Shown one piece after another: positions 1-61,871 of a stretch of 61,871 nt of DNA. Source of the stretch: Gemmatimonadales bacterium. Its GTDB lineage: Bacteria > Gemmatimonadota > Gemmatimonadetes > Gemmatimonadales > GWC2-71-9. The stretch covers positions 1-61,871 of the forward strand of contig JBDSIR010000063.1 of assembly GCA_039917855.1 (NCBI GenBank), read 5' to 3'. The notes under the pieces are model-generated. The model saw only the letters and a list, made by a program, of their open reading frames with translations. It ran no database searches and had not been told where the DNA came from. A program made the position numbers and the translations under genes. How positions within the stretch are numbered: the first letter of the stretch is position 1; every line of letters begins with the position of its first letter.

Positions 1-1184
1 CCCACCGCGAGTGCGATGAGGATCACGCCGAACGCCGAGAGGATCGCCCCTTCGTCGAGCAGCTGGGTGAACGCCACCCCCTTGATCAGCACCCCGCGGA
101 GCACATCGAGATAATACGTCAACGGCAAAATAGCGCCGAGGTACTGGGCCGCCTTCGGCATCGCCACCCGGGGGAACATGAACCCCGAGAGCAGGATATT
201 CGGCAGCAAGTAGAAGAAGCCGAGCTGCACTGCCTGCGCCTGGGTCTTCACCAGAGTGGACAGGAGGAGCCCCACCCCCAGGCTCGCCAGCATGAATGGG
301 AAGCTCAGCAGGTACAACCCGAGGAGCGACCCGCGGATCGGCACGTGGAAGACGAGGCGGCCGAGGAGCAGGACGACGGTGATCTGGATGTACCCGATCA
401 GCAGGAAGGGGGCCAACTTGCCCAGCATGATGCTGGTGCGGCTGATCGGAGTGACCACCAGCTGCTCGAGCGTACCCCGCTCCCGTTCCCGCACGATCGA
501 CATCGAGGTGATGAGGACGAGGGTCATCGAGAGGAGCACGCCGATGATCCCGGGCACTATGAAAGTGCTGCTCCGGAGGTCGGGGTTGTACCAGGGACGC
601 ACCCGCACGTCGACGGGCAGGGCGCGCATCGTCGGCATCCGTTCGACCGCTTCCGCCTGTCCCGCAAGGGCCGCCCCACTCAGCGCGGCCGCTGACGCCA
701 TCGGGTCGGCGGCGTCGACGATCACCTGCGCATGCGCGGTGCGGCCCCGCAGGAGGTCGCGGGCGTAGTCGGGTGGGATCACGATGGCGGCGCGCGCCCG
801 CCCGCTCTCCACCGCATTGCGCAGGGCGTCGCGGTCGGGGACGGTCCCCACCAGGTCGAAGTTCCCGGTGTGCACCATCCGGTCCACCAGCGCTCGGCTC
901 TGTTGCGTCATCGATTCGTCGAGCACCACGGTCGGGAGGTGGCGCACGTCGGTCTGGATGGCGTAGCCGAACATGATCAGCTGGATCGCGGGGATCCCGG
1001 TCATCATCGCGAAGGTCAGCCGGTCGCGCCGGAGCTGGAGGAACTCCTTCCGGAGCATCGGCCAGACGTCCCAGGCGAACAAGCGGACCAGTGGCGACCG
1101 AAGGGGCCCCCAGGAGCGCGGAGCGCGACTCGGCCCCGAGGAAGTAGTGGGCAGGTGGGCCAGGAGTTTCCGAACGAAGTTCAT
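1..1184 (-). CDS. ABC-2 type transporter permease (YbhR/YbhS-like), truncated at window edge
   Basis: Manual minus-strand translation from ATG 1184 (ATGA overlap): MNFVRKLL...KEFLQLRRDRLT...PWYNPDL...RERERGTLEQLVVTP...LSGFMFP; not in ORF track because no stop lies in the window. Confidence 0.9.
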   Translation of the reverse strand, partial: MNFVRKLLAHLPTTSSGPSRAPRSWGPLRSPLVRLFAWDVWPMLRKEFLQLRRDRLTFAMMTGIPAIQLIMFGYAIQTDVRHLPTVVLDESMTQQSRALVDRMVHTGNFDLVGTVPDRDALRNAVESGRARAAIVIPPDYARDLLRGRTAHAQVIVDAADPMASAAALSGAALAGQAEAVERMPTMRALPVDVRVRPWYNPDLRSSTFIVPGIIGVLLSMTLVLITSMSIVRERERGTLEQLVVTPISRTSIMLGKLAPFLLIGYIQITVVLLLGRLVFHVPIRGSLLGLYLLSFPFMLASLGVGLLLSTLVKTQAQAVQLGFFYLLPNILLSGFMFPRVAMPKAAQYLGAILPLTYYLDVLRGVLIKGVAFTQLLDEGAILSAFGVILIALAV

Positions 1185-1969
1185 ACCAGCTCCCCGCTCT
1201 GGTGCTGCAGCTCGATGAACACATCCTCGAGGTTCGTCACGTTGAAGTGCGCCCGCACCCCGGCGGGCGTATCGTGCGCCAACAGCACCCCGCGGCCGAT
1301 CACAGCGAGCCGCTCGCACCGCTCCGCCTCATCCATATAGTGGGTGGTGACGAGGATGGTGATCCCCGACCCCGAGAGAGCGTAGATCCGCTCCCAGAAG
1401 AGCTTTCGCGCTGCAGGGTCGACGCCGGCGGTCGGCTCGTCGAGGAAGAGGATCTCGGGGCGATGGGCGATGGCGCAGCCGAGGGCGACGCGCTGACGCC
1501 ACCCGCCGGAGAGCTGGCCGGTGAACTGGTCCAGCCGCTTGGTAAGTCCCAGCTCCTCGGCCACCTCGGCCAGTCGGTCGCGCTGCGCGGCGCCCCGGAG
1601 CCCGTAGAGCGAGGAGTAGAACCAGAGATTCTCGCGCATGGTGAGGTCGTCGTAGAGCCCGAAGCGCTGGCTCATGTAGCCGATCTTCCGCCGCACCGCG
1701 TCGGGGTCCTTCACGACATCGACCCCCGCCACGGTCGCCGCACCGCTGGTGGGAGTCAGGAGGCCGCAGAGCATCCGTATCGTGGTGGTCTTGCCGGAGC
1801 CGTTGGCGCCGAGGAGGCAGAGCACCTCCCCCTTGGCGACGGTGAGGTCCAGCCCGTCGACCGCGACGAGGGTGCCGAACTCTTTGCGCAGTCCGTCGGT
1901 GCGGATCGCGAGGGAGTTGGGAGTCAGGAGTTCGGGGTTCGCTCCGAGGATCGTCGGCATACGGTTCAC
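1181..1969 (-). CDS. ABC transporter ATP-binding protein
   Basis: Walker A GANGSGKTT, signature LSGGWRQR, Walker B LFLDEPT, H-loop TTHY. Confidence 0.95.
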   Translation of the reverse strand: MNRMPTILGANPELLTPNSLAIRTDGLRKEFGTLVAVDGLDLTVAKGEVLCLLGANGSGKTTTIRMLCGLLTPTSGAATVAGVDVVKDPDAVRRKIGYMSQRFGLYDDLTMRENLWFYSSLYGLRGAAQRDRLAEVAEELGLTKRLDQFTGQLSGGWRQRVALGCAIAHRPEILFLDEPTAGVDPAARKLFWERIYALSGSGITILVTTHYMDEAERCERLAVIGRGVLLAHDTPAGVRAHFNVTNLEDVFIELQHQSGELV

Positions 1970-1974
1970 CCCTC

Positions 1975-2967
1975 CTAGCTCCCAACTCTGAACTTCACTG
2001 TCACCGGCACCCCCGGCTTCAACATCCCCGAGCCGTCGATGAACTCGATCTTCACCCCGAACAGCAGGTCGGCGCGCTCCCGTTCGGTGAGCGCCACCCG
2101 CGGGGTGTACTCCGCCTTGGTGGCGAGCGCGGCGATCCGCCCGTGGAAGACCGAATCAGGGAAGGCGTCGAGTCGCGCTTCGACGGTGTCACCGATCTGC
2201 AGGGTGGGGAGCACCCCCTGCCCGACGTAGACCCGCACCCACGGACGGGAAACGTCGCCGACACTGATCGCCGCGATCCCCGCGCCGAGGACCTCGCCCG
2301 GTTCGGCGGCGCGGACGAGCACGATGCCGGCCACCGGGGAGATGAGCACCAGGTCGCCGACACTCGCCTCCATCGCCGAGAGGCCGGCGCGCGCGCGCGC
2401 GAGGTCGGCGCGGGAAGCGGTGCGCCGTTCGGCGCGGGCCCCTTCGCGCACCAGCCGGAGTGCCTGCTCCAGCGAGGACCGCCGTGCTTCGGCCTCGGCG
2501 GAGCGCGCTTCCGCCTGGTCGAGCTGCTGCTTGGGGATGACGTTGTTGGCGGCGAGCGTCCGCGATCGCGCGAGGTCGGCGGCGGCGTTGGTGGCGATCG
2601 CGGTCGCGGCGGCGAGGTCCTGCTCCGCCTTGGCGATCTCCTCCGGGCGGGCACCGCGCTCCAGCTCCTGCACCTGCGCCTCGGCCGAGGCAACGCGGGC
2701 GCGGGCTTCGCTGACCTGGTCGCGGAGGCCGGCTTGGGTCAGGATCGCGACGGTGTCGCCGGGCTGGACGCGCTGGCCCTCTTCGACGAGGACCCGGACG
2801 ACGCGGGCGGGGACCATCGGGGCGAGGTCGATGGTGGTGACCTCCAAGGAGCCGACCGCTTCGGGGGCGGTGGAGCGTCCGCACGCCACCAGGCCCACCA
2901 CGGTGCAGAGAGCAGTGAACTGACGGATGCGGATGCGAATGCGCGTGAGCATGAGAGTTGGCTTCAA
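1975..2967 (-). CDS. HlyD-family membrane fusion (periplasmic adaptor) lipoprotein
   Basis: LVAC lipobox, VEEGQRVQPGD lipoyl-like half, long coiled coil, AEYTPR motif, LKPG near C-terminus. Confidence 0.9.
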   Translation of the reverse strand: MKPTLMLTRIRIRIRQFTALCTVVGLVACGRSTAPEAVGSLEVTTIDLAPMVPARVVRVLVEEGQRVQPGDTVAILTQAGLRDQVSEARARVASAEAQVQELERGARPEEIAKAEQDLAAATAIATNAAADLARSRTLAANNVIPKQQLDQAEARSAEAEARRSSLEQALRLVREGARAERRTASRADLARARAGLSAMEASVGDLVLISPVAGIVLVRAAEPGEVLGAGIAAISVGDVSRPWVRVYVGQGVLPTLQIGDTVEARLDAFPDSVFHGRIAALATKAEYTPRVALTERERADLLFGVKIEFIDGSGMLKPGVPVTVKFRVGS

Positions 2968-3587
2968 GCTTTCAGGGCGCGGAGGGCCCAGTCGGCGGCG
3001 TGGGCGGCGAAGGCGCGGGAGGTCTCGATGGGGACCGGACCTTCCTGCTGCATCAACGCCGCCACGAGGGGCTGGGCCAGGGTGAAGTAGGCGACCTGGG
3101 AGACGGTCGAGAGGACGGCAAATCGGGGATCGAGGTCGCGACGGAAGACTCCGCTCTTCTGGCCCGCGACGATCAGCTCGGCCAGGGGGCGGAAGGCCTT
3201 GACCACCACCGTGTGCATCGGGGTCTCGAGATGCACCGCGCCGTGATCGAAGAGTTCCCGGAGGACGAGACGGGCAAAGATCTTGTTGGCGAAGAAGCGC
3301 TCGGCCTGCGCCTGCACGAAGAGCCGCACCCCCTCCTCGGGGGAGGGGGCGTGGGTGAGGGAGGCGCCGATCTGCTGGGCCATCCGGCCGATCAACTGGG
3401 CCAGCACCTCGCGGTAGAGCCCCTCCTTGTCCTCGAAGTAGTAGTAGAGGAGGGCGGAGTTGACCTTGGCCTTGGCCGCGATCTCCTTGATCGTCGTCCC
3501 CGGGAATCCCTGGGCGGCGAAGAGCTCGGCGGCGGCAGCGAGGATCGCCTCGCGGGCGGCGGGATCGGTAGGGGTCGGAAGTGTCAC
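2964..3587 (-). CDS. TetR/AcrR-family regulator (CecR/YbiH-like) heading the efflux operon
   Basis: N-terminal HTH ILAAAAELFAAQGF..TTIKEIA..A.VN..LLYYYF.DKEGLY. Confidence 0.92.
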   Translation of the reverse strand: MTLPTPTDPAAREAILAAAAELFAAQGFPGTTIKEIAAKAKVNSALLYYYFEDKEGLYREVLAQLIGRMAQQIGASLTHAPSPEEGVRLFVQAQAERFFANKIFARLVLRELFDHGAVHLETPMHTVVVKAFRPLAELIVAGQKSGVFRRDLDPRFAVLSTVSQVAYFTLAQPLVAALMQQEGPVPIETSRAFAAHAADWALRALKA

Positions 3588-3593
3588 AGTGCC

Positions 3594-3623
3594 TTAATTA
3601 ATCGTTTAGTTAACTAGAGTCAA
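3594..3623 (-). promoter_or_regulatory. Likely TetR operator (TTAATTAA-N4-TTAGTTAA) overlapping a promoter with -35 TTGACT
   Basis: AT-rich one-mismatch palindrome 3594-3613 just upstream of the TetR start in GC-rich DNA; TTGACT on minus strand at 3623-3618. Confidence 0.65.
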
Positions 3624-3647
3624 GAGCAGAGAGTTGAGAGTTCAGAG
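3616..3647. repeat. Heptamer tandem array (AGAGTTG-like x4)
   Basis: agagtca agagcag agagttg agagttc agag. Confidence 0.7.
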
Positions 3648-3760
3648 GAGGGGGTCGGGATCGGACCTTGGTGGGGTGGTGACGGGGTGGGGGACGACTA
3701 GATTCTTCCCCGACAGGTCCTGAGCGCCTTTTGCGCCTCTCGCGCCTGTGGACTTCAGTA

Positions 3761-3833
3761 GGGGCGTTAGCTCAGCTGGGAGAGCACCTGCTTTGCAAGC
3801 AGGGGGTCACCGGTTCGATCCCGGTACGCTCCA
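3761..3833 (+). tRNA. tRNA-Ala(UGC), CCA not encoded
   Basis: GGGGCGT/ACGCTCC-A acceptor with G3:U70, TAGCTCAGCTGGGAGAGC D-arm, anticodon TGC, GGTTCGATCC T-loop. Confidence 0.97.
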
Positions 3834-3839
3834 TTCGAC

Positions 3840-3868
3840 GTGCTGCGTTCTGCGTACTGCGTGCTGCG
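3840..3868. repeat. Heptamer tandem array (GTGCTGC-like x4) just downstream of tRNA-Ala
   Basis: gtgctgc gttctgc gtactgc gtgctgc. Confidence 0.75.
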
Positions 3869-3945
3869 GGAACGTTCCGCGTGTCGCACGCCTGTCTGCC
3901 GTTCCTCCCATCTCCTACAACACACCTGGCACAAGGGGCTCTCCC

Positions 3946-5616
3946 ATGAGCGACCTCTCCCGCCGCGACTTCCTCCACGCCACCGCCGTCGGTGTCGTGG
4001 CATCCGCTGCCCTACCCGGAATAGCCAGGAGCCAGCAGCCAGTAGCCGCTGTTACCTCCGCCCATCCGCCCGCGGCGGCGCGGGGGCGTGCCGCCCTCGG
4101 TGCCTTCGAACTCGACGAGGCCACCCTCGCGGACCTCCAGGCCGGCTTCGCCTCCGGGCGTTGGACGTCGCGCCAAGTCACCCAGCTCTACCTCGATCGC
4201 ATCGGGGCGATGGATCGCCAGGGCCCGACCCTTCGCGCGATGCTCGACCTCAATCCGGATGCGTACGCGGACGCCGATGCGAAGGACGCCGAGCGTCGTG
4301 CCGGCGGGATGCCGCGCGGTCCGCTCCACGGGATCCCGGTCGTCATCAAGGACAACATCGACACCCACGACAAGATGACCACGACTGCCGGGTCGCTGGC
4401 GCTCGAAGGGAGCATCGCCCCGCGTGACTCCACGGTCGCCGCCCGGCTCCGCGCCGCGGGGGCCATCATCATCGGCAAGACCAACCTCAGCGAATGGGCC
4501 AACTTCCGCGGCGACCACAGCTCGAGCGGCTGGTCGAGTCGCGGAGGACAATGCAACAACCCCTACGTGCTCGACCGGAATCCGTGTGGCTCGAGCTCGG
4601 GCACCGGGGCGGCCATCGCGGCCAACTTCGCCGCGGTCGGCATCGGTACCGAGACCGACGGGTCGATCGTCTGCCCCGCCAACAACTGCGGCCTGGTCGG
4701 CGTGAAGCCGACGATCGGGATGGTGAGCCGAGCGGGGATCATCCCGATCAGCGCCAGTCAGGATACCGCGGGCCCGATGACGCGCACGGTGACCGATGCG
4801 GCACTCCTCCTCGCCGCCATCCAGGGTGCCGACCCGCGCGATCCGAGCACGCCGGTGGCGCGGGGAGCCGGCCTCGCGGCCACCGCCTCGTATCTCCGGA
4901 CCGACGCGCTCCGCGGCGCCCGGGTCGGTGTCGTCCGCAAGAGCCTCACCGGCTATCACCCCGGCACCGACGCCGCGTTCGAGGAGGCGCTTCGCGCTCT
5001 TCAGGCGCTCGGGGCCGTCATCGTCGATCCGGCGGACATCCCCCACATCGACGACTATGGCAAGGATGAAGGGACGGTGCTGCATTACGAGTTCAAGGCG
5101 GGGATCGCGGCCTACCTTGCGGCCCTGGGGCCGGCGTCGCGGATGAAGACGCTCGAAGACCTGATCCGGTTCAATGAAGAGAACAAGGCGAGAGTGATGC
5201 CCTGGTTCGCTCAGGAGACCTTCCTCAAATCGCAGGCGTGCGGCCCCTTGACCGACAAGAAGTACCTCGATGCGCGGGCCCGCTGCGTGCGCCTTTCACG
5301 GCGCGATGGCTTCGACGCGGTGATGGCGAAGTTCCGTCTCGACGTCCTCGTGGCGCCGACCGGTGGTCCCGCCTGGACCACCGACCTCCTCACCGGCGAT
5401 CATTTCGGCGGGTCGAGCTCCACTCCCTGCGCGGTGGCCGGATACCCCCACGTCACCGTCCCGATGGGATGGCTGCGCGAACTCCCGGTGGGCCTCAGCT
5501 TCCTGGCCGGGCCGTGGACCGAGTCGAAGCTCCTCGGCTACGCCTACGCCTATGAACAGGCGACCAAACAGCGCCGAGCGCCGAAGTTCCTCCCCGTGCT
5601 CAGTCCCGACGCCTGA
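3946..5616 (+). CDS. Amidase-signature family enzyme with Tat signal
   Basis: SRRDFL twin-arginine motif from ATG 3946; GPLHGIPVVIKDN, GSSSG, GTETDGSIVCPA. Confidence 0.93.
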   Translation: MSDLSRRDFLHATAVGVVASAALPGIARSQQPVAAVTSAHPPAAARGRAALGAFELDEATLADLQAGFASGRWTSRQVTQLYLDRIGAMDRQGPTLRAMLDLNPDAYADADAKDAERRAGGMPRGPLHGIPVVIKDNIDTHDKMTTTAGSLALEGSIAPRDSTVAARLRAAGAIIIGKTNLSEWANFRGDHSSSGWSSRGGQCNNPYVLDRNPCGSSSGTGAAIAANFAAVGIGTETDGSIVCPANNCGLVGVKPTIGMVSRAGIIPISASQDTAGPMTRTVTDAALLLAAIQGADPRDPSTPVARGAGLAATASYLRTDALRGARVGVVRKSLTGYHPGTDAAFEEALRALQALGAVIVDPADIPHIDDYGKDEGTVLHYEFKAGIAAYLAALGPASRMKTLEDLIRFNEENKARVMPWFAQETFLKSQACGPLTDKKYLDARARCVRLSRRDGFDAVMAKFRLDVLVAPTGGPAWTTDLLTGDHFGGSSSTPCAVAGYPHVTVPMGWLRELPVGLSFLAGPWTESKLLGYAYAYEQATKQRRAPKFLPVLSPDA

Positions 5617-6896
5617 TGTCGGATGATCTCCTGGTCGCGCTCGACGCCCTCGCGCTCTTGCCGCTGCTGGGGAGCGGAAGTCGTCGGGCGGTCGGGTGGT
5701 CCACCGTCGGCGCCTTCCTCATCCTCCTCGGCGTGGCGAGCGCGCTGCCCGACTGGGCCGATCTCGCCAGCGCACCCGACACGTTCCTGGCGGTGACCGC
5801 AGGGTTCGTCTGGGTCGGCGCCGGCTGCATCGGATTCGGGGCCTGGGCCGCGTCTCGCAAAGGAGAGTCCCTCTCGCTTTCGCGGCTGGGTCCGGTGGCA
5901 GTGAACCTCGGCATCACCGCCGCCGCGCTGGTGCTGCTGTTCGTGCTCCACCGCGCGTGGCCTCTGCTGGGGGCGGGGAGCTGGCGCGGCGTCGTCGCTG
6001 CCTTGGGGCTCGCCGGCACAGGGGTCGTGGTCGGCACGGTGTTGCCCATGACGCGGGTCGCTCGCCTGCTCGAGTGGCTCGATGAGCGGTGGCTCGCGCG
6101 CCGGTACGAGATGGCCCCGTGCCTCGAGGTGCGTGCCCGCCGGATCGCGTGGGGCATCGTGTTCGTGGGGATGGGGGGTGTGCTCCTCAGCGGACACCTC
6201 CTGGTCTCGGTCGCCGCGGCGCTCACCGTCGTGGTGGGGGTGCATCGTCTGGCGCGGGAAGGAGGGCGGGCACCGGGCATCCCGATCCAGCCCATCGTGG
6301 TGGGATCCTCGCTGCTCGCGTTCACCTGGTTGGTCGTGACCATCGCGGGGCCAGATATCCCGCTTAGTTCTCCCGGGATACTCGACGCCCCCTTCAGCGA
6401 CAGGGCGGAAGCGCTCCTCGCGCTCTTGCTCGGGCTGGCCGCGTGGGCGCTGCTCGGGCTCTGGCCATTCCACGGGGCGGGGCCGGGGAGCGCGCTGGCG
6501 CTGGTCGGTGGCGCTCTGCTGATCCGGTGGGGAATGGGACTGATCCCCAACGGCATGGTGCACGCCGCGCCACTCTTCGGTCTCATCGCCCTGTTCGCGA
6601 CGATCCACGCGGCGGCCACCGGCCGAGCAGGTGAATACGCTGCCGCCGTCGGCGTCCTTGCGGTGACCACGGGGCAGCAGGGGACCTGGGGGCTCTTCGC
6701 GCTCGCGTCGATCCTGGCCGCCATGCGGTTGCTCGACTTCAAGCCGCCGGTGCCGGGGCTCGACCGGCGGCAGCTCGGCGGCGTCGCCATGATCCCGGCG
6801 CTCGCCGCGGTGCTGCCGTCGGCGCTCCGATTTGAGACCGGCTTCACGGCGATCGCGGTGCTGGCCGGGGTGGCGCTGTTCCGGCCCAGCAAGTAG
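5616..6896 (+). CDS. Multi-pass membrane protein of unknown function (weak NuoN/MrpD-like motif)
   Basis: Many hydrophobic segments; GLWPFH; coupled to the amidase by TGATG overlap. Confidence 0.65.
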   Translation: MSDDLLVALDALALLPLLGSGSRRAVGWSTVGAFLILLGVASALPDWADLASAPDTFLAVTAGFVWVGAGCIGFGAWAASRKGESLSLSRLGPVAVNLGITAAALVLLFVLHRAWPLLGAGSWRGVVAALGLAGTGVVVGTVLPMTRVARLLEWLDERWLARRYEMAPCLEVRARRIAWGIVFVGMGGVLLSGHLLVSVAAALTVVVGVHRLAREGGRAPGIPIQPIVVGSSLLAFTWLVVTIAGPDIPLSSPGILDAPFSDRAEALLALLLGLAAWALLGLWPFHGAGPGSALALVGGALLIRWGMGLIPNGMVHAAPLFGLIALFATIHAAATGRAGEYAAAVGVLAVTTGQQGTWGLFALASILAAMRLLDFKPPVPGLDRRQLGGVAMIPALAAVLPSALRFETGFTAIAVLAGVALFRPSK

Positions 6897-7068
6897 GGGT
6901 CATTCACCACGGAGGAGCGGAGGGACACGGAGAGGCACGGAGGGAGAAATGTGTGGTCGCACTTGGGGAGCTCCGCCCGAGCGCCCACAATGATCGCAGT
7001 TCTCCGTGGGTCTCCGTGGCCCTCCGCTCCTCCGTGGTGAACATCGCCGGTTGACTCACGTCGGAGCC
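6868..7068. repeat. ~200 bp hairpin unit, copy 1 (gene 3' end + TTCACCACGGAG...CTCCGTGGTGAA nonamer-armed palindrome + GTTGAC tail)
   Basis: Aligns by eye with 11721-11928 and 11929-12128. Confidence 0.85.
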
Positions 7069-7334
7069 TGTCCTGAGCGGAGCGAAGGATGGTGCGCATC
7101 TCCTCTTGGTGACCTGGGTCGCCCTTCCAACCGGAGGATGGGGGGAAAACCCTATGAAAAGGGTTCCATAGCTCACTTGTGCTATTTACAAGGGTCTTGA
7201 TAACCGTTACGCTGGAAGTACCCCCGAGGTGGCCGAAATTCGTTCAGGCCACCAGGGGGTATTCCGTTGTGGATTGGACTCCCCGGCCTGGAGTCGAGGT
7301 GCCCTCCGTGAAAGACCTGAGTGCCGCGGCAAAA

Positions 7335-9356
7335 ATGAACGCCCCATCACTTCGCGACTGGTCTGCGGTGTGTGGGGCGCTCTTGGGTCTGTTGGGAGCC
7401 AGCGTGCTCCTCGGCTGGGCCGCCGGCGTGCCGTGGTTGACGGGTTACTGGGGCGGATCCTCACCGATGAATCCCTCCGCCGCTCTCGTATTCATCGGGG
7501 CGGCGATCGTGTTGTGGCTCAGGGCCACCAGTGGTCACCGCGCGGCAGCGGTCAGGAGCGCGGATCTGCTGTCGGTGCTGATCCTCCTCGTCGGGTTGCT
7601 CAAGGTGCTGCAATTGGTCGGCGTGCCGGTGCTCCCGGTAGACCAACTGATCCAATTGGCCGAAGATCCATTGCGTCCGCTCGGCGGCCCGACGGCGATG
7701 GCGCTGGGGACCGCGCTGGGGTTGCTGTTCGGAGGGCTGGGGCTCTTCCTGCTCGACAAGCCCCGGCTACGGGGGACCTCCTCCCTGATCGGCGCGGCGC
7801 TGACGGCGGGCGTGCTGGTCTTTTCGATCGGGGAACTGCTGGGCTCCGCGGGCGGGCTCGCCCTATCGGCGTCGGCACCGATCGCCCGCTCGACCGCCGC
7901 GGCGCTCCTGCTGCTGGGGCTCGCGCTCACCCTGGCCCGCCCGGACGAAGGGATCGTTGGTGCGTTCCGGCGCAACGAACTCTCCATTCGCCGCACCCTG
8001 TTCTTCAGCTTCGGGCTGACCGCACTCGTCCTTGGGGTCGTCGTCGCCACGACGGGGTACAGCAGTGTGGCGGGGTGGCGCGCCACTGAAACGCGCCGGG
8101 CGGGCAGTACGGCCCGGAGGGAACTCAGCGGTCTTCTGGTGAGCCTGCTCTCCATGGAGAGCGGGCAGCGCGGATTCCTGCTGTCGGGGGATACCCTGTT
8201 CCTCGACCCGTACCGGACAGGCGCGGCCTCGGTCGATCAGCACCTGGCCGTATTGGCGACCATCGGATGGGGATCGGCCGCGGCCGATCCACTGACTCCC
8301 TTGCTTCGAGGTCTGGTCGGAAGGAAGGTGGCCCTGATGGCCGACCTGGTCGAGCGGCGGCGGACCGGCGGCACTGCCAAGTTCCTCCCGCAGTTCATGA
8401 CGGGGCATGGCAAAGCGGTGATGGACAGCATCCGCGTCGTGGTGACCGCCCTGGACGACATCGAGATCATGCGTACCGACCAGGCCGACGAGCAGTTGCG
8501 AGTGGCGATGCGCCGGGCCCTGGGATTCGGCGGCGGCGCTGCCCTGCTGATGGTCCTCTTCCTGGCCTTCACGTCGACGGCCATTTCTCGCGGGCTCGCG
8601 GCCACGGAGGCGGCCCGGGATCACATCGAGGAGCTCAACGTTAAGCTCGAGGGAAAGATGCAGGACGTCGAGACGCAATCGGTCGAGATGGCGGCCTTCA
8701 GCTACTCAGTCTCCCACGACCTCCGGGCTCCGCTCCGCGCCATCGACGGATTTTCCCGGCTGCTGGTGAATGAACATGCGGCGCAGCTCTCGCCGGAGGC
8801 CCACCGACTGCTCGGCGTCATTCGAGATCGGGCCCAGCGGATGGCGCGGCTCATCGATGAGCTCCTGATGCTCGCGCAGGTGACCCGCCGCGAGCCTAAA
8901 TTCGAGCGGGTGGACCAGGACGCGCTCGTTCGGGAGGTGGTCGGGGAGCTGCGCGAGACCCCGGCGGGCCAGCGGGTCGAGTTCGACGTGGGGCGCCTGC
9001 CCGAGTCCACCGGTGATGTGGGGCTGTTGCGGCAGGTCTGGAGCAACCTGTTGGGCAACGCGGTCAAGTACAGCGCGCGGGTCGAGACGCCCCGGGTGGC
9101 GGTCTCCGGCGCCACAGAGCCTTCGGGCGAGCTGGTCTATCGGATCGTGGACAACGGCGTCGGGTTCGACATGGCACACGTGGACAAGCTCTTCGGGGTG
9201 TTCCAGCGCCTGCACGCGCCCAGCGAGTTCGAGGGCACGGGGGTCGGTCTCGCCACCGTGCAACGGGTGATCCGGCGCCACGGTGGACGGGTCTGGGCCA
9301 CCGGATCCCCCGGTCGCGGGGCGGAGTTCTGTTTCACCCTTCCAGCGCGGGAGTGA
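7335..9356 (+). CDS. Membrane sensor histidine kinase with CHASE3 domain
   Basis: N-terminal TMs; MESGQRGFLLSGD..FLDPY (CHASE3); FSYSVSHDLRAPLRAI H-box; NLLGNAVKY, DNGVGFD, GTGVGLA; start uncertain (7308-7335). Confidence 0.9.
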   Translation: MNAPSLRDWSAVCGALLGLLGASVLLGWAAGVPWLTGYWGGSSPMNPSAALVFIGAAIVLWLRATSGHRAAAVRSADLLSVLILLVGLLKVLQLVGVPVLPVDQLIQLAEDPLRPLGGPTAMALGTALGLLFGGLGLFLLDKPRLRGTSSLIGAALTAGVLVFSIGELLGSAGGLALSASAPIARSTAAALLLLGLALTLARPDEGIVGAFRRNELSIRRTLFFSFGLTALVLGVVVATTGYSSVAGWRATETRRAGSTARRELSGLLVSLLSMESGQRGFLLSGDTLFLDPYRTGAASVDQHLAVLATIGWGSAAADPLTPLLRGLVGRKVALMADLVERRRTGGTAKFLPQFMTGHGKAVMDSIRVVVTALDDIEIMRTDQADEQLRVAMRRALGFGGGAALLMVLFLAFTSTAISRGLAATEAARDHIEELNVKLEGKMQDVETQSVEMAAFSYSVSHDLRAPLRAIDGFSRLLVNEHAAQLSPEAHRLLGVIRDRAQRMARLIDELLMLAQVTRREPKFERVDQDALVREVVGELRETPAGQRVEFDVGRLPESTGDVGLLRQVWSNLLGNAVKYSARVETPRVAVSGATEPSGELVYRIVDNGVGFDMAHVDKLFGVFQRLHAPSEFEGTGVGLATVQRVIRRHGGRVWATGSPGRGAEFCFTLPARE

Positions 9357-9793
9357 ACATGGCAGGCAAGACCACCGACGTGGAGATCCTCCTCGTCGAA
9401 GACGATGATGCAGACCTGGAGCTCACCCTCCACGCCCTGAAGCAGCACCGCCTGGCCAACCGCATCCATGTGGCGCGCGATGGGGAGGAGGCGCTCCGCT
9501 TCTTCGAAAATGGCGGCCGGGTGGAACGGCTCGTCCTGCTCGACTTGAAGCTGCCCAAGGTGTCGGGGCTGCAGGTGCTCGAGCGGCTCCGGGCCGATGA
9601 GCGCTACCGGACCCTCCCCATCGTGGTACTCACGTCGTCCCGTGAGGAGCCCGACATCGAGCGATGCTATGCGCTCGGGGTCAACAGCTACATTGTCAAG
9701 CCGGTGGAGTTCGAGAAGTTCAGCGAGGCGGTCGGCAAGGTGGGACTGTACTGGCTGCTGATCAACGAGGCGCCCCACAGGGCCCAGGAGTAG
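9353..9793 (+). CDS. Single-domain response regulator (Rcp1/CheY-like)
   Basis: ILLVEDD, LLDLKLPKVSGLQVL, VVLTSS, GVNSYIVKP. Confidence 0.93.
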   Translation: MNMAGKTTDVEILLVEDDDADLELTLHALKQHRLANRIHVARDGEEALRFFENGGRVERLVLLDLKLPKVSGLQVLERLRADERYRTLPIVVLTSSREEPDIERCYALGVNSYIVKPVEFEKFSEAVGKVGLYWLLINEAPHRAQE

Positions 9794-9796
9794 CAC

Positions 9797-11710
9797 GTGC
9801 ACGTATTGCATCTCGAGGACGATCCCGTCGATGCGGAGCTGATCCAGCGCGCGCTCGCCGCATATGACAAGACGGTCAAGGTCACGTTGGTGGACCACCG
9901 GTCCGCCTTCGAGACCGCCCTCCAGGAGGGCGGGGTCGATATCATCCTGTCGGATCACAACGTACCGCTCTTCGGTGGGTCCGATGCACTGGCGGTCTCC
10001 CGGATCATTGCGCCGGAAACACCCTTCATCCTCGTCACCGGATCGGTGAATGAGGAGGCCGCGGTAGGGTACATGAAGGCCGGGGCGTGGGACTACATCC
10101 TGAAGGATCGGCTGGGTCGATTGCACCTGGCCATCGAGGAGGCGATCGCCCGAGCCCGGCAGGAGCGGGCGCTTTCCAACCAGGAGCTTTTCCTCCGCAC
10201 CATCATCGATGCCGCTCCGGGGCCGATCTTCGTGAAGGCCCGGGGAGGAAAATACCTCCTGGTCAACCGGGCATTGGCGGAGCTCTACGGAGTGTCGCCC
10301 GCGGAGTTGATCGGCCGGACCGACGCGGACCTCCACAACGTCCCAACGGAGGTCAGCGCCTTCCATGAAGGCGATGAGCAGGTCTTTCAGCACGTGGCGC
10401 CCCACCGCGTGCCGGAAATGCCGTTCACACCCCGCGGTGGCGGCGGGATCCGGTGGTTCGACGTCACCAAGATCCCGTTGCGGATCCCGGGTGAGGAAGA
10501 ACTGCGCCTGCTCGGGATGTCGACCGACGTCACCGCGCGGAGGATCATGGAACAGCAGCTCGGCCAGGCCCAGAAGCTGGAGACGATCGGTCAGCTGGCC
10601 AGCGGCGTCGCCCACGATTTCAACAATGCCCTGACGGCCATCCTCGCCAGCGCCGACTTCCTGCTGACCGATCTGCCGGCGGGAGATGCCAGTCGTGAGG
10701 ATGCCGAGGTGATCCGTGCGGCCGCCGTTCACGCCGCCTCCCTGACCAGGCAGCTGCACTCGTTCAGCCGGAAACAAGTGGTCCAGCCGCAGCTCCTCGA
10801 CTTGAATAAGGTGATCAAGGCGATTGACGGCATCCTCCGCCGGCTCCTGACCGAGGGGTACGATCTCCAAAGCGTCCCGTCGGCCGCGCCGCTGGTGGTC
10901 AACGCCGATCCCGGGCAGATCGAGCAGGTCATCCTCAATGTCGTCGTCAACGCCCGCGATGCGATGCCGGAGGGAGGGCGCATCGTGGTCCAGGCGCGGG
11001 AAGTGATCCTCACGGATCCACTTCCGACCTGGGCCGAGGGGCTGGTGCCCGGCCCCCACGCCGCGCTTTCGGTGACGGACACCGGCACCGGTATGAGCCC
11101 GGAGGTGATGGCACGGGTGTTCGAGCCCTTCTTCACCACCAAGCTTCCGGGGAAGGGGACCGGGCTCGGCCTCGCCACCGTGCGGGGCGTTGCGCGCGCG
11201 AGCGGCGGCGCGATCGACATCGTGTCGGCCCAGGGCCAAGGCACGACGGTGACCTTCTACCTGCCGGCCCTGCCTCTCCCAGCCTTCAAGGCCCGCACTT
11301 CGGACCCGGCGGGAAAGCCGCCCCAGGGCTCGGAGACGATCCTCTTGGTCGAGGACGCCGCGGATATCCGCGGCCTCGCCACCCGGATGCTGGCCAGTGC
11401 CGGCTACCGAGTCCTTGCCGCGGAAGGCGGCGCGGCGGCCGAGGCCTTGGCGGTCGCGGAGCCGGGGACACTGCACCTGCTGGTGACCGACATCCTGATG
11501 CCGGGACGCTCCGGACCGGAGGTGGCGCGGCTGGTGCGGGCGTTGCACCCCGAGGTGCGGATCCTCTACATCTCGGGCCATCCAGGAGAAGGGCCGATCG
11601 TGGATGAGATCCTGCAGGGACGGGTGCACTTCCTTCCCAAGCCGTTCTCCAAGCTGGATCTGCTGCTGAAGGTCCGCGAGGTGCTCGACGGACCGTTCGC
11701 TCCGGGCTGA
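9797..11710 (+). CDS. Hybrid histidine kinase REC-PAS-HisKA-HATPase-REC
   Basis: LHLEDD receiver, PAS, GVAHDFNN H-box, NARDAMP, FEPFFTTK, GTGLGL, C-terminal receiver LLVTDILMP. Confidence 0.93.
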   Translation: MHVLHLEDDPVDAELIQRALAAYDKTVKVTLVDHRSAFETALQEGGVDIILSDHNVPLFGGSDALAVSRIIAPETPFILVTGSVNEEAAVGYMKAGAWDYILKDRLGRLHLAIEEAIARARQERALSNQELFLRTIIDAAPGPIFVKARGGKYLLVNRALAELYGVSPAELIGRTDADLHNVPTEVSAFHEGDEQVFQHVAPHRVPEMPFTPRGGGGIRWFDVTKIPLRIPGEEELRLLGMSTDVTARRIMEQQLGQAQKLETIGQLASGVAHDFNNALTAILASADFLLTDLPAGDASREDAEVIRAAAVHAASLTRQLHSFSRKQVVQPQLLDLNKVIKAIDGILRRLLTEGYDLQSVPSAAPLVVNADPGQIEQVILNVVVNARDAMPEGGRIVVQAREVILTDPLPTWAEGLVPGPHAALSVTDTGTGMSPEVMARVFEPFFTTKLPGKGTGLGLATVRGVARASGGAIDIVSAQGQGTTVTFYLPALPLPAFKARTSDPAGKPPQGSETILLVEDAADIRGLATRMLASAGYRVLAAEGGAAAEALAVAEPGTLHLLVTDILMPGRSGPEVARLVRALHPEVRILYISGHPGEGPIVDEILQGRVHFLPKPFSKLDLLLKVREVLDGPFAPG

Positions 11711-11720
11711 TCGGGCGCTT

Positions 11721-11928
11721 GCGTGGGTGGCGCTCTTCCGACCCGGCGAGTAGAGGTCATTCACCACGGAGCGTCGGAGGTACACGGAGAGTCACGGAGG
11801 GAGAAATGTGTGGTCGCACTTGGGGAGCTCCGCCCGAGCGACCACAACAATTGCAGTTCTCCGTGAGTCTCCGTGCGCCTCCGATCCTCCGTGGTGAATG
11901 ATCCTAGTTGACCCACGCGGGAGCCGCT
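11721..11928. repeat. ~200 bp hairpin unit, copy 2
   Basis: gcgtgggtggcgctcttccgacccggcgagtagaggtcattcaccacggag...ctccgtggtgaatgatcctagttgacccacgcgggagccgct. Confidence 0.9.
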
Positions 11929-12128
11929 GCGCGGGTGGCGCTCTTCCGACCCGGCGAGCAGAGGTCGTTCACCACGGAGTATCGGAGGTACACGGAGCCG
12001 CACGGAGGTGATCATTGTGTCCCGACGGGGAGCTCCGCCTGGGACCACCAGTATCCTTCTCCGTGACTCTCCGTGAACCTCCGATACTCCGTGGTGAATG
12101 ACCCTGGTTGACCCACGCGGGAGCCGCT
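11929..12128. repeat. ~200 bp hairpin unit, copy 3 (tandem with copy 2)
   Basis: Same flanks and arms as copy 2; diverged loop retains GGGGAGCTCCGCC. Confidence 0.9.
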
Positions 12129-12185
12129 CTCATATTCCGAGTCCGAAAACCGAGTATCTCTGTCGCACATCTTCCGGAGCCTCGC

Positions 12186-12794
12186 ATGGCCTTCACGCTT
12201 CCTCCGCTCCCCTACGCACCTGACGCGCTCGAGCCGCACATCGATGCGCAGACGATGCAGATCCACCATGGCAAGCATCACAACGCCTACGTCACCAATC
12301 TCAACGCCGCGCTCGAGCCCCACGCCGCCCTGCAGTCGAAGAGCATCGAGGCGTTGATCGCCGACCTGAACGCCGTTCCCGAAGCGATCCGCACTGCCGT
12401 CCGCAACAACGGCGGCGGGCACTACAACCACACGCTGTTCTGGGATCTGATGATCCCGGGGGGCGCCAAGGAGCCGGCCGGCGCATTGGCCGCGGCGATC
12501 ACCAAGGCATTCGGCGGGATGGCGCCGTTCAAGGAGCAGTTCCAGAAGGCGGGGGCGACCCGCTTCGGATCGGGGTGGGCCTGGCTGGTCCGGGGCAAGG
12601 ATGGCGCCCTCGCCATCGAGAGCTCTCCGAACCAGGACTGCCCCCTGATGGACGGGAAGTTCCCGGTGATGGGGTGCGATGTCTGGGAGCACGCGTACTA
12701 CCTCAAGTACCAGAACCGCCGCCCCGACTACATGGCGGCGTGGTGGAACGTGCTCAACTGGGACACGGTGGCGAAGCGCTTCGCGGCAAAGTGA
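12186..12794 (+). CDS. sodA: Superoxide dismutase, Mn/Fe family (Mn-type signatures)
   Basis: [51 protein letters not shown]. Confidence 0.95.
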
Positions 12795-12877
12795 GCGGTG
12801 AGCGGTGAGAGGTGAGCGGGCCATCTCAGGAGATCTCTCCGGGTGGGCCCGCTCACCGCTTACCGCTCACTGGTCAC
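12791..12877. repeat. Inverted heptamer hairpin (GTGAGCG)x4 / (CGCTCAC)x4 starting at the sodA stop
   Basis: Direct reading; sodA TGA lies in unit 1. Confidence 0.9.
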
Positions 12878-12903
12878 CCCACAAGCTTCACGGAAGAGGG
12901 ATC

Positions 12904-13377
12904 ATGCCCGTCACCGTCTCCCTGCTCCCGACCGGGAGCACCGCGCCCGACTTCACCCTGCCTTCCACCTCGGGCGAGAAGGTCACCCTCTCGAGCTTTC
13001 GCGGGAAGAAGAATGTCCTGCTCGCCTTCTTCCCCTTCGCGTTCACCCGCACCTGCACCGCGGAGCTCTGTGACCTCTCGACCGACTACTCCCGATTTGC
13101 CTCGGCGGAGACCGTGGTGCTCCCCATCAGCTGCGATTTCGTCCCGGCCCTCAGGGCGTACAAGGCGAAGGAGCAGATGACAGTGGACCTCCTTGGCGAC
13201 GTCCGGCGCGACGTGTCGCGGGCGTACGGCGTGCTCCTCGAAGAACCGTTCGCGTCCGCCCGCGCCTACATCCTGATCGACAAGACGGGCACCATCCGCT
13301 GGCAGTTCGCCGAGGTCGAGCTGGGCCACAAGCGGAGCAACGGCGAACTGCTCGCGGAGCTCGCCAAGCTGGGCTAG
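12904..13377 (+). CDS. Peroxiredoxin (AhpE/AhpC-TSA family)
   Basis: [22 protein letters not shown] (PxxxTxxC), [14 protein letters not shown]. Confidence 0.9.
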
Positions 13378-14750
13378 TGCTCGAAGCCTATCCGCTCGAA
13401 CCGCCTCCGCCCCTCCCTCCGCTCGACGAGCGGTGGGAGGATCCTGGTTTCATGCTCGGATCGGGGCGTCGGGCCGGGTGGGGCGACGAGTGCGTCTGGT
13501 TCGGTGAGCTTCCGGTGCTGGAGCACCTCCGGGTGCTGGGTCCGCTCGAACTCCAGGACCGTCGCATCGTGGCGCTCGAGGAGCCGCTCTTCATCTGGGA
13601 GGTCGAGGCCGCCGGGGAGGTCCAGTTGATCTGCGACGTCGACCTCCGGGCCGAGCGGGTGCGCTACGAGCGCGCCAGCGACGGATCGCGGCTCTGGCTC
13701 GGGGGGGAGTGGCCCACCGACGAACTGCTGGTCTCCTGCTACGGTGGCGTGGTCGAAGTGACGGAGGAGGGATCGACGATCCAGCTGCGGGCCCGGGGGA
13801 TCGGGCGCGTCCGGCTGGTGGTGGTCGCGGCGCGGGACGAGGGCGATCGCGACCGCACCGTGCGGGCGCTGACCCGGAAAGGGGTCGCCGGGGTGGTGGC
13901 CCAGTACGTCCGGCACCTCGAAATGGTCGAGGCGCTGGGTGCGAAGCTCACCACCCCCGACCTCGAGTTGAACGACCAGTTCGCCTTCGACAAGCGCGAC
14001 CTCGACGGGACGCTGCGCGAATGGCCCGACGGTCACCGCGGCCTCCTCGAACCGCTGGAACACGGCTTCGCCCTGCTGGCCCTGGGCCTCCGGGAAGCCG
14101 TGCGCGACACGTTGCGCGGCCCGCTCGATGATCCCGAGGTGCTCCGGCTCTTCGCGGCGTATGCGGTCTGGGCCGGGACCGATGATTTCGTGCGCCGACA
14201 TTGGCCGCGGGTGACCCAGGCGCTGCGCGAAGCCGACCCCGGCCCTGAACGGGGGGACTTCCTGGCCGAGGAGGATCCCCCTGTGCCGATCGACGAGTAT
14301 CTGGATGCCGCCGCCGAACTGATCCCGGTGGCGGAGGCCCTCGGTGATCACGCGGCCGCGGCGATGCTCGAAGGGATGATCGCCGGTGTTGCGGTCGATC
14401 CGGTGTCGGGTCCGTGGCTCTGGCCCGACCCGGTGATGAAGCTCTGGGGGATCACGCCCGGCGCCCTGGAAGGCACGGTCACGCTGGCCCCTCAGCTTCC
14501 GGATGCTTGGCCCGAGATGACGCTCGAGCGACTCCGGATCGGTTCCACCTCGCTCGATGTACGGGTGCGACGTCGTCCCGGCGGGCTCGCCGTGAAATGT
14601 CGCGTGACCCGCGGTCCGCCGATCGTGGTCCAGCTCGCCCCCGAGCTCCCATTCCAGCCGACCGGCATCCTGCTGGACGGAGAGCAGCTGGCGGGGCCCA
14701 CCGTCCGTTTCACCGTCGAGAGCGAGGCCGAAGCGGTCTGGATCCGGTGA
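13377..14750 (+). CDS. Hypothetical protein, possibly derived from a glycoside hydrolase
   Basis: Coupled ORF; C-terminal WGITP..GTVTLAPQLPDAWPEMTLERLRIG resembles the tail of (alpha/alpha)6 hydrolases. Confidence 0.55.
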   Translation: MLEAYPLEPPPPLPPLDERWEDPGFMLGSGRRAGWGDECVWFGELPVLEHLRVLGPLELQDRRIVALEEPLFIWEVEAAGEVQLICDVDLRAERVRYERASDGSRLWLGGEWPTDELLVSCYGGVVEVTEEGSTIQLRARGIGRVRLVVVAARDEGDRDRTVRALTRKGVAGVVAQYVRHLEMVEALGAKLTTPDLELNDQFAFDKRDLDGTLREWPDGHRGLLEPLEHGFALLALGLREAVRDTLRGPLDDPEVLRLFAAYAVWAGTDDFVRRHWPRVTQALREADPGPERGDFLAEEDPPVPIDEYLDAAAELIPVAEALGDHAAAAMLEGMIAGVAVDPVSGPWLWPDPVMKLWGITPGALEGTVTLAPQLPDAWPEMTLERLRIGSTSLDVRVRRRPGGLAVKCRVTRGPPIVVQLAPELPFQPTGILLDGEQLAGPTVRFTVESEAEAVWIR

Positions 14751-14801
14751 TCCCGCGGGGCTCCCGGCGCTATACTTCGGCAACCCTTCCACCTCGATCC
14801 C

Positions 14802-15152
14802 GTGCCCCTCATTCGCTCGTTCGTCGCGGTCGTGCTCTGTGCGTTGACCGCCTGCCGCATCGAGACCTGCCCTCCCGCCGAGGTGGCGCGGATGCAGACC
14901 ACGGTCCAGGCTGCGGTGGCGGAGCACTATCGGGCCCGGAACGCGCTGGCGGGTGATTCGATCGAGTTGAGCGTGACCCGCCGGCAGATCGACGCGCATC
15001 GCGACCTCGCCTCGGTGTGGATCACCCTCCGGGAGCGTCGGGCGGTCTCCAGGGACAGCGTGCGTGACACCACGCGCTCCGAGCACCTGCTGCTGCGTCG
15101 CACGGGCGCCGGGTGGATCGTCCTGTCGGCCGCGACGGTGAGCGCTCCCTGA
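14802..15152 (+). CDS. Small putative lipoprotein (possible NTF2-like fold)
   Basis: Hydrophobic N-terminus with LTAC lipobox; C-terminal LLRRTGAGWIV. Confidence 0.6.
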   Translation: MPLIRSFVAVVLCALTACRIETCPPAEVARMQTTVQAAVAEHYRARNALAGDSIELSVTRRQIDAHRDLASVWITLRERRAVSRDSVRDTTRSEHLLLRRTGAGWIVLSAATVSAP

Positions 15153-16102
15153 CAGCGGGACCGCGGCACTGGCCGCGACAGACCCTGCGCGGTGGCCTGG
15201 TGCTGGTCGCCGCACTGGCGCTGGGCGCCGTCTGGCGCGAGGCGGCCAGGGCCCGTGCGGCCTCCGTGGCGGAAGCGGATCGCCGCGCCGCCGTGCTCGT
15301 CGCCGAGTATCTCAGCGCGGTGGCGTCGCCGGGAAGCCCCGGGCGGACGGGTGCCGATGCCAGGCTCCTGTCGGCGGCGGGAGCCTTGGTCAGTGCGAGC
15401 TTCTGGAGCGGCGGCGCCCAAGTCTGGCTCGACCGGACTCCCCTTTTGCTCGGTGACACGAGCGGCACAGGCGCCGCCGTCGCACCGCTCGTCAATCCTG
15501 ACGGTGCGCTCCGCGGGGCTGTGGCGGTGTGGCGCAGTGTGCCGACCGCGGGCGAGGAGGCCCTGGTTGCCGTGAGCGGCACACTCGCCCTCGCGGCCAT
15601 CATCGCGGCCACTCTGGTCGGCGCCTACACCCAGCGGCCACGAGAGCGGGGGGTCCTCACCGGGGTCACCCTGGCGGTGGTGGCCGTGGGCATCGCAGGG
15701 CAGGTGGGGGCGATCGTCTCGGCTGACCGGGCGGCGACCGACGCCGGTCTCCTCCGCACCCGGCGGGTGCTCGAGATCGCCGCCGTCGGTGCCCGGGTGC
15801 CACCGCGGACCGTCACCCGCCTCGCGCCGGGGCTCCAGGTCACGCCGGTCCGTGCCGCGGTGGTGGTGCGCGATTCGGGGGTGACGCGTGATACCAGCGG
15901 GGCCTGGGTCGTCGCGTTGGCGTCGCGTGGCCAGGCGTGGCGGCTGGTCGATCCGGGGTCGGCGCGGGCCAAGGGCCCGATCCGCTCACGGATCGTGCTG
16001 TTCGGGCTGGTGGCGCTCCTCGCCACCTTCGCGGCGGCGGCGCTCCCGGCAGGCGAAGGTTACCTTACGGCATCCCGGCCCGACCCCCGACCTTTCGCGT
16101 GA
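15113..16102 (+). CDS. Hypothetical membrane protein (start may be CTG 15149)
   Basis: About 4 hydrophobic segments; stop overlaps the kinase GTG. Confidence 0.55.
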   Translation: MDRPVGRDGERSLTAGPRHWPRQTLRGGLVLVAALALGAVWREAARARAASVAEADRRAAVLVAEYLSAVASPGSPGRTGADARLLSAAGALVSASFWSGGAQVWLDRTPLLLGDTSGTGAAVAPLVNPDGALRGAVAVWRSVPTAGEEALVAVSGTLALAAIIAATLVGAYTQRPRERGVLTGVTLAVVAVGIAGQVGAIVSADRAATDAGLLRTRRVLEIAAVGARVPPRTVTRLAPGLQVTPVRAAVVVRDSGVTRDTSGAWVVALASRGQAWRLVDPGSARAKGPIRSRIVLFGLVALLATFAAAALPAGEGYLTASRPDPRPFA

Positions 16103-17649
16103 CCACGACGCCCATCACTCCGATCCCCGGCCCGACCCTCCTCGGCGCCGTCGCGAAGCTGCTCTCGGCCGGCCATAGCCCCGAGGAGACGCTGACCGGC
16201 GTGGCCGACCTGCTCTATCGTGGCCTGCCGGCGCAGGAGGTCGCGGTCTGGCTGCGTGAACCGACCGCCACGGAATACCGCGCCATCGTCTCTCCCCCCA
16301 GCGACCGCAACCCCGGGCGTCGGACCTCGAGCGCTCTCCAGGCGTTGCTCGACGACCGCGAGCCCTCGACCTACCGCTTCAACCTGGTGCACGAAGGGGA
16401 ACGGCTGGGGATGCTGGAGGCGCGGACACTGGAGGTGCTCTCGGCGGAGCGCCTCGAGGTCTTCGAGATCGCGGCCGACATCCTTGCGCCGTACCTGGCG
16501 TCGATCGAGTTGTCGGAGGACCTGGCACAGGAGGTGGCGCTCCGGGCCCGTGAGATCGAGGAGCAGCGCAGCTTCATCGCGCAGGTCATCGACTCCCTCC
16601 CGCTCGGCCTCTACGTGGTCGACCGCGACTATCGCGTCACGCTGTGGAACCGGATGCGTGAGATGGGCAACCAGGGCCTGCCGCGTGAAGAGGCGATGGG
16701 CCGGACGGTGTTCGATGTGCTGAGCCGCCAGGATCCGGCGGTGCTCCGTTCGGAGTTCGACAGCGTGTTCCAGGCGGGGCGCACGCTGCAGGTGGAGCTC
16801 GAGGCGCAGACCGGAGGGGAGCTGCGATCGTACCGCATCTCCAAGATCCCGATGCGCGACGGGCGGGGCGCGGTGAGCCACGTCATCACCATCGGCGAGG
16901 ACCTGACCGACTGGCGGGCCGCGCAGACCCGCATCCTGCAGTCGGAGAAGCTGGCCGCAGTGGGCCAGCTCGCCGCCGGGGTGATGCACGAGATCAACAA
17001 CCCGCTCGCCACCATCGGCGCCTGCGTCGAAGCGCTGAGCGGGCGGCTCGCCGACCGGGGCGAGATGCCGGTGGCGCAAGCGCGCGAATACCTCGAGATC
17101 ATCGACAAGGAAGTGCAGCGCTGCACCGAGATCGTCGACGGGCTGCTCGACTTCTCGCGGCCCAAGGCCACCACCCGGCGCCCCGTGAACCTCTCGTCGG
17201 TGGTGGAGGACGTGCTCTTCCTCCTCAAGCACCACCAGCGATTCAAGCGGATGACGGTCCAGCGCGAGCTCGCCGTCGACCTTCCGGACATCGCCGCCAA
17301 CCAGGAACAGCTGGTGCAGGTGTTCATGGCGCTGCTGCTCAACGCCGTCGACGCGATGGAGGGGAAAGGCGGGGTCATCGGGGTCCGCACCTCGCGCAAC
17401 CCCGACCGGGCCGACGAGGTGATGGCGGAGGTCCGCGACAGCGGCCAGGGGATGGCGGAGGCGGAGCTGTCCAAGATCTTCGAACCGTTCTATACCACGA
17501 AGGCGCCGGGCCGCGGGACCGGACTGGGGCTGTCGATCTGTTACGGCATCGTGCAGCAACATCGCGGCCGCATCGCGGTGGACAGCGTGCCGGGGCAGGG
17601 GTCCACCTTCCGCGTCTACCTCCCCATCGACCCCGCGCCGCGCCCGTGA
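16099..17649 (+). CDS. GAF-PAS sensor histidine kinase (NtrB-like)
   Basis: SEKLAAVGQLAAGVMHEINNPL, NAVDAM, FEPFYTTK, GTGLGLSIC. Confidence 0.92.
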   Translation: MTTTPITPIPGPTLLGAVAKLLSAGHSPEETLTGVADLLYRGLPAQEVAVWLREPTATEYRAIVSPPSDRNPGRRTSSALQALLDDREPSTYRFNLVHEGERLGMLEARTLEVLSAERLEVFEIAADILAPYLASIELSEDLAQEVALRAREIEEQRSFIAQVIDSLPLGLYVVDRDYRVTLWNRMREMGNQGLPREEAMGRTVFDVLSRQDPAVLRSEFDSVFQAGRTLQVELEAQTGGELRSYRISKIPMRDGRGAVSHVITIGEDLTDWRAAQTRILQSEKLAAVGQLAAGVMHEINNPLATIGACVEALSGRLADRGEMPVAQAREYLEIIDKEVQRCTEIVDGLLDFSRPKATTRRPVNLSSVVEDVLFLLKHHQRFKRMTVQRELAVDLPDIAANQEQLVQVFMALLLNAVDAMEGKGGVIGVRTSRNPDRADEVMAEVRDSGQGMAEAELSKIFEPFYTTKAPGRGTGLGLSICYGIVQQHRGRIAVDSVPGQGSTFRVYLPIDPAPRP

Positions 17650-18314
17650 AGGTCCTGGTCATCGAGGACGACCGCACGGTCGGTCAGTACGTGAAGCACG
17701 GGCTGGAGGAGCAGCGGTTCACCGCCGATCTCGTCGATGAGGGGCTGGAAGGGCTCCGGGTCGCCTCGACCGGGCACTATGACGTCATCGTGCTGGACCT
17801 GCGGCTGCCGGGCATGACGGGACTCGAGATCGTGCGGACCCTCCGAGACCGCGGCGTCACCACGCCGGTCCTGATGCTCACCGCCCAGGACTCGGTCGAG
17901 TTCAAGGTGGCCGGCCTCCGCGCCGGGGCCGATGACTACGTCACCAAGCCGTTCTCGTTCGAGGAGCTGCTGGCGCGGGTCGAGGCGCTGTCGCGCCGCC
18001 CCCGCGAGGTCGCGCCCCCCGTGCTTTCGCTCGACGACCTGACGCTCGACGTCGGCGCCCGTGAGGTGCGTCGCGGTGGCCAGCTCCTTGACCTGACGCC
18101 CAAGGAGTATCTCGTCCTCGAGTACCTGATGCGGCACCCGGGCCGGGTGATGAGCCGGACCCTCATCACCGAGTACGCCTGGGATTATCACTTCGACCCC
18201 GGCACCAACATCGTGGACGTCGTGATCAACCGGCTCCGCAAGAAGGTCGACGTGGGGACGGCGAAGAAGCTGATCCACACGGTGCGGGGGGTGGGATATG
18301 TAGTTAAGAGTTGA
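17646..18314 (+). CDS. OmpR-family response regulator (CusR/CopR-like)
   Basis: VLVIEDD, GADDYVTKPFSFEELLAR, winged helix NIVDVVINRLRKK, TVRGVGY. Confidence 0.95.
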   Translation: MKVLVIEDDRTVGQYVKHGLEEQRFTADLVDEGLEGLRVASTGHYDVIVLDLRLPGMTGLEIVRTLRDRGVTTPVLMLTAQDSVEFKVAGLRAGADDYVTKPFSFEELLARVEALSRRPREVAPPVLSLDDLTLDVGAREVRRGGQLLDLTPKEYLVLEYLMRHPGRVMSRTLITEYAWDYHFDPGTNIVDVVINRLRKKVDVGTAKKLIHTVRGVGYVVKS

Positions 18315-18383
18315 GAGTCTAGAGTCGGAACGGTGCCATGGTGGGAGCGACTCTAAACTCGGGACTCTAGACTCTCGACTCTC
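18307..18383. repeat. Inverted heptamer hairpin (AGAGTYN)/(GACTCT) containing the regulator's stop
   Basis: agagttg agagtct agagtcg ... cgactct aaactcg ggactct agactct cgactct. Confidence 0.75.
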
Positions 18384-18467
18384 CCGGCCCCATACTTAAT
18401 CCCTTCCCGGGGTCATCCGCCTCCCGGGTATCGTCGATCCCCACGCCCCGAGCCCCAAGCCTCCCCG

Positions 18468-19943
18468 ATGAACACCCTGCGCGACAAACTCGCCTTCTGG
18501 TACGCCATCGCCCTCGCGGTCGCGATCTTCGCGCTTGGCGCCGGGCTCTATTTCGACCGGAAGCAGTCGATCCCCGCCGAGCTCGACAAGCGGCTGGTCG
18601 AGGAGCTGAGCTTCGCGCGGAACTGGCTCACGGAGTCCCAGCGGATCCTCGGGCGGGTCACCTCGCGGGGCGCCATCTCGAGCGATTCACTGCCGACGCT
18701 CTCGAGCGACGTCTCGGCGTATTTCGAGGGCTTCCGCGACTACCTCGTGGTGGCGGGACGGAACGACCGGATCTTGTATGCCTCCGAGGCGGTGCGGGCG
18801 CTCAGCTCGAGCGAGCTCGACGTACTGACCTCCCCGCTCCGGGCCCATCCCGGGAACGAGACGGGCAGCTCGATCTCGATCGGCAGGAGCCGGCAGGGGA
18901 TGCGCTACCGTGTCGCACCGATCACCGATGCCGGCGGTGAGGTCACCGCGATCCTCGTGGCCACCGAGGCAGACAACGTCGAATACGGTCCCGACGACCT
19001 CCTCAGTTCGCTGCTGGTGCTCGGGCCCCTCTTCCTGGTCCTCGCCAGCGGGCTGGGGTGGCTGCTCGCGGGCCGCGCGCTCCAGCCGCTCGAACCAATG
19101 CTCGACGAGATCGAGGCGATCACCGGCGGTACCGACCTCCATCGCCGCCTCGCCGTCCCGTTCTCGCAGGACGAGTTGCACCGGCTGGCCGTCTCGACCA
19201 ACAACATGCTCGAGCGGCTGGAAACGAGCTTCGGCTCCCTGCGCCAGTTCACCGCCGACGCGAGCCACGAGCTCAAGACCCCGCTCCAGGTGCTCCGCGC
19301 GGGGATCGAGCGAGCGCTCAAACACCAGAGTCTCCCCGCCGAGGCCATCGAGGGACTGGATGAGGCGCTGGGTCAGGTGAGTCAGATGGGTGAGATGGTC
19401 GAGAGCCTGCTCACGCTGGCGCGCGCCGACGAGGGCAAGGTCGAGCTCGCCGTGGAGCGCACCGACCTGCAGGCGCTGGTCCAGGAAGTGAGCGAGACCG
19501 CGCATATCCTGGCCGAACAGAAGGGGATCAAGATGCTCACCCGCATCACCGGCCCCGACCTCTACCTGGACATGGACAAGGGACGCATCCGGCAGATGCT
19601 CATGAACCTCGTGACCAACGCCATCAAGTACACCCCCACCGGGGGCGAGGTGAAGTTCGACCTGGTGGGCCGCGACCACGACGTCGTCTTCGAGGTGCGC
19701 GACAGCGGGATCGGGATCTCGCCCGAGGACCTGCCGCGGATCTTCGACCGCTTCTGGCGCGGCGACGTGGCACGCACCCGTACCGGGGAGCGTGCCGGCG
19801 CCGGGCTCGGCCTCGCCATCACCAAATGGACGGCGGAGGCCCATGGCGGGCGGATCGAGGCGACCAGCAAACAGGGGCGCGGTTCGAGCTTCGTGGTGAC
19901 CATCCCGCGCAAGCGCGACGGTGAGGCCCCCGCAGCGGGCTGA
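18468..19943 (+). CDS. HAMP-domain sensor histidine kinase (CusS-like)
   Basis: Two TMs, HAMP, ADASHELKTPL, NAIKYT, DSGIGI, GAGLGLAI. Confidence 0.93.
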   Translation: MNTLRDKLAFWYAIALAVAIFALGAGLYFDRKQSIPAELDKRLVEELSFARNWLTESQRILGRVTSRGAISSDSLPTLSSDVSAYFEGFRDYLVVAGRNDRILYASEAVRALSSSELDVLTSPLRAHPGNETGSSISIGRSRQGMRYRVAPITDAGGEVTAILVATEADNVEYGPDDLLSSLLVLGPLFLVLASGLGWLLAGRALQPLEPMLDEIEAITGGTDLHRRLAVPFSQDELHRLAVSTNNMLERLETSFGSLRQFTADASHELKTPLQVLRAGIERALKHQSLPAEAIEGLDEALGQVSQMGEMVESLLTLARADEGKVELAVERTDLQALVQEVSETAHILAEQKGIKMLTRITGPDLYLDMDKGRIRQMLMNLVTNAIKYTPTGGEVKFDLVGRDHDVVFEVRDSGIGISPEDLPRIFDRFWRGDVARTRTGERAGAGLGLAITKWTAEAHGGRIEATSKQGRGSSFVVTIPRKRDGEAPAAG

Positions 19944-19973
19944 CCGGAGCCTCGTGGGCCGGCGGTTCCCGGA

Positions 19974-20001
19974 TATCACGGTATTGTAATCATTCTGTAA
20001 T
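19974..20001 (+). promoter_or_regulatory. Candidate OmpR/PhoB-type direct-repeat operator (TATCAC-N5-TGTAAT-N5-TGTAAT)
   Basis: Hexamers at 19974, 19985 and 19996 with 11-bp period, upstream of the tonB operon. Confidence 0.55.
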
Positions 20002-20073
20002 GCGGTCTGGGGGGTATTGAGACGCGGGGGCACTAGCCTTCACCCATCGCACCGTAACCAGCAGGAGGCGCGG

Positions 20074-20769
20074 GTGTTCGACAACCTGATCGAATCCAGG
20101 CCGAAGAAGAAGAAGACGGGCAATCAGATGCTCGCATCGGTCGTGCTCCACGTGATCATCGTGGGCGCGTTGGTGTGGGTCACGCAGGGCGCCGCCGAGA
20201 CCGTGAAGCGGATCTTGGAGGATACCACCGCGATCTTCCTCGAGGTCCCCAAGGACACGCCCCCGCCGGTGGATCAGCCGCCGCCGGAAGCGATCGTGAA
20301 CGCCAATCCGCCACCGCAGGGGTTCCAGACGGTATTGCCGCCGGACGTGATCCCGCAGGAGATCCCGCCGGTGGATCTCAGTCAGCGTTTCAATGCCAAG
20401 GACTTCACCGGCAAGGGTGTCGAAGGCGGCATCGCGGCGGGGCTCGTGGGGGGCACCGGGCCGGTGGACAACGCCCAGATCTTCCTCGAGGCCCAGCTCG
20501 ACGATCCGCCGTCGGTCCTGAGCCCCGGACCGAACCGGTATCCAGAGGTGCTCCGTGCCGCCGGCATCACCGGCCGGGTGACCCTCGAGTTTGTGGTGGA
20601 CACCACGGGCCACGTGGATCAGGGCACCATCAGGATCATCAATACGGCCCATCCTGGATTCAACAACGCTGCGAAGGAGATGGTATCGAAGACCATCTTC
20701 CGTCCCGGCAAGTTGCGCGGCCAGGCCGTTGCCGTGATGGTCCGCCAGGCCGTCAACTTCACGCCCTGA
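20074..20769 (+). CDS. tonB: TonB-family energy transducer
   Basis: AGGAGG RBS then GTG; single TM with SVVLH; Pro-rich linker; YPEVLRAAGITGRVTLEFVVD TonB_C. Confidence 0.88.
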   Translation: MFDNLIESRPKKKKTGNQMLASVVLHVIIVGALVWVTQGAAETVKRILEDTTAIFLEVPKDTPPPVDQPPPEAIVNANPPPQGFQTVLPPDVIPQEIPPVDLSQRFNAKDFTGKGVEGGIAAGLVGGTGPVDNAQIFLEAQLDDPPSVLSPGPNRYPEVLRAAGITGRVTLEFVVDTTGHVDQGTIRIINTAHPGFNNAAKEMVSKTIFRPGKLRGQAVAVMVRQAVNFTP

Positions 20770-20807
20770 AGGGCGCCATAACGTCCTACTAGAGAGGATC
20801 GACCGCA

Positions 20808-21557
20808 ATGAGTCTTGACCTGATGGATATGTGGGTTTCGATGGGCTGGTTCGCCAAGGGCATCGTGGGGCTGCTGTTCCTGATGTCCATCTTCTCCCTG
20901 ACAGTGGCGTTCCAGAAGGTGATGCTGATCCGGAAGAGCCAGGCCGCCACCCGGAAGTTCGCTCCCGAGTTCTCGCGCGCCATTCAGGAAGGCTCGCTGG
21001 AGAACGCCATCCGCCTGGCCGAAAAGAACAAGATCTCGCACGTATCGCGCGTGCTCGGCGAGGCGCTGGCGGAGGTGAAGCCGCTCCTCTCCGACCAGGC
21101 CACCGTCACCGTGGCCGACATCAACTCGGCCGAACGCGCGGTGGAGCGTCAGATGCTCATCGTGCTCGCCGACTACAAGCGCGGCCTCGGCGTCCTCGGC
21201 ACGGTCGGTTCGACGGCGCCGTTCGTCGGCCTCCTCGGGACCACGATGGGCATCGTGAACGCCTTCCAGGGCATGTCGGCCGGCGGCGCCTCGGGCGGCC
21301 TGGCGGGCATCTCGGCGGGTATCTCCGAGGCCTTGATCACCACCGCGTTCGGCCTCATCGTCGCGATCCCGGCGGTGTGGTTCTACAACTACTTCACCAC
21401 CAAGATCGAGAATCTCACCATCGAGATGACCGTGAGCTCCAAGGAGCTCATCGATTACCTCATCAAGAGCGTGGGGAACGAGTTCGGGCGCTCGATCTTC
21501 ACCAAGGAGTTCCAGGCCCAGAAGGCGGTGAGCGGCAGTGGCCATATCCACGGCTGA
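20808..21557 (+). CDS. exbB: MotA/TolQ/ExbB proton channel
   Basis: LGTVGSTAPFVGLLGT, GISEALITTAFGL.VAIPA. Confidence 0.92.
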   Translation: MSLDLMDMWVSMGWFAKGIVGLLFLMSIFSLTVAFQKVMLIRKSQAATRKFAPEFSRAIQEGSLENAIRLAEKNKISHVSRVLGEALAEVKPLLSDQATVTVADINSAERAVERQMLIVLADYKRGLGVLGTVGSTAPFVGLLGTTMGIVNAFQGMSAGGASGGLAGISAGISEALITTAFGLIVAIPAVWFYNYFTTKIENLTIEMTVSSKELIDYLIKSVGNEFGRSIFTKEFQAQKAVSGSGHIHG

Positions 21558-21984
21558 AGCATCGCACGCCAAGGTCAACGCGGACATCAACGTCACGCCG
21601 ATGATCGACGTGATGCTGGTGCTCCTGATCATCTTCATGATCGTGACGCCGCTCCTCGCCGCTGGCTTCCACGCCCAGATGCCGAGCGGGAACCACCTCG
21701 ACAAGGATGCCGAGAAGGAGGGCGAGGTCGTCCTGGGCATCAACGACGTGGGGGACTACTTCCTCAACGGCCGATCCATCGCCCTGGAGGAGCTCGAGCC
21801 CCAGCTCCAGGCGATCTACGCGGCGCGGACCGAGGACAAGGTGCTGTATTTCAAGGCGGACGTGAACGTGAAGTTCGCCAAGATCCAGGAGGCGGTCGAG
21901 ATCGCCCGTCGTTGCGGGGTCCGCGTCCTGGCGGCCGTGACCGAACAGCGGGGCGGCATGTTGGCCGCCGCCCAGGAGAACTGA
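21538..21984 (+). CDS. exbD: ExbD/TolR protein
   Basis: INVTPMIDVMLVLLIIFMI; KAD motif. Confidence 0.92.
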   Translation: MAISTAEASHAKVNADINVTPMIDVMLVLLIIFMIVTPLLAAGFHAQMPSGNHLDKDAEKEGEVVLGINDVGDYFLNGRSIALEELEPQLQAIYAARTEDKVLYFKADVNVKFAKIQEAVEIARRCGVRVLAAVTEQRGGMLAAAQEN

Positions 21985-21985
21985 C

Positions 21986-22408
21986 ATGTCCATGACCGCA
22001 GGGAGCAGCGGGGGACTGAACTCCGACATCAACGTCACCCCGATGATCGATGTGCTGCTGGTGCTGCTGATCATCTTCATGATCATCCAGCCGCTCAATC
22101 GGCAGACCATCCCGATCCAGGTGCCCCCGCCGCAGACCGCCGACAAGCCGGTGGGACCGCAGGACCAGATCGTGCTCGAGATCCGGGACGACGGGACGTA
22201 CGCCGTGAACGGGCAACTGGTCCCCAAGGATCAGCTGGACGCCAGTTTCCATTCGATCTACGACTATCGTCCGGTGAAGCTGCTGTTCGTGAAGCCGGGG
22301 CTGACCCGCATCTATCAGGACGTCATCGAAGCGATGGACATCGCCCGCGGGGCCGGGGTGCTGGTCATCGGTTTCACCCCCGCCGACCTCGCGGCGGAGG
22401 GCAGCTGA
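21986..22408 (+). CDS. exbD: Second ExbD/TolR protein
   Basis: INVTPMIDVLLVLLIIFMI. Confidence 0.9.
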   Translation: MSMTAGSSGGLNSDINVTPMIDVLLVLLIIFMIIQPLNRQTIPIQVPPPQTADKPVGPQDQIVLEIRDDGTYAVNGQLVPKDQLDASFHSIYDYRPVKLLFVKPGLTRIYQDVIEAMDIARGAGVLVIGFTPADLAAEGS

Positions 22409-22432
22409 ACCCCACGTCCATCCGGTACTTCC

Positions 22433-22463
22433 TCGCAGGGGCGCGACCGTAGCGCCCCTGCGA
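22433..22463 (+). terminator. Hairpin (terminator or REP-like) after exbD
   Basis: tcgcaggggcgc-gaccgta-gcgcccctgcga. Confidence 0.55.
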
Positions 22464-22518
22464 CGTTTCTGGAGGTCGGGTGTAACTTTCGGCCACTTGG
22501 CGCGTCACCTAGAGCAAC

Positions 22519-23247
22519 GTGCGCACACCCGTCCTTCCCACCTTCCTGCCGCCTCCGCGTCGCCGCTCGATCAGCGGGCTTTCGGCGTCCGCGGTCCTGC
22601 ACGTCCTGCTCCTCTTCCTCATCCTCTCCCCCTGGCTCCGGCGGTATCACATCTTCAGCGCCGACGGGTCGGATCTGGCGGGCACCGGGGGTGGAGGCGG
22701 AGGCGCACGGTATATTTCGTTGCCAGCGCTCCGGCCCCCGCCGGCAGCCGCGCGGGCCGTGGCCGTCGAGACTCCGGTCGTGAATGCGCCTGTGACCGTT
22801 CCGACCGAGCTCCCCCCGCCAACCCCGGCGCCTGACTCGGTGCCCAAGCCGCAGCCCCCGAGCACTGCGGGCGGGACCGGGACCGCAACTGGTCCGGGGC
22901 AGCGGGGTGGCGCCGGCGGCGGGCAGGGCACCGGCACCGGCGGTGGCGCCGGCCCGGGGACCGGTGGGGGCGAGCGTGGGACCCCGCCTACCCCTCGCCA
23001 GATGCTGTTTCCGCCGCTCGACGGCACCCCCAAGGCACTGCGTGGCAAGAGCGTCATCGTGCGTTTCTTCGTCAACGTCGACGGGCGCGTGGACCGGGTC
23101 GAGACGATCCCGGTGATCCAGGATGGGAAGTTCGGGCGCGAGCTCGAGTCGTTGATGAAGTCGTTCCGTTTTCACCCCGCCCGTGATTCCCTCGGCGCCA
23201 TAGTCGCAGGGATCGCCGTGGGCGAAGTGACCCTCTCCAACCACTGA
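22519..23247 (+). CDS. TonB-like protein with Gly/Pro-rich linker
   Basis: SAVLH TM, PG-rich region, C-terminal VRFFVNVDGRV...FRFHPAR. Confidence 0.7.
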   Translation: MRTPVLPTFLPPPRRRSISGLSASAVLHVLLLFLILSPWLRRYHIFSADGSDLAGTGGGGGGARYISLPALRPPPAAARAVAVETPVVNAPVTVPTELPPPTPAPDSVPKPQPPSTAGGTGTATGPGQRGGAGGGQGTGTGGGAGPGTGGGERGTPPTPRQMLFPPLDGTPKALRGKSVIVRFFVNVDGRVDRVETIPVIQDGKFGRELESLMKSFRFHPARDSLGAIVAGIAVGEVTLSNH

Positions 23248-23258
23248 TACGCCCGCTG

Positions 23259-24803
23259 ATGCGCCAACTCTTCAGCCGCAAGCCGATCGGCGACCTGCTG
23301 CCGGAGGCCGAGCACACCGGCCTCAAACGGTCGCTCAACAAGTGGCACCTCACAGCTCTGGGCGTGGGCGCCACCATCGGGGCGGGCATCTTTGCCACCA
23401 CCGGCACCGCCATCGTGGGCGACGCGCTCCGGCCCGGCGCCGGTCCGGCGATCGTACTCTCGTTCCTGGTCACGGCCGTGGCCTGCGGCTTCGCGGCGCT
23501 CTGCTACGCCGAGTTCGCCGCGATGGTGCCGATCTCCGGGTCGGCGTACACCTACAGCTATGCCGCCCTGGGTGAGCTGGTGGCGTGGATCATCGGATGG
23601 GACCTCATCATCGAGTACGCGGTCGGCAATATCGGCGTCGCCATCGGCTGGGCGGGGCATTTCCGCGAGCTGATGAGCCACCTCGGCGTCTCCATCCCCG
23701 CCTGGCTCGGCACCGACTATCGCTCGGCCTTCAACGCCGTGCGGGCGGTGGCGGACGGCGCTTCCGACCCGGGTACCTCCTACCTCGCCTCGGCGGTGGA
23801 GCTCGCCCCCCGGATCGCGGGGATCCCGATCATCTTCAACCTCCCCGCGTTCCTGGTGGTGATGGTGATCACGGTGGTGCTGGTGCGGGGCGTGCGCGAG
23901 TCGGCCAACGTCAACAACGCGATGGTGATCCTGAAGATCGGGCTCATCCTCTTTTTCATCGCGGTGGGCGTGTTCCTGATCAAGCCCGAGAACTGGACCG
24001 CACACAGCCTGGTGCCGGGGGGCAGCGGCTTCGCTCCCAACGGCTGGAAGGGGATCAGCGCCGGAGCGGCGATCATCTTCTTCAGCTACATCGGCTTCGA
24101 CGCGGTCAGCACCGCCTCCGAGGAGGCCAAGGACCCCGCCAAGGACATGCCGTTCGGCATCATCGCGAGCCTCATCATCTGCACCGTGCTCTATGTGGTG
24201 CTCTCGATCGTGATGACCGGGATGGCCCCCTGGACCCAGCTCGGTACCGCCGAGCCGATGATCACCGCGCTGCAGTTCTCGGGGGGCCCCGCAAAGTTGG
24301 TCGCGATCTCCCGCTTCGTGATCGCGCTCGGAGCGGTCATCGCGATGGGGAGCGTGCTCCTGGTGTTCCAGATGGGCCAGCCGCGCATCTTCTATTCGAT
24401 GGCGCGCGACGGCCTGCTCCCGCCCTTCATCGCCAAGATCCACCCCAAATACCGGACCCCCCACGTCGGTACGATCATCACCGGCCTCTTCGTCGGCACC
24501 TTCGCCGCGGTGGCCAACATCGCCGAAGTGGTGGACCTGACCAACATCGGGACCTTGTTCGCCTTCATTCTCGTCTCGTTCGGCGTGATCATCCTGCGCA
24601 TCAAGGAACCGGAACGGCACCGCCCGTTCAGGGTCTGGGGCTCGCCGTGGACGCCGATGATCTCCATCGCCAGCTGCTCCTACCTGATGTATCAGCTGCC
24701 GGGGATCACCTGGATCCGGTTCGGGATCTGGCTGGCGGCGGGACTGGTGATCTATTTCCTGTACGGGATCAGGCATTCGAAGCTGCGCAAGCCTACGACG
24801 TGA
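23259..24803 (+). CDS. APC-family amino acid permease
   Basis: LGVGATIGAGIF, CYAEFA, GSAYTY, FFSYIGFDAVST, RIFYSMARDGLLP. Confidence 0.95.
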   Translation: MRQLFSRKPIGDLLPEAEHTGLKRSLNKWHLTALGVGATIGAGIFATTGTAIVGDALRPGAGPAIVLSFLVTAVACGFAALCYAEFAAMVPISGSAYTYSYAALGELVAWIIGWDLIIEYAVGNIGVAIGWAGHFRELMSHLGVSIPAWLGTDYRSAFNAVRAVADGASDPGTSYLASAVELAPRIAGIPIIFNLPAFLVVMVITVVLVRGVRESANVNNAMVILKIGLILFFIAVGVFLIKPENWTAHSLVPGGSGFAPNGWKGISAGAAIIFFSYIGFDAVSTASEEAKDPAKDMPFGIIASLIICTVLYVVLSIVMTGMAPWTQLGTAEPMITALQFSGGPAKLVAISRFVIALGAVIAMGSVLLVFQMGQPRIFYSMARDGLLPPFIAKIHPKYRTPHVGTIITGLFVGTFAAVANIAEVVDLTNIGTLFAFILVSFGVIILRIKEPERHRPFRVWGSPWTPMISIASCSYLMYQLPGITWIRFGIWLAAGLVIYFLYGIRHSKLRKPTT

Positions 24804-24951
24804 GCGGTAAGCGGTAAGCGGTGAGCGGGCCGACCGAACGGAGCCGTCCCGAGTGCAACGAGGGACCTACTGGAATGATCCGGTAGGTCCCTCACTGCGT
24901 TCGGGACGGTTCCTGGTTTGCAGAACCCCCCGCTCACCGCTCACCGCTTAC
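24800..24951. repeat. Nested element: heptamer arms (GTRAGCG x4 / CGCTYAC x3) enclosing a REP-like palindrome
   Basis: Outer arms contain the stops of both convergent genes; inner gtcccgagtgcaacgagggacctac...gtaggtccctcactgcgttcgggac. Confidence 0.88.
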
Positions 24952-25847
24952 TTCAGCTTCCGCGCCATCCCCAGCGCCCCGATCGCCCCATCGACATCCG
25001 CTTCGACCACCGCGATCCCTCGCGTCTCCTTGAGCTTCGCGATGATCGCGGGGCGGAGCAGACCATCGGTCGCCAGGAGGCCGCCGGCAAGGGCCACCGA
25101 GTTGGGGCTGCCGCCGCAACGTGGCTGCAGGGCGGTCACCAGGAGGACCAGCTCGCGCACGGCGTAGTCGACGATCCCCTGCGCCACCTGATCGCCGAGC
25201 TGCGCCATCTCGATGACACCAGGGGCGAGTGCCGCGACATCGGCAGGGGTGGCGGTCGTGCCCCAGCTCACGAACTGATCGAAATTGTTGGCCTTCGCGG
25301 CCGCCATCGCGCGGAGGGTGAGTTTCGTGCTTGGTCCCCTTCCGTCGTGGGCGCGGCTCACCGCCCCCATCGCGGCCTTGCCGATCCCGTATCCCGATCC
25401 CTCGTCCCCCATCTGCCAGCCGAAGCCGCCGGTGCGATGCGTCTTCCCCTCGGCATCGCGCCCCAAGGCGATGCTCCCGGTGCCGGCGTTGAGCACGATG
25501 CCGGGGCTCTCCGGGAACGCGGCGACCAGCGCGATCTCGATATCCGTGGTCACCTGGACCCGCTCGGCCACCTGCTCGTTCAGCAGGGCGGCGAGGACCT
25601 CGTTCCGTTCGGGGTCGCGACCGGCGCCGGCGGCACCCACGACCATCGCCTCGGCGGTGAGTTCACCCGCGGATGCGAGCGCCTTCCGGGACACGTCGGC
25701 GATGGTGTTGGCGGAGGTCAGGGCCCGGCCGGGGCGCACGGCCGCACCGGGGCCGTGGGCGCGTCCGAGGATCTCGGTCGCGTTCCCCACCACCGCGGTG
25801 GTGCGGGTGCCGCCGACGTTCACGCCCACGAAGATGCCGTTCATCAC
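24948..25847 (-). CDS. BadF/BadG/BcrA/BcrD family ATPase, likely GlcNAc/MurNAc kinase
   Basis: GGTRT, AGAGR, TDIEIAL, AGTGSIALG, GG.GW.MGDEGSG, LAGGL. Confidence 0.88.
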   Translation of the reverse strand: MMNGIFVGVNVGGTRTTAVVGNATEILGRAHGPGAAVRPGRALTSANTIADVSRKALASAGELTAEAMVVGAAGAGRDPERNEVLAALLNEQVAERVQVTTDIEIALVAAFPESPGIVLNAGTGSIALGRDAEGKTHRTGGFGWQMGDEGSGYGIGKAAMGAVSRAHDGRGPSTKLTLRAMAAAKANNFDQFVSWGTTATPADVAALAPGVIEMAQLGDQVAQGIVDYAVRELVLLVTALQPRCGGSPNSVALAGGLLATDGLLRPAIIAKLKETRGIAVVEADVDGAIGALGMARKLK

Positions 25848-27409
25848 GCCGTCCGGGAGGGGGTTGGGGTCCGGGGAAAATAGCTCAAGATGATGCCGCT
25901 GAGCAGGGCCAGCGCAGTGCCCAGGGGGACGTACCAGGGCCAGGCGAGCCGCCCGACCGGCGCGAGCCAGTCAAGGGACAGCGATTCGGCGAGCACCTTG
26001 GCGAAGACCACCACCAGCATGACCGCGGTGGTGGTCGCGATCGCGCCGATCACGTCGCGTCCGGTGGCGCGCGGCCACCGACCGGCCAGGATGTAGGCCC
26101 CCAGCAGCCCGCCATACGTCACCGACGCGATCGACAGCGCCAACACCACGATCGGCGTGCCGCTCCGCGAGAAGAAATGGAAAGCGAGCGAGCCGCCGAT
26201 GAGCGCCAGGCCCCAGAAAATGGTGAATCCGCGGCCGATCTTGAAGAGGTGGTCCTGATCGGACTTGCCGGTCCAGGTGGCGTACAGGTCGTACGTGGTC
26301 GACGAGGCCAGGGCGCTGATCGCGGAGCTGTGCGAGCACATCGACGCCGCCAGGATCCCGGCCACGAGGAGACCCGTGAGCCCGACGGGGAAGTGCTGGA
26401 TCACGAACCGCGGGAAGATCTCGTCCGAGATGACTCCTTCGGGCGCGGCCCCCGCGGTCCAGATGGCCACGCCGACCGCCAGGAAGAGGGTGAACTGAAC
26501 GAAGACCGCGAATCCCGAACCCACCAGCGCGATCCGGCCATCCTTGAGCGAGCGGGTGGCCAGAAGGCGCTGCACGATCAGGTGATCGGTGCCGTGGCTC
26601 GCCGCCGAGAGGAGCGCCCCGCCGAGGAGGCCCGCCAGGAGGGTGTAAGGCGCGGTGAACGAAAGCTCGGGGCGGATGAGGCGCAGCTTCCCCGCCGCGC
26701 TCGCCGCGTCCCAGGCGGCCGACCATCCTCCCGCGAGCTGGACCGCGATGACCAGCGCGGTGACACCGCCCGTGACGTAGACCACGAGCTGGACCACGTC
26801 GGTCCACACCACCGCCTTGAGTCCGCCGTGCCAGGTGTAGACGACGGTAACGAGGCCGAGCACCATGATGGTCAGCGGGATATTCCAGCCGGTGAGGAGC
26901 GCCATCGGGATCGCACCCGCGAAGACCCGCACCGCGTCGCCCAGGAACCGGGTCACGATGAAGACGGCGGCGGCGAGTCGGCGGGTATGGGGGCCGAAGC
27001 GCGACTCGAGCCGCGCGTAGGCGGTCTCCTGGGTGTGCGCGAAATAGCCCGGCAGGAGCCATGCGGCCACCGCGATACGCCCCACGATGTACCCCATCAC
27101 CACCTGCAGGAAAGTGAGGTCGGTGCGGGCACCGAGCCCGGGGATCGAGACGACCGTGAGCGCCGAGGTCTCGGTGGCGACGATGGAGAGGAGCACCGCG
27201 AAGGCGGGGAGGTCGCGGGCACCGAGGAAGTAGTCGCCCGAGCTCTTCTGCGAACGTGCGGCCCAGGCCCCGATACCGAGGGTCAGAGCGACATAGACGA
27301 CGACGATCGCGAGGTCGAGGCTGTGCAGGGTGGTGTCCCGGGGGAGGATGCTGAAAAGTAAGAGGTGAGGGGTGAGGGGTAAGGGGTGAGGGGGCAGGGA
27401 AGCAGGCAT
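25844..27409 (-). CDS. Sodium:solute symporter (likely amino-sugar uptake); true start uncertain, possibly CTG 27328
   Basis: DYFLGAR, SIVATETSALT, GGLKAVVWTD, SHGTDHLIVQRLLA. Confidence 0.9.
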   Translation of the reverse strand: MPASLPPHPLPLTPHLLLFSILPRDTTLHSLDLAIVVVYVALTLGIGAWAARSQKSSGDYFLGARDLPAFAVLLSIVATETSALTVVSIPGLGARTDLTFLQVVMGYIVGRIAVAAWLLPGYFAHTQETAYARLESRFGPHTRRLAAAVFIVTRFLGDAVRVFAGAIPMALLTGWNIPLTIMVLGLVTVVYTWHGGLKAVVWTDVVQLVVYVTGGVTALVIAVQLAGGWSAAWDAASAAGKLRLIRPELSFTAPYTLLAGLLGGALLSAASHGTDHLIVQRLLATRSLKDGRIALVGSGFAVFVQFTLFLAVGVAIWTAGAAPEGVISDEIFPRFVIQHFPVGLTGLLVAGILAASMCSHSSAISALASSTTYDLYATWTGKSDQDHLFKIGRGFTIFWGLALIGGSLAFHFFSRSGTPIVVLALSIASVTYGGLLGAYILAGRWPRATGRDVIGAIATTTAVMLVVVFAKVLAESLSLDWLAPVGRLAWPWYVPLGTALALLSGIILSYFPRTPTPSRTA

Positions 27410-27649
27410 CACTGCTGGGAGAGTTTCGGTTTCAACTGGGAGGAACGAAGCAACGGATCAACGAATTGAAATGATGTGGTCGCCTGATCGGGATCGCGAC
27501 TACACACCACCAAAGTCGTTCTCCGTGCCTTCGTTGCTTCGTCTCTCCCGGTTGAGGCCAAGCCTGTCATCCATTGGGGTGCTGACCAACAAAAAAGGGG
27601 CCCCACTTGGGACCCCCTTACCCCATACCCCTCACCCCTCACCGCTCAC
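27358..27649. repeat. Nested element: outer heptamer arms (GTGAGGG x5 / CCCTCAC x5) enclosing an octamer-armed hairpin (27432-27555)
   Basis: Direct reading; stop of the A-type carrier gene lies in the right arm. Confidence 0.8.
27591..27618 (-). terminator. Rho-independent terminator downstream of the A-type carrier gene
   Basis: Minus strand AGGGGGTCCCAAGTGGGGCCCC-TTTTTT. Confidence 0.7.
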
Positions 27650-28005
27650 GCAGTGAAGCTCGTCCCGCACCCGCAGCCGCCGGTGGCATTCGGGTTGGTG
27701 AAGCTGAAACCGCTCCCCTGCATCGCGGTGACGTAGTCGATCTGTACCCCGTTGAGGTACTGCATCGAGAAGGCGTCGACGAAGATGCGCACACCGTTGA
27801 CCTCGAGCACCGCGTCGTCCTCGAGCGCGCGCTCCTCGATGTTGAGGCTGTACTTGAACCCGCTGCAGCCACCTGGGAGCACCGACACCCGGAGACCCGC
27901 CGACTCGGACGGGACCTGCTCGGCGTCCATGAACTTGCGCACCTCGGTGACCGCATTGTCGGTCAGGATCACAGCGATCGCACCGGACTGGGTCTCAACA
28001 CTCAT
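27646..28005 (-). CDS. A-type Fe-S carrier (HesB/IscA/ErpA family)
   Basis: GGCSGFKY, IDY, FTNPNA, CGCGTSF. Confidence 0.95.
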   Translation of the reverse strand: MSVETQSGAIAVILTDNAVTEVRKFMDAEQVPSESAGLRVSVLPGGCSGFKYSLNIEERALEDDAVLEVNGVRIFVDAFSMQYLNGVQIDYVTAMQGSGFSFTNPNATGGCGCGTSFTA

Positions 28006-28135
28006 CGGACTGCTCCTTCAGAAGTTCGAGCACGGCCCCTAGGGTGGGTCGTCATGGGCTCATACGCTGCTGGGCACCCGTGCAAACTAGGAAGGAACGG
28101 GGTCCGATGTCAATTCCAATGTCCAGTTGTCGGGA

Positions 28136-29293
28136 TTAGGGTGCCCTTTCGAGTCCTTCCACCACCCGATCGGCCACCCCACCGCGCACCGAGAGCTCCC
28201 CCCACTTCCCGTTGGTCCGGCTGGGGTGCACCCGGTTGGAGAGCACCACGATCACCAGTTCACGCGTGGGATCGATCCAGATCGAGGTGCCGGTGAATCC
28301 GGTGTGGCCGAAGCTTTCCGGCGAGAGCCGCATCCCAGCCGACGAATTCGGCGACGGGGTGTCCCACCCGAGCGCTCGGCTCGACCCGGGGACCACTTCC
28401 TGGCGGCGGCGGAATTCGGGGAGAGCGTTCCCGAGGAGGAACTCGCCGAACCGCACCATATCCAGCGCGTCGCTGAAGAGCCCGGCGTGTCCCGACACCC
28501 CGTCGAGCCGCGCGGCGTTCTCGTCGTGGACCTCGCCGACGAGCATTCGCCGCCGCCAGGCGGTGTCGAGCTCCGTCGGAGCGATGCGTCCGCGGCGCTC
28601 ACCCCGCGGGAGATAGCTCGTTGAGGTCAGACCGAGCGGACCGGTGACCCGTGCGGCGAAGAGCTCGTCGATCCGCTGGCCATACAAACCCTCGATGGCC
28701 TGCGTAAGAATGATGATGCCGAGGTCGCTGTAGACCATCCGGACGCCGGGGAGGGTGTCGAGCGGGGTCGTGTCGGCCAGCGCCATCGCGGATTCGCGGG
28801 AGTCGGCCTGTTGATAAAGGGGGCGCCATGCCGGCATCCCGCTCGAGTGGGTCAGGATGTGGCGGACGGTGACGCGATCCTTGTTGGAGCCCTGGAAGGC
28901 AGGAACGTAGCGCTGGAGGGGGGCTTCGAGGTCGAGCGTCCCCTCGCGCACCGCGTACATCGCGAGGGTGGTGAGGGCGGTGACCTTGGTGACCGACGCC
29001 ATGTCATAGAGCGTCAGCGAGTCGGGGCGGGCGGGGTCTTCTTCGCCCAGTCGGCCGGTGCCGTAGAACCAGCGGCGGCCGTGGGAACTGACGCCGATGA
29101 CGGCCCCGGGCGCGGCGCCGAGGTTGATGACCGAATCGAGGAAGGCGGCGGCAGACGCGAGCGGGGTGCCGACGGCTTCGTAGGCGTAGTTCGCGACGTG
29201 GTGCGTGTTGGGTATTGCGGGTTGGGTGTTCGGGGTACAAGAGCTCGGCACTACACAACACGCAACACTCAATACCCAACACGCGCCCTTCAC
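28136..29293 (-). CDS. Serine hydrolase, beta-lactamase fold (AmiE-like candidate)
   Basis: ASVTK (SxxK), ILTHSSG, YSDLG, GEVHDENA, GHAGLFS, FGHTGFTGTS; GTG 29293 overlaps the nagZ stop. Confidence 0.88.
   Translation of the reverse strand: MKGACWVLSVACCVVPSSCTPNTQPAIPNTHHVANYAYEAVGTPLASAAAFLDSVINLGAAPGAVIGVSSHGRRWFYGTGRLGEEDPARPDSLTLYDMASVTKVTALTTLAMYAVREGTLDLEAPLQRYVPAFQGSNKDRVTVRHILTHSSGMPAWRPLYQQADSRESAMALADTTPLDTLPGVRMVYSDLGIIILTQAIEGLYGQRIDELFAARVTGPLGLTSTSYLPRGERRGRIAPTELDTAWRRRMLVGEVHDENAARLDGVSGHAGLFSDALDMVRFGEFLLGNALPEFRRRQEVVPGSSRALGWDTPSPNSSAGMRLSPESFGHTGFTGTSIWIDPTRELVIVVLSNRVHPSRTNGKWGELSVRGGVADRVVEGLERAP
29198..29282. repeat. Inverted heptamer hairpin (GTGTTGG/CCAACAC) encoded in-frame in the hydrolase N-terminus
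   Basis: Five units per arm; encodes CWVLSVACCVV and NTQPAIPNTHH. Confidence 0.8.
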
Positions 29294-31107
29294 TGCCGGA
29301 CCAATCCACTCCCCAGCACGAACTGCGGCGGGATCGAGATGGGGAGCCGGCCGGTGATCGGCGCCGTGCCGGCCAGGGCGCGCGCCACCGCCGCCTCCAT
29401 CATCACGTTCGGCGTCCACGCCACGAGATAGGTCCCGATCGAGGGCACCTGTTGGACGATGTACGGGGACCCGAGGGAGACGAGGATCGCCGGGCGCATC
29501 CTGGCGACGCTGTCGGCGAGGGCGGCCCAGGCGTCGGGGAGGGCGAGAGTGCCGCGCCAGGCCGAGGTGCGCACCGAAGCGACGAAGATGGGGAGACCAT
29601 TCCGGGCGAGCACGACGCGGGCCGAGTCGTAACTGGCCGGTCCGCTGGTGCCCCAGAGTTTGAAGATCGAGACACCGAGCCCGAGAGCGCGGAGTTCGGC
29701 GAAGAGGGTGGTCCCGACCGTGATGGAGTTCTCGTCCCCGTAGGTGATGAGGGTGACCGTCCGGCGGCGGCCCCGGCGCAGCGAATCGAGCGTGCCTCCC
29801 GCGTCGCGGGCCAGCACGATGGCTCGGCGCATCAGGTCGGCCGCTTCGGTCTTGAATTCCTGGCGCCCGACCGTCATCGGGATCGCTTCGACGTCGACCG
29901 TCCGCTGCTGGAATAACCCGAGCCGCTCCTTGAGGGCGAGGATACGGCGGAGGGAGATGTCGATCCGGGCGTCGGTGAGACGGCCGTCGCGATACCCCTG
30001 CTCGAGGGAATCGAGCGCGGCGCGCGGGTCGGCGGGCTGGAGCAGGAGGTCGGCGCCGGCCAGAAGGGCGCGCACCGCGGCGGAGGCGCCGCCGTCGGTC
30101 GAGACTCCCCCCATATTGAGCGCGTCGGTGACCACTATGCCGTGGAACTGGAGCGAGTCGCGGAGCACGCCGGTCACGATGCCGGGCGACAGCGAGGCCG
30201 CGCGAGTGAACCCGCTGTCGATCCCCGGCATCGCGATGTGGGCCGACATCACCGCGCCCACCCCGACCCGGACGGCGGCACGGAAGGGGACCAGCTCGAT
30301 CGAATCGAGGCGCAGAAAGCCGTACGGGACGACCGGCAGGCTGATGTGACTGTCGGTGCCGGTGTCGCCGTGGCCGGGGAAGTGCTTGACCGTGGCGAGC
30401 ATCCCGTGTTCCTGGATGCCCCGCACCGTGGCGCTCACGAGGATGCCCACCCGGGTGGGATCCTCTCCGAACGAGCGGGTATTGATGATGGGATTGGCGG
30501 GGTTGTTGTTGACGTCGGCCACCGGGGCGAACGCCATGTGGACCCCGACGGCCCGCCCCTCGAGCGCGGTGACCCGGCCCACTTCGTAGGCGTCCAGTTC
30601 CGTTCCCCCCGCGGCAATGCCCATATTGGTGGGGAAGGGAGTGCCCCCATTGAACCGGAAGGCGCTTCCGCCCTCGAGGTCGGCGGCGATGAGGAGGGGG
30701 AGGGCGCTCCGGCGCTGCAGGTAGTTCAGCTTCACCGCGATGTCGATGGGCGAGCCGCCCGCGATGATGATCCCGCCGAGTTGCAGCGAATCGATCCAGC
30801 CCGCGGCGCGTACCAGGGTGGAATCGTCGAAGGCGGCGTAACTTCCCGGTACCCAGGGCATCACCAGTTGCGCCAGCTTCTGGCGCGGGGTGAGGGCACG
30901 GATCAAGGCGTCGAGATCAGGATGGCCGGCCCGGGCATTGACCACCGCGGCTGGAAGCTCCACTCTCGGAAGCTCCGGCAGGACCCCCGGCTCCGGCGCC
31001 GGGGAAAGATGCGGCCCCGACGGCGCACAGGCACCGAGCCCGGCGCCTGCACCGGCGAGCGCAAGACCAAGGACCAACGACCAACGACCGCGGAGAGTGA
31101 GATGCAC
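29290..31107 (-). CDS. nagZ: GH3 beta-N-acetylglucosaminidase lipoprotein
   Basis: LIAADLEGG, APVADVN, INTRSFG, KHFPGHGDTGTDSH, IVVTDALNMG; LGAC lipobox; upstream part of the 1077-aa ORF is antisense shadow of namZ. Confidence 0.9.
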   Translation of the reverse strand: MHLTLRGRWSLVLGLALAGAGAGLGACAPSGPHLSPAPEPGVLPELPRVELPAAVVNARAGHPDLDALIRALTPRQKLAQLVMPWVPGSYAAFDDSTLVRAAGWIDSLQLGGIIIAGGSPIDIAVKLNYLQRRSALPLLIAADLEGGSAFRFNGGTPFPTNMGIAAGGTELDAYEVGRVTALEGRAVGVHMAFAPVADVNNNPANPIINTRSFGEDPTRVGILVSATVRGIQEHGMLATVKHFPGHGDTGTDSHISLPVVPYGFLRLDSIELVPFRAAVRVGVGAVMSAHIAMPGIDSGFTRAASLSPGIVTGVLRDSLQFHGIVVTDALNMGGVSTDGGASAAVRALLAGADLLLQPADPRAALDSLEQGYRDGRLTDARIDISLRRILALKERLGLFQQRTVDVEAIPMTVGRQEFKTEAADLMRRAIVLARDAGGTLDSLRRGRRRTVTLITYGDENSITVGTTLFAELRALGLGVSIFKLWGTSGPASYDSARVVLARNGLPIFVASVRTSAWRGTLALPDAWAALADSVARMRPAILVSLGSPYIVQQVPSIGTYLVAWTPNVMMEAAVARALAGTAPITGRLPISIPPQFVLGSGLVRQ

Positions 31108-32352
31108 GTTCGTTCGGCCTGGATGGTGGTGTTGGGGATTGGTGTGGCCGCCTGCGGCGGCGGCGTGGCACCTGAGGAAGTGGTGCCGGTGCGGCGTGCC
31201 GCGCGGGCCACGCGGACCGGGCTCGAGGTCCTGCTGGGCGACAGCGCGGCATTGGTCGCCGGGAAACGGGTCGGCTTGGTGACCAATCAGAGCGGCGTCG
31301 ATGCCACCGGCGTCAGCGGCGTGGATCGCCTGCGCTCGGCGGGGATCGCACTCGTCGCCCTGTTCAGCCCCGAGCACGGCTTCCGCGGGAACGCCGAAGC
31401 GGGGGAGGCGGTGGCCTCCACCGTCGACTCGGCGACCCGCCTTCCAATCTACTCCCTCTACGGTCGGAATCGCGTCCCCGCCGACTCGGTGGTACGGTCG
31501 CTCGATGTCCTCCTCGTCGACCTGCAGGATGCGGGGGCGCGCTATTACACCTACCTGGCCACCACCGTCGATGTGATGCGCGCCGCCCAGAGCGCCGGCC
31601 GTACGGTGGTCGTGCTCGATCGCCCCAATCCCATCGGAGGGATGGTGCAGGGGAACGTGCTCGATACCGCCTGGCGCACCGACGTGGGCCTCCTCGCCAT
31701 CCCCATGCGGCATGGGATGACGCTGGGGGAGCTCGCGCGGCTCGCCCGAAGCGACCTGGGGCTGACTACCGATCTTCGCGTGGTGCCCGTGGGGCATTGG
31801 AGACGGCGTGAGACCTTCGACCAGACCAAGCTCCCCTTCATTCCGCCGAGTCCGAACCTCCGGACCCTCGAGGCGTTGTTCCACTATCCCGGGACCTGCC
31901 TCTTCGAAGGGACGGCGCTGTCGGTCGGGCGGGGGACCGAGGCCGCGTTCGAGCAGATCGGCGCCCCGTGGCTCGACACCGCGGCGGTCCTCCGCCGGAT
32001 CCGGAAGGCGCGGCTCGCGGGGGTGGAATTCACCAACGTGACCTTCACCCCGCGGCGGCCAGGCGACGGGAAGTTCGCCGATTCCCTCCTGCGGGGTATC
32101 CGGCTGCACGTCACCGACCGCCGCCGCTACGACCCGACCGCGACCGCGGTCCATCTCCTGGCGGCGATCCAGGCCGTGCACCCCGACCGGATCGGGTTCC
32201 TGGTCCGCTCCTTCGACCGGTTGGCGGGGTCGGACCGGCTCAGGAGCGCGATCCTGGCCGGCACCCTTCCGGCGAAGATCCTGAAGGAGTGGGAATCGGA
32301 GCGGACCGCGTTCATGGAGCGGCGGAAGTCGTTCCTCATTTACCCGGAGTAG
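31102..32352 (+). CDS. namZ: Exo-beta-N-acetylmuramidase (DUF1343) lipoprotein
   Basis: RVGLVTNQSG, LFSPEHGFRG, IYSLYG, DLQDAGARYYTY, LDRPNP, RHGMTLGELA, PPSPN, SVGRGT. Confidence 0.9.
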   Translation: MHVRSAWMVVLGIGVAACGGGVAPEEVVPVRRAARATRTGLEVLLGDSAALVAGKRVGLVTNQSGVDATGVSGVDRLRSAGIALVALFSPEHGFRGNAEAGEAVASTVDSATRLPIYSLYGRNRVPADSVVRSLDVLLVDLQDAGARYYTYLATTVDVMRAAQSAGRTVVVLDRPNPIGGMVQGNVLDTAWRTDVGLLAIPMRHGMTLGELARLARSDLGLTTDLRVVPVGHWRRRETFDQTKLPFIPPSPNLRTLEALFHYPGTCLFEGTALSVGRGTEAAFEQIGAPWLDTAAVLRRIRKARLAGVEFTNVTFTPRRPGDGKFADSLLRGIRLHVTDRRRYDPTATAVHLLAAIQAVHPDRIGFLVRSFDRLAGSDRLRSAILAGTLPAKILKEWESERTAFMERRKSFLIYPE

Positions 32353-32642
32353 GGAGGGGGTGGGGTGGCAGGGAGCGCGGCCGCCAGTGTCGGCCGCGCG
32401 GACCTGCCACCCCGCCGCCCGCCCGACACGGGCGGTGCGCTTGCGAAGCCGAGGCTCGCACGGGCAACATTGGCGCCCGCGCGACCCCCGGCCCCGCATC
32501 ACGCCCCACCCACCACGCCACATCCACGAGCACCGGCCCCCGCGAGTCTACCCGTAGGTGCTTCACCTTGGTAGATTTGGCGGCTCTTGGCGTCCCCACG
32601 ATCGGGGCAGTGCTCCCTCCATTCGGCTGAGGTCTCGCGCGA

Positions 32643-33275
32643 GTGAAGCTGGTCCCCAAGTGGCTCGAAACTGGCTGGCAAGATCTGACGCACCCGATCT
32701 CCCGGGTGCTCATCGGCGCTGGCGTCCGTCCGAACCACCTCACCACCTTCGGGATCCTGCTCATCCTCGCCGCAGCGGTATTCTACGGGTCCGGGCATGT
32801 GCGGCTCGGGGGGTGCTTCCTCCTGCTGAGCGGCTGGACCGATATCCTGGATGGGCAGGTGGCCCGTGGGGGCGGGATGGCCACGAAGTTCGGGGCCTTT
32901 TACGACTCCACCCTGGACCGGGTAGGGGATGGCCTGACATTCATCGGGATCGGGTCGTTCTTCCTGCTCTACCCGGGCGATATCGCTTGGCGGCAGGGCG
33001 TCGTGGTGCTCTGCATGGTTGCGGTGATGGCCTCGCTCCTGGTGTCGTACGCCCGCGCGCGGGCCGAGGGGCTGGGGCTCGACGGAAAGGTCGGCATCGC
33101 GCAGCGTGCCGAGCGGGTCCTCGGCCTCGGGCTCCCTTCGATGATCTTCGGGGCCGGGCAGCGGGGGATCATTCTGTCGGCGATCGTGCTGGTCCTGACG
33201 CTGCTCGCCCTGATCACCGTGGTGCAGCGTTTTCATTGGGTGTACCAGCAGACCGAGGGCGCCAAGGCGCCTTGA
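32643..33275 (+). CDS. CDP-alcohol phosphatidyltransferase (likely phosphatidylinositol-phosphate synthase)
   Basis: PNHLT, DILDGQVAR...GAFYDSTLDRVGD, VSYARARAEGLG; adjacent to ino1. Confidence 0.88.
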   Translation: MKLVPKWLETGWQDLTHPISRVLIGAGVRPNHLTTFGILLILAAAVFYGSGHVRLGGCFLLLSGWTDILDGQVARGGGMATKFGAFYDSTLDRVGDGLTFIGIGSFFLLYPGDIAWRQGVVVLCMVAVMASLLVSYARARAEGLGLDGKVGIAQRAERVLGLGLPSMIFGAGQRGIILSAIVLVLTLLALITVVQRFHWVYQQTEGAKAP

Positions 33276-33329
33276 CCGCGTCAGGGGCGCCGCGGGCGCC
33301 TCGGTGGACCATACGAAAGGATCCGGATC

Positions 33330-34661
33330 TTGGAACAGCGGAATGTGGCGCGGGCCGTCAAGCCCGCCGCGGGGAAGCTCGGAGTGCTCAGCGTAGGTCT
33401 CGGCGCGGTGGCGACCACCTTCATCGCCGGCGTGGAGCTCACGCGCCGAGGCCTGGGCCGTCCGATCGGATCGCTGACCCAGCTGGCCACGATCCGGCTG
33501 GGCAAGCGCACCGACAACCGGACGCCGTTCATCAGGGATTTCGTGCCGCTCGCCGCCCTCACGGACATCGAGTTCGGTGCCTGGGATCCGCTGCCGGACA
33601 ACGCCTACCAATCGGCGCTCCACTGCGGGGTGCTCGACAAGCACGAGCACATCGAGCCGATCGCCGATTTCCTCAAGTCGGTGACGCCGATGCCGGCCGC
33701 ATTCGACCAGCACTACGTCAAGCGGCTCGAAGGGAAGAATGTCAAGAAGGGCGCGACCAAGCGGGAACTCGCCGAGGCGCTTCGTAAGGACATCCGCGAG
33801 TTCAAGGCAACGCGCGGGTGCGACCGTCTGGTCATGATCTGGTGCGCCTCGACCGAGATCTTCATCCAGGCCGGCCCGACCCACGCGACGCTGGCCGCGT
33901 TCGAAAAGGCGATGGACGCGAACGACATCTCGATTGCGCCCTCGATGCTCTACGCCTACGCCGCCATCATGGAGGGGATCCCCTTCATCAATGGCGCGCC
34001 GAACCTGGCCGCCGACACGCTGGCGCTCGAACAGCTCGCCAACGACAAGCGTGTGCCGATCGGGGGCAAGGACTTCAAGACCGGCCAGACCATGCTCAAG
34101 ACCGTCCTGGCCCCGATGTTCAAGGCGCGGATGCTGGGCGTGGCCGGGTGGTACAGCACCAACATCCTGGGCAACCGGGACGGCGAGGTGCTCGACGATC
34201 CCGAGAGCTTCAAGACCAAGGAAGAGTCCAAGCTCGGCGTGCTGGAGCACATCCTGCAGCCCGAGATGTACGGCGAGCTCTACGGCAAGATGTACCACAA
34301 GGTGCGGATCAACTACTACCCGCCGCGTGGGGACAACAAGGAAGGGTGGGACAACATCGACATCTTCGGGTGGCTGGGCTACCCGATGCAGATCAAGGTC
34401 GACTTCCTCTGTCGTGACTCGATCCTGGCCGCCCCGCTCTGCCTCGACCTGGTGCTCTTCTTCGACCTGGCCCAGCGCGCCGGGATGAGGGGGATCCAGG
34501 AGTGGCTGAGCTTCTACTTCAAGAGCCCGCAGACCGCGCCGGGGCTCTACCCCGAACACGACCTGTTCATCCAGCACACCAAGCTCAAGAACACCCTGCG
34601 CTGGATGATGGGTGAAGACCAGGTCACCCACCTCGGCATCGAGTACTACGAAGGAGAGTGA
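33330..34661 (+). CDS. ino1: myo-Inositol-3-phosphate synthase
   Basis: GLGAVATT, WCASTE, NGAPN, GKDFKTGQT, NILGNRDG, GDNKEGWD, RDSILAAPL. Confidence 0.95.
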   Translation: MEQRNVARAVKPAAGKLGVLSVGLGAVATTFIAGVELTRRGLGRPIGSLTQLATIRLGKRTDNRTPFIRDFVPLAALTDIEFGAWDPLPDNAYQSALHCGVLDKHEHIEPIADFLKSVTPMPAAFDQHYVKRLEGKNVKKGATKRELAEALRKDIREFKATRGCDRLVMIWCASTEIFIQAGPTHATLAAFEKAMDANDISIAPSMLYAYAAIMEGIPFINGAPNLAADTLALEQLANDKRVPIGGKDFKTGQTMLKTVLAPMFKARMLGVAGWYSTNILGNRDGEVLDDPESFKTKEESKLGVLEHILQPEMYGELYGKMYHKVRINYYPPRGDNKEGWDNIDIFGWLGYPMQIKVDFLCRDSILAAPLCLDLVLFFDLAQRAGMRGIQEWLSFYFKSPQTAPGLYPEHDLFIQHTKLKNTLRWMMGEDQVTHLGIEYYEGE

Positions 34662-34662
34662 C

Positions 34663-34953
34663 GTGCGGTACTTCCATCGGACCTCCGTGGCTCCCGACGC
34701 CGTGCTGCAGGCGGCGACCGCCTTCTTCGGCGCCCGGCTCACGCCGGTGGAAGAGGCGGCCCGTCGCCGTCGCTTCACCGGCACCGTCGGCAAGCTCACG
34801 GTGGCCGTCGAGGCCGAAGGCGGGCATTACACCCGGGTCACGGTCGAGACCGACCAGCCCGGCGAGAGCGAGCTCGACAAGCTCGCCAAGCGGTTCCTGA
34901 CCACCGTCCACGCGCGGGCCGATGCCGCGCACGTGGTCCGTGGTGCATACTGA
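34663..34953 (+). CDS. Small hypothetical protein
   Basis: AAGGAG RBS then GTG; MRYFHRTS...VRGAY. Confidence 0.7.
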   Translation: MRYFHRTSVAPDAVLQAATAFFGARLTPVEEAARRRRFTGTVGKLTVAVEAEGGHYTRVTVETDQPGESELDKLAKRFLTTVHARADAAHVVRGAY

Positions 34954-34978
34954 TCATTCGCTGGCTTCCCCTACCCTG

Positions 34979-37449
<2,471 letters not shown>

Positions 37450-37453
<4 letters not shown>

Positions 37454-37504
37454 GCGGTAAGCGGTAAGCAGTGAGCGGGGGGCTCCGATACAGATCGGGG
37501 CCCC
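37450..37504. repeat. Heptamer array (GTAAGCG x3, GTGAGCG) starting at the hppA stop, followed by a short hairpin
   Basis: Direct reading; loop GGGGGGCTCCGAT is shared with the 53155 element. Confidence 0.85.
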
Positions 37505-37530
37505 TTCGCATCTGTTCCGCTCTCGCCGCC

Positions 37531-37690
37531 GACCTCACCCCCCGACCCCCTCTCGCTCCCTCACCTCACCCCCCGACCCCCTCTCCCTTGCGGGAGAGGG
37601 GGAAAAGCCCCGATGCACTCCCCCTCTCCCGTAAGGGAGAGGGGGCAGGGGGGGTGAGGTTGCAGGGGGAGGGGCCAGGGGAGGGGGCGA
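37531..37690. repeat. CCTCACCCCC..CCCCTCTCCC-N4-GGGAGAGGGG palindromic repeat cluster
   Basis: Two CCCCTCTCCC/GGGAGAGGGG hairpins inside an outer ACCTCACCCCCC/GGGGGGTGAGGT inversion. Confidence 0.8.
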
Positions 37691-37761
37691 AACTTGACTC
37701 CGACCCTCCGGGCGGAAATCTTTACCGTCTCTACAGTTACGCCACTTTCTCCCGAGTACGG

Positions 37762-38871
37762 ATGACGCCGACCGCTACCCCCGCCAAGGCCCCCAGGACG
37801 CCCCCGGCGGGGCTTTCGCGCGACCAGCTTCTCGAGCTCTACTACTGGATGCGGCTCACCCGCACCCTTGAGGAGCGGCTCGTGGCGCTCTACCGCCAGA
37901 CCAAGGTGGTCGGCGGCCTCTTCCGCTCCCTCGGCCAGGAGGCCGACGCCTGCGGCAGCGCCTTCGCGCTCGACAAGGCCGCCGGCGATATTCTCTCCCC
38001 CCTGATCCGGAACCTCGGCTCGATGCTGGTCCGCGGGGCCACCCCGCTCGAGGTCCTCAAGCAGTACATGGCCAAGGGGGACAGCCCCACCCGCGGCCGC
38101 GAGCTCAACATCCATTTCGGTGGTCCCGACCGCGGCTTCATCGGCCAGATCTCCCATCTGGGCGACATGGTGCCGGTGATGGCCGGGGTGACGCTGACCT
38201 TCAAGCTGCGGAACGAGAAGCGCGTGGGTCTGGTCTACGTCGGTGACGGCGCCACCAGCACCGGCGCCTTCCACGAGGGGCTCAACTTCGCCGCGGTGCA
38301 GGGATGTCCCCTCGTCTGCATCGTCGAGAACAACAAGTACGCCTACTCCACGCCGACCAACCGGATGACCGCCGCCAAGCGCTTCGCCGACAAGGCGATC
38401 GGCTATGGCATTCCCGGGGTCGAGGCCGATGGCAATGACGTCCTCGCCGTCTACGAAGTGACCAAGGCGGCGGTGGAGCGCGCTCGGCAGGGTGGGGGAC
38501 CGACCCTGATCGAGCTCCACACCTTCCGCCGGAAGGGTCACGCCGAGCACGACAACCAGAGCTACGTGAAGCCGGGCGAACTCGAGGAGTGGGCGGCCAA
38601 GAACGACCCCCTCGATCGGAACATCAAGACGCTCACGACCGACTACGGCTTCGCCCTCGATCAGCTCACGGCGATCGATGCCAAGGTGGCAGCCGAGGTC
38701 GACGCCGCGACCGATGAAGCGGAGAAGAGCCCGCCCCCGGAGGCGCGCGACGCCCTCAATGGGGTCTATGCCGATCCGCCGGTGGTGCCGACCCTCTGGT
38801 ATCGTGAGGGGATCGACAAGGTGGTGGACAAGCATGAGCGGGCCCAGGGGTGGGGGACCTACAATGGCTGA
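37762..38871 (+). CDS. 2-oxoacid dehydrogenase E1 alpha (pyruvate or branched-chain)
   Basis: GQEA, TPP motif GDGATSTG...ENNKYAYS, DGND, RRKGHAEHD. Confidence 0.93.
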   Translation: MTPTATPAKAPRTPPAGLSRDQLLELYYWMRLTRTLEERLVALYRQTKVVGGLFRSLGQEADACGSAFALDKAAGDILSPLIRNLGSMLVRGATPLEVLKQYMAKGDSPTRGRELNIHFGGPDRGFIGQISHLGDMVPVMAGVTLTFKLRNEKRVGLVYVGDGATSTGAFHEGLNFAAVQGCPLVCIVENNKYAYSTPTNRMTAAKRFADKAIGYGIPGVEADGNDVLAVYEVTKAAVERARQGGGPTLIELHTFRRKGHAEHDNQSYVKPGELEEWAAKNDPLDRNIKTLTTDYGFALDQLTAIDAKVAAEVDAATDEAEKSPPPEARDALNGVYADPPVVPTLWYREGIDKVVDKHERAQGWGTYNG

Positions 38872-39841
38872 AGTCACCTATCTCGAGGGGATCCGTCAGG
38901 CGATGTTCGAGGAGATGGAGCGCGACCCGAACGTCTTCCTGATGGGGGAGGATATCGGGGCGTACGGCGGCGCCTTCAAGGCCACCGAAGGCCTGCTGGA
39001 GAAGTTCGGCGACAAGCGGGTGATCGACACGCCGATCAGCGAGGCGGGGTTCGTCGGTGCGGCGGCGGGAGCGGCGCACATGGGGATGCGGCCGGTGGTC
39101 GAGATGCAGTTCATCGACTTCATCTCCTGCGCCTACGACATGCTCACCAATTACATCGCCACGGCGCGTTATCGGGCCTTTCTGCCCTGCCCGATGGTGG
39201 TGCGCGGACCGTCGGGGGGCTACGTCCGCGGCGGGCCGTTCCATTCACAGAACCCCGAGGCCGCCTTCCTGCACACGCCGGGGCTCAAGATCGTCTATCC
39301 GTCGAGCGCCGCCGACGCGAAGGGGCTGCTCAAGAGCGCCATCCGGGACGAGGACTGCGTACTCTTCTTCGAGCACAAGTATCTCTATCGGCGCATCAAG
39401 GAAGAGATGCCGCAGGGAGATCACCTGGTGCCGATCGGGAAGGCCAAGGTGGTCCGGCCCGGCAAGCACCTGTCGATCATCACCTACGCGGCGACCGTCT
39501 GGAAGTCGCTCGAGGCGGCGGAGCAGCTGGCCAAGGAGGACGGGATCGAGGTCGAGATCCTCGACCTCAGGACCCTCCTCCCGATGGACGACGAGGCGAT
39601 CGTCGAGACCGTCAAGAAGACCAACCGGGCCCTCGTAGTGCACGAGGACACCGTGACCGGCGGTATCGCCGGCGAGATCACGGCGCGGATCAACGAGCTC
39701 TGTTTCGAGTGGCTCGACGCGCCGGTCCGGCGGGTGGCGGCGCACGATATCCCGCTCCCGTACGCTCCACCGCTCGAAGACTTCGTGCTCCCGCAGACCT
39801 CCGACATCGTTCGGGCGGCGCGGTGGCTGGCAGCTTACTGA
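38864..39841 (+). CDS. 2-oxoacid dehydrogenase E1 beta
   Basis: GEDIG, DTPISEAG, VVEMQF.DF, FHSQ, FFEHK, DLRTL.P. Confidence 0.93.
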   Translation: MAEVTYLEGIRQAMFEEMERDPNVFLMGEDIGAYGGAFKATEGLLEKFGDKRVIDTPISEAGFVGAAAGAAHMGMRPVVEMQFIDFISCAYDMLTNYIATARYRAFLPCPMVVRGPSGGYVRGGPFHSQNPEAAFLHTPGLKIVYPSSAADAKGLLKSAIRDEDCVLFFEHKYLYRRIKEEMPQGDHLVPIGKAKVVRPGKHLSIITYAATVWKSLEAAEQLAKEDGIEVEILDLRTLLPMDDEAIVETVKKTNRALVVHEDTVTGGIAGEITARINELCFEWLDAPVRRVAAHDIPLPYAPPLEDFVLPQTSDIVRAARWLAAY

Positions 39842-39846
39842 ATGAC

Positions 39847-39918
39847 GCCATCAGCCATCAGCCATCAGCCATCAGCCGATCGTTCCTCGCTGATAGCCGA
39901 TGGCCGATGGCCGATGGC
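39847..39918. repeat. Inverted heptamer hairpin (GCCATCA x4 / GCCGATG-like x4)
   Basis: Direct reading between E1 beta and E2. Confidence 0.85.
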
Positions 39919-39937
39919 CTGACTCCGGAACCCGACC

Positions 39938-41314
39938 ATGGCTAAGATCGATGTGCCGATGCCCCAGATGGGCGAATCCATCACCGAGGGCACCCTCTCC
40001 AAGTGGCTCAAGAAGATCGGTGAGCCGGTCAAGCGCGACGAGCCGATCTTCGAGATCTCGACCGACAAGGTCGACGCCGAGATCCCGGCGCCGAATGCCG
40101 GGGTACTCGTCGAGATCCTGGTGCAGGAAGGCCAGACGGTGGCGGTCAACACCGTCGTCGCGCGGATCGAGACCGACGCGAGCGCTGCGGTAGGACAGGC
40201 GTCCGCGCTGGCGAAGGCACCGGCCCCCGCGCCGGCACCAGTGGCTCCGATAAAGGCGGCTGAGGCCCCGAAGGCGGCGGCGCCGGCGCCGATGCCAGCT
40301 CCTGTTGCGGCCCCGAGCCCCCAGCCCTTAGCCCCAAGCGCCTCCGGCGCCGCGATGACCGCCGAGGAACGGCTCCGTACGAAATCGACCCCGCTGGTCC
40401 GAAAGATGGCGGCGGAACACCACGTCGACATCACCCAGCTCTCCGGTTCCGGAATGGCCGGTCGCGTCACCAAGGCCGACCTCGAGGGGTTCCTGGCCGG
40501 GGGCGGCACCACTGCCCCGGCCGTAGGGACAGCTCCCGCGCAGTCCGCAGTCCGCAGTCCGCAGTCCGCGCCCTCGGGGGCGATCGCGCACAACGTCACC
40601 GAGCCCTGGGAGGGCGACCGGGTCGAGCCGTGGAGCCGCATCCGCAAGCTCACCGCCGACCACATGATCATGTCGCGCCGGACCTCGGCGCACGTGAACA
40701 CCTTCTTCGAGATCGACTACACCCGCATCGTCGGGCTCCGCGCCAGGAAGAAGAAGGACTACGCCGAGCGGGGCGTGAACCTGACCTACACCGCCTTCAT
40801 CGTGAAGGCGGTGGCCGACAACCTCCGGAAGCACCCGGTGCTGAATGCCGCCGTGACCGGAGACGCCACCCTGTATCGGCGAGACATCAACGTCGGGATG
40901 GCCGTGGCGCTCGACTGGGGGCTCATCGTCCCCGTCATCAAGCGCGCCGACGAGATGTCGCTCATGGGCCTCGCGCGCGCCATCAACGACCTGGGCGAGC
41001 GGGCGCGCACCAAGAAGCTCTCCCCCGATGAAGTGCAGAAGGGCACCTTCACCATCACCAACCCCGGCACCTTCGGCTCGGTCATCGGCACGCCGATCAT
41101 CAACCAGCCGCAGGTCGCCATCCTCTGCGTCGGCACGATCGAGAAGCAGCCGGCGGTGATCACCCTCCCTGACGGCAGCGACACCATCGGGATCCGTACC
41201 AAGGGGATGCTCTCCCTGGCGTTCGATCATCGCGTCGTCGACGGTTCCGACGCCGATCGCTTCATGGCCGACGTCAAGAAGTCACTCCAGGAATTCTCCG
41301 AGAGCGCCGTCTGA
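39938..41314 (+). CDS. Dihydrolipoamide acyltransferase E2
   Basis: Lipoyl domain MPQMGESITEG...STDKV, E3-binding TPLVRKMA..GSG.GRVTK, FDHRVVDG. Confidence 0.95.
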   Translation: MAKIDVPMPQMGESITEGTLSKWLKKIGEPVKRDEPIFEISTDKVDAEIPAPNAGVLVEILVQEGQTVAVNTVVARIETDASAAVGQASALAKAPAPAPAPVAPIKAAEAPKAAAPAPMPAPVAAPSPQPLAPSASGAAMTAEERLRTKSTPLVRKMAAEHHVDITQLSGSGMAGRVTKADLEGFLAGGGTTAPAVGTAPAQSAVRSPQSAPSGAIAHNVTEPWEGDRVEPWSRIRKLTADHMIMSRRTSAHVNTFFEIDYTRIVGLRARKKKDYAERGVNLTYTAFIVKAVADNLRKHPVLNAAVTGDATLYRRDINVGMAVALDWGLIVPVIKRADEMSLMGLARAINDLGERARTKKLSPDEVQKGTFTITNPGTFGSVIGTPIINQPQVAILCVGTIEKQPAVITLPDGSDTIGIRTKGMLSLAFDHRVVDGSDADRFMADVKKSLQEFSESAV

Positions 41315-41321
41315 TGCCGCG

Positions 41322-41630
41322 ATGCCCCGGAGCCTGAGTGCCGCGCGGGTCCGGGTCCCCGCCGACCACGAGGCCGAGTGGCTCGCCGTTGTGGCGCAGC
41401 TTGCTGCGCTTCTTGCCAAACGCGGTCAGCACCTCTGGGTATTCCACTCGGAAGTGGACCCGGAGCTCTGGCTCGAATTCAGCGAGAGCGGCGCACGCGC
41501 CGACCATCGGTCGGTGGCGGAACGCACGGTCGAAGAACTGACCCTCGAAGTCCGGCTCCGCGTCCTCGCCACTTACGAACGTGACGCTTCGGCCCTCTGG
41601 GCCGAGGTCCCCTTGCCCAAGGATCGCTAG
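41322..41630 (+). CDS. Small hypothetical protein
   Basis: ATG 8 nt after E2; fills the operon gap; WVF...WLEFSES. Confidence 0.65.
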   Translation: MPRSLSAARVRVPADHEAEWLAVVAQLAALLAKRGQHLWVFHSEVDPELWLEFSESGARADHRSVAERTVEELTLEVRLRVLATYERDASALWAEVPLPKDR

Positions 41631-41891
41631 ATGCCCCGCCGCTTCACCGCCGATGGCGCCGAGTGGACCGTGCTGCCCTCCGGGCGCAACACCCAGTACG
41701 TGCGCGACGAATTCGGCGTCTGCTTCATCCGAGTCACCGGGACTCGCGAGGAACGGGTCGCCCGCTACTCGCCGGGCGGCGCGCGCGGGCGCGAGGAGTC
41801 GTTCGCGGCCCTGAGCGACGCCGAGCTCCGCGACCTCCTCTCGACCTCCCAGCCCGCCTGGACCTCCCCGGAGACGGGGTACCGACGCTGA
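41631..41891 (+). CDS. Small hypothetical protein
   Basis: ATG abuts previous stop; PSGRNTQY..DEFG...AWTSPETGYRR. Confidence 0.7.
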   Translation: MPRRFTADGAEWTVLPSGRNTQYVRDEFGVCFIRVTGTREERVARYSPGGARGREESFAALSDAELRDLLSTSQPAWTSPETGYRR

Positions 41892-42727
41892 CCGCTACCG
41901 TCGACCTGCACGTCCACTCCACGGCGTCCGACGGCACGCTCGCCCCCGCCGCGGTGGTCGATCGCATCAAGGCGGCCGGCCTCGCGGCGTTCGCCCTCAC
42001 CGATCACGATACGGTGGCCGGTCTCCCCGAGGCGCTCGCCGCCGGGGAACGAGTCGGCGTCCGGGTCATCACCGGCTGCGAGTTCTCCACCGGCGCCCCC
42101 TGGGGTGGAGAGATGCACGTCCTTGGGTATTTCCTCCCCGGCGACGATACGGTGGTCGAGGAGTTCCTGATCCTCCGCCGGACCGACAGGACCCTCCGCG
42201 CGGAGCGGATGGTGCAGAAGTTGAATGCCCAGGGCGTCGCACTCACGCTCGACGATGTCGCCGCGGTCGCGGGGGGAGGGGCGCTCGGACGCCCCCATGT
42301 GGCGCGCGCCCTGGTCGCCAAGGGGCACGTGCCGCACGCTCAGGGGGCGTTCGACCGGTGGCTCGGGCGCGGCCGCTCTGCCTATGTCGACAAGAAGCTC
42401 CCCACGTTTCGCGCCGTGGCCGAGCTGGTGCACCGGGCCGGCGGCGTGGTCTCGGCCGCCCATCTCAAGGATCGGGCCTCGCGCGGGATGCTCGAACAGC
42501 TCAAGGCGGACGGACTCGATGCGGTCGAGACGCGGCACCCCAGCCACGACCCCGACGTCCGCACTCGGCTCACCGAGTGGGCCATCACCCTCGACCTCGG
42601 CCGGAGCGGTGGCTCGGATTGGCACGGCGACAGCGAGGAGATGCGCCACGGGTCGCTGGGCAGCCAGGAGGTACCGATGGAGTGGGTGGCGGAGCTGGAG
42701 GCGCGGCGCGGGGGCCAACGAGCCTAG
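41888..42727 (+). CDS. PHP-domain metal-dependent phosphoesterase
   Basis: VDLHVHSTASDG, ALTDHDT, GCEFS, HVLGY, GRPHVA, GGSDWHG; start inferred at CTG 41888. Confidence 0.9.
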   Translation: MTATVDLHVHSTASDGTLAPAAVVDRIKAAGLAAFALTDHDTVAGLPEALAAGERVGVRVITGCEFSTGAPWGGEMHVLGYFLPGDDTVVEEFLILRRTDRTLRAERMVQKLNAQGVALTLDDVAAVAGGGALGRPHVARALVAKGHVPHAQGAFDRWLGRGRSAYVDKKLPTFRAVAELVHRAGGVVSAAHLKDRASRGMLEQLKADGLDAVETRHPSHDPDVRTRLTEWAITLDLGRSGGSDWHGDSEEMRHGSLGSQEVPMEWVAELEARRGGQRA

Positions 42728-42816
42728 CACCTGGCGCCTGGCGAGGCGGGGAAACGACTATCATCCTACGGGGGGACCCACCACAACCTCTCCAGGCTCC
42801 AGGCGCCAGGCGCCCC
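42722..42816. repeat. Inverted heptamer arms (GCCTGGC / CTCCAGG-CGCCAGG) from the PHP stop to the next ATG
   Basis: gcctagc acctggc gcctggc ... ctccagg ctccagg cgccagg. Confidence 0.65.
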
Positions 42817-43266
42817 ATGATCGATAGTCCACTCCCCGTTGGTACGCGCGCACCCGACTTCTCCCTCACCGCCTCCGATGGTTCGACGGTGCGGTTGTCG
42901 GCCGTGCTGGAACAGGGCGGGGTGGTGCTGGCGTTCTATCCGGGGAACCACACCCAGATGTGCGACCGTCAGCTCCGGGTGATGAAGGAGGAGCTCGATC
43001 TCTATTGCGGGGCAGGGATCGTGCCGTTCGGAGTGAATCCCGCGACGGTCGCGGACCACGCCGAGTACGCCGCCAGCCTCGAGCTCCCTTTCCTCCTGCT
43101 CTCCGATCCGGGACTCACGGTCGCGCGACGGTGGCAGGCGGTCTCTCCGCTCGGCGACCAGGTGACGCGCACCGTCTACCTGGTGGACCGGAACGGCACC
43201 ATCCGATTTGCGGCGCGCGGGATGCCCGGCGCCGATATCACACTCGAAGCGCTCGAGGAGGCTTGA
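42817..43266 (+). CDS. Peroxiredoxin (BCP/PrxQ-like)
   Basis: APDFSL, FYPGNHTQMC, LLSD, RTVYLVD. Confidence 0.88.
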   Translation: MIDSPLPVGTRAPDFSLTASDGSTVRLSAVLEQGGVVLAFYPGNHTQMCDRQLRVMKEELDLYCGAGIVPFGVNPATVADHAEYAASLELPFLLLSDPGLTVARRWQAVSPLGDQVTRTVYLVDRNGTIRFAARGMPGADITLEALEEA

Positions 43267-43991
43267 TGCGGAACCCGTTCGACTTCACGGGGAAGGTGGT
43301 CCTCGTCACCGGCGTCGCCCGGACGGGACAGATCGGTCACGGTGTGGCCAAGGCGTTCGGTGAAGCGGGGGCGAAGCTCGTCCTCGCCGACGTGAACGCC
43401 GTCGCGGTCGCCGAGCGGGCGCGCGAGTTCACCGCGATGAAGTTCGCGGCCGAGCCCGCCGCCGGCGACCTCACCGATCCCGATGTGGCGGCGCACGCCA
43501 TCGAGGTGGCGATGAAGAAGTTCGGGCGCCTCGATGCGCTGGTGAATGTCGCGGGCGGTCTTACGACATTCGGCCCCGCCGAGAAGCTCGACCTCAAGGG
43601 GTTCGACCGCGAGATCAACATCAACATCAAGACCGCCTTCCTGATGAGCCGGGCCGCCGCGGGCGCGCTCGAGAAGTCGAAAGGCGCGATCGTCAACTTC
43701 TCGTCGCTGGCGCTCTTCCGCCCGATGGCGCCGATGGCGGTGTACGCGGCCGCCAAGGCGGGTGTCGGTGCGCTCACCTGGAGCCTCGCCAAGGAGTGGC
43801 TCGGCAAGGTGCGCGTCAACGCCGTCGCCCCCACGATGGTGCGGACGCCGGAGAACATGGCGACGGTGACCGATCCCGCCGCCAAGTATGTCGAGCTCGA
43901 TCAGCTCACCGCCGCGGTGATGTTCCTCGCCAGTGATGCGAGTTCGGCCATCACCGGACACGTCCTTCCTCTCGTCGGGCCCGACCTCTAG
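43266..43991 (+). CDS. SDR oxidoreductase
   Basis: VLVTG...GQIG, LVNVAG, YAAAK, VRVNAVAP. Confidence 0.9.
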   Translation: MRNPFDFTGKVVLVTGVARTGQIGHGVAKAFGEAGAKLVLADVNAVAVAERAREFTAMKFAAEPAAGDLTDPDVAAHAIEVAMKKFGRLDALVNVAGGLTTFGPAEKLDLKGFDREININIKTAFLMSRAAAGALEKSKGAIVNFSSLALFRPMAPMAVYAAAKAGVGALTWSLAKEWLGKVRVNAVAPTMVRTPENMATVTDPAAKYVELDQLTAAVMFLASDASSAITGHVLPLVGPDL

Positions 43992-43992
43992 G

Positions 43993-44721
43993 ATGGAGCT
44001 CCGCGGCAAGGTCGCCCTCGTCACCGGCGCCGCGCGACGGGTGGGCGCCGCGATCGCGCGCGCGCTCGCGGCAGAGGGGATGGACATCGCCGTCCACTAC
44101 GGAAGCTCGGCCTCGGAGGCGCGCCAGGTGGTCACCGAACTCCGCGCGCTCGGGGTCGGGGCCGAGGGATTCAGTGCCGACCTCACGGATGTCGCGGCCG
44201 CCCAGGGGCTCGCGGGACGTGTGGTCGCCCACTTCGGCCGGCTTGACGTGGTCGTCAATTCGGCGGCCAACATGATCGAGGGACAGGTCGACTCGGTGAC
44301 CCCCGAAGTGTGGGAGGAGGTCTTCGCCTTGAACCTCCGCGCTCCCTTCTTCGTGACCCAGGGTGCGCTCCCTGCGCTTCGCGCGGCCAAGGGGAAGGTC
44401 GTGAACATCGCCGACCTGGCCGGCCTCGAGCCGTGGCCGCGCTATGTGGCCCACTGCACCAGCAAGGCGGGTGTCGTGATGCTCACCAAGTCGCTCGCCC
44501 GCGCCCTCGCTCCCGACATCACCGTGAATGCGGTGGCGCCCGGAGCGGTGCTCCTCCCCGATGACTGGGATGACGTGGCCCGCAAGCACTTCGCCGAGAC
44601 CACACCGCTCAAGCGCCTCGGCAGCCCGGAGGACGTGGCACAGGCGGTGGTGTACCTCCTCGAGGCGGACTACGTCACCGGCGAGGTCCTCGTCGTCGAC
44701 GGCGGCCGCTTGCTTCGTTGA
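43993..44721 (+). CDS. SDR oxidoreductase, pteridine reductase/FolM-like
   Basis: TGAARRVG, IAVHY, VNIAD, HCTSK, VNAVAPG, YVTGEVLVVDGGR. Confidence 0.85.
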   Translation: MELRGKVALVTGAARRVGAAIARALAAEGMDIAVHYGSSASEARQVVTELRALGVGAEGFSADLTDVAAAQGLAGRVVAHFGRLDVVVNSAANMIEGQVDSVTPEVWEEVFALNLRAPFFVTQGALPALRAAKGKVVNIADLAGLEPWPRYVAHCTSKAGVVMLTKSLARALAPDITVNAVAPGAVLLPDDWDDVARKHFAETTPLKRLGSPEDVAQAVVYLLEADYVTGEVLVVDGGRLLR

Positions 44722-45473
44722 CCGAGACAAGCAGCGCCGCAGCGCCCCAGCGCCACACCGCCCTTGGAGACGTCGTCATCATCGGCGGCGGATGCTATGG
44801 CTCGTTCTACACCGGGCAGCTCCTCGATGGGAGCGCCCGGGGGCTGCTCACGTTCCGGCGTCTTCTGGTGGTCGACCGCGACCCCTCCTGCCAGGTGGCG
44901 CGCGAGAGGGTCGGTGTTCCCGGGGTCGTGCTCGTGACGGCGGAGTGGAGCGACTTTCTCGACGGTTACCTCGCCGGGCTCGAGGTCACGCCGGAGGATG
45001 TGATCGTGCCCACCCCGTTCATGCCGCACCTCTTCCGCGAGTGGCTCCTCCGGCAGGCGCGTGGTCGGTGGCCGGGGCGTGAACTCGGCGCGGGCCCGCT
45101 TCCGGGTGAGGTCGGCACGCCCTACGAGCGTCCCGGTGGTGACGGCGCTTCCTATCTCTCCTGGGCCGACTGGATCTGCCCTACCCATTGCACCGAACCG
45201 GCACTCTGCCCCGCCATCCGGGCACCGCGGACCTGGTCGATGTCCGAGGACCTCACCGCATTTGCCGGTCGATCCGGGACTTCCGGGCCGCTGCTGTTCG
45301 AGGTCCGCCACTTGGCGCACGGGGTCGGCGGCTTCACCACCCGCGAGGTCCTGGAGGCCGACCGCCGGCTCGCCGAGATCGGCGACCGCGGCCCCGCCAC
45401 GGTGGTGGTCTCGACGACCTCCCATTGCCACGCCGCAGCCGGGGTGATCCGCCTCGGCTCCCTGACGGGGTAG
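44718..45473 (+). CDS. Hypothetical Rossmann-like protein with a Cys/His cluster
   Basis: IIGGGCYG; CPTHCTEPALCP; SHCH; TTGA overlap. Confidence 0.75.
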   Translation: MTETSSAAAPQRHTALGDVVIIGGGCYGSFYTGQLLDGSARGLLTFRRLLVVDRDPSCQVARERVGVPGVVLVTAEWSDFLDGYLAGLEVTPEDVIVPTPFMPHLFREWLLRQARGRWPGRELGAGPLPGEVGTPYERPGGDGASYLSWADWICPTHCTEPALCPAIRAPRTWSMSEDLTAFAGRSGTSGPLLFEVRHLAHGVGGFTTREVLEADRRLAEIGDRGPATVVVSTTSHCHAAAGVIRLGSLTG

Positions 45474-45526
45474 GGAACCGGGGGACGTTCTAGTTATTGC
45501 GATTAGATTAGATGGCTCGACCAATT

Positions 45527-45586
45527 GCTAAGGGCTCGGGGCCAAGGGCTTGAACCACCAAGCCCCCAGCCCCAGGCCCTTAGCCC
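45527..45586. repeat. Inverted heptamer hairpin (GCTAAGG-like / CCAGCCC-like) upstream of trxB
   Basis: gctaagg gctcggg gccaagg ... caagccc ccagccc caggccc ttagccc. Confidence 0.7.
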
Positions 45587-45607
45587 AGAAATCCAGATGG
45601 GATTCGA

Positions 45608-46582
45608 ATGACGACCACCACCCACGACACCATCATCATCGGCGGCGGACCGGCCGGCCTCTGCGCCGCGATGTACGCCGGCCGCGGCATGCTCAATGCC
45701 GTGCTCCTCGAGCGGGGCATCCCCGGCGGGGAGCTCCTCAACACCGAGAAGATCGAGGACTACCCGGGCTTCGAGAGCATCCTCGGCCGGGATCTCGCCA
45801 AGAAGTTCGCCGACCATGCGGTCAAGTTCGGCGCCGAGATCCGCCAGGAGTACGTCGAAGGGGTGGCCAAGGACGCCGACGGGTGGTTCACGGTCGGCAC
45901 GATGAGCGGCCACACCTATCGCGCCCCGACGGTCATCATCACCGCCGGCGGTACGCCGACCAAGCTCGACGTCCCCGGCGAACTCGAGTACGCCGGGCGC
46001 GGGGTATCGTATTGCGCAGTGTGCGACGGCGCCTTCTTCAAGGGCGACACCATCGCGGTCATCGGCGGTGGGGATGCCGCCGTGGAAGAGGCCGACTACC
46101 TGACCCGGTACGCGGCCAAGGTGTACCTCGTCCATCGGCGCGACTCGCTCCGGGCCTCGAAGATCCTCCAGGGGCGGCTCTTCGCCAATCCGAAGATCGA
46201 GCTGGTCTGGAACAAGAAGGTGCTCGAGATGGCGGGCGAGGCGAGCGGGCTCAAGTCGCTGGCCCTCGAGGACACGGTGACGGGGGCCAAGTCCACGCTC
46301 GCCGTCACCGGCGCATTCGTCTTCGTCGGCTTCAAGCCGAACTCCGGTCTCATCAAGGGCCACTTCGATCACGACGCCAGCGGCTACATCATCACCGACG
46401 ATCGGATGATGACCTCGATCCCGGGGCTCTTCGCGGCCGGCGACCTCCGGGTACAGCTCACCCGCCAGGTCACCACCGCCGTCGGCGACGCCACCACCGC
46501 CGCGATCGCCGTGGAGAAGTACCTCACCGAGCTCCGCAGCCAGGGGAAGCTCGAGCCCGTCGGGAGCGCGAGCGGTGCGTGA
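45608..46582 (+). CDS. trxB: Thioredoxin reductase
   Basis: IIGGGPAG, GVSYCAVCDG, IGGGDAAVEEA, VHRRD, FAAGD. Confidence 0.95.
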   Translation: MTTTTHDTIIIGGGPAGLCAAMYAGRGMLNAVLLERGIPGGELLNTEKIEDYPGFESILGRDLAKKFADHAVKFGAEIRQEYVEGVAKDADGWFTVGTMSGHTYRAPTVIITAGGTPTKLDVPGELEYAGRGVSYCAVCDGAFFKGDTIAVIGGGDAAVEEADYLTRYAAKVYLVHRRDSLRASKILQGRLFANPKIELVWNKKVLEMAGEASGLKSLALEDTVTGAKSTLAVTGAFVFVGFKPNSGLIKGHFDHDASGYIITDDRMMTSIPGLFAAGDLRVQLTRQVTTAVGDATTAAIAVEKYLTELRSQGKLEPVGSASGA

Positions 46583-47216
46583 GCCCTGCGTCGTGGCGGT
46601 GCCCAACGGCCGCTACGTCGAGAACTGCTACCTGATCGCCGATCCGGTGGCCGAGCGCTGCGTGGTGGTCGATCCGGGAGAGGACCCCGATCCGATCCTC
46701 GCGGCGCTCCGGCATCGGGGTTGGTCGTGCGACGGCATCTGGCTCACTCACGGTCACATGGATCACGTCCTCGGCGTCCCCGCCGTGCGTGAGGCCACCG
46801 GAGCCCCGATCCACCTGCACGCCGCCGATCGTTTCCTGTATGACGCGGCCCCACGCTTCGGCCCCATGCCGTGGGAATCGGTGACGCTGCCGGTGCCCGA
46901 CCACGAGTTGCACGAGGGGGGCACCGTCCGCGTGGGTACGCTCGATTTCAGCGTGCGTCACGTGCCGGGGCACAGTCCCGGAAGCGTCTGCTTCACCGGT
47001 CACGGCCTCGCGATCGTGGGAGACGTGCTCTTCGCCGGGAGCGTCGGGCGGACCGACCTTCCCGGGGGCGATCATAAGACGCTGATCGACAGCATCCAGC
47101 GGGCGCTCCTGTCGCTCCCCGACTCCACCGTCGTCTGGCCCGGTCACGGCCGGCAGACCACCATCGGCGTCGAGCGGCTCACGAACCCGTTCCTCCGCGG
47201 CGTGCGCTCCGCATGA
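46575..47216 (+). CDS. MBL-fold metallohydrolase (glyoxalase II-like)
   Basis: ENCYL, LTHGHMDHV, PGHSPG, GDVLF.GSVGRTD, PGHG. Confidence 0.92.
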   Translation: MREPCVVAVPNGRYVENCYLIADPVAERCVVVDPGEDPDPILAALRHRGWSCDGIWLTHGHMDHVLGVPAVREATGAPIHLHAADRFLYDAAPRFGPMPWESVTLPVPDHELHEGGTVRVGTLDFSVRHVPGHSPGSVCFTGHGLAIVGDVLFAGSVGRTDLPGGDHKTLIDSIQRALLSLPDSTVVWPGHGRQTTIGVERLTNPFLRGVRSA

Positions 47217-47322
47217 GGGACCCCGCACCGGCTCCGCGGCAGTCCACCGCCCCAGCGCCCCAGCGCCTCAGCGGCCCGCCCTGTCAACGCTGCGGCTTTC
47301 CCGTCCCCCCCAGGTCGATGGG

Positions 47323-48588
47323 GTGCAAGAATCCCTGCGCCAACTGCGGTACGGTCTATCCTCACGGAGACTGCTCCGACTGACCACGCTCGACCTCCGC
47401 ACCGCCGCGCTCCCGCCGTCCACCCGTCCGGACGCGCTCAGCGTGCTGGATATCACCGAGTACTTCGGTGACACGAGCGGGGGGATCCGCACCTATCTCA
47501 ACGCCAAATCGACCTGGGTCGCGACCCATCCTGCCGCCCGCCAGGTGCTGGTGGTCCCGGGGCGCCGCGACGCGCTGTTCGAAGCCGAGGGATGTCGCAC
47601 GTATCAGCTCCGCGGCGCGGCGATCCCGCGCAATCCGCCGTACCGGTTCCTGCTCGCTCCCCGCGTCACCCGCCGCATCTTCGAGCATGAGCGGCCCGAC
47701 CTGATCGAGGTGGGGAGCCACCTGCTGGTCCCCTGGATCGCCCGCTTCGCCGATCGAAAGCTCCGCGCGCCGCTGGTCTGGTTCTACCACGGGCATCTGC
47801 CGCGTCTGGTCGCCCCGGATCGCGCGCCCGGTGCCGCACAGCGCGCCCTCGAAGGGCTCGCCTGGCGTTACGTGCGCCGACTCGCGCGCGGATGTCGCGC
47901 CGTCATCGTGGCCTCGCGCTCCCTCGCGGAGGAGCTCACCGCCCACGGCGTCCCTGCGGTGGAGCAGGTGCCCCTCGGCGTCGACCTCGACCATTTCCAT
48001 CCCCGGCGTCGCCCCGCCACCGGTGAGATCCGGCGTCGCGCGGGCCTCCCCGACGCTCCGCTGGCGCTGTTCGCAGGCCGGTTCGCGCGGGAGAAGCAGC
48101 TCGATCTCGTGCTCGACGCCTGGCCCGCGGTCGAACGCCGCACCGGGGCGCGGCTCGTCCTCCTCGGCGACGGACCGCAGGCGGCCGCACTCCACCGCCA
48201 CCCCTACGCCGACCGGGTGACCTGGCTTCCCTTCGAGCGCGATCGCGAAAGCCTCGCCGAACTCTTCGCCGCCGCCGACGTGTATCTCGCTCCCGGGCCC
48301 TACGAGACCTTCGGCCTCTCCGCCCTCGAGGCGATCGCCTCCGGGACGCCGGTGTTGAGCGTCGACCGCGGTGGAGTGGCCGAACGGGTGGCGGCGAGCG
48401 GGGCAGGGGCGCTCTACCCGTTCAATGATCAGGCCGGCCTGAGCGCCACCGCGATCTCGCTCTTCCGGAGCGACCTCGGCGCGATCGGTGTCGCCGGACG
48501 CCGCTATGCCGAGAAGCACCACGGCTGGGATGCGGTCTTCGCGATGCTGTTCGCGACCTACCGCCGCCTGCTCGACCAGCCGACCTGA
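47323..48588 (+). CDS. GT4 glycosyltransferase (start uncertain)
   Basis: SGGIRTY, LGVDLDHFHP, GRFAREK, GDGP, ETFGLSALEAIASGTPV. Confidence 0.9.
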   Translation: MQESLRQLRYGLSSRRLLRLTTLDLRTAALPPSTRPDALSVLDITEYFGDTSGGIRTYLNAKSTWVATHPAARQVLVVPGRRDALFEAEGCRTYQLRGAAIPRNPPYRFLLAPRVTRRIFEHERPDLIEVGSHLLVPWIARFADRKLRAPLVWFYHGHLPRLVAPDRAPGAAQRALEGLAWRYVRRLARGCRAVIVASRSLAEELTAHGVPAVEQVPLGVDLDHFHPRRRPATGEIRRRAGLPDAPLALFAGRFAREKQLDLVLDAWPAVERRTGARLVLLGDGPQAAALHRHPYADRVTWLPFERDRESLAELFAAADVYLAPGPYETFGLSALEAIASGTPVLSVDRGGVAERVAASGAGALYPFNDQAGLSATAISLFRSDLGAIGVAGRRYAEKHHGWDAVFAMLFATYRRLLDQPT

Positions 48589-48590
48589 CC

Positions 48591-49478
48591 GTGCTCGGCC
48601 CCCTCGAGACCCACGCGCTCTGCGCGGTCCTGATCCTCCTCGATCAAGCCGCTCGCGCCCTTCGCATCCGCCTCCTCGGCGGCGCGCTGGGGCATCCCCT
48701 CCGTTTTCGCGATGCGTTCGTCACCAACGTCATCGGCGACGCGGCGTGCGCCGTGACCCCGCTCAGGATCGCAGGGGAACCGGCGCGGCTGGCATCGCTG
48801 CTCCGCTTCGGTGTCCCCGCCACGGCCAGCTTCGTCGCGATCGCCTTCGAGGTGATCACGATGTGGCCCGTGGTCATCACTTGCGCCCTGGTCCTCGGTA
48901 TCTGGTCGGCGCCGGAATGGATCCAGCAGACTGCCCCCGTCGTGGCGGCCGGACTCGCGCGGACCTGGGGATGGCTCGCCCTCGCGGCCGTCGTCAGCGC
49001 CCTGCTCTGGATCCTGGTCCGGCGCAGGGTGCACATCGCTCCGCGACTCATCCAACGTCCGTGGGGTCGGGTGCGGATCTACTGGCGCCGGATGCCGCGC
49101 GGAAAACTCATCGCTTCATCCGCCTTGGGCTTCGTCAATCTCGCCAGTCGGACGGCGATCCTGCCGGTGCTCATGACCCAGCTTCCCGATCCGCCGCCGC
49201 TCGGGCCCGCCATCCTCGGCTCCTTCGCGCTGCTCTACAGTCAGCTCGCCCTCCCGACGCCGTCAGGGGCGGGCGTGGTGGATCTCGGACTCTTGGCGGG
49301 GGCGGCAGGGAGCGCGGGAGAGCGCGGAGTCGAACTACTCATCTGGTGGCGGTTCTACACCACCTTCGTCGGAGTCGCGCTGGGGGGGTGGTTCGCGGTG
49401 CGGGAATTCGGATGGGGTGCGGTGCGGGGGGTGTTCAACTGGCGGATCGGGAGGTCACCAGTGACCAGTGACCAGTGA
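48591..49478 (+). CDS. Lysylphosphatidylglycerol synthase TM / flippase-like protein
   Basis: VTP.RIAGEP, PTPSGAGVVD, WWRFYT; multi-TM. Confidence 0.75.
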   Translation: MLGPLETHALCAVLILLDQAARALRIRLLGGALGHPLRFRDAFVTNVIGDAACAVTPLRIAGEPARLASLLRFGVPATASFVAIAFEVITMWPVVITCALVLGIWSAPEWIQQTAPVVAAGLARTWGWLALAAVVSALLWILVRRRVHIAPRLIQRPWGRVRIYWRRMPRGKLIASSALGFVNLASRTAILPVLMTQLPDPPPLGPAILGSFALLYSQLALPTPSGAGVVDLGLLAGAAGSAGERGVELLIWWRFYTTFVGVALGGWFAVREFGWGAVRGVFNWRIGRSPVTSDQ

Positions 49479-49539
49479 CCGGGCGTGCTGTTGGGATCTC
49501 CCTGTGGGGCCCGGTCACAGGTCACCGGTCACCGGTCAC
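49454..49539. repeat. Inverted heptamer hairpin (GTGACCA / CGGTCAC) containing the stops of both convergent genes
   Basis: Direct reading. Confidence 0.88.
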
Positions 49540-49856
49540 TTCGGTCCTGGCCCCATCCCGACCACCAGCACCGTCCGCTCCAGCGCGGCCTCGACGCCAT
49601 GCGGTTCACCCGCGGGACACCAGGCAATGGCCCCCGGTCCCACTTCGCGGGTCTCGGCGCCGACGGTGATTCTCGCCTTTCCTGACACCACAAGATAGAA
49701 TTTGTCCGCACCCGCGTGGGCATGGACCTTCTGGGATTGCCCCGGCTCGAGGCAATTGAGTCCGAGGAATATATGTTCCCCCCGCGCGAGGTCGACTTTG
49801 GCCATCTTGTCGGAGGCAAAGGTTGCCAGCGCTGCCGGATCGAAGAACTGGGTCAT
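49536..49856 (-). CDS. Cupin-domain protein
   Basis: LEPGQSQKVHAH..DKFY.V.SG, PAGEPHGV. Confidence 0.88.
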   Translation of the reverse strand: MTQFFDPAALATFASDKMAKVDLARGEHIFLGLNCLEPGQSQKVHAHAGADKFYLVVSGKARITVGAETREVGPGAIAWCPAGEPHGVEAALERTVLVVGMGPGPK

Positions 49857-49930
49857 TGGTCGTTGGTCCCTGGTCGTTGGATCGATGCGGGTGTGCACCC
49901 CCGCTCACCGCTCACCGCTTACCGTTCACC
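49851..49930. repeat. Two different heptamer arrays (GGTCGTT x4; CCGCTCA x4) filling a divergent intergenic region
   Basis: Each array abuts or contains a start codon. Confidence 0.8.
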
Positions 49931-49932
49931 CT

Positions 49933-51351
49933 ATGTCGACACGCATCGAGAAAGACCCGCTCGGCGAGAAGGCCGTCCCCGCCGAGGCCCTGTACGGGAT
50001 CCAGACCCTCCGCGCCGCCGAGAACTTCCCCATCTCGGGACTCCGGCCGCTGCCGGCGTTCGTCGATGCGATGATCTGGATCAAGCGTTCCGCCGCGCTC
50101 ACGCACAAGGAGACGGGACGCCTCGAGCCGAAGCTGGCCGACGCCATCGTCCAGGCCGCCGACGAGATCCTCGCCGGCAAGCACCGCGACCAGTTCATCG
50201 TCGATCCGTACCAGGCCGGCGCCGGCACCAGCCACAACATGAACTGTAACGAGGTGCTTGCCAACCGGGCCAACGAGATCCTCGGCACCGCGCGCGGCAG
50301 CTACGCGCCCGTGCATCCGAACGATCACGTCAACATGGCCCAGAGCACCAACGACACCATCCCCACTGCGATGCGGTTGGCGACGCTGGCGCTCTATCCC
50401 GCCCTGGTCGCCTCGATGGACCGGCTGGCGAAGGCCTTCCTGGCCAAGGGGAAGCAGTTCGACCACGTGATCAAATCGGGGCGCACCCACCTGCAGGACG
50501 CCACCCCGATCCGCCTCGGCCAGGAGTTCACGGCCTACGGCCACACCATCGCCCGGCACCGCCGCAAGGTGGATCAGGCCGCCGCGTATCTCCACGAGCT
50601 CGGCATCGGCGGCACCGCGGTGGGCACCGGCCTCAACGCCGAAGCGGCATATCCGGCGCTGATGGTGAAACACCTCAAGGCGATCACCAAGCTCGAACTC
50701 TCGGTCGGAGAGGACCGGGTGCAGATGATGCAGTCGATGGGAGACATCGCCTCCTTCAGCGGGGCGGTGCGCGGCTACGTCCTCGACCTCTGCAAGATCG
50801 CCGACGATCTCCGCCTCCTCGCCTCCGGTCCCCGGACCGGCATCGCCGAGATCGCCCTGCCGGCGGTGCAGCCGGGTTCGAGCATCATGCCGGGCAAGGT
50901 GAATCCCTCCATCGTCGAGATGGTGAACCAGGTCTGCTACCAGGCCATCGGCCTCGACACCACCATCGCGATGGCGGCCAAGGCGGGGGAGCTGGAACTC
51001 AACGTGATGATGCCGGTCATCACCCACAACGTGGTGCTGATGGTCACCATCCTGACCAATGCCGGCCGGATCTTCGCCGAGCGCGCCGTGGAGGGGATCG
51101 AGGCCGACGAGGCGATGTGCGCCCACTGGCTCGAACGGAGCCCCGCGCTGGTCACCGCGTTGGCACCCAAGATCGGCTATGCCGAGTCGGCCAAACTCGC
51201 CAAGGAGGCGATCGCGACCGGCCTTACAGTCAGGGAGCTCGTCACCAAGAAGGGGATCCTCAAGGGGAAGGAACTCGACGAGGTCCTCGACCTCCGCGCC
51301 ATGACCGAACTCGGCATCCCCGGCGGCAAGCCCCTTCCCGGTGGGGGCTGA
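49933..51351 (+). CDS. aspA: Aspartate ammonia-lyase / class II fumarase family
   Basis: YGIQT.RA.ENF, GAGTSHNMN.NE, AQSTND, GRTHLQDA, GSSIMPGKVNP. Confidence 0.88.
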   Translation: MSTRIEKDPLGEKAVPAEALYGIQTLRAAENFPISGLRPLPAFVDAMIWIKRSAALTHKETGRLEPKLADAIVQAADEILAGKHRDQFIVDPYQAGAGTSHNMNCNEVLANRANEILGTARGSYAPVHPNDHVNMAQSTNDTIPTAMRLATLALYPALVASMDRLAKAFLAKGKQFDHVIKSGRTHLQDATPIRLGQEFTAYGHTIARHRRKVDQAAAYLHELGIGGTAVGTGLNAEAAYPALMVKHLKAITKLELSVGEDRVQMMQSMGDIASFSGAVRGYVLDLCKIADDLRLLASGPRTGIAEIALPAVQPGSSIMPGKVNPSIVEMVNQVCYQAIGLDTTIAMAAKAGELELNVMMPVITHNVVLMVTILTNAGRIFAERAVEGIEADEAMCAHWLERSPALVTALAPKIGYAESAKLAKEAIATGLTVRELVTKKGILKGKELDEVLDLRAMTELGIPGGKPLPGGG

Positions 51352-51353
51352 TC

Positions 51354-51448
51354 GGGTGAAGGGTGAAGGGAGGAGGGTGGAGGGTGGAGGGTGCCGCTGG
51401 GAGAGAGTTCTCCCCCGGCAGCACCCTTCACCCACCACCCTCCACCCC
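51354..51448. repeat. Inverted heptamer hairpin (GGGTGRA x5 / CACCCTY x4)
   Basis: Direct reading after the aspA stop. Confidence 0.8.
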
Positions 51449-51497
51449 AAATAGCGACATCCTTGAATCCCTAAGCCTTAACTCCCATATTACCCCC

Positions 51498-51959
51498 ATG
51501 CGCGTAACCACCTGGACCGAGTACTCGCTCATCATCACGCTCCACCTCGCTCGGCGCGGCCGGACCGGGGGTGGCCCGGTGGCGGCCCGTGAGCTGGCCG
51601 AGTCGGAACGTCTCCCGGGAGACTACGTGGAGCAGATCCTCCTGCGCCTTCGCCGCGCCGGTCTGGTCGAGAGCGTGAGGGGGGCCAAGGGGGGGTATTT
51701 CCTGGCCAAGGACCCCGGCGAGATCTCCGTGCGTGATGTGATGGCGGCCTCCGAGCACCAGACCTTCGAGATGAACTGCGAACTCCACCCGGTCGACGCG
51801 GAGCGATGCGATCCGGGGAGTTCCTGCACCATCCGCCCGGTATGGCAGGCGCTGCAGAAGCGGGTCGACGACCTGCTCGAGGGGATCTCCTTGGCCGACC
51901 TGATGAAGGAACAAGGCGAGGTACAGGAGCTGGTGACGCTCGCGGCAGCCCGGACCTGA
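51498..51959 (+). CDS. Rrf2-family regulator with three Cys (IscR-like)
   Basis: YVEQILLRLRRAGLVESVRGAKGGY; C-x9-C-x5-C. Confidence 0.9.
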   Translation: MRVTTWTEYSLIITLHLARRGRTGGGPVAARELAESERLPGDYVEQILLRLRRAGLVESVRGAKGGYFLAKDPGEISVRDVMAASEHQTFEMNCELHPVDAERCDPGSSCTIRPVWQALQKRVDDLLEGISLADLMKEQGEVQELVTLAAART

Positions 51960-52017
51960 CCGACGCCTGATCGACCCACCGCCCGGCCCGCGCCGGGCGG
52001 TCTCATTTCCAGGACCG

Positions 52018-53151
52018 ATGACCGAACTCTCTCGCGACGAACTGCTGCGGTACAGCCGTCACCTGGTGCTTCCCGGGCTGGGCCTCGACGGCCAGCGGAA
52101 GCTCAAGGAGGCGCGCGTGCTCGTGATCGGCGCCGGCGGGCTCGGCGCACCGGCGGCGCTCTACCTCGCGGCCGCAGGGGTCGGCACGATCGGCTTGGTC
52201 GATCCCGATCTTGTCGACCTCACCAACCTTCAGCGCCAGATCATCCACGGCACCGCTGCCGTCGGCACGTCGAAGGTGGAGTCGGCCCGGGCCCGCCTCG
52301 CCGATCTGAATCCTCACGTCAATGTGGAGACGATACCGGCGCTCCTGACCAGCGCCAACGCGCGTGAACTCTGCCGTCGGTTCGACGTGATCATCGACGG
52401 TTCTGACAATTTCCCCACGCGCTACCTGGTCAACGACGCCTGCGTGATGGAGCACAAGCCGCTGGTCTACGGCAGCATCTTCCGGTTCGACGGCCAGGTC
52501 TCCCTCTTCGCGCCGGGCGGTCCCTGTTACCGCTGTCTCTTCGCCGATCCGCCCCCGGCGGGGCTGGTGCCCAACTGCGCCGAGGGTGGCGTGGTGGGTG
52601 CCTTGCCTGGGGTGGTCGGAAGCCTGCAGGCGCTCGAGGCGATCAAGCTGATCCTCGGGGCAGGGGAGTCGCTCGCCGGCAGGCTCCTTCTGTTCGACGG
52701 CCTCCGGATGACCTTCCGCGAGGTGACGCTCCGGAAGGACCCGGAGTGCCCGGTCTGCGGCGAACATCCGACGGTCACCGCGCTGATCGACTATGAGCGC
52801 TTCTGCGGGATGCCGACCGCGCGCGATCGGGCGGCGGCGGAGATCTCGATCCCGGAGTTCGGCGCGGCCCGTTCAGGACCGGACTCCCCGCTGGTGGTCG
52901 ATGTGCGCGAGGAGTGGGAGTGGGAGATCGGACACCTCGACGGAGCGGTGCACATCCCCCTCGGGGCGCTCCCCGCCCGACTGGGCGAGCTCGACACCCG
53001 CCGTGAGATCGTCACCCTCTGTCATCACGGGATGCGTTCGCTCCAGGCGCGCGACCTCCTGCTCGGCGCCGGTTTCGCGCAGGTGCGGAGCCTGGCCGGA
53101 GGGATCGACGCCTGGTCGGCGGAGGTGGATGGGACAGTGGCGAGGTACTGA
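52018..53151 (+). CDS. moeB: MoeB/ThiF adenylyltransferase fused to rhodanese (MoeZ-like)
   Basis: RYSRH, GAGGLG, TNLQRQ, DGSDNFPTRY, CYRC, CPVC, C-terminal CHHGMRS. Confidence 0.92.
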   Translation: MTELSRDELLRYSRHLVLPGLGLDGQRKLKEARVLVIGAGGLGAPAALYLAAAGVGTIGLVDPDLVDLTNLQRQIIHGTAAVGTSKVESARARLADLNPHVNVETIPALLTSANARELCRRFDVIIDGSDNFPTRYLVNDACVMEHKPLVYGSIFRFDGQVSLFAPGGPCYRCLFADPPPAGLVPNCAEGGVVGALPGVVGSLQALEAIKLILGAGESLAGRLLLFDGLRMTFREVTLRKDPECPVCGEHPTVTALIDYERFCGMPTARDRAAAEISIPEFGAARSGPDSPLVVDVREEWEWEIGHLDGAVHIPLGALPARLGELDTRREIVTLCHHGMRSLQARDLLLGAGFAQVRSLAGGIDAWSAEVDGTVARY

Positions 53152-53154
53152 TCG

Positions 53155-53230
53155 GTGAGCGGTGAGCGGTAAGCGGGGGGCTCCGATCTGCTCGGAACCC
53201 CCCGCTTACCGCTCACCGCTCACCGCTCAC
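53155..53230. repeat. Inverted heptamer hairpin (GTGAGCG x3 / CGCTCAC x4) between moeB and tRNA-Leu
   Basis: Near-perfect long stem with GGGGGGCTCCGA...TCGGAACCCCCC core. Confidence 0.9.
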
Positions 53231-53237
53231 GCAGTCA

Positions 53238-53321
53238 TGCCGAAGGCGGGACTCGAACCCGCACGGGCTTGCGCCCACTGCGCCCTGAACGCAGCGCGTC
53301 TACCAATTCCACCACTCCGGC
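53238..53321 (-). tRNA. tRNA-Leu(CAG), CCA not encoded
   Basis: GCCGGAGTGGTGGAATTGGTAGAC...CTGCG-TTCAGGG-CGCAG, long variable arm, GGTTCGAGTCC, TTCGGCA. Confidence 0.96.
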
Positions 53322-53411
53322 GTGGGGGACAAAATAAGGCGGGGGCGGGGGCGGGCGCAACGCCCGCGTTGATTCGACCTAACGGCAAGTCTATCTTGCG
53401 GTTAGCTCACC

Positions 53412-53897
53412 ATGGCACCCCACACCGACGACTCCGACGAGGGGAAGCGCTCCATCGCGCGGAACCCCAAAGCCACCCACGACTACCATATCCTGGAGAC
53501 GTGGGAGGCGGGGCTCGTGCTGAAGGGGACCGAGGTGAAGTCCCTCCGCGACACCAAGGCGACCCTCGTCGGCGCCTTCGCCCGCATCCAGCGGGGCGAG
53601 GTGCTGCTCGAGGGGCTGCACATCACCCCCTACGAGCAGGGGAACCGCTACAACCACATCCCCAACCGCTCCCGCAAGCTCCTCCTCCACAAGCGCGAGA
53701 TCCAGCGCCTCATCGGGGCGGTCGAACAGAAGGGGCTCACACTCGTGCCGCTCGAGCTCTACTGGAAGGATGGGCGCGCCAAGATCGCGCTCGCGCTCGG
53801 TCGCGGGAAGAAGCTCCACGACAAGCGCGAGAGCCTCAAGCAGCGCGATGCCCAGCGCGACATGGCGCGGGTCGAGCGTCACCGGGGACGCCAGTGA
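53412..53897 (+). CDS. smpB: SsrA-binding protein
   Basis: IARNPKA.HDY, EAGLVLKGTEVKSLR, RKLLLHKREI, GKKLHDKRE. Confidence 0.97.
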   Translation: MAPHTDDSDEGKRSIARNPKATHDYHILETWEAGLVLKGTEVKSLRDTKATLVGAFARIQRGEVLLEGLHITPYEQGNRYNHIPNRSRKLLLHKREIQRLIGAVEQKGLTLVPLELYWKDGRAKIALALGRGKKLHDKRESLKQRDAQRDMARVERHRGRQ

Positions 53898-55123
53898 TCC
53901 GCGCCACGGTGTCCGCTTTTCTGTTGGGTGCCGTGGGGGCCGTCGCGCCCGCCGCCCATCCGCCCATCCGCCCATCCGCCCCCACGAGCATCACCATCGC
54001 CACCCCGCGCGGCGAGAGTCAGCTCACGGTCGTCACGGTGGACGGTGCACCGATGCTCCTCGCCGGTCCGGTGGCGAGCGCCCTCGGCGGCCGGCTGTCG
54101 GTCGCCGACGGCTGGGTCGAACTGGTCATAATCAGCCAGAGCTACCGCTTCCTCCTGGGCGCCCCCTTTCTCGTTCGGGGGCCGGCCGGACAGCTCTTCC
54201 CCCTGGCAGCACCCGCCCTCCTCCGCTCCGACTCCGTTCTGCTGCCGCTCGAGTTCGTCGCCTCAGTGCTGCCGCGCTGGCTCGGCGAACGGTACGCGTG
54301 GGATGCGGTCGCCGCGCGGTTGGTCGAGCGCGGGCCCCCGCCGGTCGTCCGGGCACCCGCACCCGCGCGGCTCCCCAGCGGTCTCCTCCCCGGGCACCAG
54401 GTCGTGGTCGATCCCGGTCACGGCGGACGCGACCCCGGCAACCCGAGCCTCTACTTCCCCCGCGGCATGAAGGAAAAGGACGTGGCGCTCGCGGTCGGCA
54501 TCCAGCTCAGAGATGAACTTCGCCGGCGCGGTATCGCGGTCCGGATGACGCGCACCACCGACACGCTGATCAACCTTGCGGACCGCGGGCCGCTGTGCTC
54601 CACCGAGTGCGACCTTTTCGTGAGCCTGCACGTCAATTCGCTCGCACGCCGCCGCGATTACACCCGGATCCGCGGATACGAGACCTACTTCCTGAGCGAA
54701 GCGCGGACCGAGGACGCCGCCGCGACGGCCCGGATGGAGAACGAGTCGATCCGCTACGAGGTGGAGCTACCCGAGACCGGCGGCACCGATCCACTGGGCT
54801 TCATGTTCCGAGACCTGATGGTGAATGAGCACCTGCGTGAGTCGGCCCGCGCCGCCGCGTTGATGCAGGACCACCTCGCCGCGGCCCATACCGGTCCCGA
54901 CCGGGGCGTGCGCCAGGCCCCCTTCGCCGTGCTCCGGACCGCCCGCCGCCCCGCGGTGCTGGTCGAGATGGGATTCAGCACCAATCGCGATGACAGCCGG
55001 ATCCTGAGCGGAAAGAGCGGACAGCGCGCGCTGGCCAGGGCGATCGCCGACGCGGTCGTGGCCTACCTCCGCGAATACGAACGGAAGACCGGCCAGGCCG
55101 CTTTGGGGGGTACCGGTCGATGA
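53894..55123 (+). CDS. N-acetylmuramoyl-L-alanine amidase (Amidase_3) with signal peptide
   Basis: VVDPGHGGRDPG, EKDVAL, FVSLHVNS, GYETY, PAVLVEMGF. Confidence 0.92.
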   Translation: MIRATVSAFLLGAVGAVAPAAHPPIRPSAPTSITIATPRGESQLTVVTVDGAPMLLAGPVASALGGRLSVADGWVELVIISQSYRFLLGAPFLVRGPAGQLFPLAAPALLRSDSVLLPLEFVASVLPRWLGERYAWDAVAARLVERGPPPVVRAPAPARLPSGLLPGHQVVVDPGHGGRDPGNPSLYFPRGMKEKDVALAVGIQLRDELRRRGIAVRMTRTTDTLINLADRGPLCSTECDLFVSLHVNSLARRRDYTRIRGYETYFLSEARTEDAAATARMENESIRYEVELPETGGTDPLGFMFRDLMVNEHLRESARAAALMQDHLAAAHTGPDRGVRQAPFAVLRTARRPAVLVEMGFSTNRDDSRILSGKSGQRALARAIADAVVAYLREYERKTGQAALGGTGR

Positions 55124-56535
55124 TCCGCCCCCGCGCTCTCCTCCCCCTGCTGGCCAGCGCGGGCTTCGTCGCGGCGTGCGCCTACTACAACGGGCTCTAC
55201 AACGCGAACGACCTCGCCCATCGGGCCGAGAAGGCCGAGCGCGACGGCAGGACGCTCGACGCGCAGAGCCTCTGGGGTCAGGTCGCCGTCCGGGCGGAGA
55301 CCGTCGTCGCGCGCCATCCGCACAGCAAGTGGACCGACGAGGCGCGCTTGCTCCAGGGCAAGGCGCTCGAGCGCACCGGCGACTGTACCGCCGCCATCGG
55401 ACCGCTCCAGCGTGTCATGCGCGAAAGCGGCGATCCTCACCTCGTCGACGAGGCCGCCTTCCGGCTCTCCTCCTGTCAGCTGAAGCTTGGCGACCTCGAG
55501 GCCGCCGGTTACACGGTCGAGCGCTTCCTCCAGAGCCCCGATCCCGCGCGCCGGAACGAGGCCGCCTGGCGCGCCGGGATCGCCTATCGGCGCACCGGCC
55601 GCGCGGAGGAAGCAGTGACGGTACTCCGCGCGAGCCGGCATCGGCAGGCCCGCGGTGAACTTGCCGCGGCATTGGCCGACGCCGGGCGCGATGCCGAGGC
55701 GATCGCGCTCGCCGATTCGCTGCTTGCCGAACGCGACACGACCGCGCCGTGGGGCGCGGTGTTGAGCGGGATCGGCCAGCACGACGCCGCTGCCGCCAGC
55801 GCCCTCCTCGCTCGGGTCCTGACCCGGCTGTCGCCGCTCCAGGATACCGCGGCCGCCTGGCTCACCGCCGATGCCCGTCGCCTCCTCCCCTCAGATGAAG
55901 CGCGCGCGCTCGCGCAGCTCGAGGCAGCGTATTCGGCCGCGCCCGCCCGCGCCGTGGGGCTCTACGCTCGCATCATCGGTCTCCGCCACCGGCTCGCGAT
56001 GGCCGATGACCCGGCCTTCCTCGACTCCATCCCGCTCATACTCGGCGACATCGAGCCGAGCGCCGGCGATGCGATGATCCAGGGACGCCAGCTGGCCGAG
56101 GCGGCCCAGAGTGCGAGGCAGCGGCTCGATTCCCTGGTCGTCACCGCCCCCCAGGGTGATATCAAGGGTTTCCTCCTCGGTGAGGCGCTGCGCGATTCGC
56201 TCCGCGCCCCCCGACTCGCGGCCTTGGTGTGGCGCCGAGTACTCGCGGAGCGGCCCGAGTCGCCCTACGCGCCCAAGATGCTTCTGGCCATCGCGGCCAC
56301 GGGCGCCACTCCCGACGATTCGATCACGACGCTGCTCGATGGCCGCTACGCCGGCAGTCCGTATGTGCTGGCGCTCCACGGTCACGACGACCCTGCCTAC
56401 CGGGCCTTGGAAGATTCCCTGGTGCGCTTCGCCCGGAGCGCGCGGACGCCGGCCCGCACCCCCACCATCCGTCCCCCGGCGCGCGGCGCGCGTCCCACCC
56501 CTACGTCGCCCACCCCCGCGACCCCGGTCCAATGA
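55120..56535 (+). CDS. TPR-like helical lipoprotein
   Basis: VAAC-AYYN lipobox, SKWTDEA, Ala-rich helical repeats. Confidence 0.75.
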   Translation: MIRPRALLPLLASAGFVAACAYYNGLYNANDLAHRAEKAERDGRTLDAQSLWGQVAVRAETVVARHPHSKWTDEARLLQGKALERTGDCTAAIGPLQRVMRESGDPHLVDEAAFRLSSCQLKLGDLEAAGYTVERFLQSPDPARRNEAAWRAGIAYRRTGRAEEAVTVLRASRHRQARGELAAALADAGRDAEAIALADSLLAERDTTAPWGAVLSGIGQHDAAAASALLARVLTRLSPLQDTAAAWLTADARRLLPSDEARALAQLEAAYSAAPARAVGLYARIIGLRHRLAMADDPAFLDSIPLILGDIEPSAGDAMIQGRQLAEAAQSARQRLDSLVVTAPQGDIKGFLLGEALRDSLRAPRLAALVWRRVLAERPESPYAPKMLLAIAATGATPDDSITTLLDGRYAGSPYVLALHGHDDPAYRALEDSLVRFARSARTPARTPTIRPPARGARPTPTSPTPATPVQ

Positions 56536-57401
56536 TCGCATCCCGAGGACTCGGCGGACGCCGCTTCAAGAATCCGGTCCTGCTGGCCTCCGGCACCGCC
56601 GGCTACGGGCTCGAACTCGAAGGAGTGTGCGACCTCGACGCGCTCGGCGGGATCGTCACCAAATGCGTCTCGCTCGCCCCCCGTCACGGCAATCCGGCGC
56701 CTCGCGTGGCGGAATTCGCGGGGGGAATGCTGAACTCCGTCGGGCTGGCCAATCCCGGGCTCGAGGCGGTCCGCGACCGCGAACTTCCCGCCCTGCTCGC
56801 GCGGGCCGCCGGGAAATTCGAGGTGCTGGTGAACGTCGTCGGCTTCACCCTCGACGAGTATGCCGCGGTCGTCGCCGGCTTGGGCTCCCTGCCTGGGATC
56901 GCCGCCTTCGAGTTGAACCTCTCCTGTCCGAACACCGCCCACGGCGGGATCGAATTCGGGGCCGAATCTGAGAGTGTGGCGCGGATCGTGCGGCAATGTG
57001 CCGCCGTGACCGATAGACCCCTGCTGGCCAAACTCTCTCCCGTCCTGAGCGATATCGCCGCCATGGCCGCTGTCGCCGTCGAGGCGGGAGCCGCTGGCGT
57101 CTCATTGGTGAACACCTTCCCCGGCACCCTGTCCGAAGAGGATGGCGCTCCCCGGCTGGGTGCCGGCCGGGGTGGGGTGAGCGGTCCTCCTCTCCTCCCC
57201 CTCGGGGTCCTCGCCGTGCGACAGACGCGTGAGCGACTGCCTCACGCCGTGATCATCGGGCTGGGCGGGATCCGGAGCGCCGCCGATGCCCGCCAATACC
57301 TCCGAGCCGGCGCCGACCTCGTGGCGATCGGGACGGCGGGTCTCGCCGATCCCCGCCTGCCGGAGCGGGTCGCGAACGAACTGGAGCATCACCGTGGCTG
57401 A
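56532..57401 (+). CDS. pyrD: Dihydroorotate dehydrogenase, class 1 catalytic subunit
   Basis: NPVLLASGT, GN..PR, MLNSVGLANPG, ELNLSCPN, KLSP, GGVSG. Confidence 0.93.
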   Translation: MIASRGLGGRRFKNPVLLASGTAGYGLELEGVCDLDALGGIVTKCVSLAPRHGNPAPRVAEFAGGMLNSVGLANPGLEAVRDRELPALLARAAGKFEVLVNVVGFTLDEYAAVVAGLGSLPGIAAFELNLSCPNTAHGGIEFGAESESVARIVRQCAAVTDRPLLAKLSPVLSDIAAMAAVAVEAGAAGVSLVNTFPGTLSEEDGAPRLGAGRGGVSGPPLLPLGVLAVRQTRERLPHAVIIGLGGIRSAADARQYLRAGADLVAIGTAGLADPRLPERVANELEHHRG

Positions 57402-58074
57402 GATCATCGCCGCCCTCGACCTTCCGACCCGTGACGATGCGCTCCGCTGGCTCGACCGCGCACCGGGAGTTCGCTGGGTCAAGGTCGGGTCCGTGCTGTT
57501 CACGCGGGAGGGCCCCGCGCTGGTCCACGAGCTGGTCGGCCGCGGGCTCAAGATCTTCCTCGACATGAAGTGGCACGACATCCCGAACACCGTTGCCGGT
57601 GGGGTCGAAGGCGCACGCGCGCTCGGGGTCGCGATGGCGACCGTGCACACGTTGGGTGGCGCCGAGATGATGCGCGCGGCCGCCGTGGCCGCCGGAAGTG
57701 GAGTGGGGATCGTCGGGGTGACGGTCCTGACTTCGTACACGGGGGCGGCGTACTCGGCGGCGGTGGGGCGAGGGAGCGTCGAGACCGGCGAGGAGGTGCG
57801 GCGCCTCGCGGCGAGCGCGGCCGAGGCCGGGCTGAAGGGGATCGTCTGTTCGCCGCACGAGATCGACGTGGTCCGCGAGGTGTTGCCATCCGACGCTTGG
57901 ATCGTCGTGCCGGGGATCCGGCGGCCCGGCGATGTCACGGGAGATCAGGTGCGAGTGGCGGGGCCGGCCGAAGCGGCCCGCGCCGGTGCGACCCACCTGG
58001 TCGTCGGGCGTCCACTGCTGCAGGCGTCGGACCCGGCGGCCGCAGTGCGCGAGTTCCAGGAGGCGGCGCGGTGA
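57394..58074 (+). CDS. pyrF: Orotidine-5'-phosphate decarboxylase
   Basis: AALD, KVG, FLDMKWHDIPNTV, VTVLTS, PGIR, DQVR, VVGRP. Confidence 0.95.
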   Translation: MAEIIAALDLPTRDDALRWLDRAPGVRWVKVGSVLFTREGPALVHELVGRGLKIFLDMKWHDIPNTVAGGVEGARALGVAMATVHTLGGAEMMRAAAVAAGSGVGIVGVTVLTSYTGAAYSAAVGRGSVETGEEVRRLAASAAEAGLKGIVCSPHEIDVVREVLPSDAWIVVPGIRRPGDVTGDQVRVAGPAEAARAGATHLVVGRPLLQASDPAAAVREFQEAAR

Positions 58075-58526
58075 GAGGTCCGATCGCCCTCCTATTGCTC
58101 GGGGCGCTGGTCAGCGCCTCAGCGCCTCAGCGCCTCAGCGCCCAGTCCGATGTCGCGACGGTGGCGGCCACGGCTGCCGCGGCGTGGGCCCAGCACGACT
58201 TCCGTTTGCTGGTCGGGGGTGGCCGAGTCGAGGTGCGGATCCCGGGGGTCTCGGCGTCGGGTCCGCTTCCGGGTGACCAAGCGGCGGCGCTGTTGTCGAC
58301 CTATGTCCGGGACGCGGTGGAGGTCGAGGTCTCCGTGGTGACCGCGATGACCGTGTCGGACATCTCGGGGTATGCCGAGCTCAGGCGTCGGTTCCGGCGG
58401 GCGGGGGTGGGAGAGCCGCAGGAGGAGACTCTGTTGCTGGGTTTTACTCGGAGCCGTGGGGTGGATGGGAGCTGGGGACCATGGGGGGTGGGGGTGGTGC
58501 AGTTGGCCGGCGGGACCGGTCGTTGA
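58071..58526 (+). CDS. Secreted hypothetical protein
   Basis: GTGA overlap with pyrF; signal peptide ending in octamer-encoded SASAPQRLSAQ. Confidence 0.65.
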   Translation: MRGPIALLLLGALVSASAPQRLSAQSDVATVAATAAAAWAQHDFRLLVGGGRVEVRIPGVSASGPLPGDQAAALLSTYVRDAVEVEVSVVTAMTVSDISGYAELRRRFRRAGVGEPQEETLLLGFTRSRGVDGSWGPWGVGVVQLAGGTGR

Positions 58527-58666
58527 CCCCGATTTTTCGAGCTCAACAAGGGGTGTCGGAAGGCCGCCGGACAGACCCCCGGCGGGGCTAACGCCTTGCG
58601 TGCCAATGGGCTGCCCGGCTATATTGGCAAGCTCTACTGAACCCGGATTTTTTGGAGGGGTAGCCT

Positions 58667-58783
58667 GTGAAGGTCCGATCGAGCGTCAAGCCCATCTGTG
58701 AACACTGCAAGGTGGTCAAGCGGGCGGGAATCGTGCGCATCATCTGCAAGCGCAATCCCAAGCACAAGCAGCGGCAGGGCTGA
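58667..58783 (+). CDS. rpmJ: 50S ribosomal protein L36 (Zn-ribbon type)
   Basis: GGAGG RBS; manual translation [38 protein letters not shown] (absent from the ORF track, 38 aa). Confidence 0.97.
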
Positions 58784-58786
58784 TCC

Positions 58787-59167
58787 ATGGCGCGTATCGC
58801 AGGCGTGGACCTTCCGCGCGAGAAGCGGGTCGAGATCGGCCTGACCTACATCTTCGGCATCGGACGAGTGACGAGCAACAAACTCCTCGCCGAGACCGGG
58901 ATCTCCCCCGACACCCGGGTCCGTGATCTCTCGGACACCGAAGTCGGTCGTCTCCGCCAGGTCATCGAGCGGTCCTTGAAGGTCGAGGGCGCGCTCCGGA
59001 CCGAGGTGGCGATGAACATCAAGCGCCTCATGGACATCGGCAGCTACCGGGGATCGCGGCATCGTCGCGGCCTCCCGGTGCGTGGCCAGCGTACGCATAC
59101 CAACGCCCGGACCAAGAAGGGCCCCCGTCGGGCCATCGCGGGCAAGAAGAAAGTGACCAAGAAGTGA
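58787..59167 (+). CDS. rpsM: 30S ribosomal protein S13
   Basis: [27 protein letters not shown]. Confidence 0.98.
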
Positions 59168-59580
59168 CCGCTCCCACAACGCCCGCAACGCCCGCCCCGA
59201 AGGCGCCCAGCGCCAAGCGCGCCAAGAAGATGGTCGAGGCCGAAGGTGTGGCCCACATCATGGCCACCTTCAACAACGTGATCATCACGATCACGGACCC
59301 GAAGGGCAACACGGTCGCCTGGGGTACCGCAGGCAAGGCGGGCTTCAAGGGCTCCAAGAAGTCCACGCCGTTCGCCGCCACCGTCGCCGCCGAGAACTGC
59401 GGCCGCGAGGCGATGAACCTCGGCGTCCGGCGCGTGTCGGTCCGGGTCCAGGGCCCGGGCAGCGGTCGCGAGTCGGCCATCCAGGCGCTGGCCACGGTCG
59501 GCCTGCGAGTCCTGTCCATCCGCGACGTCACGCCGATCCCGCACAACGGTTGTCGTCCTCCCAAGAAGCGGCGGGTCTGA
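59164..59580 (+). CDS. rpsK: 30S ribosomal protein S11
   Basis: [36 protein letters not shown]. Confidence 0.98.
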
Positions 59581-59582
59581 GC

Positions 59583-60218
<636 letters not shown>

Positions 60219-60220
60219 CC

Positions 60221-61276
60221 ATGAGCATCGATCTTACCGGGCTGGTGCGTCCGCACACGGTCGAAATGACCAAGCGGGACGACAACGTGAACGTCGCGGA
60301 GTTCCGCCTTCAGCCGCTCGAGCGCGGCTATGGCCATACCCTCGGCAACGCCCTTCGGCGCCTGCTGCTCTCCTCCCTCCGGGGGAGCGCGGTGTGGGCC
60401 TTCCGGATGGACGGCGTGGTGCACGAGCACCAGACCGTCGTCGGCGTCCTCGAGGACGTGCACCAGATCGTCCAGCGGCTCAAGACCCTCGTCCTCGTCG
60501 TTGATGCCGACATCGATGAGGCCACGCTGACCATCAAGAAGCACGGCGTCGGCCCGGTCTACGCCCGCGATCTCAAGGCCCATCCGAGCGTCAAGGTCGT
60601 CAACGGCGACCACCTCCTGTTCACCGTCCAGGAAGACCGTGAGATCTCGGTCGAGCTGCACGTGAACAAGGGCCGGGGCTACGTCGAAAGCGAGATGCAC
60701 CCGATCGATCGCTCCATGCCGGTCGACCTGATCCGCATCGACGCGATCTACAATCCGGTGCGCCGCGCCAACTTCACCGTGGCCGAGACGCGCGTCGGAC
60801 AGCGCACCGACTACGATCGCCTGACCGTCCACGTCGAGACCAACGGGACGCTCTCGCCCGAGGACGCGGTGGCCTATGCCGCCGCTCTCGCCCAGGAGCA
60901 CTTCCGGCACTTCGTCGAGTTCGGCAAGGTGCCGGTGCAGCGCGGTGAGCGTGCCGTGGCCGGTGCCGGCGACGCCGGGCTCCGCGACCGCCTGGCCCGC
61001 GTCATCGACGACTTCGGTCTTTCGGTCCGCTCGCTCAACTCGCTCAAGAACAGCAACATCCGCACGCTCGGCGACCTGGTCCAGCTGACCGAGGACGAGC
61101 TGCTGAAGGTCAAGAACGTCGGGGAGAAGGCGCTGACCGAGATCGGCGACCTGCTCCGCACCCAGGGCCTCAACTTCGGGATGCGGTTCGAAGAGGCCGA
61201 TGGCACCGTGCGGATCACCGACGCTGGGACGGCTCCGGCCGCCCGCGCGGCCGCCGAGGCCGGAGAGGACGCCTGA
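60221..61276 (+). CDS. rpoA: RNA polymerase alpha subunit
   Basis: [41 protein letters not shown]. Confidence 0.97.
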
Positions 61277-61277
61277 G

Positions 61278-61634
61278 ATGCGCCACAACGCCAAGAATCG
61301 CCAGCTGTCGCGGACGTCGGAACACCGGCGCGCGCTGCTCAACAACATGGCGACCAGCCTGTTCGAGCACGGCGGCATCGTCACCACCGAGGCCAAGGCC
61401 AAGGAGCTCCGCCCCTTCGCCGAGAAGCTCATCACGCTCGCTCGCCGCGGCGACCTGCACGCCCGCCGTCAGGCCGCGCGCAAGGTGAAGGATCCGGCGG
61501 TGCTGCAGCGGCTGTTCGCCGAGATCGGCCCGAAGTTCGCGGCCCGGCCCGGCGGCTATACCCGCATCCTGAAGATCGGCCACCGCCCCGGCGACGGCGC
61601 CGATGTGGCCCGGATCGAGCTGGTCGAGGGGTGA
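61278..61634 (+). CDS. rplQ: 50S ribosomal protein L17
   Basis: MRH...[33 protein letters not shown]. Confidence 0.98.
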
Positions 61635-61663
61635 TGCTCTCGTTCCCCCGTTCGAGGGATGTC

Positions 61664-61691
61664 AGAAGGGGACCCGCGGGTCCCCTTTTTC
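61664..61691 (+). terminator. Rho-independent terminator after rplQ (possibly bidirectional)
   Basis: AAGGGGACCC-GC-GGGTCCCC-TTTTTT. Confidence 0.85.
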
Positions 61692-61777
61692 ACATTCCTG
61701 AACGCGAAAGCGGCCGCCAGCTGGAGCAGGCGGCCGCGCGTATCGAAATGTTCGCGGCCGAGTCGGCCACGCTACAA

Positions 61778-61871
61778 TCAGACCGCCTTCTTGACCTTGT
61801 TGCTGCGGATGCAGGACGTACACACCCGGGTACGACGAACCCCTTCGGTGGTAGCCACCCGCACGGTCTGC
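61778..61871 (-). CDS. rpmB: 50S ribosomal protein L28, C-terminal part (start outside window)
   Basis: Minus strand ...QTVRVATTEGVRRTRVCTSCIRSNKVKKAV*. Confidence 0.88.
   Translation of the reverse strand, partial: QTVRVATTEGVRRTRVCTSCIRSNKVKKAV

Follow-up and report, generated by a model that had tools for sequence, protein, structure and literature searches.

Why should the gene ends of one bacterial contig be marked again and again by inverted arrays of a seven-base unit, with the gene's own stop codon often lying in the first copy? The question is raised by a window of 61,871 nucleotides (the whole stretch of DNA that was analysed), which belongs to the 2.7-Mb MAG of a soil bacterium of the Gemmatimonadales, phylum Gemmatimonadota. 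A first-pass annotation had noticed such arrays at ten places. In this genome, very long hairpins, with arms that repeat a unit of 7 or 8 bases a few times and begin at the stop codon, close hundreds of genes, and they seem to be a lineage-wide gene-end punctuation of a kind apparently not previously described. Genes were called with our own codon-model caller, which leaves start codons uncertain, and Pfam families were obtained for 29 of the 32 ORFs submitted from the window.

Period-7 arrays are present at all ten sites, by TRF and direct reading alike (Table 1). The inverted architecture attributed to them holds at eight under a strict test (a reverse-complement partner scoring at least 13 within 300 nt); 42722 passes weakly, and at 37450 the 3' arm has decayed. 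By coordinates, the stop codon indeed falls in the first unit for the sodA, OmpR-type regulator, APC permease, BadF, A-type carrier, hppA, PHP and cupin genes, and the flippase-like (LPG-synthase-like) ORF reads two units into its array, ending in RSPVTSDQ, as had been claimed. The ORF at 25673-27361 (+) adjoining the 27358 array was rejected as spurious; here the minus strand encodes the real gene, an SSF symporter. The two solo arrays at 49851-49930 lack partners, and each adjoins a start codon.

Table 1. Arrays and hairpins in the window, with neighbouring gene ends and starts (energies in kcal/mol)
Position	Strand	Feature	Units, core and fold	Strict partner test	Neighbours
3839-3868	+	Solo heptamer array	CGTGCTG x4.3, then a small hairpin		6 nt past tRNA-Ala (3761-3833)
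12790-12878		Hairpin	GTGAGCG x4, core GGGCC..GAGATCTC..GGGCCC, CGCTCAC x4; -73.4, z -10.1	Pass, 12790-12878	sodA stop TGA 12792-12794 in first unit; AhpC/TSA gene start 12904
18307-18382		Hairpin	Arms AGAGTTG/AGAGTCT ... GACTCTA; -40.9, z -4.7	Pass, 18307-18382	OmpR-type response regulator upstream, stop 18312-18314 within array
24800-24951		Hairpin, convergent genes	Arms GTRAGCG; nested second palindromic repeat in core, 24829-24929	Pass, 24803-24951	APC permease stop 24801-24803; BadF-type ATPase (minus strand) stop 24948-24950
27358-27649		Composite element	GTGAGGG-type 5' arm 27358-27399; lower-GC core of 214 nt; CCCCTCA 3' arm 27614-27649	Pass, 27364-27649	A-type Fe-S carrier (minus strand), stop 27646-27648 inside 3' arm
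29203-29284		Hairpin, absent from the earlier list	Arms GGGTRTT ... CAACACG		GH3 gene (minus strand), adjoining stop 29290-29292
37450-37530		Array, 3' arm decayed	GTAAGCG x4, then core GGGGGGCTCCGAT..ATCGGGGCCCC; -48.4, z -5.8	Score 7	Starts within hppA stop TAA 37451-37453
39847-39919		Intra-operon hairpin	GCCATCA x4.4 / GATGGCC x4, one A.C mismatch in every unit; -45.5, z -7.6	Pass, 39847-39919	E1-beta gene stop 39839-39841; E2 gene start 39938
42722-42814		Weaker hairpin	GCCTGGC ... CCAGGCG; -47.2, z -3.0	Score 12	PHP-domain gene stop TAG 42725-42727; AhpC/TSA ATG at 42817, 2 nt past stem
49454-49539		Hairpin, convergent genes	GTGACCA x3.4 / CGGTCAC x4; -56.3, z -4.9	Pass, 49457-49539	LPG-synthase-like ORF stop 49476-49478; cupin (minus strand) stop 49536-49538
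49851-49930		Two unrelated solo arrays	GGTCGTT x4.3 + CCGCTCA x4.3		Divergent cupin/fumC spacer
51354-51447		Hairpin	GGGTGAA/GGGTGGA x5.7 ... CACCCNC; -71, z -6.5	Pass, 51354-51447	fumC stop 51349-51351; conserved promoter-like TTGAAT-N17/18-CATATT of Rrf2 gene
53149-53230		Hairpin	GTGAGCG x3-4 around core GGGGGGCTCCGATCTGCTCGGAACCCCCC; -77.7, z -14.5	Pass, 53149-53230	ThiF-family gene stop 53149-53151; 3' end of tRNA-Leu (minus strand), 53238-53321

The phenomenon is real and wider than first described. A genome-wide scan for tandem and inverted repeats found 163 heptamer and 102 octamer hairpins and almost none built from hexamers or nonamers; octamer arrays, overlooked in the first-pass annotation, are nearly as frequent as heptamers. 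Arrays of at least three copies number 551 at period 7 and 396 at period 8, next to 128 at period 6 and 91 at period 9, and inverted pairs number 139 (7-mers) and 77 (8-mers) versus 3 and 1 for periods 6 and 9. Throughout the genome, 290 of 593 heptamer arrays have a reverse-complement partner, and a reversed-but-not-complemented control found 1. Most heptamer and octamer arrays are intergenic (470/593 and 308/474; hexamers 39/178, nonamers 50/160), and the excess of periods 7 and 8 is restricted to intergenic DNA, with similar numbers of arrays of periods 6 to 9 in coding DNA (139, 123, 166 and 110). The genome holds more than 100 array unit types. Its heptamer hairpins fall into 50 unit families, 28 of them single hairpins, and certain units are common to many loci (GTGCGAA in 24 hairpins, GTGAGCG-type units in 27).

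The elements follow one plan, namely a locus-specific, GC-rich apical hairpin with about four units in each flanking arm. The median minimum free energy of 243 folded hairpins is -71.5 kcal/mol; for the eight folded in the window it ranges from -41 to -78 kcal/mol (z -3.0 to -14.5), and none of 200 shuffles of each was as good. Whichever strand is read, the 5' arm is almost always the G-rich array (119 to 10 and 56 to 9). Units devoid of stops obey this equally (132 to 4), and the G-rich 5' arm is thus a more general rule than stop content; other intergenic hairpins of the genome lack the polarity (111 to 159). Cores are mostly unrelated within one unit family. Some hairpins carry one A.C mismatch per unit, the lengths of the two arms correlate weakly (rho 0.33), and arm identity is 0.859 in the mirrored register versus 0.845 one unit out of it, which together argue that the arms expand independently. 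The same genome also contains a dispersed palindromic repeat of 148 nt, whose core is conserved and whose arms consist of roughly 10-nt sub-repeats with the same G-first polarity (46 blastn alignments of at least 100 nt, both strands counted).

The proposed anchoring on stop codons is borne out. Between tandem genes, hairpins lie a median of 1 nt from the preceding stop but 14 nt from the following start (85 versus 23 cases, p=1.5e-9), and between convergent genes 55 of 66 hairpin sides lie within 10 nt of a stop. Judged by intergenic base pairs, convergent spacers are enriched in hairpins (33 observed, ~24 expected) and divergent spacers depleted (15 observed, ~28 expected). Of the 111 heptamer hairpins in tandem spacers, 76 are followed by a called start at most 35 nt past the stem (39 with the most conservative choice of start), so many hairpins sit inside operons. 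tRNA genes, too, are followed by hairpins and arrays.

Relatives bear out the suggestion that period and architecture are conserved rather than sequence, as the units differ at orthologous sites of five congeneric genomes: GTGAGCG here, GTGACCG in G008 and G002, GTGAACG in G003 and G007, along with 8- and 9-mers. The stop position is nonetheless common to congeners at the hppA, sodA, E1beta-E2, fumC-Rrf2 and ThiF-tRNA sites, as is the apical core at hppA and sodA (GGGCTCCGG..CCGGGGCCC; GGGCC..GATC..GGCCC), which points to turnover in place on a conserved core. At individual sites some species have no hairpin, and each species has its own dominant unit repertoire. Further afield, (GTGANNN)x3 GTGA is present in 86 of the 301 Gemmatimonadota genomes searched and (GGTCNNN)x3 GGTC in 52 of the 201 Gemmatimonadales genomes searched; inverted G-first arrays occur likewise in samples of two other genera, and the distribution among genera is patchy.

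Because neither 7 nor 8 is a multiple of 3, any stop-bearing unit places stops in three frames, and the first-pass annotation suggested that heptamer arrays may be a gene-end system joining all-frame stops to an RNA hairpin. If selected, such stops would be a fail-safe that halts ribosomes after read-through or a frameshift. Part of the evidence is in its favour. Between convergent genes, where the arms were said to supply stops, 30 of 33 heptamer hairpins do bear them, versus 53/111 in tandem and 8/15 in divergent spacers, and the stop-less families GTGCGAA, GGGTGGA and GGGTCGT never occur there, a tie that could reflect selection for stops. Moreover, of the 46 ORFs that take their stop codon from an array, 37 take it from the first unit, compared with the one third expected of a random frame; stop-bearing units reach 1.4 times the permutation expectation (164 versus 115); and the GTGA-phased heptamers of the phylum leave the remaining three bases variable. 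Yet the same 1.4-fold excess appears in the opposite, non-coding sense (61 versus 44), and about half of the heptamer arms and three quarters of the octamer arms bear no stop (a stop-bearing unit is found in 164/323 and 47/197, respectively). Tandem hairpins, one arm of which always faces a gene end, are not enriched over divergent ones (48% versus 53%), and stop triplets are kept no better on arms facing gene ends (340/412 units, 82.5%) than on those facing gene starts (200/247, 81.0%; p=0.68). Stop-less families such as GTGCGAA adjoin stops just as tightly, tRNA genes have hairpins as well, and the gene stops are ancestral, keeping their position in species with different arrays. GTGA itself is only about the tenth commonest period-7-register 4-mer motif in the genome (reverse complements merged), and GGTC-phased arrays are widespread too. 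We read the three-frame stops mostly as a by-product and not as a selected function, and consider the fail-safe unlikely.

There are three other accounts of the arrays. They could be the inverted ends of non-autonomous MITE- or REPIN-like elements, whose putative transposase or recombinase would target stop codons or existing terminator hairpins. The dominance of a few unit families in each genome, the species-dependent repertoires, the gain, loss and replacement of sites between congeners, the true dispersed 148-nt repeat and nine Y1-transposase (PF01797) matches in the genome would all suit such elements; we nevertheless think them improbable, since cores are mostly unrelated within a unit family yet conserved at orthologous sites with different arrays, more than half of the heptamer families are single hairpins, no heptamer hairpin lies within 1.5 kb of any of the nine Y1 genes, and G003, G013 and G014 bear arrays without a Y1_Tnp match at 97-100% completeness. 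More doubtful still is that the arrays are multimeric sites, regulatory or for packaging, for a species-specific trans-acting protein or RNA reading the 7/8-nt unit, although co-evolution with such a factor would make the units of one genome alike, and units are indeed homogeneous per genome and differ between species, with period and copy number (~4) conserved. Solo arrays adjoining start codons agree with this, and for the start-codon-proximal heptamer repeats of Nostoc and Beggiatoaceae a regulatory role has been proposed (10.1101/2022.06.06.494920; PMC4679880). Against it, the unit families and array types are far too many for a few factors, this analysis found no candidate factor, and a period of 7-8 puts successive sites off one face of the DNA helix. 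We give as little credence to a functionless by-product of lineage-specific slippage or template-switch bias, building arrays wherever selection allows, with intergenic hairpins merely tolerating them. The purely intergenic excess of periods 7 and 8, the register-free pairing of the arms, the patchy distribution and the absence of a stability bias towards the sense strand fit it, but the strict G-first polarity, the tight anchoring at stops and not starts, the retention of hairpins at shared sites in species whose units have turned over and the context-specific unit families argue for constraint.

The analysis shows how the hairpins are built, where they lie, their polarity and period, how they turn over between species and how far they extend across lineages; for their origin we lean, at somewhat less than even confidence, towards local growth, with REP-like gene-end hairpins whose stems were lengthened to the stop codon by tandem duplication of 7/8 nt. 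Growth would start from the base of a gene-end hairpin that was already there, with 7-8-nt units arising and turning over in place as they slip during replication or are exchanged unequally, and the stem would extend outward until it meets a coding constraint, the stop codon. Such growth would explain why arrays start at the ancestral stop or in phase with it, and why TGA, TAA or TAG is present in many units. Purely local growth ill explains dozens of loci sharing one unit and repertoires peculiar to a species, and would need homogenisation between loci, a seed context common to them or a factor acting in trans. The strict G-first polarity does not follow from slippage, and the sharp preference for 7/8 over 6/9 is likewise unaccounted for.

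How, then, do these hairpins compare with known gene-end structures? Canonical terminators have a U-tract, whereas only 30 of 530 hairpin ends here show at least five T in the following 10 nt, and in 20 kb of the window U-tract terminator-like sites number 8 versus 6.1 expected; the hairpins are probably not canonical U-tract terminators. Nor does hairpin stability hint at selection on the RNA of the sense transcript, since it does not favour that strand (73 hairpins are more stable in sense and 76 in antisense, p=0.62). By analogy, the putative role is REP-like: the hairpins would probably form and protect transcript 3' ends and insulate adjacent cistrons from each other, acting both ways where genes converge.

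Scanned genome-wide for tandem and inverted repeats, the genome (2.70 Mb in 162 contigs, 67% G+C, with the window as contig C63) contains short-unit arrays far above chance, and the phenomenon is wider than first described. Periods 7 and 8 are in excess in intergenic space, while periods 6 to 9 occur alike within called genes. Octamer arrays, absent from the first-pass annotation, nearly match the heptamer arrays in number. Across the whole genome, 290 of the 593 heptamer and 173 of the 474 octamer arrays have a reverse-complement partner within 300 nt, compared with 1 heptamer and 15 octamer arrays in a control with reversed but not complemented sequence. After merging, these pairs give non-overlapping sets of 163 heptamer and 102 octamer hairpins (inverted pairs of arrays, the arms, around an apical core). 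The arrays as a whole comprise 117 heptamer and 87 octamer unit types. Contig ends lie within 100 nt of 35 of the 1067 heptamer or octamer arrays and within 300 nt of 11 hairpins. Short-read assemblies are probably interrupted by the arrays, which are therefore likely to be undercounted here.

Tandem arrays in the whole genome by unit period
Period (nt)	Arrays with at least 3 copies	Intergenic/all arrays	Arrays mostly within called genes	Inverted pairs
6	128	39/178	139	3
7	551	470/593	123	139
8	396	308/474	166	77
9	91	50/160	110	1

In the window, period-7 arrays had been claimed at ten sites, and TRF together with direct reading locates them at all ten. That they are inverted is clear at eight, where a reverse-complement partner is found; the array at 42722 is a weaker case, and at 37450 the 3' arm has decayed. 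An eleventh hairpin, missing from the earlier list, is included in the table of features below. Folded as RNA, eight window hairpins have free energies between -41 and -78 kcal/mol and z-scores between -3.0 and -14.5. Pfam matches uphold the gene names assigned earlier, namely sodA, the OmpR-type regulator, the APC permease, BadF, the A-type carrier, the H+-PPase, PHP, the cupin, and the LPG-synthase-like "flippase". A plus-strand open reading frame beside the array at 27358 was rejected as spurious: its 562 codons have zero Pfam matches, run antisense to a true gene for an SSF symporter, and terminate at an array stop, making it a typical high-GC shadow ORF. Among Rfam covariance models run on the window, two tRNAs alone reached the gathering score, and the hairpins match no family. 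One of the hairpins adjoins tRNA-Leu, and tRNA-Ala is followed by a solo (partnerless) array. Some 7- or 8-nt arrays are placed in seemingly genuine coding sequence, either in linkers between domains or directly after predicted N-terminal regions, where a change of one unit would shift the frame.

Features of the window and, where a contig is named, of another contig of the same genome
Position	Strand	Feature	Remarks
4023-4047		7-/8-nt array in coding sequence	Amidase
6895-7050, 11752-11905, 11955-12105		Dispersed palindrome, about 148 nt	Conserved core; terminal inverted repeats (TCATTCACCACGGAG...); arms of roughly 10-nt CACGGAG sub-repeats, G-rich arm first
12833-12840		GATC at or near apex centre	Heptamer-hairpin core
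24829-24929		Second palindromic repeat	..GTCCCGAG..GAGGGACCTAC..GTAGGTCCCTC..; found within the apices of several array hairpins
25673-27361	+	Spurious ORF	
25844-27412	-	SSF symporter gene	
29203-29284		Eleventh hairpin	
37520-37660		Repeats past the hppA hairpin	31-nt direct repeat (x2.2, C-rich), then CCCTCTCC..GGAGAGGG palindromes; similar palindromes on C6, C9, and C11
40310-40339, 40539-40569		7-/8-nt arrays in coding sequence	E2 acyltransferase
44731-44762		Solo octamer array	GCAGCGCC
47244-47277		Solo octamer array	CCAGCGCC
49851-49930		Two unrelated solo arrays	Divergent cupin/fumC spacer; each adjoins a start codon and is C-rich in the sense of the gene downstream
51455-51500		Promoter-like TTGAAT-N17/18-CATATT	7-9 nt upstream of the Rrf2 ATG; also at L123-L127 (orthologous fumC-Rrf2 loci in relatives)
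53149-53230		Hairpin	Adjoins tRNA-Leu
53186-53189		GATC at or near apex centre	Heptamer-hairpin core
53952-53981		Solo octamer array in coding sequence	CCGCCCAT; Amidase_3 protein
58111-58142		Solo octamer array in coding sequence	TCAGCGCC
C17:6675-9134		Short GC-rich REP-like hairpins	Distinct from heptamer hairpins
C17:6809-7132		Y1 transposase match (PF01797)	Amid the REP-like hairpins

A hairpin arm has a median of four units, and the apical hairpin between the arms is GC-rich; its median length in heptamer hairpins is 30 nt. For the 243 hairpins folded, the median minimum free energy is -71.5 kcal/mol. A U-tract is largely missing: at least five T within the next 10 nt were found at 30 of 530 hairpin ends, and searching 20 kb of the window for the terminator consensus returned 8 sites against 6.1 expected. 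The most general rule of the class is its polarity. The G-rich arm is the 5' arm (G-first) in 119 of the 129 heptamer hairpins with unequal G and C and in 56 of the 65 such octamer hairpins (of 67), a rule that, since the structure is palindromic, is valid on both strands. Units devoid of a stop triplet obey it just as strictly (132 vs 4). It is not a general trait of hairpins in this genome, as ordinary short intergenic ones are G-first in 111 cases and C-first in 159. Another feature is GATC, situated at or near the apex centre in 53 of 118 short heptamer-hairpin cores; about 11 are expected by shuffling and about 26 by an estimate from the genome-wide GATC density, an enrichment that is real yet modest. 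No G.U versus A.C asymmetry of the sense strand was found as a signature of selection on RNA, and the comparison of fold stability, equal for sense and antisense (73 vs 76), gives no support yet to selection at the RNA level.

Gene positions were taken from our own codon-model caller, whose stop positions are independent of start-codon choice. The proposed anchoring of hairpins on gene stops is borne out: between tandem genes, the median gap is 1 nt on the stop side of the hairpin versus 14 nt on the side of the next called start (the stop is the nearer in 85 cases vs 23, sign test p=1.5e-9), and 55 of the 66 sides of convergent hairpins lie within 10 nt of a stop. Stop-less units such as GTGCGAA are equally tight, beginning 1-10 nt past the stop. 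Heptamer hairpins number 111 in tandem, 33 in convergent, and 15 in divergent context, where intergenic base pairs alone would predict about 107, 24, and 28, respectively. About a tenth of all gene ends in the genome are marked in this way. Many hairpins lie inside operons, since the next called start falls within 35 nt of the stem in 76 of the 111 tandem heptamer cases (39 if the start is set as far downstream as is plausible). In the window, this is seen at sodA-ahpC, E1beta-E2, and PHP-ahpC, with the ATG 2 nt past the stem in the last. At fumC, the hairpin is placed exactly between the stop and the promoter-like sequence, which itself is conserved in six congeneric species. The short distance from this sequence to the Rrf2 ATG suggests that the Rrf2 mRNA is leaderless or near-leaderless.

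Could the arrays have been selected as a fail-safe that supplies stop codons in every frame, as the first-pass annotation proposed? The arithmetic is right, as three copies of a stop-bearing 7- or 8-nt unit suffice, and the property has already been published for the heptameric TAACTGA repeats in the account of PMC4679880. Selection for it is partly supported by the gene contexts: stop-bearing units are present in 30 of 33 convergent heptamer hairpins, compared with 53 of 111 tandem and 8 of 15 divergent ones, and stop-less families were never found between convergent genes. Moreover, of the 101 gene ends beside stop-bearing arms, 37 use the first unit's in-phase stop, 6 the second's, and 3 the third's; in the rest, the gene's stop overlaps the array start (18), lies within 10 nt upstream (25) or farther upstream (9), or is an out-of-phase triplet (3). 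On the other hand, many arms lack a stop, which is present in no more than 164 of the 323 arms of heptamer hairpins and 47 of the 197 of octamer hairpins; the polarity rule is indifferent to it, and tandem hairpins are not enriched in stops over divergent ones. Stop-bearing units reach 1.4x the permutation expectation on the coding strand, with the same excess in the opposite sense (61 observed vs 44 expected). Stop triplets are preserved in 340 of 412 units where the arm faces a gene end and in 200 of 247 where it faces a gene start, which is no difference (p=0.68), and the gene stops are ancestral, holding the same position in congeners with other arrays.

We read these observations instead as the outcome of a stem that lengthens until it reaches the end of the coding sequence. 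For a unit to cover the stop codon, it has to hold a stop triplet, and between convergent genes both feet of the stem are stop codons pairing with each other. Such growth would explain both the anchoring and the convergent association without fail-safe selection. The stop-less arms and the lack of preservation bias speak against the fail-safe as the selected function, though a secondary benefit of all-frame stops is possible.

Comparison of five sites (hppA, sodA, E1beta-E2, fumC-Rrf2, and ThiF-tRNA-Leu) in up to five congeneric genomes, with proteins 68-97% identical, confirms the earlier suggestion that period and architecture are conserved rather than sequence. The stop codon position is identical in every species compared, and the apical core is recognisably kept at hppA and sodA. 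The units vary: GTGAGCG in the window genome corresponds to GTGACCG in G008 and G002 and to GTGAACG in G003 and G007, while E1beta-E2 has GGTCGCR or AGCTRTC in congeners and other sites have 8- and 9-mers. In some species the hairpin is missing (fumC in G003 and G007, E1beta in G005), and the dominant unit repertoire differs genome by genome. Within one unit family of the window genome, cores are mostly unrelated. The two arms behave as independently homogenised arrays; some hairpins have one A.C mismatch per unit, and arm lengths are weakly correlated (rho 0.33). Mirrored unit variants were considered as a signature of template switching and dismissed, with identity of 0.859 in register and 0.845 when shifted by one unit.

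Beyond the genus, densities estimated from 40-94 kb samples of six relatives reach 15-18 heptamer arrays per 100 kb in the congener G007 and in G013 and G014, which represent two other genera, and none in G015, G017, and G019. In G013 and G014, the arrays form inverted pairs, almost always with the G-rich arm first. Of 301 Gemmatimonadota genomes, 86 contain a GTGA-phased heptamer pattern (a tally that counts one unpublished genome, G073), with matches concentrated in three families of the window's order; for a GGTC-phased pattern, the count is 52 among 201 genomes of that order. The idea that GTGA is conserved for its own sake was discarded, since the motif does not stand out in the window genome and GGTC arrays are widespread too.

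A mobile-element origin of the heptamer hairpins is weakened by several results. Cores are unrelated within families yet conserved at orthologous sites, the internal sequence is not conserved as in MITEs, and 28 of 50 unit families are confined to a single locus. The Y1 transposase (RAYT) was considered as an associated gene, but none of its nine genes (PF01797) has a heptamer hairpin within 1.5 kb, and G003, G013, and G014 carry arrays without any Y1_Tnp match, so that this hypothesis is rejected. In favour of a mobile origin, the genome also holds a true dispersed palindromic repeat of 148 nt with sub-repeat arms of the same polarity. This repeat gives 46 blastn alignments of at least 100 nt, counting both strands (an estimated 25 or so loci), and looks like a true MITE. 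The nine PF01797 matches lie on C113, C9, C41, C137 (two), C17, C20, C5, and C116, contigs of the same 2.7-Mb genome. The 11-mer of the second palindromic repeat has 41 occurrences genome-wide; for a related motif, GTCATCCCGAG, there are 116.

As to origin, we infer that a hairpin already present at a gene end would gain its arms by tandem duplication and unequal exchange of 7-8-nt units at its foot. Loops of 7-8 nt escape MutS. Loss of mismatch repair was rejected as the cause of instability: one MutS_V and one MutL_C match give no sign of such a loss, although the MutS match could be MutS2. For heptamer repeats generally, one origin proposed, as summarised in PMC4679880, is slippage of a polymerase whose footprint spans about 7 nt. 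Simple slippage does not account for the sharp 7/8 period, nor for one unit common to dozens of loci. Polarity, period, the uniformity and replacement of units, and context-specific families all go beyond it and leave room for a dedicated mechanism that builds and homogenises the arrays (templated repeat addition, hairpin-specific recombination, or a unit-specific trans factor), improbable as we consider it. Such a mechanism would lengthen gene-end hairpins outward in 7/8-nt steps, at fixed G-first polarity, up to the stop codon, and, if true, would mean that Gemmatimonadales actively maintain a hitherto unknown system for punctuating gene boundaries. It is possible that a trans-acting factor recognises the units; it is also possible that the arrays are a purely neutral by-product.

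With respect to function, analogy points to a REP-like role in which transcript 3' ends would be formed and protected and neighbouring genes insulated. Given the many intra-operon copies and the absent U-tracts, many of the hairpins are unlikely to be efficient terminators. According to PMC3993855, mycobacterial RNA polymerase requires a U-tract, so the hairpins alone may not terminate. Two speculative rationales can be offered for the polarity. The C-rich arm, a possible loading site for Rho (which is present in the genome), would emerge after its G-rich partner and be sequestered; alternatively, a pyrimidine-rich 3' arm would form a weak RNA:DNA hybrid that aids hairpin-driven release.

Gemmatimonadota are abundant soil bacteria for which, to our knowledge, there is almost no molecular genetics. 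With the class common to many genera, the hairpins are probably central to how transcripts of this phylum end or survive, and their interest lies in bacterial genome architecture and transcript-end biology. They offer a natural test case for the concerted evolution of dispersed microsatellite-like arrays, with period, copy number, polarity, and position fixed. They are also a practical hazard, as they yield spurious long ORFs such as the one in the window, may break assemblies, and will mislead terminator predictors. If functional, they would be ready-made bidirectional insulators for high-GC hosts.

Among known systems, REP, BIME, and REPIN elements are similar in being imperfect extragenic palindromes at gene 3' ends and within operons, in hundreds of copies per genome; here, 163 + 102 hairpins lie at a median of 1 nt from the stop. 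However, the present stems are 2-3 times longer and made of tandem 7/8-nt units, copies share the unit but not the apex (unit arrays alone are common to them, without conservation over the whole palindrome), polarity is strictly G-first, and the repeats are not linked to the Y1 genes of the genome, a family that three array-bearing relatives lack. REP elements protect mRNA 3' ends, and by analogy the hairpins may do so too. Intrinsic terminators, including the U-tract-less ones proposed for high-GC genomes, resemble them as GC-rich hairpins directly downstream of genes, and the placement suits both directions between convergent genes and, at fumC, the position directly before the next promoter. 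They differ in the U-rich tract 3' of the stem, which is rare here (30 of 530 ends), and in many cases the next start comes no more than about 35 nt after the hairpin.

STRRs in the strict sense belong to heterocystous cyanobacteria, unlike the present host, a member of Gemmatimonadota. The broader likeness to STRRs and to long simple sequence repeats (LSSRs) is that heptanucleotide units are repeated in tandem, mainly between genes, and that one genome has several unit families; arrays of 5-11-nt units in at least three copies are indeed abundant (551 heptamer arrays, 117 unit types, 470 of 593 intergenic). For LSSRs (5-11 nt, Mrazek and co-workers), the summary in PMC4679880 gives heptamers as the commonest long-unit class and slippage as the proposed origin. 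Compared with the descriptions found, octamers are co-dominant here, and inverted-pair hairpins, stop anchoring, and G-first polarity are additional. The TAACTGA repeats of marine Beggiatoaceae (MacGregor 2015, PMC4679880) are heptamers with stops in all three frames, which, as described there, is why the arrays overlap only the very end of an ORF. They are reported there as direct repeats of a single unit, mostly directly upstream of start codons, with one inverted case, whereas the present arrays have many units, form inverted pairs, and begin at stop codons. The literature covered, with the original STRR and LSSR papers beyond its scope, contains no description of inverted 7/8-mer arrays anchored on stops in Gemmatimonadota or elsewhere, and an earlier description is possible. 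The class thus combines the position of REP elements with the unit arrays of STRRs and LSSRs, while standing apart from REP-RAYT systems, MITEs, and canonical terminators in the very traits that define them.
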